Of a stretch of DNA of 36,575 bases, positions 1 to 36,575 are shown in pieces; the stretch's first letter is position 1; every line of letters begins with the position of its first letter. The position numbers were made by a program, and so were the translations under genes. The notes below the pieces were generated by a model. That model saw only the letters and a program-made list of their open reading frames with translations. It had not been told where the DNA came from and made no database searches. The stretch spans positions 1 through 36,575 of the forward strand of contig SXSO01000138.1 of NCBI GenBank assembly GCA_005792205.1, in the 5' to 3' direction. This stretch comes from Bacteroidota bacterium (GTDB taxonomy: Bacteria; Bacteroidota; Ignavibacteria; UBA10030; F1-140-MAGs086).

Positions 1-83
1 ATAATCTAAACAGTGGAATTTATTTTTATAAACTCACGACAAATAACTTTTCCGAAATGAAGAAAATGATTTTAGTAAAATAA
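1..83 (+). CDS. 3' end of a T9SS C-terminal sorting domain protein (truncated by the window edge)
   Basis: Frame from nt 3 reads NLNSGIYFYKLTTNNFSEMKKMILVK-stop (TAA 81-83), essentially the same C-terminus as the ORFs at 563-4555 and 18615-21131. Confidence 0.9.
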   Translation, partial: NLNSGIYFYKLTTNNFSEMKKMILVK

Positions 84-110
84 GTTTTTAGTCGTTATCG
101 TCGTTAAAAG

Positions 111-151
111 AAAATGGGATACAAAGTTTTTTGTGTCCCATTTTTGTTTTT
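111..151 (+). terminator. Rho-independent terminator after T9SS cargo gene, copy 1
   Basis: AAAATGGGATACAAA-GTTT-TTTGTGTCCCATTTT stem-loop (one G-U pair) followed by a T-rich tract. Confidence 0.8.
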
Positions 152-194
152 GGGAAATTGGAAAATTGGTTTAATAATGACAAATTATTTCTCT

Positions 195-425
195 AAAAAT
201 TGGAGTGTTTTTTCACATAAGAAGAGAGTTTTTCCTCGTCGGAATGGTTTACTTTTGACCGAAACGGTGCTAATTTATTGAGTGAAATCGCCATATTACA
301 TAAACTCATTATATTACAATATCAATCGATTTGACAGGAAAAAATTTCCACTTTATTATAATAAATAGGAAAATTTTTCCGTTCCAAATTATTTCTCAAA
401 ATAACGATTTTGGATAGTAAATACC
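195..425 (+). repeat. Intergenic modular repeat, copy R1 (lacks the 103-bp hairpin module)
   Basis: GGAGTGTTTTTTCAC..AAGAAGAG..TTTTTCCTCGTCGGAATGGTTTACTTTTGACCGAAACG, then TATTGAGTGAAATCGCCATATTAC, CAATATCAATCGATTTGACAGGAAAA and AAATTTTTCCGTTCCAAA, all shared with R2. Confidence 0.9.
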
Positions 426-495
426 AATATAAAGTAACAATCAAATTTTTTAAAAGTAAAATATGACTTTAAGTATTTCTAACAATTGTATTTCG

Positions 496-525
496 TTTGT
501 AAATAAATAATATTTGTTATATCTT
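496..525 (+). promoter_or_regulatory. Candidate sigma70-type promoter of the GH8 T9SS gene
   Basis: TTGTAA (497-502), 17 nt, TATCTT (520-525). The 16-mer TTTGTAAATAAATAAT also lies upstream of the other complete T9SS gene. Confidence 0.4.
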
Positions 526-571
526 CTACAAATAACAATCCCTTTTTTAAACATTATTTTTTTTGTGTTAT

Positions 572-3500
572 ATGCAATTACGACTAATTTATTATCTGTT
601 AATTATCAGTTTGGTCACTCTTTTCACAGGAGAACATTTTGCTTATTCACAAACTGTTAATTTTCCTTTTCCACAACATTTCACTTATACCGAAGGGACT
701 ATTTTCCCGTCAAATTATACTCAGCAACAACTTGATGATTCTACTTCTGTCTTTTACACGCGATGGAAAGAACGATATCTAATCAACGGTTGCGAACCGA
801 ATCAATATTATGTTTTCTGGAATTATGAAGGAGGTGGAAATCCACCAAATAGTATATCTATTTCCGAAGGACACGGTTACGGAATGATAATTACTGCGTT
901 GTTTGCGGGTTTCGATGTAAATGCAAAAAATTATTTTGATGGATTATACCGATACTTCAAAACTCATCCCACTGAAAGCGATTCTTTCTTAATGGCATGG
1001 AATCAAATTACCGGATGTGTCAATGCCGCAAACGGCGGAACAAGTGCTACCGATGGGGATTTGGATATTGCATACGCATTATTGCTTGCAGATAAACAAT
1101 GGGGAAGCAACGGAGAAATTGATTATCTCGCAGAAGCAAAAAATATACTTTTATCGCTTGAACAAAATTGTATAAATCCGATAACGTCAACAGTGACATT
1201 AGGAAATTGGGTAAATTCTTCCAATCAAAATTATTACTACGGAACACGAACCTCCGATTTTATGTTCTCGCATTTTCAATCATTTACGCTTGCATCGAAG
1301 AATCCGAAATGGAATCAAGTGAAAGATAAATGCTACGAACTTATTTCTTCCATTCAGAATAATTATAGCGCATCAACTGGCCTTCTTCCCGATTTTATCT
1401 ATCAGGTGAACACACAACCGAAACCCGCTCCTGCAAATTATCTCGAAGGAAATAATGATGGAAAATATTATTACAATGCTTGCCGCGTTCCGTGGAGAGT
1501 TGCTATGGATTATTTACATTACGGAGATATACGCGCAAAAAATTCTTTGGAAAAAATAAATACGTTCATCAAATCCACAACAAATTCTTCTCCGCAAAAT
1601 ATACTTCCAGGTTACGCGCTCAACGGAACGCCAATTCACACCGATTATGTAGATTTACCGTTTATCGCGCCGTTTGCCGTAAGTGCAATGACTGATTATT
1701 CGCATCAGCAGTGGTTAAACTCTATGTGGAATTATCTGCTGACGTTTTCGTTGAATGACGCATCGTATTATGGCAACACACTCAAACTTCTTTCAATGAT
1801 TGCCGTTTCCGGCAATTGGTGGAATCCACAAATTCTAACGTTTGGAAATTCTCTGTATGTTTCTACAAATGGAAACGATAATAATCCCGGAACAGAACTG
1901 TTGCCGTTGAAAACTGTTCAGCGAGCATTGAATATTGCTTCTGCGGGAACTACAATTTTTGTGAAAGAAGGAATCTATAACGAAAAAATTACATTCACTC
2001 ATTCGGGAAATGTGAACGATGGATTTATTACGCTTCGCAATTATGGAGGCGATACTGCAATTCTCGATGGAACAGGAAAAATGGGAGAACAAATGATTTT
2101 GATTGAAAATAAAAGTTATCTCAAAATCATCGGTTTGGAAATACAAAATAATTTGAATCAATCATTTGGTTCGGGAATTTGGATAAAAGGAAACGGAACA
2201 CATATCGAAATCCGCAACAATCGTATTCACGATATGAAAGCAACGACCAACGGTGACGCGATGGCGATTTCTGTGTACGGAACAAACGCAACTCCGTTTT
2301 CCAATATTATCATTGACAGTAACACAATTTACAATTGTCAACCGGGACACAGCGAAGCGCTTACTTTGAACGGAAATGTTGATACGTTTCAAATCACTCA
2401 CAATATCGTTCACGACGTAAACAACATTGGCATTGATATGATTGGCGGCGAAGGAACGTGTCCCGATGCAAATCAGGATGCGGCAAGAAATGGAATTTGC
2501 AGAAACAATATTGTTTATAATGCACATTCCAATTACGGCGGAGGATATGCAGCGGGAATTTATTCTGATGGTGGAATCAATATCATAATTGAAAACAATC
2601 TTGTCTTTTCTTCTGATGCTGGTTTTGAAATCGGCTGTGAAAATCAAGGAAGGATTTCCTCGGGAATTATTTTGCGAAATAACATAGCATATAACAATGA
2701 TAAACGTGGAATTGGAATCGGCGGATATAATTTTCCGCAAACGGGAAAAGTTATCAATTCGTATATCGTGAACAATACACTTTTTAATAATGATATTCTG
2801 AATACAACTGAAGGAGAATTGGTTGTGGAATACACGCAAAATTGTTGGTTTGAAAACAATATTTTTTATGCTTCATCGCAAAATCGGTTGTTCGTAACAA
2901 CAGTCGGAAACAATAGTGGAAATATTTTCAATCACAATACTTGGTATTCTCCCGGTGGAAATTCATCTGTAACGATAGATTTCAACGGAACGATATATTC
3001 TTCATTTACTGCGTATCAGAACGGAACGGGACAAGACGGAAATTCAGTTTTCGGAAATCCCCTCTTCATTTTTCCATCTTCGTCGTTTCCCGATTTTCAT
3101 CTTCTCAATAATTCTCCCGCAATAAATATTGGCAATAATTCGCTTTCAACAATATTAGGAAATTTTGATTATGATGGAAACGAACGAATCCAAAATGGAA
3201 TTGTTGATTGTGGCGCGTTTGAAATGAACACGAATGCGCCAAATCCGCCACAAAATTTAACTGTTGCTGGAAATGATTCGCTGGTAATTTTGCGATGGAA
3301 TAAAAATTCAGAAAATAATATTCTTCGCTACAGAATCTACGGAAGTACAACGTTTCATCCGATTTCACAAATTGATTCTACAACTGATACTTCAATTACC
3401 ATTGTGAATTTACAACGCGGAGTGCAATACTATTTTCGCATCACATCAGTAAATACAGAAATTTTGGAAAGCGGTTTTTCTAATGAAGTTAATTTTACTA

Positions 3501-4555
3501 CGCTTGCGTTTCAAATGTTTCGCACATTCAAATCGGATACTTCGCTTTCAAAAAAAGCAAATAAAGTAAAAATAAAAAAGAATGTTATAACAGTTTTTCC
3601 AAACATCGCAACGGTTATTGAAAATATTTTCATAACAAATGGAAAAATATTTAGACTGAATTTGGGAATTCCTCAAACATCTACAAATACAAAGAAATAT
3701 GCGTGGTTACAATTTAAAAAGTCGTCAGAAATTGGAAACCTTTATACGTCATCTCACACGGATAATGGAATTGCGTATCCAATTGATTCACTTCGCAGTG
3801 GAACGAAAGCAAAAAAAATGTCAAAAGCAATTACACCAACAAGAAAAAATTTTGACAACATTGCGTTTGAGCAAGGAGTTGTTTTTAAAATGAACATTGT
3901 TGCAAGTGAAGACACAATTCTTCCGTATGGATTTGGAGATTTGATTTTGGACACTTCATTTGTGTTTATTGGCAAAAATTTAAATGGAATGGCATTAAAA
4001 AATATTGCAATTTATTTTGATTCCGTTATGACGTATTGGGAAATTTTTGGAATAAATAATCAAACTCAATATGAAAATTTGTATTCATTTTCAAAACATA
4101 TTTTGAAGCGAATTAACGATGGTTTTTTTGCTCTAATGGATACATCAAATTATGAAATTGACAAAAATGTAATTGTAAAAAAACCGTATTCTGTGAAATT
4201 GGATGGAGTAAAACTCGCTTCTGAAATTGGAATTATAAAACAATTTACCGAAAAAAATATTTCTAACTTTTCAGAGGAAAATAATTTTCTCGATAAATTT
4301 TCATTGAAACAAAATTATCCAAATCCATTTAATCCGAAAACAAAAATAAAATATGAAATTGCAAAAAGTGGATTTGTAAATTTAAAAGTGTTTGATGTTT
4401 TAGGTCGTGAAATAAAAACACTTGTAAATGAATCTCAAAATGTTGGAACTTACGAAATTGATTTTGATGCGAGTCATTTGAACAGTGGAATGTATTTTTA
4501 CAAACTCACGACAAATAATTTTTCTGAAATGAAGAAAATGATTTTAGTAAAATAA
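572..4555 (+). CDS. Secreted multidomain glycoside hydrolase: signal peptide, GH8, right-handed beta-helix (DUF1565-type start, choice-of-anchor-Q-like end), FN3, unassigned conserved domain, T9SS CTD
   Basis: GH8 motifs SEGHGYGM, SATDGDLDIAYALLLADKQW and YYYNACRVPWR; YVSTNGNDNNPGT..PLKTVQRA and Asn-rich beta-helix; DFHLLNNSPAINIG..DCGAFE; FN3 PNPPQNL..LRW..YRIY..YYFRITSVN; CTD FSLKQNYPNPFNP..KKMILVK. ATG at 572 is preferred over the TTG at 563. Confidence 0.9.
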   Translation: MQLRLIYYLLIISLVTLFTGEHFAYSQTVNFPFPQHFTYTEGTIFPSNYTQQQLDDSTSVFYTRWKERYLINGCEPNQYYVFWNYEGGGNPPNSISISEGHGYGMIITALFAGFDVNAKNYFDGLYRYFKTHPTESDSFLMAWNQITGCVNAANGGTSATDGDLDIAYALLLADKQWGSNGEIDYLAEAKNILLSLEQNCINPITSTVTLGNWVNSSNQNYYYGTRTSDFMFSHFQSFTLASKNPKWNQVKDKCYELISSIQNNYSASTGLLPDFIYQVNTQPKPAPANYLEGNNDGKYYYNACRVPWRVAMDYLHYGDIRAKNSLEKINTFIKSTTNSSPQNILPGYALNGTPIHTDYVDLPFIAPFAVSAMTDYSHQQWLNSMWNYLLTFSLNDASYYGNTLKLLSMIAVSGNWWNPQILTFGNSLYVSTNGNDNNPGTELLPLKTVQRALNIASAGTTIFVKEGIYNEKITFTHSGNVNDGFITLRNYGGDTAILDGTGKMGEQMILIENKSYLKIIGLEIQNNLNQSFGSGIWIKGNGTHIEIRNNRIHDMKATTNGDAMAISVYGTNATPFSNIIIDSNTIYNCQPGHSEALTLNGNVDTFQITHNIVHDVNNIGIDMIGGEGTCPDANQDAARNGICRNNIVYNAHSNYGGGYAAGIYSDGGINIIIENNLVFSSDAGFEIGCENQGRISSGIILRNNIAYNNDKRGIGIGGYNFPQTGKVINSYIVNNTLFNNDILNTTEGELVVEYTQNCWFENNIFYASSQNRLFVTTVGNNSGNIFNHNTWYSPGGNSSVTIDFNGTIYSSFTAYQNGTGQDGNSVFGNPLFIFPSSSFPDFHLLNNSPAINIGNNSLSTILGNFDYDGNERIQNGIVDCGAFEMNTNAPNPPQNLTVAGNDSLVILRWNKNSENNILRYRIYGSTTFHPISQIDSTTDTSITIVNLQRGVQYYFRITSVNTEILESGFSNEVNFTTLAFQMFRTFKSDTSLSKKANKVKIKKNVITVFPNIATVIENIFITNGKIFRLNLGIPQTSTNTKKYAWLQFKKSSEIGNLYTSSHTDNGIAYPIDSLRSGTKAKKMSKAITPTRKNFDNIAFEQGVVFKMNIVASEDTILPYGFGDLILDTSFVFIGKNLNGMALKNIAIYFDSVMTYWEIFGINNQTQYENLYSFSKHILKRINDGFFALMDTSNYEIDKNVIVKKPYSVKLDGVKLASEIGIIKQFTEKNISNFSEENNFLDKFSLKQNYPNPFNPKTKIKYEIAKSGFVNLKVFDVLGREIKTLVNESQNVGTYEIDFDASHLNSGMYFYKLTTNNFSEMKKMILVK

Positions 4556-4582
4556 GTTTTTAGTCGTTATCGTCGTTAAAAG

Positions 4583-4623
4583 AAAATGGGATACAAAGTT
4601 TTTTGTGTCCCATTTTTGTTTTT
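4583..4623 (+). terminator. Rho-independent terminator after T9SS cargo gene, copy 2
   Basis: Same sequence as 111-151. Confidence 0.8.
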
Positions 4624-4666
4624 GGGAAATTGGAAAATTAGTTTAATAATGACAAATTATTTCTCT

Positions 4667-5000
4667 AAAAATTGGAGTGTTTTTTCACACAAGAAGAGTA
4701 TTTTTCCTCGTCGAAATGCTTTACTTTTGACCGAAACGATAGTGTTTTCGTAAAAATACACTCTATTTTCGGGAAAGTGTAATCAAATCGGTCAAAAAAC
4801 GCTTCACCGAGACGAAAATGAAGTCATTTTTGACCGAAACGGGACGAAATTATTGACTAAAATCTCCATATTACAAAAAGCCATTTTATTACAATATCAA
4901 TCGATTTGATAGGAAAAGATTTCCTCTTTTAGACAACAAAACGATAAATTTTTCCGTTCCAAACTTGTTCTCCAAAACAACGAGTTTAGACAAATAAATA
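4667..5000 (+). repeat. Intergenic modular repeat, copy R2 (carries the 103-bp module)
   Basis: Collinear with R1 plus an extra 103 bp bounded by TTTTGACCGAAACG direct repeats at 4725-4738 and 4828-4841; internal hairpin 4728-4794. Confidence 0.9.
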
Positions 5001-5105
5001 TCACTCCAAAATCTGGTTTCATAAATAAAAGAAAATCCATTTACAGAAAAATAAAACTGGATTTACAAGTTTAAAATTTTATTTCCAATTTCAATTTATC
5101 AAAAT

Positions 5106-5143
5106 AAAAAAAGGCAATTCAAAAAATTTGAGTTGCCCTTTTA
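5106..5143 (-). terminator. Intrinsic (likely bidirectional) terminator after the amidohydrolase operon
   Basis: A-tract, GGCAATTCAAA-AAA-TTTGAGTTGCC, T-tract. Confidence 0.7.
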
Positions 5144-5224
5144 TTTTTAAATCAATGTCTTCAATTTACAAACCAATAATTAAATTGATAAACAAAAATT
5201 AAATTCACAATACAAAAAATTTTT

Positions 5225-6523
5225 TTACACAAATAAATTTTTATTTCTCATATCTTTTTTATACTTTTCATATAACATTGTTTGATGACTTGTTAAATCA
5301 ATTTTTTTTCCGTCAATAAATTCCATTTCAACATTTGAACGAATATCAAAAATATCTCCATTCACAATAATTAAATTTGCGTCTTTTCCAATTTCTAACG
5401 ATCCAATTCTATTATCAACACCAAAAATTTGTGCGGGAAAAAGTGTAATGGATTTCAATGCAATATCTTTTGGAAGTCCATGAGCAATAGCAGTTCCAAC
5501 TTGATATGGAAGATTGCGATAATTTCCATCTCCACCTTCGTCTGCAGAAAAACAAAATTGGATTCCATTTTCATACAATTTTTTTGGAAGTAAAAATGGT
5601 TCGTTATACTGTTCCCAATTTCTATCGGGAAGTCGATGAGTCATATTTGCAACAACAGGAATTTGTTTTTCTTTCAAAAGATTTGCAATTCTCCAACTGT
5701 CATTTCCACCTGCAATTATTATGCGAACGTCATATTCTTCTGCAAACGCAACTGCAGATTGAATTTGTAAAATATCAAATGCCCAAACAAGAAGTGGAAC
5801 TTTTTTTTCAAAAACATTTATCATTGCGTCAAATTTTGCATCATATTTTTGTAGTGAATTATTTTTCTTTGCAACGAAATATGCTTTTGCATCTTTGAAA
5901 AATATTTGTAGTTCGTTTACAGATTTTTCATTTTCTTTTTTTTGGTCTTCTTCACTTCTTGTTTCCCACCACGCAGTATTTATTTTCATACTTGGGAAAT
6001 TCAAAACCATTGCTGACATTGATTTTACAAGCATATCTTCATAAGTCCATCCGTCAAGATTTACTGTTGCAATACTTCCAGAAATAATTCCACTTTGTGG
6101 TAAAACATTTACAGTTGTAATTCCATTGAAACGAGTTACAGGAATCAATTCGCTTTCAGTATAAACGGCAACTTCTGTTTTTAAATTCGGATTAAATTTT
6201 CCACCTTCAACATTATCGTGAGTTGCGCGAAGTGCTTGAACTTCATTTAATCCAAGAGTTGTGATTGAACTAAAAAGTCCGGGATAAATATGTTTTCCAC
6301 TTGCATCAATAATTTCATATTCAGAAGTTAAAGAAAAGTTTTTTCCAACAAATTCAATTTTTCCATTGCGAAAAGTTATTGTTCCTTTTTCAATTATTTC
6401 ATTTGCCGTGAAAACAGTTCCATTGATAATTGCAATTGGTTTGATTTGTTTTTTTGCAGGAATTTGATCGTTGCAAAAAATAATTTTGACAAAAAATAAA
6501 AAGAGAATAAAGTTTTTTTTCAT
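5225..6523 (-). CDS. Amidohydrolase-family protein, secreted, with degenerate metal site
   Basis: IDASGKHIYPGLF and IGSLEIGKDANLII amidohydrolase composite-domain motifs; HxH absent; N-terminal signal peptide. Confidence 0.85.
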   Translation of the reverse strand: MKKNFILFLFFVKIIFCNDQIPAKKQIKPIAIINGTVFTANEIIEKGTITFRNGKIEFVGKNFSLTSEYEIIDASGKHIYPGLFSSITTLGLNEVQALRATHDNVEGGKFNPNLKTEVAVYTESELIPVTRFNGITTVNVLPQSGIISGSIATVNLDGWTYEDMLVKSMSAMVLNFPSMKINTAWWETRSEEDQKKENEKSVNELQIFFKDAKAYFVAKKNNSLQKYDAKFDAMINVFEKKVPLLVWAFDILQIQSAVAFAEEYDVRIIIAGGNDSWRIANLLKEKQIPVVANMTHRLPDRNWEQYNEPFLLPKKLYENGIQFCFSADEGGDGNYRNLPYQVGTAIAHGLPKDIALKSITLFPAQIFGVDNRIGSLEIGKDANLIIVNGDIFDIRSNVEMEFIDGKKIDLTSHQTMLYEKYKKDMRNKNLFV

Positions 6524-6528
6524 GGCGA

Positions 6529-9486
6529 TTATTTATTTTTTTCGTTTAAAATTTTTTGAATAAGAGTTGAACGAACTTCTTGAATTTTTTGATTTAATAT
6601 TTTATTTTCTTCAATATCAAAAAATTTTTTTCCATCAATCCAAGTTTGTTCGCAAATTGAATATGTGGAAAGTGGGTTTCCATTCCACACAACAAAATCA
6701 GCATCTTTCCCAATCTCTAATGAACCAACACGATTATCTATTTGAAGTTGTTTTGCGGGATTTATTGTTACAAAATTTAGTGCTTCTTCTTCTGAAAGAT
6801 TTCCATACTTCACTGCTTTTGCTGCTTCTGTATTTAATCTTCTCGCCATTTCATCACTATCAGAATTGAACGAAACCACAATTCCTTCATTATGCATCAT
6901 TGTTCCATTAAAAGGAATTGCATCAACAACTTCATATTTATATGCCCACCAATCAGAAAATGTAGACGCACCAACTTTATGATTTGCCATTTCTGTTGCA
7001 ACTTTATATCCTTCTAAAATATGTTGAAATGTTGCAATGCGAAAATTAAATTCTTCTGCAACTCTAATCATTGCTAAAATTTCATCTTGTCTATATGAAT
7101 GACAATGCACTAATCTTTTTCCATCTAAAATTTCTACAATTGCATCAAGTTCTAAATCACGACGAATTGGAAATTGTTTTTCACTACGATTTTGAAAAGA
7201 TAATTTGTAATCAATTGCTGCTTTAAACTCAGAACGAATCAATTCATTTACTCCCATTCTTGATTGCGGAAAATGATTTGAATTATTTTCTCCCCAATTG
7301 CTGTGTTTTGGATTTTCTCCGAGAGCAAATTTAATTCCCTCTTTTGCATTTTCAAATTTCATTTCATCAGGAAGAAAACCCCAACGAAGTTTTATCACTT
7401 GATTTTGTCCTCCAATTGAATTTGCAGAACCATGTAAAGCATTTATTGTTGTTACACCTCCTGCAAGTTCGCGATAAATTGAAATATCTTCTGAATCAAT
7501 TACATCTCCAATTCTAACTTCTGATGTTATGATTTGTCCCGTTTCATTCACGCTTCCACTTACAGCAGAATGCGAATGACAATCAATTAAACCACTTGTT
7601 ATGTGTTTTCCATTTGCTTCAATCACAAAAGAATTTTTTGGTTTGGAAAGATCTTTTCCAATTTCTTTTATTTTTCCTTTGTGAATTATTATGTCTCCAT
7701 TTTCAATTTTTCCAAGTAGAGATGAAGTCCAAATTGTCGCATCATTTATGAAAATGTATTCTACTTGTTCAGGAAATTTATCTTTTCCAAATGCTGTCAT
7801 TGGAAATGTGATTGGAAAAGACGTAAGCGAAATTTCAATTTCTTTTTTGGATGAGTCAAATTCTATTTTTGGTTCTGAAATTTTTTTTCCATTTAGAAAT
7901 AAAATTTTTCCATTTGGAAGTTGCAAAGTACCAAAGAAATTATTTTGAGAAAATGTTCCGTCAAGTAAAATTTTTCCTTTTACATCAATAGAATCACCAT
8001 CAAATGAAATTGATGAAAGCGTATTGTTTATTGATATTTTTGCTTTAATAGAATTTTGTATAGAATCGTTTTTTGAAATATTTGCAGAAAAATTTTCTTC
8101 TTTAAATTTTATTTCTATAAAAAAATTTTCCAACAACGTTTCATTTGAATTTAATTTCCAAATTCCACAAACAGATAAATTTTTTTCTTTTTCAATTTCA
8201 AATTCTTTTCCTTCAACCCAAACACTTAAAATTTTTCCATTTGAAAATATATTTCCATTTGATACAATTAGATTTGCAATTTTTCCTTTTTCAACCGTTC
8301 CCAAAATTTTTTCAACATTTAACATTTTTGCAGGAACTGTTGTAAGTGACGAGAGAGCAATATTTTCTGGAAGTCCTTTTTTAATTGCAAGTTTTAAATT
8401 TTTAAAAAAATCATTTTTTGAATTTTGTGATGTGAGAGAAAATTCAATTCCGTTTTGAAAAAATATTTTTGGATTTTCTGATGCATATTCCCAATGCAAA
8501 AGTTCAGAAACATCAATATCCAACGACTTTTCATAAGTATCAACATTTGGTGTTTTTGGAAAATTGAGTGGCAAAATAAATTGTGTTTTCAAATTTTTTA
8601 TTGCGTCAATTCTTTTATATTCATTTCCACTTCCCAATAAAATTAAATTCAAATTAAATTCATCAGCAATTTTTTTTGCACGAAAAACTTCTAAATGATT
8701 TGAAGTTTCAATCACAAACGGTTGTTTTTTTTGAATTACATTTTGAAGCGATTCTAAACTATTATTTATTTCAATTGGTTTTAGAGAATTTTTTTCAGAA
8801 AATAATTTTGCATCTTTATACCAAATTGCATCATAAAGTGTTTGTCGCAAAAGTGAGATTACTCCCATATTTGAATTTGGATAATTTTCTCCTTCAACAT
8901 TTTCAACTTTGAGTGTAGAGTGCATAAAAACATTTTCTCTAATCACTAAATTTGGAATTTCTGTTTCCTCATTTAAATTTAAAAGAGCACTTGTTCCTTT
9001 TATATTTCCTTTTTGCAAAATAAATAACGCAGAAGTAAATCCAAGTTTACGAAGTTCATTAAATTTATTTTCGTCTTTTGAAAATTCTTCCAAAACATTT
9101 TTGTGAGATAAAACTTTTTTGTTCCAATAAATCGCATTTGTAGAAGGTGATTGTTGTTGTTGCGGTGATTTATTTTTTTCTTTTTGCTCCACAATAGAAT
9201 ATGATTCAATAAATCCTGGATAAATTGTTTTGCCTTTTAAATCAATTACAAAAGCATCGTTTGGAATAGAAATATTTTCACCAACATTTTCAATTACGCC
9301 ATTGTGTATCAAAAGAATTCCATTTAAAATTGTTTTTGTTGGCGATTGCACAATAGTTGCATTTTTCAACGCAAATACAGTTGATTTATTTGTGCGAATT
9401 CCCTGTTGAGAATTTGTTTGAGAATTTATTTTATTTAGAAAAGTATTTCCAATTAAAAATAAAAAAAGAAAAAAAATTTTTTGCAT
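6529..9486 (-). CDS. Double-domain amidohydrolase-family protein, secreted
   Basis: Two amidohydrolase units: IYPGFIESYS..GTVEKGKIANLIV, and ITSGLIDCHSH..HCHSY..FQH..SDSDE..VGSLEIGKDADFVVW. Confidence 0.88.
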   Translation of the reverse strand: MQKIFFLFLFLIGNTFLNKINSQTNSQQGIRTNKSTVFALKNATIVQSPTKTILNGILLIHNGVIENVGENISIPNDAFVIDLKGKTIYPGFIESYSIVEQKEKNKSPQQQQSPSTNAIYWNKKVLSHKNVLEEFSKDENKFNELRKLGFTSALFILQKGNIKGTSALLNLNEETEIPNLVIRENVFMHSTLKVENVEGENYPNSNMGVISLLRQTLYDAIWYKDAKLFSEKNSLKPIEINNSLESLQNVIQKKQPFVIETSNHLEVFRAKKIADEFNLNLILLGSGNEYKRIDAIKNLKTQFILPLNFPKTPNVDTYEKSLDIDVSELLHWEYASENPKIFFQNGIEFSLTSQNSKNDFFKNLKLAIKKGLPENIALSSLTTVPAKMLNVEKILGTVEKGKIANLIVSNGNIFSNGKILSVWVEGKEFEIEKEKNLSVCGIWKLNSNETLLENFFIEIKFKEENFSANISKNDSIQNSIKAKISINNTLSSISFDGDSIDVKGKILLDGTFSQNNFFGTLQLPNGKILFLNGKKISEPKIEFDSSKKEIEISLTSFPITFPMTAFGKDKFPEQVEYIFINDATIWTSSLLGKIENGDIIIHKGKIKEIGKDLSKPKNSFVIEANGKHITSGLIDCHSHSAVSGSVNETGQIITSEVRIGDVIDSEDISIYRELAGGVTTINALHGSANSIGGQNQVIKLRWGFLPDEMKFENAKEGIKFALGENPKHSNWGENNSNHFPQSRMGVNELIRSEFKAAIDYKLSFQNRSEKQFPIRRDLELDAIVEILDGKRLVHCHSYRQDEILAMIRVAEEFNFRIATFQHILEGYKVATEMANHKVGASTFSDWWAYKYEVVDAIPFNGTMMHNEGIVVSFNSDSDEMARRLNTEAAKAVKYGNLSEEEALNFVTINPAKQLQIDNRVGSLEIGKDADFVVWNGNPLSTYSICEQTWIDGKKFFDIEENKILNQKIQEVRSTLIQKILNEKNK

Positions 9487-9594
9487 AGTAAAATGATTTT
9501 AAAAAAAGTTGCATAAGTTACAAAACTATTTTTTAAATACAAAGGATTTTAAAAAAAAATATAAATAAAAAAACATCAATAAAATCAGTATTAT

Positions 9595-9623
9595 TTGCAC
9601 ATTTAATTTTTTTTGAATATGTT
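9595..9623 (+). promoter_or_regulatory. Candidate sigma70 promoter for HU
   Basis: TTGCAC, 17 nt, TATGTT, ending about 33 nt before the ATG. Confidence 0.4.
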
Positions 9624-9656
9624 TAATCGCATTAATTAACACAATCAAAATAAATT

Positions 9657-9944
9657 ATGGCAAAAACCAAAGGTCAAGTTATCGCACATTTAGCAGAAAA
9701 AACTGCAACAACAAAAAAATTGGCAACAACTTTTCTTGATGAGTTTGTTGGACTTGCATATAAAGAAGCAAAGAATTCTTTCACAATTCCAGGTCTTGGA
9801 AAATTAGTTCTTGTAAATAGAAAAGCAAGAATGGGAAGAAATCCTGCAACTGGTGCAACAATAAAAATTCCTGCAAAAAAAGTTGTGAAGTTTCGTGTTG
9901 CAAAAGCATGTAAAGATGCTGTGCTTGGTGCAAAGAAAAAATAG
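9657..9944 (+). CDS. hup: HU family DNA-binding protein
   Basis: IPGLGKL..RKARMGRNPATGATIKIPAKKVVKF signature; 95 aa, basic. Confidence 0.95.
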   Translation: MAKTKGQVIAHLAEKTATTKKLATTFLDEFVGLAYKEAKNSFTIPGLGKLVLVNRKARMGRNPATGATIKIPAKKVVKFRVAKACKDAVLGAKKK

Positions 9945-9963
9945 TTTATACTGTTTTTTAAAT

Positions 9964-9994
9964 AAAAAGGTAAGTTGAAAAACTTACCTTTTTT
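9964..9994 (+). terminator. Rho-independent terminator after HU
   Basis: AAAAAGGTAAGTT-GAAA-AACTTACCTTTTT perfect stem with U-tract. Confidence 0.9.
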
Positions 9995-10157
9995 ATTTTA
10001 TAGAACACTCATTTTAGTGCCATATTTATTGACTGAAATTATGATTTGTATCATATGAATGGAGTGGAAAGTTTTTCCGTTCTGATATGTTTTTTATAGA
10101 AATTTATTATATAATACAAAGAAATTTCACTCAATAGATTTGGTGTTTTTTCGAAAC

Positions 10158-10320
10158 AAAATGACTTCATTTTCGTCTCGGTGAAGCGTTTTTTGACCGA
10201 TTTGATTACACTTTCCCGAAAATAGAGTGTATTTTTACGAAAACACTATCGTTTCGGTCAAAAGTAAACCATTCCGACGAGGAAAAACACTCTTCTTGTG
10301 TCACAAAACACTCCGAAATT
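10158..10320 (-). repeat. Intergenic modular repeat, copy R3 (inverted relative to R2)
   Basis: Reverse complement of about 4674-4830 with 5 mismatches by eye. Further family fragments lie at 10027-10039, 10068-10082 and 10124-10136. Confidence 0.92.
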
Positions 10321-10475
10321 TTCAAAATAAACCCCAAAAAATCATCAATAATTACAGTGCTTTACGAGACAACGTCAACTCAATCAATTTTACAAAATAA
10401 AATTTAATTTCATAAAAAATATTTTGCAAACAAATTTTATCTCTTCGTATATTTTAGAAAAAAAATTATAAATTT

Positions 10476-10904
10476 ATGGCAACCAAAAAAGCATTTCTCA
10501 AACAATTAAGAGGCACAACTTTAATTGCAAAATCAGATTCAAATCATTGGGTTGTAATGGACGGAAGTGAAACATTTGGCGGAAGTAATTCGGGAAGTTC
10601 TCCAAAAGAACTTTTATTTATGGCACTTGGTGGATGTACTGCAATGGATGTGATTCCAATTTTTAAAAAAAAGAAAATTGATTTGAAAGGATTTGAAATA
10701 AACTTAACCGGAAATGTGAGAGAAGAGCATCCGCAAATTTTTACCGATATAAATATTGAATATATTTTTTACGGAAAAAAAATAAGTGAAGACGATGTAA
10801 AAAAAGCAATTGAACTTTCAACAACAAAATATTGTTCAATATCTGCAATGCTAAAAGCGACTATAAATATTACACATTCGTATAAAATTGTAGATGAAGA
10901 ATAA
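10476..10904 (+). CDS. OsmC/YhfA family protein
   Basis: SPKELLFMALGGCTAMDV and KYCSISAML, the two conserved cysteines. Confidence 0.9.
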   Translation: MATKKAFLKQLRGTTLIAKSDSNHWVVMDGSETFGGSNSGSSPKELLFMALGGCTAMDVIPIFKKKKIDLKGFEINLTGNVREEHPQIFTDINIEYIFYGKKISEDDVKKAIELSTTKYCSISAMLKATINITHSYKIVDEE

Positions 10905-10907
10905 AAA

Positions 10908-11693
10908 TTACAGTTCGTAAAAATTTTTTTTTCTATCAAAAAATAAATCATTGAGTTCATTTATTTTTTTATTTTCTGCTTGACGTAAATCAATTTCAAC
11001 AGTTGCAATTTCAGGAAATTCATTTCCCAAACGACATAAAATATTTCCGTTCGGTGAAACAATTTCACTCAATCCAATAAATGTAAAATTGTTTTCTCCT
11101 CTAAATTCTTTTCCAACACGATTTGCGGTTGCGCTAAAAATTTTATTTTCCAAACATCTTGTAATCATTGCGTTTGGACAATATTCCATCACCAAATTTG
11201 AAGGATGTAAAATTAAGTTTGCCCCTTTCAATGCAAGTGTTCTTGCACTTTCAGGAAAATACCAATCAAAGCAAATCATCATTCCAATTTTTCCAAATTC
11301 AGTTTCAAAAATTGGAAATCCTAAATTTCCAAATTCAAAAAAAATCTTTTCTTTGTAAAACAAATGCACTTTTCTATAATGCCCAACAATTCCATTTTTA
11401 TTTACAATCAATGATGAATTGAAAAATTTTCCATTTTCATTTTCAGCAAATCCATAACACACATAACAATTTTTCTTTTTTGCAAATTCAAAAATTTTTT
11501 GATATGTAAAACCAAAAATATTTTCGGAAAGTTTTTCAACTTCTGTTTTATCAATAAAATTATAACCCGTTGAAAAAAGTTCCGGCAACACAAAAAAATC
11601 TGATGATATAGAACTCATTAATTCTATTGCATCAATTATATTTTTTTTTATTTCACCAAATTCTGGATTTGTTTGAACAACGGATAATTTCAT
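10908..11693 (-). CDS. Nitrilase-related carbon-nitrogen hydrolase
   Basis: E-K-C triad: VLPELF, YRKVHLF, GMMICFDWYFPE. Confidence 0.92.
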   Translation of the reverse strand: MKLSVVQTNPEFGEIKKNIIDAIELMSSISSDFFVLPELFSTGYNFIDKTEVEKLSENIFGFTYQKIFEFAKKKNCYVCYGFAENENGKFFNSSLIVNKNGIVGHYRKVHLFYKEKIFFEFGNLGFPIFETEFGKIGMMICFDWYFPESARTLALKGANLILHPSNLVMEYCPNAMITRCLENKIFSATANRVGKEFRGENNFTFIGLSEIVSPNGNILCRLGNEFPEIATVEIDLRQAENKKINELNDLFFDRKKNFYEL

Positions 11694-11796
11694 TATACTA
11701 AAACATTTTTGAAAATATATTTAATTTAAATCAAATTTAGTTTTTTTTAAAAAATATATCTTTAAAATTATTTTTTGTATTTTTAAAAAGTTATTT

Positions 11797-12084
11797 ATGT
11801 TAAGTTATTGTTTTGTAAAAATTATTGGAAGAGTTCAAGGTGTTGGATTTAGATATTTTATTTTTCAAAACGCAAAGCGATTAAATTTATTGGGAACAGT
11901 TCGAAATCATATTGATGGAAGCGTAGAAATTGAAGTTGAAGGTAAAAAAAATAATATTGAAATACTTTTAGAGAAAATTAAAATTGGTCCAATAGAAAGT
12001 TACATAGAAGAAGTTCAAGTTGAATGGAAAAATTATCACAACGGATATGACGGTTTTAAAATAATTAAAACAACAAAAAAATAG
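11797..12084 (+). CDS. acyP: Acylphosphatase
   Basis: GRVQGVGFR and GTVRNHIDGSVE signatures. Confidence 0.93.
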   Translation: MLSYCFVKIIGRVQGVGFRYFIFQNAKRLNLLGTVRNHIDGSVEIEVEGKKNNIEILLEKIKIGPIESYIEEVQVEWKNYHNGYDGFKIIKTTKK

Positions 12085-12085
12085 A

Positions 12086-12568
12086 ATGAGTTATAGAGTT
12101 GGAACGGGAAGCGATATTCATAAATTAACTATTGGAAAAAAAATGTTTCTTGGTGGAGTTGAAATTCTACACAAAAAAGGATTTGAAGGTCATTCTGATG
12201 CAGATATTTTGCTTCATTCAATTTGCGATGCTTTGCTTGGAGCTAGTTCGCTTGGAGATATTGGAAAACATTTTCCAAACACCGATAAAAAATATAAAGA
12301 CATTTCTAGTTTGGTTTTATTGAGTGAAGTAAATAAAAAGATTTTGAAAAAAAAATATAAAATCATAAACATTGATTCTACAATACTTTTAGAAAAACCA
12401 AAAATTCAAAATTATATTCCACAAATGCAAAAAAATATTTCCTCTGTTTTAAACATTTTGATTGAACAAATTTCCATCAAAGCAACAACAACTGAACAGC
12501 TTGGATTTGTTGGAAAAGAAGAAGGGGCAATTGCAACATCTGTAGTACTTTTAAAAAAAATAAAATGA
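12086..12568 (+). CDS. ispF: 2-C-methyl-D-erythritol 2,4-cyclodiphosphate synthase
   Basis: RVGTGSDIH, GHSDADILLHSICDALLGA, GDIGKHFP, KATTTEQLGFVGKEEG. Confidence 0.97.
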   Translation: MSYRVGTGSDIHKLTIGKKMFLGGVEILHKKGFEGHSDADILLHSICDALLGASSLGDIGKHFPNTDKKYKDISSLVLLSEVNKKILKKKYKIINIDSTILLEKPKIQNYIPQMQKNISSVLNILIEQISIKATTTEQLGFVGKEEGAIATSVVLLKKIK

Positions 12569-13296
12569 AAAAAATTTTTATTTTAAGTTTTGTTCTTGTT
12601 TTATTTTTTTCTTCTTTTTCACAACACAAAACTCTCACTGAAAAAAAAGATACAACAAAAGTTGAAATTTATATTCAAGAAATCTTGGATTGGTTAGAGC
12701 ATCAAGATGAGGTTTGGATATATGTTATAATTTCATTTTTTGCTTTTGTAGAAAATATTTTTCCACCGTCTCCAAGTGATGTGATTGTGGTATTTGGTGG
12801 CTTTTTAAGTGGAACGGGAAAAATTTCAAATTGGGCATTAATTTTTTTTACAACAATTGGAAGCACAATTGGATTTGTGTTAGCATATTATATTGGGTTT
12901 AAAAGTGCTTCAAGAAAATTTTCCAACTTCAAAAAAAAATTTATTTCACCTGCTTCAATGAGAAAAGTTGATTCTTGGTTTACAAAATATGGTTACGCTT
13001 TGATTGTGATAAATAGATTTCTTCCAGGAACAAGAGCTGTTGTTTCATTTTTTGCGGGAATGATGAAACTTGATTTGCGAAAGACAACTGCTCTTTGTTT
13101 TATCAGTGCATTTTTTTGGAATTTATTTTTAATTGATTTAGGAAAATCTCTTGGAAAAAATTGGAAGATTGCGTTGGATTATATTTCCACATTTAATAAT
13201 GTAATGTGGATAGTAATAGTTTTTGTTGTGATTTTGGTGTTTCTTTTCATATTGCTTAAACGTCATAAAAGTAAACGGTTGAAAAAAAATGTTTGA
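12565..13296 (+). CDS. DedA family membrane protein with N-terminal extension
   Basis: FVENIFPPSPSDVIVVFGG and INRFLPGTR DedA motifs. Confidence 0.92.
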   Translation: MKKIFILSFVLVLFFSSFSQHKTLTEKKDTTKVEIYIQEILDWLEHQDEVWIYVIISFFAFVENIFPPSPSDVIVVFGGFLSGTGKISNWALIFFTTIGSTIGFVLAYYIGFKSASRKFSNFKKKFISPASMRKVDSWFTKYGYALIVINRFLPGTRAVVSFFAGMMKLDLRKTTALCFISAFFWNLFLIDLGKSLGKNWKIALDYISTFNNVMWIVIVFVVILVFLFILLKRHKSKRLKKNV

Positions 13297-13849
13297 AAAA
13301 TTTTTGGAGGTTGATAAAATAATTTTCAAATTTTTTAATCAACAGTTTACAAATTCGTTTTTTGATTTTTTGATGCCATTTATCACCGATATAAATAAAA
13401 GTAAAATTTTTATTTTTTTAATTTCACTTTTTGTAACATTTGTTTTTTGGAAAGGAGATAGACGAACAAGAACTATAATTTTGTTTTTAATTCCAACCGT
13501 TATTTTTTCTGATCAAATAAATAATTTTATTAAACAAAGTTTTGAGCGACTGCGTCCATGTAATGATATTTCTTTCAAAGAAAATGTGCGACTTCTTGTA
13601 AGTTGCGGAAGCGGATATTCTTTTCCCTCATCGCATGCAGTAAATAACTTTGCAGGAGCAAAATTTTTAAGCAATTTTTTCCCCAATAAAAAATTTATTT
13701 TTTATACAATTGCATTTGTAATGGCATATTCACGTGTTTATGTTGGAGTTCATTTTCCAAGTGATGTAATTGTTGGAAGTTTATCTGGTATTGCAATTGG
13801 AATTTTATTTTCTTTTCTTACAAAAAAAATTATATTCAAAGAAAAGTGA
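13289..13849 (+). CDS. PAP2 family phosphatase (possible undecaprenyl-PP or lipid phosphatase)
   Basis: K..FERLRP, SFPSSHA, SRVYVGVHFPSDV. Confidence 0.93.
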   Translation: MFEKFLEVDKIIFKFFNQQFTNSFFDFLMPFITDINKSKIFIFLISLFVTFVFWKGDRRTRTIILFLIPTVIFSDQINNFIKQSFERLRPCNDISFKENVRLLVSCGSGYSFPSSHAVNNFAGAKFLSNFFPNKKFIFYTIAFVMAYSRVYVGVHFPSDVIVGSLSGIAIGILFSFLTKKIIFKEK

Positions 13850-15399
13850 AAAAAAGTTTTTCTCTTATAATTTCTGGAATTTTATTTGGAATTTCTTTTC
13901 CACCAGATTCAATTGGAGCAATTGCATTTTTTTCATTTACTCTATTTTTATTTGTAATTAAAAAAGAAAAAAATTATTTTTCAGCAGTTAGAAGTTTTTA
14001 TATATTTTTTCTTATTGCAAATCTTATTGCACTTTATTGGATTAGTGGTTTTACACATTTGAAAGATGGATATTTGGTATTAGCTGGAATTTTAACAATT
14101 GTTGTTCATCCATTTTTTTTTCTTCCAGCAATTTTACTTTTCACATTTTTTAGAAACCAATTAGGTGAAACAATTGCTATGAGTTTATTTCCATTTCTTT
14201 GGACTTCATATGAATGGTTTCGCTCTTACACAGAATTTGCGTTTCCATGGCTTACAGTTGGAAACACACAAACATACGATTTACAATTTATTCAGATTAG
14301 TTCTGTTTTTGGTGTTTATGGAATTTCATTTTTAGTTTTATTGATAAATGTTTTATTTGTGTTTTTATATGAGTTTAAAGATGAAAGTAAAATAAAATCA
14401 ATTTCGATTGCTTTGGGAATTTTACTTTTGTATTTTATTCCAAAAATTTATGGAAATTATATTTTAGAAAATCAAAAAATTTCTGAAACGGAAAAAATTT
14501 CTGTTGCAATTATTCAACCAAATATAGATCCGTTTGACAAATGGACAAATAGCGTTGAAAAACAAATTACAGTTTTGAAAGAGATGTCAAACATTACAAA
14601 TATATTTAATCCTGATTTGATTGTATTTCCAGAAACTGCAATTCCAAAATATCTAAATTTAGAAGAAAATTATTTAGGAAATGAAAAAATATATTCTGAA
14701 CTCAATTCAATAGGAAAACCAATTTTAACTGGAGTTCCATTTTTTAAATATGTTTCAGAAAATACTTTTGGAGCAAAACAAATTTCAAATACAAATAGTT
14801 TTTATCAAGCGTTCAACTCTTCAATGCTTTTTTTTCCCAATAAAAAAAAATTTTATACATATTCTAAAATGCAACTTGTTCCATTTGCTGAACATGTTCC
14901 GTATTCACAAAATTTTTCTTTTCTTAAAAATTTTGGTTGGGGATTTGGAATAAGCGATTGGAATGTTGGAGATAAATACACAGTTTTCAAAATTCAAAAC
15001 ACGAAATTTGCAAATATAATTTGTTTTGAATCAGTATTTCCGCATCATTTTACAAAGTTTGATGGTGCTGAATTTTTTACAATAATTACAAACGACAGTT
15101 GGTGGGGAAATACAAGTGGTGCAATTCAACATTATCGTTTTGCAATTTTAAGAGCAATTGAAAATAGAAAATGGATTGTTCGTTCAGCAAATGGTGGAAT
15201 TTCTTGTTTCATAGATCCATTTGGGAATGTTCATAAACCAACTCAATATGACACAAAAAAAATAATTTTTCAAAATATTTTTCCAAATAGTGAAAAAACT
15301 TTTTATGCAAATCATATAGATTGGTTTCCGATTTTTTCTACAATTTTTTTATCTTTTGCTTTCGTGTTTTCAATCATAAAAAAAATTAATGTGAAATGA
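13846..15399 (+). CDS. lnt: Apolipoprotein N-acyltransferase
   Basis: Transmembrane N-terminal half with FPWLTVG; IIQPNI, VFPETA, YSKMQLVPFAE, ICFES, ITNDSWWG, RAIENRKWIVRSANGGIS. GTG start. Confidence 0.95.
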   Translation: MKKSFSLIISGILFGISFPPDSIGAIAFFSFTLFLFVIKKEKNYFSAVRSFYIFFLIANLIALYWISGFTHLKDGYLVLAGILTIVVHPFFFLPAILLFTFFRNQLGETIAMSLFPFLWTSYEWFRSYTEFAFPWLTVGNTQTYDLQFIQISSVFGVYGISFLVLLINVLFVFLYEFKDESKIKSISIALGILLLYFIPKIYGNYILENQKISETEKISVAIIQPNIDPFDKWTNSVEKQITVLKEMSNITNIFNPDLIVFPETAIPKYLNLEENYLGNEKIYSELNSIGKPILTGVPFFKYVSENTFGAKQISNTNSFYQAFNSSMLFFPNKKKFYTYSKMQLVPFAEHVPYSQNFSFLKNFGWGFGISDWNVGDKYTVFKIQNTKFANIICFESVFPHHFTKFDGAEFFTIITNDSWWGNTSGAIQHYRFAILRAIENRKWIVRSANGGISCFIDPFGNVHKPTQYDTKKIIFQNIFPNSEKTFYANHIDWFPIFSTIFLSFAFVFSIIKKINVK

Positions 15400-16430
15400 A
15401 AAAATTTATTGATTTAAGAAGTGATACTGTCACAAAACCATCTCAACAAATGAGAGAAGCGATGATGTTAGCAGAAGTTGGAGACGATGTTTTTGGAGAA
15501 GATACAGCAACAAATTTATTGCAAGAAAAAATGGCAAAAATGTTGGGAAAAGAAAAATCTCTTTTTGTTCCATCTGGTTCAATGAGCAATCAAATTTGTA
15601 TCAAAGTTCATACTGAAATTGGAGACGAAATAATTTGTGAAGAAGGGTCTCACATTTTCAATTACGAAGTTGCAGCGCCAACAGTTTTATCATCTGTGCA
15701 AGTGAAAACAATAAAAGGAGTTGGTGGAGTTTTTACTTTGGAAGAAATTAAAAAACATATTCGTCCAAAAGTATATTATATGCCAACAACAAAATTAATT
15801 GAAATTGAAAACACACACAATAGAGCAGGAGGAACAATTTTTCCAATTGATGAGATTAAAAAAATTTCTGAGTTTGTAAAATCAGAAAATATAAAAATAC
15901 ATTTAGATGGTGCGCGACTTTGGAACGCATCTATTGAAACGGGAATTAGTTTGAAAGAATATGCAAGTTATTTTGATTCGGTTTCTGTATGTTTTTCAAA
16001 AGGATTAGGAGCTCCTGTTGGTTCGCTTCTTGCGGGGAGTTTTGAGTTTATGGAGAAAGCAAAAAAAATCAGAAAACTTTTTGGAGGAGGAATGAGACAA
16101 TGTGGAATTATTGCTGCTGCTGCAATGTATGCAGTTGAAAATAATTTTGAACGATTAAAAGAAGATCATAAAAAAGCAAAATTTTTTGCAGAAGAAATTT
16201 CAAAATTAAATTCACTTCACATTGATTTAGAAAGCGTGCAAACAAATATTGTTTTAATTGAATTTGAAAAAACAAAAAAATCACAAGTTGAAATTTTAAA
16301 TCTTCTAAAAGAAAATAAAATTCTTTTAACTTCTGGAAACTATAATAGCCTTCGTGCAGTTTTTCATCTTGATGTTGATATGGAAGAAGTAAAAAAGGGA
16401 ATTGAAATTTTTAAAATGTTATTTGAATGA
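15396..16430 (+). CDS. ltaE: Low-specificity L-threonine aldolase
   Basis: IDLRSDTVTKP, VGDDVFGED, ENTHN, HLDGAR, CFSKGLGAPVG. Confidence 0.95.
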   Translation: MKKFIDLRSDTVTKPSQQMREAMMLAEVGDDVFGEDTATNLLQEKMAKMLGKEKSLFVPSGSMSNQICIKVHTEIGDEIICEEGSHIFNYEVAAPTVLSSVQVKTIKGVGGVFTLEEIKKHIRPKVYYMPTTKLIEIENTHNRAGGTIFPIDEIKKISEFVKSENIKIHLDGARLWNASIETGISLKEYASYFDSVSVCFSKGLGAPVGSLLAGSFEFMEKAKKIRKLFGGGMRQCGIIAAAAMYAVENNFERLKEDHKKAKFFAEEISKLNSLHIDLESVQTNIVLIEFEKTKKSQVEILNLLKENKILLTSGNYNSLRAVFHLDVDMEEVKKGIEIFKMLFE

Positions 16431-16891
16431 ATATAAAAATTCGTAAAGCAACAGAAACCGATTTAAATTGTATTTACACATTTAATAAAAATATAGCATT
16501 TGAAACTGAACACATTTTTTTGGATGATGAAAAAATACAAAATGGTGTAATAAATCTTTTGAAAAATCCTTCATATGGATATTATATTGTTGCTGAAATT
16601 GAAAACAAAATTGTTGGGCAACTTATGATAACTTTTGAATGGAGTGATTGGAGAAACGGACTTTTTCTTTGGATTCAAAGTGTTTATGTTTTGCCGGAAT
16701 TCCGCAATAAAGGAATTTACCGTACATTATATAATTATGTTTTAACTAATGCGAAGAGTAATAAAAATGTTTGTGGAATAAGATTGTATGTAGAAAAAAA
16801 TAATAAAACAGCTCGATCCGTTTATAATAAACTTGGAATGAACGAAGCGGAGTACGCTATGTATGAAACAGATTTCGTAATAAAACGATGA
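16427..16891 (+). CDS. GNAT family N-acetyltransferase
   Basis: EWSDWRNG..WIQSVYVLPEFRNKGIY; RLYVEKNNKTARSVYNKLGM. Confidence 0.9.
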   Translation: MNIKIRKATETDLNCIYTFNKNIAFETEHIFLDDEKIQNGVINLLKNPSYGYYIVAEIENKIVGQLMITFEWSDWRNGLFLWIQSVYVLPEFRNKGIYRTLYNYVLTNAKSNKNVCGIRLYVEKNNKTARSVYNKLGMNEAEYAMYETDFVIKR

Positions 16892-17331
16892 TGGAAAAAA
16901 ATATTTTCAAATTTTGTTCGCAAATTGGTGTTCGCAATTACGAAGTTGATTGGCAAGGAATTGTGCATAATGCAAATTACTTATTGTATTTTGAAGTTGG
17001 AAGAATTGAGTATTTAAAAAATTTGAAAATACAAATTGATTTAAAATCAATTCAAACAAATTCAAAAATTGTGCTTGTGAGAAATGAAATCAACCATCTA
17101 ATGCCTGCAAAATTTGATGAAACATTAAATATTTACACACGAATTTCCGAAATTAGAAATAGTAGTTTTGTGTTTGAAGGAATTTTAGAAGAAAAAAATT
17201 CAAAACGAATTATTGCAGAAAATGTTGCTTATCATGTTTGGTTGAATCCAAAAAATAATAAATCAAAACGTGTTTCAAATAGTTTTAGAAAAATTGTAAA
17301 AGAGTTTGAAAAAGAGAATTTGAAAATATAA
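16888..17331 (+). CDS. Acyl-CoA thioesterase (YbgC/FadM hot-dog family)
   Basis: VRNYEVDWQGIVHNANYLLYFEVGR. Confidence 0.9.
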   Translation: MMEKNIFKFCSQIGVRNYEVDWQGIVHNANYLLYFEVGRIEYLKNLKIQIDLKSIQTNSKIVLVRNEINHLMPAKFDETLNIYTRISEIRNSSFVFEGILEEKNSKRIIAENVAYHVWLNPKNNKSKRVSNSFRKIVKEFEKENLKI

Positions 17332-18252
17332 TTAAAAGTTTTTTCCCAAAATATTTTTTAATAAAACCCCATAACGCAAACCACAAGTTGAAACAATTAT
17401 TTTTTCCCAATTAAAAAATTTCATCACTTCGTAGAGTATTAAAACCCCTGAAAATATTATATCTTCTCGCCCTTTTGTAATTGTTGATAAATTTAAAATT
17501 TCTTTGTGATGCATTATTTTTAGTTTTTCAAAAAAAAACGTTACATCAGAAAAATTTAAATTTGTGTTGTGAATTTCTCTTTCATCAAAAAATAAAATTT
17601 TTTGTTTTAATCCCGCAACAGTTGTAACAGTTCCAGCAACTCCAATTGCAATTGAATTTGAAATCGAATTCTTATCAAACTTTTGCAATTCATTTTGAAT
17701 AAATTTTCTTGCATTTTCTATTTCAAAATTCTTTGGAATTTCATTTTCAAAAAATTTTTCTTTCAATCTCACAGCACCAACATCAATTGATTTTGCAATT
17801 AAATTTTTTTCAACCAAAGTTGTAATTTCTGTACTTCCTCCACCGATGTCAAAAACAGAAATTTTATTTTTATTTTCCAAATTCAAATTGTGAAGTGCTC
17901 CAATGAATGTGAGTTTCGCTTCGTTGTCACCGCTTAAAACTTCAATTTCCAAATCGGTTTCTGTTTTTATAAAATTTAAAATTTCAATTTTAATTTTTGT
18001 ATCACGAAATGAACTTGTTGCAACAACAAAAATTTTTTCAACACAAAAATTTGAAATGATTGATTTATATTCAATCAAAACATTTTTCAATTTTTCCTGT
18101 GATATTTTTGAAATCAAATTTGTTTTATCAACATTTTCTCCGCTTCTTGGAAAACGAATTGCATTGAAAAGTGAAACCAAAGAATTATTTTGAATCTCGG
18201 CAATAAGCAGTAAACATGTGTTTGTCCCGATGTCAATTGAGGCAACTCTCAT
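17332..18252 (-). CDS. ppx: Ppx/GppA family phosphatase (short form)
   Basis: ASIDIGTNT, VATSSFR, LSGDNEA, DIGGGSTE, GLRYG. Confidence 0.92.
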   Translation of the reverse strand: MRVASIDIGTNTCLLLIAEIQNNSLVSLFNAIRFPRSGENVDKTNLISKISQEKLKNVLIEYKSIISNFCVEKIFVVATSSFRDTKIKIEILNFIKTETDLEIEVLSGDNEAKLTFIGALHNLNLENKNKISVFDIGGGSTEITTLVEKNLIAKSIDVGAVRLKEKFFENEIPKNFEIENARKFIQNELQKFDKNSISNSIAIGVAGTVTTVAGLKQKILFFDEREIHNTNLNFSDVTFFFEKLKIMHHKEILNLSTITKGREDIIFSGVLILYEVMKFFNWEKIIVSTCGLRYGVLLKNILGKNF

Positions 18253-18360
18253 AAAAAAATTGAGTATAAAAATAAGAAAGTTTTATTGAAAGAATTTGTT
18301 TTAACACATTTAAACTCGTAAAAATAAATAATTATTTTTCTTTTATTGAATTTATTTTGA

Positions 18361-18540
18361 AAAATTTTGGTGTGTTTTTTCCCAAAAGAAGAGTGTTTTT
18401 CTTCGTCAAAATGGTTTACTTTTGACCGAAATGATGATATTTTTGCAAAAATACATTCTATTTTTGGAAAAATATCATCATTTCGGTCACAAACATAGTA
18501 TTCCGAATCAATAGATTAAACAGGAAAAAATTTCCTCTTT
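18361..18540 (+). repeat. Intergenic modular repeat, copy R4, with a near-perfect 67-bp palindrome
   Basis: Homologous to R2 from GGTGTGTTTTTT through TCGGTCA and ATCAATAGATTAAACAGGAAAAAATTTCCTCTTT. Arms 18423-18453 and 18459-18489 are complementary at 30 of 31 positions. Confidence 0.9.
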
Positions 18541-18551
18541 AAAACAAAAAT

Positions 18552-18587
18552 AAAAAAGGGACACAAAAAAACTTTGTATCCCATTTT
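18552..18587 (-). terminator. Rho-independent terminator after T9SS cargo gene, copy 3
   Basis: Reverse complement of the same GGGATACAAA..TTTGTGTCCC hairpin, preceded by AGTCGTTATCGTCGTTAAAAGAAAAT. Confidence 0.8.
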
Positions 18588-18614
18588 CTTTTAACGACGA
18601 TAACGACTAAAAAT

Positions 18615-21131
18615 TTATTTTACTAAAATCATTTTCTTCATTTCAGAAAAATTATTTGTCGTCAATTTGTAAAAATAAATTCCACTGTTTAAATTTGTTG
18701 CATCAAAATCAATTTCGTAAAATCCACTTTCCATTTCTTCATTATTTATTAGTGTAGAAATTTCACGTCCAAGAACATCATAAATTTTTAACGACACATT
18801 TTCAACATCAACTAACGAAAATAAAATCGTTGTCTTCGGATTAAATGGATTTGGATAATTTTGTTGCAAAGAAAATTTCGTCGGTGAAAAATTTTCTGCA
18901 TCAAGAAAATCTTCGTTTAAATTTTTCCCTGAATTATCTTTTACAATTGGAACATCAATTGAAGGATATGCAACTCCATCAAGTGTTACTGCATAAGATT
19001 TTTTCAAATTTAAAACAGCATTTTGATCAACAGTATAGTTTGATGTATCAAATGTTGCACTGAATCCTTCATTTATTCTTCGCAAAATATTTTCAGAAAA
19101 TGAATACAAATTTTTATACGCATCTGAATTTGTTACACTATTCAAAGACCAAAATGTTGCAAGTGAATCCATATAGTTTGCAATTTGTTTTAAAGATAAT
19201 CCATAAATATCTCGTCCCATAAACGTAAATGAAGTATCTAAAATTAGATCTTCAAATCCATTTGGTGTAACAAAAACTTTACTTGCAGCAATGTTAAGTT
19301 TAAACAACATTCCTTGTTCCAAAAATTTATTATTGTAGTTATCGCGTTTTGGTTTTATTGCTTTAGCAAGTTTTTTTCCCGTAGATTTTCCTGTTGAAAC
19401 ATTTCTCACATAATCAAGTGGGAATGATGTGTCAGAAATTGTGTGAGAAGAAGTATAAAGTTTTCCTAAATCAGTTGATTTTTTAAATTCAATCCACGCA
19501 ATTGTTTTTGCTAAAGTTGTATTTGTTGTACTTACACCAAATACAACTGCACTTCCTTTTGGTGTTTGTGATTGAAATACGTTTTCAACTGCTGTAACAA
19601 GATTGGGAGCAGTTTTAAATGTAACTTTATCTTTGTTGTAAACAATTTTTTTTAATTTATCTGAAAGAGAAATTTCAGATTTGAATGTTCTATATTTTCC
19701 TGAAATGTTTTGTTCAAATCCATATTTTGCAATAAAAATATCATATGAACTATGTGAATTAGTTGTCATAACAGAATCAAATGTCATAACTTGACTATCA
19801 TAATATCCTGTTATGAAATAATTTCCATCGGTATCAACTGTTATACTTTGACCTTTATCTAAATCACCACCACCACCATTTTCAACTAATACAACATTTC
19901 CATTTGCATCATATTTTGCAATGAAAATATCTGATGATGTTGTAGATGTATTTGTAATTGTAATTGTACCAAAACTTGCTGATGTTCCTGAAAAATATCC
20001 CGTGATAAAACTATTTCCACTTCCGTCTACAAAAATATCCCAACCAAAATCATCACTTGTTCCTCCTGCACTTTTTACCCATTTAAAAATTCCATTTGCA
20101 TCATATTTTACAATAAAAATATCGCTTCCACTTCCTTGATGGTTTGTTACAGAACCACTTCCAAATTCAATTGAATTACTTTTGAAATATCCAACTGTAT
20201 AAACATTTCCATTGTCATCTACATCAAGTGAATATGTTTTATCTTCATCTCCACCAACTCCACTTTTTGCCCAAAGAACTTCTCCATCTGCATCAAACTT
20301 TGTAATGAAGACATCTGCATCTCCATCATTGGTTAAAGTTGCCGTTGTATCAAATGTAAGTGTTGAGCTATAAAAAAATCCAGAAATAAAACTATTTCCA
20401 CTGTTGTCAACTGTGATTCCACTTCCAACATCGTTATATTCTTCACCAAAACTTTTTGCCCACGTAATTTCACCATCAGCAGTTGAAAGTTTTGCAATAA
20501 AAATATCTCCACTTACAGTTGTATCACTATTATTAAACAAAGCAGAGTTTCCAAACGTAATTGTGTTACTATAAAAAACACCAGTGATATACACATTGTT
20601 ATTATCTGTTGCAATGTCTAAACTATAATCTGCGTTTTCATTTCCAAATCTTTTTGCCCATTCAACTTCACCATTAGCAGAAGAAAGTTTTGCAATAAAT
20701 ATATCTTCATTTCCTGCAGATGTTAAAGTTGTTGAGCCAAATTCAATAGCATTTTTAAAATATCCTGTAATATAAATATTTCCATTGTCATCAATATCTA
20801 TATTTTTACATTCATCTGTATTTGTTCCACCAAAACTTTTTGCCCAAACAACATTTCCACTTGAATTATATTTTACAACGAAAACATCTGCAAGTCCATT
20901 ACTTGTCAAAATTGTTGAACCAAAAGTTGTTATTTCCGAACTTTCAAAATATCCTGTAATATAAATGTTTCCATTGTTATCCGTAACAATACTTTGTCCA
21001 TAATCATTTCCATTTCCTCCAGAAGTTCTAGCAAATTGCCATTCAGGTGTTTGTGAAAAAGTTTCAGTAAAAAATGCAACACAAATTAAAATTGTTGCAA
21101 TAATATTTTTAGTTTTTAACGTAATGTTCAT
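18615..21131 (-). CDS. Secreted SBBP/beta-propeller repeat protein with unassigned conserved domain and T9SS CTD
   Basis: Signal peptide; about 7 repeats of D.G..I.vD..GN.YITGYF...DIFIAKY...G...WAKSFGG; YRTFKSE domain from aa 480; CTD FSLQQNYPNPFNP..KKMILVK. Confidence 0.9.
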   Translation of the reverse strand: MNITLKTKNIIATILICVAFFTETFSQTPEWQFARTSGGNGNDYGQSIVTDNNGNIYITGYFESSEITTFGSTILTSNGLADVFVVKYNSSGNVVWAKSFGGTNTDECKNIDIDDNGNIYITGYFKNAIEFGSTTLTSAGNEDIFIAKLSSANGEVEWAKRFGNENADYSLDIATDNNNVYITGVFYSNTITFGNSALFNNSDTTVSGDIFIAKLSTADGEITWAKSFGEEYNDVGSGITVDNSGNSFISGFFYSSTLTFDTTATLTNDGDADVFITKFDADGEVLWAKSGVGGDEDKTYSLDVDDNGNVYTVGYFKSNSIEFGSGSVTNHQGSGSDIFIVKYDANGIFKWVKSAGGTSDDFGWDIFVDGSGNSFITGYFSGTSASFGTITITNTSTTSSDIFIAKYDANGNVVLVENGGGGDLDKGQSITVDTDGNYFITGYYDSQVMTFDSVMTTNSHSSYDIFIAKYGFEQNISGKYRTFKSEISLSDKLKKIVYNKDKVTFKTAPNLVTAVENVFQSQTPKGSAVVFGVSTTNTTLAKTIAWIEFKKSTDLGKLYTSSHTISDTSFPLDYVRNVSTGKSTGKKLAKAIKPKRDNYNNKFLEQGMLFKLNIAASKVFVTPNGFEDLILDTSFTFMGRDIYGLSLKQIANYMDSLATFWSLNSVTNSDAYKNLYSFSENILRRINEGFSATFDTSNYTVDQNAVLNLKKSYAVTLDGVAYPSIDVPIVKDNSGKNLNEDFLDAENFSPTKFSLQQNYPNPFNPKTTILFSLVDVENVSLKIYDVLGREISTLINNEEMESGFYEIDFDATNLNSGIYFYKLTTNNFSEMKKMILVK

Positions 21132-21280
21132 AATCGTTTATGTTTTTGTGAATAAAATTTCTTTGAAGAAGTTAAAAAAAATTATTTATTTACAAAAATT
21201 TTAAATTGGTTTATGTTAAAAAACATGTTTTTTTAAGAGAAATAAATGTGTAGAAAAAGAAATTGGTTTTAAAAAAATAT

Positions 21281-22123
21281 CTAATCAATTTTTTCCAAAC
21301 AAAATGCAATCCATTCATTTTCTTCAATTTGTTCAATTATGTTGAGTGAATGTTTTTCAAACTGAGAAACTAAATTTTCATATTCAGTTTTGAGTAATCC
21401 TGAAAGCAAAATTTTTCCACCAGTTTTTGTTTTGAGTTTTATCTTGTTTAAAATTGGTAAAATCACAGACGATTGAATGTTTGCAATTATTAAGTCAAAA
21501 CTATTTTCCAAAACATCTTCAATTGTTCCCAAAGAAATTTGAACTTTATTTTCTACAAAGTTTTTTTCTACATTTTCATTTGCATTTTGAATTGACCACT
21601 CATCATTATCAATTGCAACACAACGTTTTGCACCAAGTTTAACTGCAACAATTGAAAGTATTCCACTTCCAGTTCCAATATCTAAAATAGAATTTTCTTT
21701 TTGTAAAAATTTTTCAATTAGTTTTGCAATTAGACGAGTTGTTTCGTGATGTCCAGTTCCAAATGACATTTTTGGATCTATAATAATTTCAATTTTATTT
21801 TTAATAGATAAATTTTTCCATGATGGTTTTACAATTATATTTTCAGTGATTTGAATTGGTTCAATTGAGTTTTCCCAAATATCATTCCAATTTTTATTTT
21901 CCAATTCTAAAATTTTAACTTTACTTTTTTCAATTTTAAATTCGTTTAATAACTCAAAAAATTCAATTTGAAAAATTTCATTCCAATCATTTTTTTCCAA
22001 ATAGCATTTCAAAAAAGTTTTGTCTTCCCAAAAGTTTTCAAATCCAATTGAAATTAATTTTGCAATTAAAATTTCATTTTCAAACGAAGCATTTTCAATT
22101 GAAATTTCTAAAAAAGTTTTCAC
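21281..22123 (-). CDS. prmA: Ribosomal protein L11 methyltransferase
   Basis: NWNDIW, IDPKMSFGTGHHETT, LDIGTGSGILS, LLSGLL. Confidence 0.96.
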   Translation of the reverse strand: MKTFLEISIENASFENEILIAKLISIGFENFWEDKTFLKCYLEKNDWNEIFQIEFFELLNEFKIEKSKVKILELENKNWNDIWENSIEPIQITENIIVKPSWKNLSIKNKIEIIIDPKMSFGTGHHETTRLIAKLIEKFLQKENSILDIGTGSGILSIVAVKLGAKRCVAIDNDEWSIQNANENVEKNFVENKVQISLGTIEDVLENSFDLIIANIQSSVILPILNKIKLKTKTGGKILLSGLLKTEYENLVSQFEKHSLNIIEQIEENEWIAFCLEKID

Positions 22124-23061
22124 TGTGTGTAAATTATTTTTAATATAACTTTTCCAATTTTTTCCAAACTTTCACCACTACAATTTTCTGGAATATCTTG
22201 TGTTGTGTGCCAAAATTTATTTGTTTCATCAGGATACTCAAAATCAATGATATCAACGGTAGGAATTCCAATTTCATTGAATGGAATGTGGTCATCTAAA
22301 AGAGCACTTCCTTCGTTAAATTCAAATTCATAAATTCCAATTTCGTTTGCGGTATTCCAAATTAAATCAACAATGTTTGGGGCAAAATAAATTGAATTTT
22401 TTTCTTTTAAAATTTTTAAGTTTTTATCTCCAACCATATCAAGTAAAATTCCAAATTGCGGTTTCGTTTTGAACAAAAAATTTTTTGCAAAATATTTTGA
22501 ACCAAGCAAATAATTTTCCGTTCCTTCTTTTCCAAAATCCTCTCCATCAACAAACAAAATATCAACACCACAATTTGGTTTTTGAATTTTTAAAATTTTT
22601 GCAATCTCCAACAAAACACTAACTCCACTTGCTCCATCATTTGCTCCAAGAATTGGTAAATTTTGTTTTTTTAAAATTTCATCTCTATCAGCAAATGGAC
22701 GTGTATCCCAATGTGCAATTAGAAGAATTCTGTTTTGTCTTTGAATTTCAAATTGCGCAAAGATATTTGTGAGATTTAAGTTTTGGGTTTCAATTTGTTG
22801 AGAAAAATTTTGAAGAATAACAGTATCAGCAAATTTTTTTAATTCGCTATGTAAAAAATTCAAACACAAATTATGCGATTGCGTATTTGGAACTCTTGGA
22901 CCAAATTTAGTTTGTGCAATTAAATAATTGAAAGAATTTTCTTTATTAAATATTGGAATTGAAATTTCTTTTTTGATGTCAATTTTATTTTCAGAAGTTT
23001 TTTTTTCACATGAAAAAAATAAAATTGACAAAAAGAAAATTATTATTTTAAAATTTTTCAT
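22120..23061 (-). CDS. M28 family metallopeptidase / glutaminyl cyclase-like lipoprotein
   Basis: Lipobox LFFSC; AHWDTRPFAD, GANDGASGV, DGED, LLDMVGD, DDHIPF, WHT. Start moved to the ATG at 23061 (MKNFKII). Confidence 0.88.
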   Translation of the reverse strand: MKNFKIIIFFLSILFFSCEKKTSENKIDIKKEISIPIFNKENSFNYLIAQTKFGPRVPNTQSHNLCLNFLHSELKKFADTVILQNFSQQIETQNLNLTNIFAQFEIQRQNRILLIAHWDTRPFADRDEILKKQNLPILGANDGASGVSVLLEIAKILKIQKPNCGVDILFVDGEDFGKEGTENYLLGSKYFAKNFLFKTKPQFGILLDMVGDKNLKILKEKNSIYFAPNIVDLIWNTANEIGIYEFEFNEGSALLDDHIPFNEIGIPTVDIIDFEYPDETNKFWHTTQDIPENCSGESLEKIGKVILKIIYTQ

Positions 23062-23914
23062 TTTCAAAAGCAGCACTAAATGTATTTTTCACCAACATTG
23101 CAATTGTCATTGGACCAACTCCTCCGGGAACAGGAGTTATTGCACTCACAATTTCTTTTACGTTTTCAAAATCAACATCTCCAACAATTTTTTTATCAGT
23201 TGTTCTATTTATTCCAACATCAATCACAACACAATTTTCTTTTACCATTTCTTTTGTAACAAAATTTTGTTTTCCAATTGCAGCAATTAAAATATTTGCT
23301 TCTTTTGTAAAACTGGAAATATTTTTTGTTCCTGTATGAATAATTGTAACTGTTGCGTTTCCACTATTTTTTTGAAGTAAAAGATTTGCAATTGGTTTTC
23401 CAACAATGTTACTTCGCCCAATAATTACAATATGTTTTCCACTTGTTTCAATTTGATAGCGAAGCAAAAGTTCATAAATTCCAAGTGGAGTACAAGGAAT
23501 AAAACATTTTTGTCCCAACACAAGTTTTCCAACATTTATTGGATGAAATCCATCTACATCTTTTTTGTAGTCAATTGCTTCAATGATTTTATTTTCGTCA
23601 ATATGTTTTGGAAGTGGAAGTTGAACAAGAATTCCATGAATACTTTTGTTACTATTGAATTTGTTGATTATGTTCAATAAATCCGATTCAGAAATTTTTT
23701 CATCAACTCTTTCTATAGCGGAATGAAACCCAAGTTCATTGCATATTTTTGCTTTTGAAGAAACATAAATTTGTGAAGCAGGATTATTTCCAATTAATAT
23801 AAGAGCAATTCCTGGAATTATATTTTTTTTTTTTTTTAAAATTTCAAATTCAATTTTTATTTCTTCTAAAATTTTTTTTGAAATCAATTTTCCATCTATA
23901 ATTTTTGCTGACAT
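23048..23914 (-). CDS. folD: Bifunctional methylenetetrahydrofolate dehydrogenase/cyclohydrolase
   Basis: HGILVQLPLP, KDVDGFHP, PCTP, GRSNIVGKP, ITPVPGGVGPMT. Confidence 0.98.
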   Translation of the reverse strand: MSAKIIDGKLISKKILEEIKIEFEILKKKKNIIPGIALILIGNNPASQIYVSSKAKICNELGFHSAIERVDEKISESDLLNIINKFNSNKSIHGILVQLPLPKHIDENKIIEAIDYKKDVDGFHPINVGKLVLGQKCFIPCTPLGIYELLLRYQIETSGKHIVIIGRSNIVGKPIANLLLQKNSGNATVTIIHTGTKNISSFTKEANILIAAIGKQNFVTKEMVKENCVVIDVGINRTTDKKIVGDVDFENVKEIVSAITPVPGGVGPMTIAMLVKNTFSAAFENEKF

Positions 23915-23917
23915 AAA

Positions 23918-24709
23918 TTAAAATTTTGGAAAAATTATTTGTTCAAACTTAATTGCTTTTCCTGTTTCTTTTTCAATTTGAATAAATGCTCCACAAAAGC
24001 GAACATCTTCACTTGCCATTTCATATTTATGTGGAGTTTGTGTGATAAATCTTTTTATTGCAATTTCTTTTTTCATTCCAAGGGAAGAATCATATGGACC
24101 AGTCATTCCAACATCAGTTATATATGCAGTTCCGTTTGGAAGAATTTTTCCATCAGCAGTTGGTGTGTGAGTGTGAGTTCCACAAACGGCACTTACTCTT
24201 CCATCTAAATACCAACCGAGAGATATTTTTTCAGCAGTTGCATCAGCATGAAAATCTACAAAAATAATTTTTGTTTCTTCCGATATTTTTGAAATTGCCC
24301 AATCAGCAACTTTAAATGGGCAATCAATTGGTGACATATAAATTCGTCCTTGTAGATTTAAAACACCAACTTTTACATTTTCGTTTACGTTAAAAATTGT
24401 GTATCCGTTTCCGGGATTTTCTTTTGGATAATTTAGAGGACGAAGCACATTTTTGTATTTCGCTAAAACTTTTCTGCTTTCCCAATTATCCCAAAGATGA
24501 TTTCCCGATGTTATCACATTTACGCCTAATTCAAAAAGATTTTTTGCATCATCCATTGAAATACCTTTTCCATTGGCAATATTTTCACCATTTGCAATGC
24601 AAATATCAATTTTGTATTCATCTAAAAATTTTCTCAAAAATTTTTCAATAATTTGATATCCAACTTTTCCAACAATGTCACCAATAAATAAAACATTTAC
24701 AAAATTCAT
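23918..24709 (-). CDS. ymdB: YmdB-like metallophosphoesterase (TIGR00282)
   Basis: FIGDIVG, ANGEN, TSGNH, RPLNYP, VDFHADATAEK, GTHTHTPTAD, TDVGMTGP. Confidence 0.93.
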   Translation of the reverse strand: MNFVNVLFIGDIVGKVGYQIIEKFLRKFLDEYKIDICIANGENIANGKGISMDDAKNLFELGVNVITSGNHLWDNWESRKVLAKYKNVLRPLNYPKENPGNGYTIFNVNENVKVGVLNLQGRIYMSPIDCPFKVADWAISKISEETKIIFVDFHADATAEKISLGWYLDGRVSAVCGTHTHTPTADGKILPNGTAYITDVGMTGPYDSSLGMKKEIAIKRFITQTPHKYEMASEDVRFCGAFIQIEKETGKAIKFEQIIFPKF

Positions 24710-24773
24710 TTACAAAATTATTTTTTAAATATAAAAATAAGTTCTTGTGTATATTTTAAAAATTTTTTTGAAA

Positions 24774-26552
24774 ATGAATTTACAAATTAGAAATAGAGAA
24801 AACATAATTGCAATTTCAATTTCAGTTTTTGCATTTGTGATTTATTTTTTTACAGCATCAAGAACGGTTTCATTTATTGATGCAGGAGAACTTGCAACGG
24901 TTTCTCTCACTCTTGGAATTGCTCATCCAACAGGTTATCCACTATTTACAATTTTAGGAAATTTGTGGAGCAAACTTCCATTAGGAATTTCAAAAATTTT
25001 TCAACTCAATTTATTATCGTCTTTGTTATGTTCATTGAGTTTATTTTTCTTTTTCAAATTTTTGATTTTTATTTTCAAAAACAATTTTAAAGTTAAAAAT
25101 GAAACCATCCTAATTTTTTCGGCAACAATTTCAACGTTGCTTCTTGCGTTTTCAGAAACGTTTTGGCAACAATCTATTATTATTGAAGTTTATTCACTTC
25201 ATATTTTATTTATTTCCATTTTGCTTTTTCAATTTGTAAAATTTATTTCTACGAAAAAATTGCATGATGGAATTTTATTTGCATTTTTTTTGGGACTTAG
25301 TTTTGCAAATCATTTGACGACAATTTTATTTGCTCCTGCATTTTTATTTTTATTTTTTAAAACATTTGGATTTAATAAAAATTCATTTCAAAAAATTTTG
25401 TGGTTTATAATTCCATTTGTAATTGGACTTTCTGTTTATGTTTATCTTCCACTACAAGCAAAAAATTCTCCAACGTATAATTGGGGAAATCCAATTGATT
25501 GGGAAAAATTTTTACGACATACAAGTGGAAAACAATATCGCGGTTGGTTTTTTTCTTCAATTGAGACAATGAAAATTCAACTTAAATATTTTTTCTCTGA
25601 TTTGCTAAAAGAATTTTCTTACGTGTCAATTCCTATTGTATTTATTGGTGTTTTTCAGTTATTAAAAAAATCAAAGTCAATTTTTATTTTTGTTTTACTC
25701 TTATTTTTATTTTGTATTTTTTACTCTTCAAATTACGATATTCATGATATTGATTCATATTTTTTGTTTGCATATTTTTCAATTGCAATTTTATTTTTTT
25801 TCGGAACGCAATTTCTTTTGGAAAAAAATTATTCCAATTTAAAAATTGCAATTTTTTCTGTAATTGGAATCGTTCCACTTTTTGCGAATTATCTAAATGT
25901 GGATGAAAGTAAAAATTTTGCTGCGGAAGATTATACAAAAAATATTTTTTCTTCAGTTGAAAAAAATGCAATTATTATTTCGTATCAATGGGATTTTTTT
26001 GTTTCACCATCTTATTATTTTCAAGAGATTGAAAATTTGCGAAAAGATGTTATTGTCATTGATAAAGAACTACTTCGTCGTTCATGGTATTTTAATTATC
26101 TCAAAAAAAAATATCCAGAAGTTGTAAAAAAATCTCAAAAAGAAATTGACGATTTTTTAGAATCTCTAAAACCATTTGAAAATGATTTACCTTTTGATGG
26201 AAATTATATTGAACAATTTTATCAGAAACTTATCACAAGTTTTATTGAAAAAAATATTGACGAAAAACCAATTTATATTTCTCCGGAAATTGAAAAAGAA
26301 TATGTAAAAAACTATATTTTAATCCCATCGGGATTGGTGTTTAGAGTGTTTAAATCTCCGAATGAAATTACTTTTACTCCGAAATTTTTTGAGTTTCGTC
26401 CAATAGAAAATAAAGGACGTTTGACAAATTCAATTTTACAGTTTTATTCAAAGAGTTATAAAAATCAAGCAAAATTTTCTTCACAAATTGGAGACACAAT
26501 AAATACAAAAAAGTTTTTAGAAAAATTAAATGAAATAGAAACGATTGAATAA
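24774..26552 (+). CDS. DUF2723 / TMEM260-like polytopic membrane protein (putative GT-C glycosyltransferase)
   Basis: DAGELA..LGIAHPTGYPLF, FWQQSIIIEVYSL, ANHLT, NWGNP; many transmembrane helices. ATG at 24774 is preferred to the GTG at 24747. Confidence 0.85.
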   Translation: MNLQIRNRENIIAISISVFAFVIYFFTASRTVSFIDAGELATVSLTLGIAHPTGYPLFTILGNLWSKLPLGISKIFQLNLLSSLLCSLSLFFFFKFLIFIFKNNFKVKNETILIFSATISTLLLAFSETFWQQSIIIEVYSLHILFISILLFQFVKFISTKKLHDGILFAFFLGLSFANHLTTILFAPAFLFLFFKTFGFNKNSFQKILWFIIPFVIGLSVYVYLPLQAKNSPTYNWGNPIDWEKFLRHTSGKQYRGWFFSSIETMKIQLKYFFSDLLKEFSYVSIPIVFIGVFQLLKKSKSIFIFVLLLFLFCIFYSSNYDIHDIDSYFLFAYFSIAILFFFGTQFLLEKNYSNLKIAIFSVIGIVPLFANYLNVDESKNFAAEDYTKNIFSSVEKNAIIISYQWDFFVSPSYYFQEIENLRKDVIVIDKELLRRSWYFNYLKKKYPEVVKKSQKEIDDFLESLKPFENDLPFDGNYIEQFYQKLITSFIEKNIDEKPIYISPEIEKEYVKNYILIPSGLVFRVFKSPNEITFTPKFFEFRPIENKGRLTNSILQFYSKSYKNQAKFSSQIGDTINTKKFLEKLNEIETIE

Positions 26553-26593
26553 TAATAAAAACTTTTTCCAATTTACCTTGTAAATATTGTGTG

Positions 26594-26815
26594 AAAACGA
26601 CTTTACATGATGTAAAAACCACTTTACCTATTAGGTAAATGACTTTTTATGACATGTAAACTACTTTACATGTCAAGTAAACGACTTTTTATATCATAAA
26701 CGGTGTATTTTATGCCATGTAAACCACTTTTTATGTCAAGTACATCACTTTTTGTGTCATAAAATTGACTTTTTGTATAGTAAAAAGTGGTTTTTTGAAC
26801 CGAAACGGGATTTTT
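26594..26815 (+). repeat. Degenerate 21-bp tandem array (9 units) ending in AACCGAAACGGGATTTTTT, copy R5
   Basis: ACTTT recurs at 26600, 26621, 26642, 26663, 26684, (26705 degenerate), 26726, 26747 and 26768; consensus approximately TAAACSACTTTWYATGTCAWG. Confidence 0.9.
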
Positions 26816-26866
26816 TTATATTAAATAAATGATATTTTTTCTCATCTTTAAAAAATTTTTTTTGAG

Positions 26867-27763
26867 TTGATTTACATTTTTTTGTCAATTTTTTTATTTC
26901 TAATTTTATTTTCAATCATTGCCTATTTGATTGGAAAGAAAAAACTTATTTATCCACATCGCACAACTTTCACATATTACAAAAAAAATAATAAACCATA
27001 TCATCCGTCTCATTTAAATCTTCCATATGAAGAAATTGATTTTGAGTTGGAAAAAAATCTCAACACCAAAATTTGGTTGATAAAAAATCCCAATTCAAAA
27101 AAAATTGTGATTTATCTTCACGGAGTTGAAGAGAGTAAATTATTTGGTTTGCCGTATGCAAAATTTTTATATGAAAATAATTTCAATGTTGTGTTATTTG
27201 ATTTTAGAAGACACGGAAATAGCAACGGAAAATTTTGCACATATGGGTTTTATGAAAAATATGATGTGAAAAAAATTATTGATTTTATTTTGCAAAGAAA
27301 TGATTTTCAAAATAAAAAAATTGCGTTGATGGGAATTTCAATGGGAGCAGCAATTGCAATTCAAACTGCTGTAATTGATGATAGAATTAGTTGTATGATT
27401 GCAGAAAATTCTTTTACAACTTTAAGAAAAATTTTTGATGATTATCAAAGAAGAATTATCAAACTTCCATTTCATTATTTGAGAAATTTAGTTTTTTCTC
27501 GTTGTGAAAAAATAGCAAACTTTAACTCAAAACAAATTTCTCCAATTGAGGATATTACAAATCTCAAAATTCCAATTTTATTTATCGCAAGTCAAAGTGA
27601 TGATAGAATTGCACCAAAATATTCTGAAGAGTTGTATGAAAAAGCAACTTGTGAAAAAGAAATTTTACGAATTGAAAATGCAAATCACATAAATGCAATT
27701 GATGTTGAAAAAGAAAAATATATTTCAACTGTCATTTCTTTTTTAGATAAAAACTTAAAATAA
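26867..27763 (+). CDS. Alpha/beta hydrolase with N-terminal membrane anchor
   Basis: YLHG, FDFRRHGNSNG, GISMGAA nucleophile elbow, D (SDDRI) and H (ANH). TTG start. Confidence 0.9.
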   Translation: MIYIFLSIFLFLILFSIIAYLIGKKKLIYPHRTTFTYYKKNNKPYHPSHLNLPYEEIDFELEKNLNTKIWLIKNPNSKKIVIYLHGVEESKLFGLPYAKFLYENNFNVVLFDFRRHGNSNGKFCTYGFYEKYDVKKIIDFILQRNDFQNKKIALMGISMGAAIAIQTAVIDDRISCMIAENSFTTLRKIFDDYQRRIIKLPFHYLRNLVFSRCEKIANFNSKQISPIEDITNLKIPILFIASQSDDRIAPKYSEELYEKATCEKEILRIENANHINAIDVEKEKYISTVISFLDKNLK

Positions 27764-27767
27764 ATTT

Positions 27768-28655
27768 TTATAATTGTTTTTCTGCGTGATAACTGCTTCG
27801 CGTAAAAGGAGAACTTTCCACATGTTTAAAACCAAGTTCGGTTCCAATTTTTTTCCACTTAATAAATTCATCTGGGATTACATATCTTTCAACTGGCAAA
27901 TGGTTTTTTGTTGGTTGAAGATATTGTCCAAGTGTTAAAATATCACAATCAACTTTTCTTAAATCTTTCATTACTTCAAAAATTTCATTTTCTTTTTCAC
28001 CGAGTCCAAGCATCATTCCCGTTTTTGTTTTAAAACCCTTTTGTTTTGCTCTTTGAAGAAGTTGGATTGTCCAATTATATTTTCCTTGCGGTCGAACTTT
28101 TTTATAAAGCCGTGGAACAGTTTCTACATTATGATTTAGAATATCGGGAAACGCATCCAACACATTATTCAAAGCAAATTCTTCTCCTTTAAAATCTGGA
28201 ATTAAAACTTCAATTGTTGTATTTGGATTTTGATTTCGCACTTCACGAATTGTTTCAGCAAAAATCATTGAACCACCATCATATAATTCATCACGATTTA
28301 CAGATGTAATTACTGCGTGTTTTATTTTCATCATATGAATTGCTTTTGCAACTCGTTTTGGTTCATCTACATCAAGTTCAGTTGGCATTCCAGTTTTCAC
28401 ATTACAAAATCCACAACTTCTTGTGCAAACATCTCCCAATATCATAAATGTTGCAGTTCCTGCGTTCCAACATTCAGCAATATTTGGACATCTTGCTTCT
28501 TCACAAACTGTGTGAAGAGAATTTTTTTCAATTACATTTTTTAGAAAAGAATAATTTTCTCCAGATGGAATTTTTGCTTTCAACCAGTTTGGACGCGAAG
28601 AAGTTTTTATTTCAGAGATTTTTTCTGAATCTATTTCAGCAATTACAAATGACAT
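27768..28655 (-). CDS. lipA: Lipoyl synthase
   Basis: CEEARCPNIAEC, CTRSCGFC, C-terminal RSSY. Confidence 0.98.
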   Translation of the reverse strand: MSFVIAEIDSEKISEIKTSSRPNWLKAKIPSGENYSFLKNVIEKNSLHTVCEEARCPNIAECWNAGTATFMILGDVCTRSCGFCNVKTGMPTELDVDEPKRVAKAIHMMKIKHAVITSVNRDELYDGGSMIFAETIREVRNQNPNTTIEVLIPDFKGEEFALNNVLDAFPDILNHNVETVPRLYKKVRPQGKYNWTIQLLQRAKQKGFKTKTGMMLGLGEKENEIFEVMKDLRKVDCDILTLGQYLQPTKNHLPVERYVIPDEFIKWKKIGTELGFKHVESSPFTRSSYHAEKQL

Positions 28656-28657
28656 AA

Positions 28658-29968
28658 TTAAATTGCGTTTTTGAAATTAAAATTTTCAATGTTGCGAATA
28701 ACTGACATTAAAAATTGCCCTCCAATTGCTCCATCAATTATGCGATGATCAAATGAAAGTGTAAAATATGAAATTGAACGAATCGCAATTGCATCATTGA
28801 TTACAACTGGTTGTTTTTTAATTGCACCAGTTCCAAGTATTGCAACTTGTGGTTGATTTATTATTGGCATTCCAATTATATTTCCAAATACTCCATAGTT
28901 TGAAATTGTAAAAGTTCCATTTTCAATATCACTCATTTGAAGTTTTTTAGTTCGTGTTTTGAGTGCTAAATCATTGATGTTTCTTGCGATTCCTAAAAAG
29001 TTTTTTTCTTCTGCATTTTTTATTACAGGAACAATAAGACCTTGTTCACTTGCAACAGCAATTCCAAGATTGATAAATTTTTTGAGAATTATTTTATCAC
29101 CCTCAACTGATGAATTTACAATTGGAAATTCTTTCAATGCTTGCACAATAGCATTTGCAATGAAAGGCATAAATGTAAGTTTAAAACCCTCTTGTTTTTC
29201 AAATTCAATTGCATTTATTTCACGGAATTTTGCAATCTCAGTAAAATCGCAAGTGTGAATTGCTTGAACATGTGGTGATGTTTGAACGCTTTTTACCATA
29301 TGTTCAGCCATTTTTTGAAGAACATTTGACATTTGAAGAATTTCATATTGTGGTTGTGGATATTTTTTTATGAGTTCTCCACTATCAACATGTTTTAAAG
29401 TTGTTTCAATTTTTTGTGTAGATAAAGAAGAGGAAATTGTTGAAGAAACTTTTCCATGTTTTTTTGCTTCCACATACGCAAGAATATCTTTTTTAGAAAC
29501 TCTTCCATTTTCTCCCGTTCCTGCAATTTGTTCTAATTCACTCATTGAAATATTTTCTGTTCGTGCTATGTTTAAAACAAGTGGAGAATAAAATCTTCCC
29601 GGTTGTGGTTTTTCAAGTTTTTGAACTGGAGAAGAAACAGAAATTGGTTTTTCAATTTCTATTTTTGTTTCAACTTGTTTTACTTCTTCTTTTTTTTGTG
29701 GAATATCTTTTTGAGATACGTTGCTTGCATCTGTTTCAATTTCAGCAATTATAGTTTTAATTGGAACAGTTTTTCCTTCTTCAAAATAAATTTTTGAAAC
29801 AACTCCACTTGTTGATGATGGAATTTCTGAATCTACTTTATCAGTTGAAATTTCAAGTAGTGTTTCATCTTTCTTGATTGTGTCACCAACTTTTTTATTC
29901 CACTTTATAATTGTGCCTTCGGTTAAACTTTCGCCAAGTTGTGGCATTGGGATTTCTATTTTTGCCAT
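28658..29968 (-). CDS. Dihydrolipoamide acyltransferase (E2) of a 2-oxoacid dehydrogenase
   Basis: One lipoyl domain (ISTDKVDSE), E1/E3-binding domain (SPLV..GTGENGRVSKKD), catalytic FDHRIIDG. Confidence 0.95.
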   Translation of the reverse strand: MAKIEIPMPQLGESLTEGTIIKWNKKVGDTIKKDETLLEISTDKVDSEIPSSTSGVVSKIYFEEGKTVPIKTIIAEIETDASNVSQKDIPQKKEEVKQVETKIEIEKPISVSSPVQKLEKPQPGRFYSPLVLNIARTENISMSELEQIAGTGENGRVSKKDILAYVEAKKHGKVSSTISSSLSTQKIETTLKHVDSGELIKKYPQPQYEILQMSNVLQKMAEHMVKSVQTSPHVQAIHTCDFTEIAKFREINAIEFEKQEGFKLTFMPFIANAIVQALKEFPIVNSSVEGDKIILKKFINLGIAVASEQGLIVPVIKNAEEKNFLGIARNINDLALKTRTKKLQMSDIENGTFTISNYGVFGNIIGMPIINQPQVAILGTGAIKKQPVVINDAIAIRSISYFTLSFDHRIIDGAIGGQFLMSVIRNIENFNFKNAI

Positions 29969-30054
29969 AAGATTTTTTTTATTTAAATATTTTAAAACTT
30001 TATCAATTTACAAATTATTTTATGCTTGAAATATTTTACTTTTTAGAAATGGAT

Positions 30055-31029
30055 TTAATATTTTGCTAAACTTTTTAATGCACTTAAAACTTTTTTTGTA
30101 TTTGGAAGAAAATGGTCTTCCAATGTTGGAGCAAACGGAATTGGAGTATCAGGTGATGCAATGCGTTTGATTGGAGCATCTAAAAACTCAAAACAATTAT
30201 CTGAAATCAATGCTGCAATTTCACCTCCAATTCCTCCAGTTAAAGTATCTTCGTGAACGATTAAAATTTTTCCCGTTTTTTTCACAGAAGAAAAAATTGC
30301 TTCTTTATCAATTGGAATTAAACTTCGCAAATCCAAAACTTCTACATCAATATTTTCTTCTTCTAAAATTTTTGCTGCTTCCAAACTCCAATGAACTCCC
30401 GTTCCATAAGTAATAATTGAAATATCATTTCCATTGCGTTTGATATCGGCTTTTCCAATTTCAACAGTGTAATCATTAGTTGGAACTTCACCTTTAATTC
30501 TGCGATATAGAAATTTACTTTCAAAATACAATATAGGATTATTGTCGCGAATTGCTGATTTCAAAAGTCCTTTCGCGTCATATGGAGTTGATGGAGCAAC
30601 AAGTTTTAATCCCGGAATATGAAAAAACCATGCTTCAGGATTTATAGAATGATATGGACCTCCATGAATTCCACCACCACTTGGAAGTCGCACAACCATT
30701 GGAACAGGAATATTACATCTCCAAAAAATTTTTGCAGAATTATTCACAAGTTGATTGAAACCATTTGAAACAAAATCGGCAAATTGAATTTCAGCAATAG
30801 GACGCATTCCCATCATTGCAGCACCAGTTGCAGCACCAATTATTGCATTTTCCGCAAGCACAGTATCTATTACTCGCTCTTCGCCAAAGTGTTCGTGAAA
30901 ACCTTTTGTAACTTTAAACGCACCACCATATTTCCCAATGTCTTCTCCTAAAAGAAAGACATTTTTATCTCGTTCCATTTCTTCCCAAAGTGCTTCAGAA
31001 ATTGCTTCTATGTAAGTTAAAGTTTTCAA
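30055..31029 (-). CDS. 2-oxoacid dehydrogenase E1 beta subunit
   Basis: LGEDIGKYGGAF, EIQFADF, GGPYHS, DLRSL, VHED. TTG start. Confidence 0.95.
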   Translation of the reverse strand: MKTLTYIEAISEALWEEMERDKNVFLLGEDIGKYGGAFKVTKGFHEHFGEERVIDTVLAENAIIGAATGAAMMGMRPIAEIQFADFVSNGFNQLVNNSAKIFWRCNIPVPMVVRLPSGGGIHGGPYHSINPEAWFFHIPGLKLVAPSTPYDAKGLLKSAIRDNNPILYFESKFLYRRIKGEVPTNDYTVEIGKADIKRNGNDISIITYGTGVHWSLEAAKILEEENIDVEVLDLRSLIPIDKEAIFSSVKKTGKILIVHEDTLTGGIGGEIAALISDNCFEFLDAPIKRIASPDTPIPFAPTLEDHFLPNTKKVLSALKSLAKY

Positions 31030-31055
31030 AGTGGATTTATTTTAAAAATTTATTT

Positions 31056-32072
31056 TCATTCTGCAAAAACTTTTTCATTCGCATCTTCCCAAACTGGAAA
31101 TGGTGAATTTAAAGCAACATCACTTGCTTCATCTAATTGCCTTTGTATTTCACTTAAAATTTCGTTTTTCTTTTTATCGCTTAAAATTTTTTCCGCAAAA
31201 AGTTTTTTTTCATAAACTACAATCGGATCTTTTTTCTTCCAATAATCCATTAACTTTTTTGGAACATACGAAGCATCATCGTGAATTGCGTGTCCTTGCA
31301 TTCGCATTGTAACACTTTCAATCAGTGTTGGTCCATTTCCTTTGCGAGCATTTTCAACAGCATCTTTTGTGGTTTTATATACAAGTTCAACATCTGTTCC
31401 ATCAATTGTAATTCCATTGATTCCATAGCCAATTGCTCTATCGGAAAGTTTTTCTACAATAAATTGTTTTGATATATGAGTTGAATATGCATATTGATTA
31501 TTTTCTATTATTAAAATAAGTGGAAGTTTCATAACGGAAGCCATTACAAGTGCTTCGTGAAAATCACCAATACTTGAACCACCATCTCCAATATAATTTA
31601 AAACAACGGATTTTTCTTTCTTCATTTTGCTTGCAAGTGCAACTCCATTTGCAAGTGGAATCATTGCTCCAAGCGGAGATATGTTTCCAAAAATTTTTAA
31701 CTTCATATCAGCATAATGTCCAGTTCCATCATGTCCTCTTGCGGGAGATTGGGATTTTCCCAAATAGTTTAACATCAAGTTTTTCACCGATTGACCTTTT
31801 ACAAAATGTGCTCCAATATCGCGATGCATTGGAAAAAGGTAATCGTTTTTTTCTAATGCAAACGCACTTCCAATTGCAGTTGCTTCGTTTCCTTCACTGC
31901 TGTATGCACCACCAACAACTTTTCCTTGACGATAAAGTTTGAAAACCGTTTCTTCAAATTTTCTCATCAATTGCATATGATAATAAAATTGCAATTTCAT
32001 ATTTGAAGAAATATGATTATTCTTTTTTATCAAATATGTTTTAGAAATTTTTTTTGTGGTTTTATTTTTCAA
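31056..32072 (-). CDS. 2-oxoacid dehydrogenase E1 alpha subunit
   Basis: TPP motif GDG..ENNQYA; RMQGHAIHDD. Start uncertain (TTG 32072 or a downstream ATG). Confidence 0.93.
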   Translation of the reverse strand: MKNKTTKKISKTYLIKKNNHISSNMKLQFYYHMQLMRKFEETVFKLYRQGKVVGGAYSSEGNEATAIGSAFALEKNDYLFPMHRDIGAHFVKGQSVKNLMLNYLGKSQSPARGHDGTGHYADMKLKIFGNISPLGAMIPLANGVALASKMKKEKSVVLNYIGDGGSSIGDFHEALVMASVMKLPLILIIENNQYAYSTHISKQFIVEKLSDRAIGYGINGITIDGTDVELVYKTTKDAVENARKGNGPTLIESVTMRMQGHAIHDDASYVPKKLMDYWKKKDPIVVYEKKLFAEKILSDKKKNEILSEIQRQLDEASDVALNSPFPVWEDANEKVFAE

Positions 32073-32096
32073 CTTATTTTTCTTCTGAAAATTAAA

Positions 32097-34139
32097 TCAA
32101 TACTTTGCCAATTTTTCCAAAGCATTTAAAATATCTTGTGTTTGTGGAAGTATTGCCATTTCAATTGATGGAGCATATGGAACGGGAGAATCTTTTGCTG
32201 CTACACGAAGAATTGGTCCATCAAGATATTCAAATGCTTCACTTGAAATAATTGCTGCAAGTTCGCCACCAAATCCACTAAATAAAGTGTCTTCATGTGC
32301 AATTAAAATTTTTCCCGTTTTCTTTGCGGAATTTAAAATTGTATCATAATCAAGTGGATTTAAAGTTCGCAAATCAATAACTTCTACACTCACTCCTTTT
32401 TCTTCCATTGTTCTTGCTGCTTCAAGTGAACGTTGAACCATAATTCCATAAGTTAAAATTGTAATATCATCTCCAACTTTGCGAACTTTTGCAATTCCAA
32501 ATGGAAGAAGATAATTTTCATCTGGTTCAGGAGTTGCTGCAAAATTTTGGCGATACATTCCTTTGTGTTCTAAAAACATTACAGGATCGTCACATCTAAT
32601 TGCATATTTTAAAAGTCCTTTTGCATCGCTTGCTGTTGATGGAAATACAACACGAAGTCCCGGAATGTGTGTGAAGAAATTTTCAATAGATTGACTATGA
32701 TACACTCCTCCGTGAATATAACCTCCAACTGCAACACGAATCACAAGTGGACAATTCCAACTTCCATTTGAACGATAATGAAATGTAGAAATTTCATTTC
32801 TAATTTGCATAAATGCTGGCCAAATGTAATCACCAAATTGAATTTCAACAACGGGTTTAAAATCGCCACGAAGTGCAAGTCCCATTGCAAGTCCCGCAAT
32901 ACTTGCTTCTGCAATTGGAGAATTGAAAACTCTATCTTCTCCAAATTGTTTTGTAAGACCTCTTGTTGCTGTAAAAACGCCACCTTTATCACCTGCAACA
33001 TCTTCTCCAAAAATTAGCATTTTAGGATTATGTTTTAATTCTTCTGCAAGTGCGTGATTTATTGCATCCACAAGCACTATATTATTTCCTTTATGTTCAG
33101 GTTCAACAAAATTATCTTTTGAAACAATTTCATTTGAAGAATAAACATAAAGTTCGCAAGTTTCTTGTGATGGTTCAGAAGCGGTTTCTGCATAATAAGC
33201 AGATGAATTTACTTCTTCAATAACTTCTTCTTTTATTTTTTGAATTGTTTTTTCATTTGCAATTTTATTTTTCAAAAGAAAATTTTCAAAAATTGGAATT
33301 GGATCTTTCTTTTTGTCTTCTTCAATTTCTTCTTGCTTTCTATATTTTTTGTGATCATCAGAAGATGAGTGTGGAAGCAAACGAACGCAATCACTCCAAA
33401 TGAGAACAGGACCTTCTCCATTTCTTAGTTTTTTTGTAGCATCAAGTGCAATATCATATGTATTAAAAAAATCAACTCCATTTGCGTGATAACGATTTAA
33501 ACCTTTATATCCTTCTGTGAGAGTGTAAATTGAACCCGTTGTAACTTGTTCGTGAAGTGGAACTGAAATTGCAAATCTATTATTTTGAATGTGAAATAAA
33601 ACTGGAAGTTTATCTCGTGTTGACCAATTTAATGCTTCCCAAAATTCACCTTCACTTGTTGTTCCTTCTCCCGATGAAACATATACAATTTCTTTACTCG
33701 TATTTTTCTTTGCTCCCATTGCTGTTCCAACTGCTTCAAGAAATTGAGTTCCCGTACAACTTGATTGTGATGGAATGCGAAGATGTTTTGAACTGTAATG
33801 ACACGGCATCATTCTTCCTCCATGATTTGGATCTTCTGCACGATGAAGTGCTGAAAGCAAAATATCTTTTGAAGTGAGACCAAGTGAAAGAGATAAACTT
33901 AAATCTCTATAATAAGGAAATGCCCAATCAACAGTTGGTTTTAAAGTCATTCCAACGGCAATTTGTGCTGCTTCATGTCCTGGAGCACCAATATGAAAAA
34001 ATTGTTTTCCTTGTTTAGTATAGATAAGTTGTTTTTCATCTAACTTTCTCGAAACCAACATCAGACGAAATATTTTTAACAATTCTTTTTCATTTAATCC
34101 ACTGAATGGATTTTTTGCAGAAATTTTTTTTGATGACAT
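32097..34139 (-). CDS. Fused E1 alpha-beta 2-oxoacid (probably branched-chain) dehydrogenase
   Basis: Alpha part with FPYYRD, GEG..QNNRFAIS and RLLPHSSSDD; beta part with GEDVA..GGVF, EIQFGDY and YHSQ. Confidence 0.95.
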   Translation of the reverse strand: MSSKKISAKNPFSGLNEKELLKIFRLMLVSRKLDEKQLIYTKQGKQFFHIGAPGHEAAQIAVGMTLKPTVDWAFPYYRDLSLSLSLGLTSKDILLSALHRAEDPNHGGRMMPCHYSSKHLRIPSQSSCTGTQFLEAVGTAMGAKKNTSKEIVYVSSGEGTTSEGEFWEALNWSTRDKLPVLFHIQNNRFAISVPLHEQVTTGSIYTLTEGYKGLNRYHANGVDFFNTYDIALDATKKLRNGEGPVLIWSDCVRLLPHSSSDDHKKYRKQEEIEEDKKKDPIPIFENFLLKNKIANEKTIQKIKEEVIEEVNSSAYYAETASEPSQETCELYVYSSNEIVSKDNFVEPEHKGNNIVLVDAINHALAEELKHNPKMLIFGEDVAGDKGGVFTATRGLTKQFGEDRVFNSPIAEASIAGLAMGLALRGDFKPVVEIQFGDYIWPAFMQIRNEISTFHYRSNGSWNCPLVIRVAVGGYIHGGVYHSQSIENFFTHIPGLRVVFPSTASDAKGLLKYAIRCDDPVMFLEHKGMYRQNFAATPEPDENYLLPFGIAKVRKVGDDITILTYGIMVQRSLEAARTMEEKGVSVEVIDLRTLNPLDYDTILNSAKKTGKILIAHEDTLFSGFGGELAAIISSEAFEYLDGPILRVAAKDSPVPYAPSIEMAILPQTQDILNALEKLAKY

Positions 34140-34840
34140 TATGTTAATTGTAATTTGTTATTTAATCTTCCTATAAATTCTTCTTTTATTTCTTCTATTT
34201 TTACATTGAAAACTCGACTAAAATTTTCCACTAATTTTTTTTGAACTTCACTTAAATTTATTTTTTTGTTCAAAACTTTTTCTATTGAAGTTACTCCTTT
34301 GTGAAAAATTCCACACGGAATAATTTTTTCAAAATGATTCAAATTTGTATTTACATTTAAAGCAAATCCATGCATTGTTATCCAACTTTTTACTTTAATT
34401 CCAATTGCAGCAATTTTATTTCCTTCAACCCAAACACCTGTAAAATCACTATCTTTTTTTCCTTGTATATCAAAATATTTCAAAGTCAAAATTATTACTT
34501 CTTCAATATCTCGAAGATATTTATGAATATCCAAATAATAATTTTCTAAATTTAAAATTGGATAACCTACAATTTGTCCAATTCCATGAAATGTTATATC
34601 ACCACCTCTATCAATATTGTAAGTATTTATTCCATCAATTTTTAGTTCACTTTCATTTGCAAGAAGATGCGTTTCACTTCCATTTCTCCCAATTGTATAA
34701 ACACTATTGTGTTCAGTTAAAATTAGAACATCTTCAATTTGATTTTCTTTGCGAAGAGAAAAAATTTCTTTTTGTAAATTCCAAATATCATAAAAATCTG
34801 TTATACCAAGTGAAAGTAATTTTACAGTTTTACTTTTCAT
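34139..34840 (-). CDS. lipB: Lipoyl(octanoyl) transferase
   Basis: EHNSVYTIGR, DRGGDITFHG, KIAAIG, HGFALN, IIPCGI. The ATG overlaps the lpdA TGA. Confidence 0.97.
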   Translation of the reverse strand: MKSKTVKLLSLGITDFYDIWNLQKEIFSLRKENQIEDVLILTEHNSVYTIGRNGSETHLLANESELKIDGINTYNIDRGGDITFHGIGQIVGYPILNLENYYLDIHKYLRDIEEVIILTLKYFDIQGKKDSDFTGVWVEGNKIAAIGIKVKSWITMHGFALNVNTNLNHFEKIIPCGIFHKGVTSIEKVLNKKINLSEVQKKLVENFSRVFNVKIEEIKEEFIGRLNNKLQLT

Positions 34841-36234
34841 CAAATGTGAATTGATTTTCCATATGCATTTTCTGCTGCTTCCATAATTGCTTCGGAAAGT
34901 GTTGGATGTGCATGAATTGTATGTGCAATTCCCTCCACTGTTGTTTCAAGTGTTTTTGCAACAGAAAGTTCGGCAATCATTTCAGTTGCCTCACTTCCTA
35001 AAATATGTGCTCCAAGAAGTTCACCATATTTTTCATCAAATATAAGTTTGACTAATCCATCTGTTTTTCCAATTGCTCTTGCTTTTCCACTTGCGGAAAA
35101 TGGAAATCTTCCAACTTTAATTTTATATCCATTTTGAATTGCTTTTTCTTCTGTCATTCCAATGCTTGCAACTTGCGGTTCGCAATATGTACAAGATGGG
35201 AAGTTTTCCCAATCAATTGGGTTTGGATTTTTTCCCGCAATTTTTTCAACGCAAATGATTCCTTCTTTTGAAGCAATGTGAGCAAGAAGTGGTGGTCCTG
35301 CAACATCTCCAATTGCATAAATTCCATCTACATTTGTTTTTCCAAAATCATCTACAACAATAAATCCTTTTTCTATTTTTATTCCAACATTTTCTAATCC
35401 AATGTTTTCAATATTTGCTTGAATACCAATTGCATTCAATACAATTTCAGATTCAATTTCTTTCTTTCCACTTTTATTTGAAATAACTGTTTTTATTTTT
35501 TTTCCTTCAACAACATTTTCAACTTTTGTTTCGGTTAAAATTTCAATTCCTTGTTTTTTGAAATTGCTTTCCAAAAGTTTTGAGATTTCTTTATCTTCCA
35601 TCGGAAGTATATTTGGAAGCATTTCAATAAGTGTAACTTTTGTTCCAAATGTGTTATAGAAATACGCAAACTCAATTCCAATTGCTCCAGCACCAATTAT
35701 TGTCATTGATTTTGGAAGTGTTTTTAATGTCATTGCTGTTTTACTTGTGATAACATTTTTTTCATCCACCTTTATTGTAGGAATTGTTTTTGCTCTTCCT
35801 CCAGTTGCAATGATTATATGTTTTGCTTTTATTTCTTCAACAACTTTTCCATCTTTTGAAATTGTAACTAAATTCTTTCCTAAAATTTTTCCACTTCCTG
35901 AAATGTGCTCAATTTTATTTTTTTTCATTAAGTATTCAATTCCTTTGGAATTTATTTGAGCAACATTTCTACTTCTTTCAATAATTTTTTTGAAATCAAA
36001 TTTTAGTTCTTTATGTGTAATTCCAAATTCATCAGAATGTTTAAAATAGTTATACACTTCTGCATTTTTGAGAAGTGCTTTTGTTGGAATACATCCCCAA
36101 TTTAAACAAACTCCACCGAGTTTTTCTTTTTCTACAATAGCAGTTTTAAAACCAAGTTGAGATGATTTAATTGCGGCAACATAACCTCCCGGACCTCCTC
36201 CAATAACTAATATATCAAACTCTTTTTTGGACAT
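34840..36234 (-). CDS. lpdA: Dihydrolipoamide dehydrogenase (E3)
   Basis: GGGPGGYVAA, GGVCLNWGCIPTK, GAGAIGIE, HAHPTLSE. ATG at 36234 (MSKKEFD) is preferred. Confidence 0.97.
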   Translation of the reverse strand: MSKKEFDILVIGGGPGGYVAAIKSSQLGFKTAIVEKEKLGGVCLNWGCIPTKALLKNAEVYNYFKHSDEFGITHKELKFDFKKIIERSRNVAQINSKGIEYLMKKNKIEHISGSGKILGKNLVTISKDGKVVEEIKAKHIIIATGGRAKTIPTIKVDEKNVITSKTAMTLKTLPKSMTIIGAGAIGIEFAYFYNTFGTKVTLIEMLPNILPMEDKEISKLLESNFKKQGIEILTETKVENVVEGKKIKTVISNKSGKKEIESEIVLNAIGIQANIENIGLENVGIKIEKGFIVVDDFGKTNVDGIYAIGDVAGPPLLAHIASKEGIICVEKIAGKNPNPIDWENFPSCTYCEPQVASIGMTEEKAIQNGYKIKVGRFPFSASGKARAIGKTDGLVKLIFDEKYGELLGAHILGSEATEMIAELSVAKTLETTVEGIAHTIHAHPTLSEAIMEAAENAYGKSIHI

Positions 36235-36351
36235 TTTTTTTAAAATTTTCAAAAAATATATGAAAATGTTTAAGAAATTTTAGGTTTATATTCGTACACT
36301 TAAATTCCATAATAATAATACCACTTATATATAAATAAAAATCATAAAAAA

Positions 36352-36370
36352 CTGGCAAACCAATTGCCAA
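36352..36370 (-). promoter_or_regulatory. Candidate sigma54 (-24/-12) promoter facing the lpdA operon
   Basis: Minus strand reads TTGGCAATTGGTTTGCCAG, i.e. GG-N10-GC with TGGCA..TTGC, about 120 nt upstream of the lpdA ATG. Confidence 0.45.
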
Positions 36371-36435
36371 TAAAATAAAATCGTTATTTGGAAAGAACCA
36401 GTTGACGGGAAAAGTTTTGGTTTGTTTATTTTACC

Positions 36436-36575
36436 AAAAAATCCCGTTTCGGTTAAAAAGTGTTCACGTGACATGTAAAGTGGTTTACGGATAGTGTAAA
36501 GTCATTTATAGAAATTGTAAGAAAATGAACTTCTATAATATGGCAATTTCACTCAATAATTTCGTCCCGTTTCGG
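36436..36575 (-). repeat. Intergenic modular repeat, copy R6 (truncated by the window end)
   Basis: Minus strand reads CCGAAACGGGACGAAATTATTGAGTGAAATTGCCATATTA (R1/R2 module), then the 21-bp units TAAATGACTTTACACTATCCG and TAAACCACTTTACATGTCACG, then AACCGAAACGGGATTTTTT (R5 end). Confidence 0.9.

Follow-up and report, generated by a model that had tools for sequence, protein, structure and literature searches.

T9SS sorting domains are usually regarded as quickly diverging signals of low identity. Bacterial multigene families that evolve in concert by gene conversion include the rRNA operons and outer-membrane paralogues such as Helicobacter babA/babB, and repeated extragenic palindromes of the REP/BIME and Correia types act as terminators. 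In Porphyromonas gingivalis, one published account describes rgpA, kgp and hagA as genes whose modular adhesin and C-terminal regions are exchanged by recombination (PMC5266723). Here we describe a lineage-specific 'house' 3' module at the ends of at least 25 predicted T9SS cargo genes of one genome. The module is ~350 bp long and is composed of a type A C-terminal sorting domain (CTD, ~85-90 aa), a 26-32-nt spacer, and a Rho-independent terminator hairpin with its T-run.

The DNA analysed, hereafter the window, is a stretch of 36,575 nucleotides that forms one contig of a metagenome-assembled genome (MAG; 1.24 Mb, 28% GC, 62% complete), probably of Ignavibacteriales type. SprA (841.9 bits, ORF of 2546 aa) and PorV (120 bits) were detected in the same genome, while a search for GldM in this 62%-complete assembly gave no match and its control search gave none either. 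PF18962, the profile of the T9SS type A CTD, matched 48 times genome-wide, with 45 matches above cut-off. The two complete cargo genes of the window scored 50.5 and 48.7 bits against PF18962 (cut-off 27) and 55 and 53 bits against TIGR04183 (cut-off 23). All 22 house-subfamily proteins scanned exceeded the PF18962 cut-off, and in every protein scanned the match stopped 3 residues short of the C-terminal end. By profile score and extreme C-terminal position, the cargo ends are predicted T9SS type A CTDs. The cargo N-termini look hydrophobic and signal-like by eye (e.g. MKK..FLL..FSQ).

Three cargo genes end in the window, at 83 (+), 4555 (+) and 18615 (-), the positions given by an earlier sequence-only reading of this DNA:

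1..83, + strand: end of a T9SS cargo gene, last 27 codons and stop, with the house CTD end (copy 1; from contig overlap and sequence comparison)
84..151, + strand: house tail of copy 1, with spacer 84-115, hairpin 116-139 (GGGATAC-loop-GTGTCCC) and T-run 140-151 (terminator-like site scan)
563..4555, + strand: cargo gene (copy 2), 1330 aa, with GH8, beta-helix, fn3, shared middle region and type A CTD (profile matches)
4286..4555, + strand: house CTD coding block of copy 2 (PF18962 50.5 bits, TIGR04183 55 bits)
4556..4623, + strand: house tail of copy 2, with spacer, hairpin 4588-4611 and T-run (terminator scan and folding)
18545..18614, - strand: house tail of copy 3, with hairpin 18558-18582 and one extra T in the loop (terminator scan)
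18615..21131, - strand: cargo gene (copy 3), 838 aa, with SBBP beta-propeller, shared middle region and type A CTD (profile matches)

Contig C120 and the window start overlap over 131 nt with 0 mismatches, and copy 1 is very probably the last part of the 1565-aa S8-peptidase ORF that lies at the beginning of C120. The last 25 codons of all three copies encode LNSG(I/M)YFYKLTTNNFSEMKKMILVK; a single difference changes the amino acid (I/M, in copy 2), and the others are synonymous. The last ten codons had been described as identical; at the DNA level, identity covers the last nine codons plus TAA, the tenth from the end being TCC in copy 1 and TCT in the others. The non-coding tail that had been quoted does follow all three stops, the 18615 (-) copy carrying its extra T. 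Between copies 2 and 3, identity is 31% from -420 to -301 and 52-68% from -300 to -76, reaches 95% (71/75) over -75..-1 and 95% (56/59) over +3..+60, and drops to 49% past +60. Copies 1 and 2 are 90% identical (72/80) in the coding part, 100% (58/58) over +3..+60 and 99% (69/70) at +61..+130. The CTD body of copy 3 belongs to a second subtype; its last 75 nt and its tail are of the copy 2 type. The passengers of the two complete genes do differ, as had been claimed (GH8/beta-helix/fn3 versus SBBP propeller), but directly upstream of the CTD both genes share a middle region of 259 aa with 45% aa identity. A recombinase was absent among the window genes annotated beside the three copies.

The long homology of copies 1 and 2 beyond ~+80, which had been counted as part of a common tail, is attributable to a separate dispersed intergenic repeat that lies outside the CTD module:

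165..423, + strand: modules M1 and M3, without the 67-nt palindrome; outside the CTD module
4637..4990, + strand: M1-M3, 67-nt palindrome at 4728-4794
10121..10322, - strand: repeat copy, palindrome 10194-10260; adjoins no cargo gene
18349..18550, strand unassigned: repeat copy, palindrome 18423-18489; orientation to the gene opposite to that of the copy at 4637
36508..36575, - strand: repeat fragment at the contig end

The house hairpin has the form GGGAYAC-loop-GTGTCCC plus T-run. A G+C-rich stem-loop followed by a T-run just 3' of the stop codon, it is a predicted Rho-independent terminator. The three window tails were the three best terminator-like sites in the scan, with the copy 1 hairpin (116-139) at the top (16 pairs), and the copy 2 tail folded at -21.4 kcal/mol (z=-4.67; 0/200 shuffles equally good). 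The spacer measured 26-32 nt in 17/17 CTD-linked hairpins as defined by a regular expression, and one compensatory stem variant, GGGACAT/ATGTCCC, was present in contig C31. No sequencing run recorded as RNA contained the stretch. Most tail matches, 23/32, lie 3-38 nt past a CTD stop. The house tail was also found behind ~10 non-CTD genes, one being a tRNA, a placement for which CTD-anchored conversion alone does not account. Several of these tails retain 4-34 nt of CTD coding sequence, such that their 5' extent varies and their 3' end is fixed. At least one is demonstrably, from its predicted coding remnants, the relic of a cargo-gene deletion: at locus L215, a start codon and 10 signal-peptide codons are followed, in another frame, by the last 32 codons of a CTD and a house tail.

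Across the genome, 26 gene ends were within 2 residues of SEMKKMILVK, corresponding to 25 distinct copies, and the motif GTGTCCCATTTTT occurred 21 times where base composition would give 0.04 occurrences, which excludes a chance origin. The CTDs of house copies share a median 77% aa identity. In 461 pairs, the median start of the homologous block was 263 nt upstream of the stop (interquartile 240-273), and downstream the block reached +65 at the upper quartile and +73 at the 90th percentile. The upstream edge is abrupt: family homology begins sharply ~260-290 nt upstream of the stop, with mean pairwise identity among ~25 copies rising from 0.2-0.3 on the 5' side of -300 to 0.66-0.90 over the CTD. 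Similarity had been said to peak in the tail, and in the window copies it does; in the family, however, the final 30 coding nt have the higher value (0.89, against 0.58-0.69 over +1..+60). The non-PF18962 domains of the 22 genes scanned vary (GH8, SBBP, SdrD_B, M28, S8, M14, M36, Endonuclease_1, FG-GAP, Omp28, LVIVD), and blastp with the passengers gave no match or 24-49% identity. Identity is 96-97% in some pairs whose passengers are unrelated and ~75% in others. These data bear out the proposal that genes with unrelated passengers share an end that is homologous at the DNA level and made up of CTD and non-coding terminator.

Synonymous and non-coding positions share in the similarity: the copies have a homologous non-coding spacer, and distinct tail classes exist among them. 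In the coding part, same-codon use was 0.774 against 0.628 expected, a modest excess, and much of the coding identity is explained by amino-acid conservation and AT codon bias at 28% GC. The description of differences as nearly all synonymous holds in the window copies but not in the family, where dN/dS is ~0.27 and median dS is 0.60 (5-95% range 0.26-1.0). Since dS among copies is not small, homogenisation must be partial or old for many pairs.

This degree of likeness is unusual, in agreement with the sequence-only reading. When the ~30 best-scoring CTDs per genome were compared between this genome (G000) and its relatives G030, G003 and G001, the fraction of CTD pairs with at least 80% DNA identity was 0.297 in G000 versus 0.014, 0 and 0.014 (30% versus 0-1.4%), and the fraction of tails with at least 70% identity was 0.239 versus 0.002, 0 and 0. 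A house-like CTD subfamily was absent from the best ~30 CTDs of each of these three relatives, and the best DNA match in 30 relatives, none of the same genus, had 79% identity. Full-length orthologues of the M14 cargo gene are present in G001 and G002, with 51-60% aa identity in the passenger, 49-55% in the CTD, and unrelated tails. The CTD of the M14 gene in G000 is 98% identical to that of a G000 paralogue and falls in a G000-only clade (12 rows, SH-aLRT 95). That the orthologues have different CTDs and tails indicates that the ancestral state differed, and therefore that the present G000 CTDs and tails were copied in. These comparisons show that the CTD and the predicted terminator downstream of it have been overwritten and kept alike within G000, while orthologues in related genera keep different ones. 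Within-genome paralogues are more alike than between-genome orthologues, the sequence signature of lineage-specific concerted evolution. The sister genus (G002) carries another house hairpin of its own, chiefly downstream of CTD genes; its tails (median 0.74) are more alike than its CTD coding parts (0.67).

A recombination signal was present within the module. The PHI test gave p=0.004 for 18 sequences with 130 informative sites and p=0.014 for 22 sequences, and max-chi2 gave p<=0.005 in 7 valid triplets, which were chosen by eye (1/8 was invalid because of terminal gaps). In Mantel comparisons, distances in the CTD body correlated with those in the 3' coding part (r=0.69) and not with those in the tail (r=-0.13, p=0.83). 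These analyses show the module as a putative mosaic, its upstream edges sharp at the domain boundary and its tail types reassorted relative to CTD types. Based on the mosaic breakpoints, the PHI result (p=0.004) and the uncoupled CTD and tail histories, we consider it probable that repeated gene conversion has homogenised a genome-wide house module and that no dedicated cassette machinery would be needed. The gene conversion suggested earlier is consistent with the breakpoints, the PHI test, the uncoupled distances, and the orthologues with different CTDs and tails. We saw no sign of the dedicated cassette mechanism offered beside it, and an RVT_1 (reverse transcriptase) search of the 62%-complete genome found none. 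Instead of the few copies and congruent trees named as counter-evidence, there are ~25 or more copies and module parts with incongruent histories. As a whole, the earlier interpretation is partly supported.

The process probably ran as follows. The passengers, unrelated enzymes and adhesin-like proteins, would have had their own CTDs before the module arrived. Initial spread of the tail to genes with other terminators would have required one-sided (homology-facilitated illegitimate) events; once the module was in place, homology on both flanks could sustain conversion. Further exchange would take the form of repeated non-allelic gene conversion, in which dispersed copies recombine homologously over tracts whose ends vary, together with purifying selection on the CTD protein (dN/dS ~0.27) and presumably on the hairpin. 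Uniformity of the CTD may be an advantage, since all cargo must be recognised by a single translocon (SprA/PorV present).

Other readings weigh the same observations differently. The hairpin itself might drive CTD conversion, as a recombination-starting palindrome or through 3'-anchored copying, or might be a functional 3'UTR element of a T9SS cargo regulon, forming with the sorting domain a portable 'export plus stop' end piece. This is a rather unlikely reading, to which we are led because each of two genera in one family has fixed a house hairpin of its own, located for the most part behind T9SS cargo genes, because tail and CTD histories are uncoupled, because similarity peaks at or near the tail in the window copies and G002, and because the copies that follow other genes vary in their 5' reach and keep the same 3' end. 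It is unlikely that a single CTD-plus-terminator unit was joined to many passengers in one burst and has since diverged without conversion. The dS range of 0.26-1.0 and the distinct tail classes do look like divergence that began some while ago, and the upstream edge falls regularly at the domain boundary, but such a burst predicts congruent histories along the module, whereas body and tail distances are uncorrelated, PHI is significant, breakpoints differ between triplets, and pairs with unrelated passengers range from 96-97% to ~75% identity. Conservation driven by function, in which the translocon demands a uniform CTD, the hairpin and spacer serve as a 3'UTR/terminator of the cargo regulon, and selection with AT codon bias takes the place of DNA exchange, seems to us improbable. 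Expected same-codon use is already 0.63, dN/dS is 0.27, one compensatory stem change exists, and G002, with its own hairpin mostly behind CTD genes, has tails more alike (0.74) than CTD coding parts (0.67); CTDs can also be incompatible between species, according to one report (PMC11285876). However, spacer homology and a sharp DNA edge at -270 cannot be made by selection, and the orthologues in relatives indicate that ancestral CTDs and tails differed and that the present ones were copied in. Selection may account for the persistence of the copies, not for their origin.

That a small mobile or 3'-anchored copying element, a terminator with a variable upstream stretch, spreads alone behind any gene, with CTD genes as its commonest carriers, is very unlikely. 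It would accommodate the ~10 house hairpins behind non-CTD genes or a tRNA, the 4-34 nt of CTD coding sequence that several keep with variable 5' extent and fixed 3' end, and the uncoupled tail and CTD histories; yet one orphan tail is demonstrably a deletion relic (L215), the 62%-complete genome yielded no reverse transcriptase, and 23/32 tail matches sit just past a CTD stop. We regard an assembly or consensus artefact, from repeat collapse or chimeric joining in the metagenome bin, as extremely unlikely for the module itself. Exact runs of 41-105 nt around the stop are common to copies, 24/310 contig ends lie inside the repeats, and C16 and the matching contig of another assembly diverge upstream of -36. 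In this short-read MAG, such runs and contig ends mean that some mosaics and CTD/tail combinations could be assembler path switches. In contigs from three runs of one study, none bridges passenger to tail, the contigs breaking in the repeat. Nevertheless, the copies differ at many positions, all with open reading frames and intact predicted hairpins, and unique passenger contigs of two runs continue into the CTD block for 27-37 nt, with 0 and 2 mismatches. Summed depth in the per-run contigs is tens of times flank depth in the repeat (~12 in unique flanks, 230-870 in the CTD and 115-138 in the tail), with variants coexisting. Two of the junctions recur in contigs of other assemblies, one of them being that between coding part and tail in C110, which is repeated at 99.2% across 247 nt.

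In the 62% of the genome that was recovered, over half of the CTDs are one near-uniform signal with its own terminator. If the gene conversion reading is confirmed, a secretion signal would be able to evolve in concert across a whole secretome, and the house CTD beside ~20 divergent CTDs of the same genome would constitute a natural experiment on translocon recognition. The module would also offer a ready-made portable tag-plus-terminator for cargo expression in such organisms, and the 24/310 contig ends in these repeats would explain the poor assembly of this group's genomes. Given the different house hairpin in the sister genus, one may also ask whether terminators can spread as units in their own right.

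As with REP/BIME and Correia elements, one family of hairpins recurs at many gene ends. Unlike REP-type elements, which are not known to be tied to one protein domain, 23/32 tail matches here lie 3-38 nt past a CTD stop and homology runs on from the coding sequence. As with rRNA operons and babA/babB, within-genome paralogues are closer than between-genome orthologues and tracts are mosaic; there the whole or a large part of the gene is homologous, whereas here it is a short 3' module, terminator included, on otherwise non-homologous genes. A close parallel is with P. gingivalis rgpA/kgp/hagA as described in the source: T9SS cargo genes of one genome carry near-identical C-terminal regions via homologous recombination/gene conversion, and catalytic and adhesin parts are combined modularly (PMC5266723). 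In contrast to the few related virulence genes with large adhesin blocks and the allelic exchange between strains in that species, the exchange here would take place within one genome, among ~25 dispersed genes with unrelated passengers that share only the sorting domain and the terminator.

Three cargo genes in the window finish almost alike, as the sequence-only reading had proposed, and all three ends were found in place:

83 (+), stop of copy 1
4555 (+), stop of copy 2
18615 (-), stop of copy 3

At the DNA level all three agree fully over the last 9 codons plus stop, one codon fewer than the 10 first counted, and the final 25 residues differ by a single I/M exchange. The 55-nt non-coding tail quoted at the outset follows every stop, copy 3 carrying one extra T. 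NCBIfam assigns the ends of both complete cargo genes, those of copies 2 and 3, to T9SS type A sorting domains (CTDs). Their passengers, the protein parts before the CTD, had been called unrelated; Pfam bears this out for GH8/beta-helix/fn3 against an SBBP propeller, but the two genes also have in common a 259-aa region at 45% identity, located directly upstream of the CTD (blastp). Coding identity between copies 2 and 3 is 31% beyond -300 (offsets in nt from the cargo stop), 52-68% over -300 to -76 and 95% (71/75) over the final 75 nt; tail identity is 95% (56/59) over +3 to +60, then 49% after +60. Copies 1 and 2 are 90% identical in the final 80 coding nt and 99-100% identical at +3 to +130, with homology running on to about +340 across a 90-100-nt gap. 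Window positions 1-131 match positions 1-131 of contig C120 of the same genome (reverse) over 131 nt with 0 mismatches; these contigs probably adjoin one another, which makes copy 1 very probably the last part of the 1565-aa S8 peptidase gene of C120. Within the propeller gene (window 19721-21032, -), periodic repeats of 189-192 nt with 63-73% identity correspond to SBBP blades.

We call the CTD (PF18962) with its following spacer and terminator hairpin the house module. The long common tail of copies 1 and 2 does contain the house tail, but the sequence beyond about +80 is a dispersed repeat, present in the window in both orientations:

165-423, dispersed repeat, intergenic
4637-4990, dispersed repeat, intergenic
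10121-10322, dispersed repeat, intergenic
18349-18550, dispersed repeat, intergenic
36508-36575, dispersed repeat, intergenic

The genome (G000) holds 18-25 copies of this repeat, built around a long imperfect palindrome, and a palindromic unit of exactly 67 nt (TGACCGA...TCGGTCA) was found 15 times. Its fold z-score is only -2.1, and it has no Rfam match; it could be a MITE, an operator or something else. For each repeat module, only 5-8 copies follow a CTD stop at a distance of up to 800 nt, again in both orientations. The dispersed repeat is an element separate from the house module, although it could provide downstream homology for conversion.

The module itself recurs across the assembly: 26 gene ends match SEMKKMILVK with at most two differing residues, representing 25 distinct copies, and several further copies are truncated by contig ends. 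PF18962 has 48 matches in G000, 45 of them over the cut-off. All-versus-all blastn of gene ends gave 461 pairs, with a median upstream reach of 263 nt (interquartile 240-273); downstream, the reach is 65 nt (upper quartile) and 73 nt (90th percentile). Mean pairwise identity among the 25 copies is 0.17-0.31 before -300, 0.38 at -300 to -271, 0.66-0.90 in the CTD (0.89 in the final 30 nt), 0.58-0.69 over +1 to +60 and 0.32-0.39 after +90. As proteins, the CTDs have a median identity of 0.77 (23 copies), which rises to 0.87 when the four most divergent are set aside; the rows for C53 and C63 were left out of the copy-by-copy CTD/hairpin comparison. Searching the genome contig collection with a degenerate 36-nt pattern for the CTD end returned no match. 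The CTD stands at the extreme end in 22/22 scanned subfamily proteins, which otherwise carry GH8, SBBP, SdrD_B repeats, M28, S8, M14 and M36 peptidases, endonuclease I, FG-GAP, Omp28, LVIVD, or no known domain. Comparing passengers with one another by blastp returned either nothing or 24-49% identity in repeat/Ig-like regions. Whole-gene duplication was rejected since the passengers are unrelated.

In the house tail, a spacer of 26-32 nt, whose GTTATCGTCGTT-like core comes in several indel variants, precedes a hairpin (GGGAYAC, loop of 8-12 nt, GTGTCCC) and a T-run; a flanking A-run can lengthen the stem. The three window tails are the top three terminator-like sites of 20 kb, with a tail fold of -21.4 kcal/mol (z=-4.67). 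One copy, on C31, has the compensatory stem GGGACAT/ATGTCCC, and the hairpins of a few others (C146, C27, C129, C22) have decayed. We considered a DNA-uptake-sequence role for GGGACAC, which occurs 58 times against about 17 expected (a hand estimate from base composition), and rejected it; most of these occurrences lie inside hairpins. Integron cassettes are whole ORFs, and an attC reading of the spacer was set aside since the module starts inside a gene.

How did the copies come to be so similar? Either gene conversion or a cassette-like mechanism had been suggested, and the evidence favours the former, in the shape of mosaic copies, recombination tests and uncoupled tails, but not a cassette system. 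Copy 3 is itself a mosaic, with a body closest to C106 (78%) and a tail closest to C142 (97%). Alternating-parentage blocks occur in 7 valid hand-picked triplets (permutation p<=0.005); an eighth was left out because its C122 copy stops at +41, so that terminal gaps entered the count. The PHI test on unselected copies gave p=0.004 (18 sequences, 130 informative sites) and p=0.014 (22 sequences). When the histories of the module's parts were compared, as the sequence-only reading had advised, pairwise distances in the CTD body followed those in the 3' coding part (r=0.69), while CTD and tail distances were uncoupled (body versus tail r=-0.13; 3' coding versus tail r=0.02). Tail classes have been shuffled against CTD types, and the junctions lie close to the stop codon. 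RVT_1 was not found in G000, a genome rated 62% complete, so that absence is not implied.

Protein conservation and AT-biased codon use account for much of the coding similarity. Over 253 pairs (Nei-Gojobori), dN is 0.18, dS 0.60 and dN/dS 0.27; the last two values indicate purifying selection and homogenisation that is partial, not complete. Identical amino acids use the same codon in 77.4% of 16,598 comparisons, against 62.8% expected, a figure this high because G000 is so AT-rich; the surplus is genuine, though modest. At the DNA level, the non-coding tail and the sharp upstream edge are the cleanest evidence.

Relatives of G000 place this homogenisation in its lineage. Compared with 30 relatives (same family or order), the module reaches at most 79% DNA identity over about 100 nt, and 67-76% over longer stretches. 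We also compared the last 240 coding nt of the roughly 30 best-scoring CTDs from each of three relatives, G001, G003 and G030 (which have 76, 150 and 102 CTD matches among them).

Table. Similarity of CTD gene ends within each genome (genome; median pairwise identity; pairs at >=80%; 70-nt tails at >=70%).
G000; 0.73; 29.7%; 23.9%
G030; 0.67; 1.4%; 0.2%
G001; 0.59; 1.4%; 0%
G003; 0.59; 0%; 0%

Full-length orthologues of the M14 carboxypeptidase cargo gene exist in G001 and in G002, a sister genus, with passengers at 51-60% identity but CTDs at only 49-55% and unrelated tails. The C-terminal two thirds of the GH8 gene have a partial orthologue in G002 (passenger 57%, CTD 50%). A tree of 139 CTDs places the M14 CTD of G000 inside a G000-only clade (12 rows, SH-aLRT 95; 14 rows at 78), at 0.03-0.04 substitutions per site from its paralogues versus 1.5-1.7 from the CTDs of its orthologues. 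The differing CTDs and tails of the orthologues and the G000-only clade show that the M14 and GH8 cargo genes are older than the module, which overwrote their ends in the G000 lineage.

The two G002 orthologues have a common hairpin that differs from the G000 house hairpin. G002 has 17 sites of CCTTCAAGG-N9-CCTTGAAGG versus 0 for a reversed control, and among 15 loci fetched (L223-L237, for example L228, L229 and L230), 9/12 gene-proximal records follow CTD genes. The hairpin lies mostly 8-10 nt after T9SS cargo stops, with a conserved CGAAT-like spacer; G002 tails have a median identity of 0.74 (64% of pairs >=0.70) versus 0.67 for the CTD coding ends. Behind T9SS cargo genes, house terminators have therefore originated at least twice in this family, each time with another sequence.

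Tails are also found away from CTD genes. While 23/32 tail blast matches sit 3-38 nt after a CTD stop, about 10 distinct house hairpins lie elsewhere (contigs C77, C135, C124, C5, C24, C104, C109 and C33 among them). Their hosts include a 561-aa membrane protein, a tRNA-like sequence, other ORFs, and two further genes whose C-termini, read by eye, we take to resemble acyl-CoA dehydrogenase and MurA. Homology to CTD tails begins at -34, -12, -4 or +11 to +31 and ends at +55 to +113, and in several cases the final 4-17 nt of CTD coding sequence survive, either directly behind the host stop or overlapping it. A contig from outside the assembly, L215, has at about 1198-1337 (reverse strand), following a 280-aa ORF, an initiation codon and ten codons of a signal peptide that run out of frame into the final 32 codons of a CTD and its tail; this orphan tail is clearly a deletion relic of a cargo gene. 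The other orphans may be relics or captures. For the end of C16, a reading as an orphan relic joined to the dispersed repeat was rejected: the matching L215 differs upstream of -36 and shows the deletion relic, and C16 may be misassembled there.

Assembly artefact was a further explanation to be weighed, since 24/310 G000 contig ends lie inside these repeats and house copies have exact runs of 41-105 nt in common. Per-run contigs of four runs, three from one study that may include the source sample, were set against window 3900-5300. In run X1, summed depth is about 12 in unique flanks, 230-870 in the CTD, 115-138 in the tail and 130-475 in the downstream repeat, with many coexisting variants. 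Such depths mean a genuine multi-copy repeat rather than a collapsed one. In two runs, the passenger contigs reach into the CTD block and end at 4322/4323, and contigs resume at 4903-5086; no listed piece over window 3900-5300 bridges passenger to tail, and passenger-to-tail linkage lies outside this evidence. No run recorded as RNA covers window 3900-5300, a result with no bearing on expression. Further module members come from ten metagenome-assembly contigs that do not duplicate G000 contigs. One, L219, reproduces the C110 coding/tail junction (99.2% over 247 nt). Another, L208, joins the passenger seen at the C2 end to a CTD of the house type, which matches the C27 fragment at 156/157 positions, but has a different terminator of its own; CTD and tail can thus travel separately.

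G000 comprises 155 contigs (1.24 Mb, 28% GC), of which C126 is the window in full. SprA and PorV of the T9SS are present; GldM had no match in G000, where 62% completeness means that absence is not implied. The closest relatives of the window's dihydrolipoyl dehydrogenase (up to 77-78% aa) come from MAGs mostly titled Ignavibacteriales/Ignavibacteriota, some with mixed labels. At window 30055-34139 (-), a 680-aa ORF matching fused alpha and beta subunits of 2-oxoacid dehydrogenase E1 adjoins separate alpha (31056-32072) and beta (30055-31029) genes; the two beta parts are 70% identical over a 300-nt stretch. Short inverted repeats with ACATGTAAAG-like units occupy two intergenic regions about 9.8 kb apart (26595-26689 and 36455-36508). 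Rfam gave 0 matches over the window at gathering thresholds.

We read these findings as unusually large-scale concerted evolution, with gene conversion acting on a module of secretion signal and terminator and with no cassette system; the main uncertainty is that G000 is a short-read MAG. Beyond PMC5266723, full-text literature searches yielded no description of genome-wide CTD homogenisation or CTD concerted evolution. We regard the process itself as already known and its genome-wide scale here as unusual. The nearest published case found is that of P. gingivalis rgpA/kgp/hagA, for which PMC5266723 describes recombination-driven modularity.

Follow-up and report, generated by a model that had tools for sequence, protein, structure and literature searches.

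What is the stretch of protein that two T9SS (type IX) cargo genes with different passengers share immediately upstream of their C-terminal domain (CTD), and what might it do at the cell surface? The question is raised by the window, meaning the whole stretch of 36,575 nucleotides of DNA analysed here, in which the shared stretch, called domain X in what follows, occurs in this setting:

563..4555, + strand: cargo gene 1, from the ORF list and its translation (1330 aa counted from TTG, with a Met three codons in); in order, putative signal peptide, GH8, right-handed beta-helix/DUF1565, fn3, X, linker and T9SS type A CTD
3518..4237, + strand: domain X copy 1, aa 986-1225 of cargo 1 (profile envelope)
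4238..4315, + strand: linker of cargo 1 between X and CTD, variable, polar, about 26 aa; expected site of CTD removal
4316..4552, + strand: T9SS type A CTD of cargo 1 (PF18962, E 2.5e-13)
18615..21131, - strand: cargo gene 2, of 838 aa; putative signal peptide, beta-propeller repeats of the SBBP type, X, linker and T9SS type A CTD
18942..19694, - strand: domain X copy 2, aa 480-730 of cargo 2 (profile envelope)
18627..18857, - strand: T9SS type A CTD of cargo 2 (PF18962, 53.9 bits in the whole-genome scan)
3..71, + strand: final residues of another CTD gene, the third, truncated at the window edge (PF18962 positions 52-74, E 0.003)

When the two whole proteins are compared by BLASTP, a single collinear alignment of 359 columns, with 51% identity and E 6e-102, joins aa 986-1330 of the GH8 protein to aa 480-838 of the propeller protein, and it covers every sequence block on which the original prediction of a shared region had been based. 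With the CTD cut off, the X stretch alone recovers the second copy (E 8e-68, 48% identity), and the limits first proposed, 3518-4240 and 19694-18940, are essentially equal to the profile envelopes given above. Pfam matches in cargo 1 comprise GH8 (aa 96-414), DUF1565/Beta_helix (436-649), fn3 (895-976) and Por_Secre_tail (1252-1327), and those in cargo 2 comprise SBBP in six stretches and Por_Secre_tail at aa 759-835. PF18962 scores 50.5 and 48.7 bits in the two proteins (curated cut-off 27), the whole-genome scan placing the CTD of cargo 1 at 4316-4543, and both N-termini, read by eye, carry a hydrophobic stretch followed by S-Q, as putative Sec signal peptides. The 3' cassette is 97.5% identical between window positions 9-167 and 4470-4640. 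The third CTD gene, of which the window contains just the last residues, is not known to carry X.

That X is a real domain of about 230 residues, present beyond the two window genes, has been confirmed. A profile search of the genome to which the window belongs (an Ignavibacteriales-type MAG, 62% complete) gave 16 large ORFs with X at E ≤ 2e-34, the next best ORF standing at E 0.011, and genomes of the same family hold from 29 to more than 70 copies, so that X does occur, as the original prediction demanded, in other CTD proteins of this and related genomes. Two sister families have 7-15 copies, and wider sampling found X in 5 of 251 genomes of the class and 4 of 401 of the phylum, together with 810 representatives among 1.84 billion metagenome-derived proteins in representative clusters. 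Six sister families of the same order have many CTD cargo proteins and zero X, and one of these six has at least 150 CTD matches. A search with one X protein returned three loci in two MAGs, labelled Ignavibacteriales and 'Chitinophagales', and a scan of viral contigs found no close relative. Among CTD cargo proteins, those with X make up about 33% in the own genome; the share is approximately one quarter to one third across one family and 5-10% in two further families. Altogether, X is shown to be found only in type A T9SS cargo of an Ignavibacteriales-type subclade, and the lineage specificity that had been proposed for it holds as a restriction to part of one order. Full-text searches of the literature returned no description of X.

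The position of X is constant among these proteins. There is one copy per protein, C-terminal to a variable passenger and about 30 residues before the type A CTD, and in 13 of the 15 own-genome ORFs listed X is followed by another 105-118 residues, the other two running into contig ends. A CTD follows X in 147 of the 150 top library representatives (the other three are cut and lack the C-end), and PF18962 is found on all 70 named matches having precomputed Pfam domains, which agrees with the predicted tie between X and the CTD. Database annotation of the 70 named relatives recognises the CTD and nothing else. The linker between both domains has a median of 31 aa (range 26-64, n=147), with 140 of 147 within 20-39 aa, and measures 28-33 aa in 14 own-genome copies according to a custom CTD profile. 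Moreover, among 42 CTDs, 13 of them labelled as X-linked, the nearest CTD of an X-linked one was another X-linked one in 12 of 13 cases, and X and CTD therefore travel together as a cassette. This strict spacing and co-evolution, added to the double length of the ORFs with X in comparison with other CTD ORFs (median 1340 vs 716 aa), would suit a recognition surface for export, in which X is not an anchor and serves as an extended signal or adaptor for PorV, PorU/PorZ or some outer-membrane partner specific to the lineage, or maintains the export competence of very long cargo. However, two thirds of the CTD cargo in the same genome lacks X, including ORFs of 1524 and 1565 aa, and the richness in CTDs of X-free sister relatives also weighs against such a role, which we consider unlikely, although it keeps a real share of the probability.

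In regard to the export machinery itself, PorU (NF033707) is encoded in this genome at G000:C23:5144-8425 with 946 bits (cut-off 420), and it exceeds the curated cut-off in 40 of the 41 genomes searched, with or without X. PorU was thus discarded as a discriminator of X genomes, and since it is present regardless of X, X is not a substitute for an absent system of covalent attachment. Work with Prevotella intermedia measured cleavage of the CTD in the linker that precedes the folded domain, followed by C-terminal glycosylation (Ye et al. 2025, PMC11969387), from which we infer cleavage in the X-CTD linker as well. That paper defines CTDs as beta-sandwiches (3-7 strands; motifs B, D and E) that directly follow the cleavage linker, and in the 'long' CTDs, which are seven-stranded beta-sandwiches, only the number of loops and strands differs from the short ones. 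X was also considered as an extended or 'long' CTD in that sense and rejected, because it lies upstream of the linker, falls outside the PF18962 match and is helical in the predicted model.

As a family, X is recognised by its length of about 230 aa, a pI above 9, a single copy some 30 aa before a type A CTD, and 15 columns conserved at 85% or more over 113 copies that are 21-49% identical to the window copy (R2, T3, P28, G50, W63, D90, K99, N114, N126, S130, L142, D168, T172, N200 and F203); both window copies match it end to end. None of the conserved columns over the 113 copies is Cys or His, which favours a role in binding or structure over that of a hydrolase. Searches of Pfam-A, including SLH, dockerin and carbohydrate-binding modules, gave no family at E < 0.05 for the window copies, and each family was matched by at most one of 55 members at E ≤ 1; NCBIfam, with its sorting-signal-associated models, gave a best E of 0.015 and again no family in more than one of 55 members, so the two window copies belong, as anticipated, to no named family. 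The weak single matches to TaqI_C (E 0.055), ribosomal protein L23 (E 0.11), D-arabinose isomerase (E 0.41) and the CHD1 chromodomain (E 1.7) were judged to be due to chance.

A first structural model, built on a 15-row alignment, was uneven (pLDDT 78.9, the other four at 50-70), fold searches with it found nothing, and it was replaced by an AlphaFold model on a 55-row alignment, with pLDDT 93.1, pTM 0.91 and all five models at 89 or above. The predicted architecture is a basic alpha/beta N-terminal half followed by a C-terminal half of three helices (residues 115-131, 160-172 and 182-202), consistent with the helical later part that had been guessed from the letters, and at the level of this model X is shown to be an autonomously folding module of about 230 residues. 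Foldseek against the PDB gave 0 matches at E ≤ 0.001, VIA-align against 48,161 PDB chains a best Z of 3.7 with none reaching 5, a PDB profile search a best E of 1.7, and the ESM Atlas a best feature score of 0.87, under the trustworthy level. The only structural match is the BFVD model A0A6N1NZ86, an 'Ig family protein' of Tupanvirus deep ocean (230 columns aligned by Foldseek at E 1.2e-5 with probability 1.00; query TM-score 0.49; next row E 1.3), which differs in being a predicted model of a 606-aa giant-virus protein, compared by structure alone, with 15% identity and an rmsd of 6.7 A. As these searches gave it neither a family annotation nor a counterpart among PDB folds, X, previously undescribed, is proposed as a new domain family and is a candidate new fold for structure determination. 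The comparisons by Foldseek and VIA-align with the PDB gave no match that points to a ligand.

The most regular property of X is its charge. All 98 full-length copies have a pI of 9.02-10.36, with a median net charge of +13 that divides into +15 for the N half and -2 for the C half, in keeping with the Lys-rich first half noticed at the outset, and all 16 columns with at least 60% K/R fall within X residues 2-124. The passengers of X proteins have a median pI of 4.65. For the 240 residues that precede linker and CTD, pI was 8.48 or higher in 14 of 14 own-genome X proteins and below 6 in 27 of 29 cargo proteins scored as lacking X; one of the two exceptions, at pI 9.71, was the 16th X copy (hhalign 99.8%), and the other was a Kelch propeller of pI 7.93. 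This pattern of a polycationic X among acidic passengers and acidic X-free cargo is consistent with the surface retention that had been put forward for X proteins. On the other hand, the genome is AT-rich (GC about 25-35% across 2-kb windows) and 29% of all its ORFs 200 aa or longer have a pI above 9, so that basic composition alone is not rare in it, and X could in principle be an inert stalk or spacer that binds nothing in particular, basic just because AT-rich genomes are Lys-rich. Against this stand the acidity of the passengers within the same polypeptides, the conservation of 15 columns among such divergent copies, the basic pI of every one of the 98 copies although they come from many lineages, and the ordinary Ig-like spacers already found upstream of X; we hold it as the least probable of the explanations weighed here.

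X has been joined to at least ten unrelated passenger types, as expected of a modular adaptor: GH8 with beta-helix and fn3, SBBP, FG-GAP with Big_9, WD40 with cadherin, SdrD_B arrays, NIDO, LVIVD, PLDc_2, MAM, G8 and giants lacking any Pfam match. Propellers, Ig-like or SdrD-B arrays and Pfam-blank giants make up the bulk of the 16 own-genome passengers, and a recognisable enzyme domain occurs in just 2 of them (GH8 and PLD-like), so that of the 'many different enzymes' once envisaged the diversity stands and the enzymes do not. Peptidases were found in 5 of 29 scanned CTD cargo proteins without X and in 0 of 16 with it. Passenger function was rejected as a discriminator, as these numbers are small and other types (PLDc_2, FG-GAP, LVIVD, SdrD_B and MAM) are present in both sets; since passenger types are held in common, cargo does not divide cleanly into retained and released.

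The pairing of X with a glycoside hydrolase, a PLD-like nuclease/phospholipase and adhesin-like repeats, as well as the positive charge kept at fixed columns, would also fit a module for ligand binding or adhesion whose targets are anionic and lie outside the cell, for example extracellular DNA, acidic polysaccharides, mineral or the surfaces of other cells, as a functional analogue of carbohydrate-binding modules. Nevertheless, X is always placed beside the CTD at the cell-proximal end and in no case at the far tip or inside the protein, every representative has a single X, with no tandem copies, and a weak match to a carbohydrate-binding module appears in only 1 of 55 members (E 0.044), all of which makes adhesion to outside material quite improbable. 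The original prediction further contemplated self-assembly or scaffold docking, that is, a cohesin-dockerin- or S-layer-like module building a common protein scaffold. A domain common to many cargo proteins, whose charge is split between a basic N half and a slightly acidic C half, could serve this end, but it gained no support: some +13 net charge per copy disfavours homotypic packing, and the neighbours of the window copies are housekeeping genes, with no dedicated scaffold gene found adjoining them. A scaffold of this type is thus very unlikely.

The explanation we favour, tentatively and at a little short of an even chance, is that X is a putative anchor which, after PorU-mediated removal of the CTD, holds and orients cargo by its cell-proximal end on the anionic envelope. 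The cargo would cross the outer membrane by means of its CTD, the PorU sortase encoded here would cut the flexible linker, and X would then be left as the last domain of the mature protein, the one nearest the cell. The conserved polycationic N half of X may bind anionic polymers non-covalently (LPS phosphates, acidic O-antigen or exopolysaccharide), and the acidic passenger would be held and pointed outward. Such an anchor would play in a Gram-negative cell the part of the SLH or GW-type anchoring modules, and it may work beside or instead of covalent C-terminal glycan attachment. A more specific form of the proposal, in which X is a polycationic, new-fold 'surface hook' docking about a third of the secreted proteome of a lineage non-covalently on a lineage-specific anionic glycan, is possible but doubtful; were it true, the cargo itself would encode its retention or release through the presence of X, beyond the CTD and the PorU/PorZ complex.

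To our knowledge, how type IX cargo is retained or released is poorly understood beyond a few oral and gliding Bacteroidota. In this context X marks a defined subset of cargo, with a position fixed relative to the export tag and a charge opposite to that of the remaining protein, and it offers a way of testing how proteins are displayed at the surface in an uncultured and environmentally widespread group, as well as a possible display tag for T9SS hosts.

The working analogy is with SLH domains and the GW modules of Listeria InlB, reusable modules that act as Gram-positive non-covalent surface anchors in a wall-proximal position on unrelated secreted proteins, the GW modules being strongly basic and binding an anionic envelope polymer. 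X resembles them as a reusable module at the cell-proximal end of many unrelated cargo proteins and, in the case of GW, as a basic one, whereas no sequence relationship exists (0 of 55 X members consistently match these or any Pfam family), the predicted build is an alpha/beta half plus a three-helix half, the setting is a Gram-negative outer membrane with coupling to a T9SS CTD, and binding by X is putative. T9SS cargo is also known to carry Ig-like pre-CTD domains, such as the IgSF of gingipain RgpB, which are small and common beta-sandwiches with no charge signature. Like X, they are folded, lie directly upstream of the CTD linker and become C-terminal after processing, but X has three times their size, a polycationic character and a partly helical predicted build, and the PDB searches gave it no fold match (best Z 3.7). 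Finally, X proteins share with the type A CTD proteins of P. intermedia (PMC11969387) the PF18962 end and the flexible linker after a folded domain, and they depart from the 'long' CTDs of that species in that X is a separate domain of about 230 aa, predicted as mixed alpha/beta, located upstream of the linker.

Between passenger and C-terminal domain (CTD), both complete secreted proteins of the window ending in a type A CTD of the system for type IX secretion (T9SS; PF18962) carry one shared domain, here called X. The original prediction of such a domain was borne out by BLASTP, which aligned residues 986-1330 of cargo 1 with 480-838 of cargo 2 as a single collinear block in which 51% of 359 columns are identical (E 6e-102), and by profile envelopes that agree with the predicted limits:

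563-4555, + strand: cargo 1, 1330 aa, with GH8, beta-helix/DUF1565 and fn3, then the CTD
3518-4237, + strand: X copy 1, profile envelope
18615-21131, - strand: cargo 2, 838 aa, with SBBP beta-propeller repeats, then the CTD
18942-19694, - strand: X copy 2, profile envelope

Searched without the CTD, the pre-CTD stretch recovered the partner copy at E 8e-68 and 48% identity. The genes flanking both copies are of housekeeping type (amidohydrolases, CN-hydrolase, IspF, Lnt, threonine-aldolase-like, Ppx/GppA, PrmA, M28 peptidase), with no evident operon partner for X among them. The opposite strand just downstream of the GH8 cargo gene carries two adjacent amidohydrolase-family genes (5225-9486, - strand; 432 and 985 aa), the longer with a signal-peptide-like N-terminus and two amidohydrolase stretches. 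After both putative cargo signal peptides, each a hydrophobic stretch, an S-Q is found (AYSQT within 563-660, + strand; TFSQT within 21040-21131, - strand), which fits the Q-rule, the N-terminal glutamine that PMC5837995 describes for Bacteroidetes signal peptidase I substrates and states not to be valid for the entire FCB group.

The window is AT-rich (GC ~25-35% across 2-kb windows), and many of its genome's CTD genes have in common a repeat of 75-97% nucleotide identity, which runs from the final ~85 nt coding for the CTD through the stop codon to ~75-85 nt beyond it, where a GC-rich hairpin is followed by a T-run. In addition to at least 30 other places of this genome, it occurs at:

4470-4640, + strand: 3' repeat
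18545-18694, - strand: 3' repeat
9-167, + strand: 3' repeat

Identity between the two cargo genes extends past the stop codon, the upstream coding sequence being clearly more diverged, and many copies lie at contig ends, breaking the assembly at these points. The pattern points to gene conversion, or else to a 3' UTR/terminator element conserved among T9SS cargo genes.

The window's genome (1.24 Mb in 155 contigs, 62% complete) holds X in 15 ORFs when all six-frame ORFs are searched with an iterated profile, always one X per ORF, with 105-118 residues beyond X in 13 of the 15 and a contig end interrupting the other two. A 16th, divergent copy, missed by the first profile, sits in a CTD protein of 2793 aa that also has a G8 domain (contig C133, 6042-14420, - strand) and was recovered by a larger profile at E 2.3e-34 and by hhalign at 99.8%, E 4.5e-28; the next best ORF reached only E 0.011. 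PF18962 gave 49 matches in this genome, 45 of them exceeding the cut-off, and a purpose-built CTD profile found 45 CTD ORFs, 15 with X (C133 included), so that X is present in about one third of the cargo. X-bearing ORFs have a median length of 1340 aa, against 716 aa for other CTD ORFs.

Neither window copy matched Pfam or NCBIfam below E 0.05, and across 55 members no family of either database was matched by more than one. The best PDB matches were at E 0.41 by sequence and 1.7 by profile, and searches of full-text literature yielded no published description. From an alignment of the 55 members (21-49% identity to the window copy), AlphaFold2 predicted a structure with pLDDT 93.1 and pTM 0.91 (all five models at 89 or above), in which an alpha/beta N-terminal half (strands 18-26, 47-49, 62-66 and 91-105, plus short helices) is followed by long helices (115-131, 160-172, 182-202) and two closing strands. 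Against the PDB, Foldseek found no match to this model at E <= 0.001, and VIA-align with 48,161 representative chains gave a top Z of 3.7 and none of 5 or more, well under the 7-8 that the tool reports as its norm even for models lacking a clear Foldseek match. The sole structural match was itself a prediction, the 606-aa 'Ig family protein' A0A6N1NZ86 of Tupanvirus deep ocean in BFVD (E 1.2e-5, TM 0.49, 15% identity; runner-up E 1.3), a resemblance that distant homology, gene transfer or chance might each explain. Judged against PDB chains, the modelled fold is strongly suspected to be new. The candidate assignment of X as a 'long CTD' was rejected, since long CTDs are seven-stranded sandwiches in PMC11969387. 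Conservation reaches at least 85% across 113 copies in 15 columns (R2, T3, P28, G50, W63, D90, K99, N114, N126, S130, L142, D168, T172, N200, F203), with neither Cys nor His among them. An inert spacer is the least probable of the readings of X weighed here. X is a genuine domain family, undescribed and restricted to a lineage, whose fold appears to be new.

Distribution of X in sampled genomes:

Own family: 3/3 genomes, with match counts of 29, 53 and at least 70
Families f2 and f5, same order: 6/6 genomes each, 7-15 copies per genome
Six other families, same order: 0/25 genomes, most at least 94% complete
Class sample: 5/251 genomes, including one outlier genome of family f21
Phylum sample: 4/401 genomes

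Four carrier genomes had 109, at least 150, 129 and 121 CTD matches, and one non-carrier had at least 150. By the X and CTD counts, X marks between about a quarter and about a third of the own family's cargo, and about 5-10% of the cargo in f2 and f5. Among 1.84 billion representative proteins, hmmsearch returned 810 matches up to E 0.001, of which 695 stayed at or below 1e-10 and 228 at or below 1e-30. A CTD lies downstream of X in 147 of the best 150 of the 810, after a linker of median 31 aa (range 26-64), and the other three are C-terminally truncated; none of these 150 has two X copies in one protein. The sources gave X proteins no names other than 'T9SS type A sorting domain-containing protein' and 'hypothetical protein', all 70 named matches have PF18962, and their MAGs are labelled Ignavibacteria, Ignavibacteriae, Ignavibacteriales or Bacteroidota; one MAG labelled 'Chitinophagales' holds two copies. 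Recognition or handling of the cargo by the T9SS or by a lineage-specific partner, a role that this constant place ahead of the CTD might also accommodate, seems unlikely.

The passengers of X are mutually unrelated: GH8 with beta-helix, two SBBP propellers, FG-GAP with Big_9, WD40 with cadherin, SdrD_B/CarboxypepD_reg arrays, NIDO, LVIVD, PLDc_2, MAM, G8 and giants without a Pfam domain. In 5 of 16, a beta-sandwich (fn3 or SdrD_B) terminates 10-40 residues ahead of X. Self-assembly or scaffold docking of such passengers through X is improbable. The 29 non-X cargo proteins scanned include five peptidases (two S8, M14, M36, M28), against none in the 16 X proteins, together with endonuclease I, a PLD-like protein, Omp28, propellers, FG-GAP, LVIVD and SdrD_B; peptidases apart, the sets overlap without a clean functional split. 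For 12 of 13 X-linked CTDs (of 42 compared), the nearest CTD is another X-linked one, a count over related, hence not independent, sequences, which suggests that X, linker and CTD act as a single cassette. The commonest X protein in metagenomes, with many ~780-aa matches, is an ~800-aa orthologue shared by f2 and f5 at 44% identity (L031:34-2469 and L036:94-2490, both + strand), with a signal peptide, about eight W-Q-D-x-R ... D-I-Y-A-Q repeats partly recognised as SBBP, X and the CTD; it may be the ancestral carrier.

Charge is the most informative property of X. All 98 full-length library representatives have a pI of 9.02-10.36, with a median net charge of +13 (+15 in the N-terminal half, -2 in the C-terminal half), and all 16 columns with at least 60% K/R fall inside residues 2-124; the median passenger pI is 4.65. 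As a control within the same genome, the 240 residues preceding linker and CTD were basic (pI >= 8.48) in 14/14 X proteins and acidic (pI < 6) in 27 of 29 CTD proteins initially classed as non-X. One exception, a Kelch propeller, had pI 7.93; the other, at 9.71, was the C133 protein, noticed solely through this basic region, and its proving to hold X amounts to an unplanned blind confirmation. That such a surface binds anionic material outside the cell is quite unlikely.

We favour, tentatively and at somewhat less than an even chance, a cell-proximal domain that would hold the mature cargo on the anionic envelope with the passenger outward. In Prevotella intermedia, as PMC11969387 reports, the CTD is cleaved in the flexible linker separating it, folded, from the preceding folded domain, and the newly made C-terminus is glycosylated. 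Equivalent cleavage would leave X as the C-terminal, membrane-proximal domain, whose polycationic face might bind the envelope and thereby orient the acidic passenger outward. Against this anchor stand the following: PorU does not co-vary with X, being present in the window's genome (946 bits) and above the cut-off in 40/41 relatives; sister families manage without X; and a basic pI is often met with in the AT-rich proteome of this genome (pI > 9 in 29% of ORFs). A second PorU-like ORF of ~1800 aa, scoring 175-280 bits (below the 420-bit cut-off), occurs in many genomes of the order, with none from the window's family among the matches listed.

Altogether, X is an accessory module of modular T9SS cargo with a putative anchoring role. 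Small Ig-like domains precede the CTD in some T9SS cargo, and X differs from these in size, charge and secondary structure. In proposed function X would resemble SLH domains and GW modules, portable modules by which Gram-positive bacteria anchor proteins non-covalently, although no sequence test of membership placed it among them; its position before a T9SS export tag is strict and its charge signature striking.
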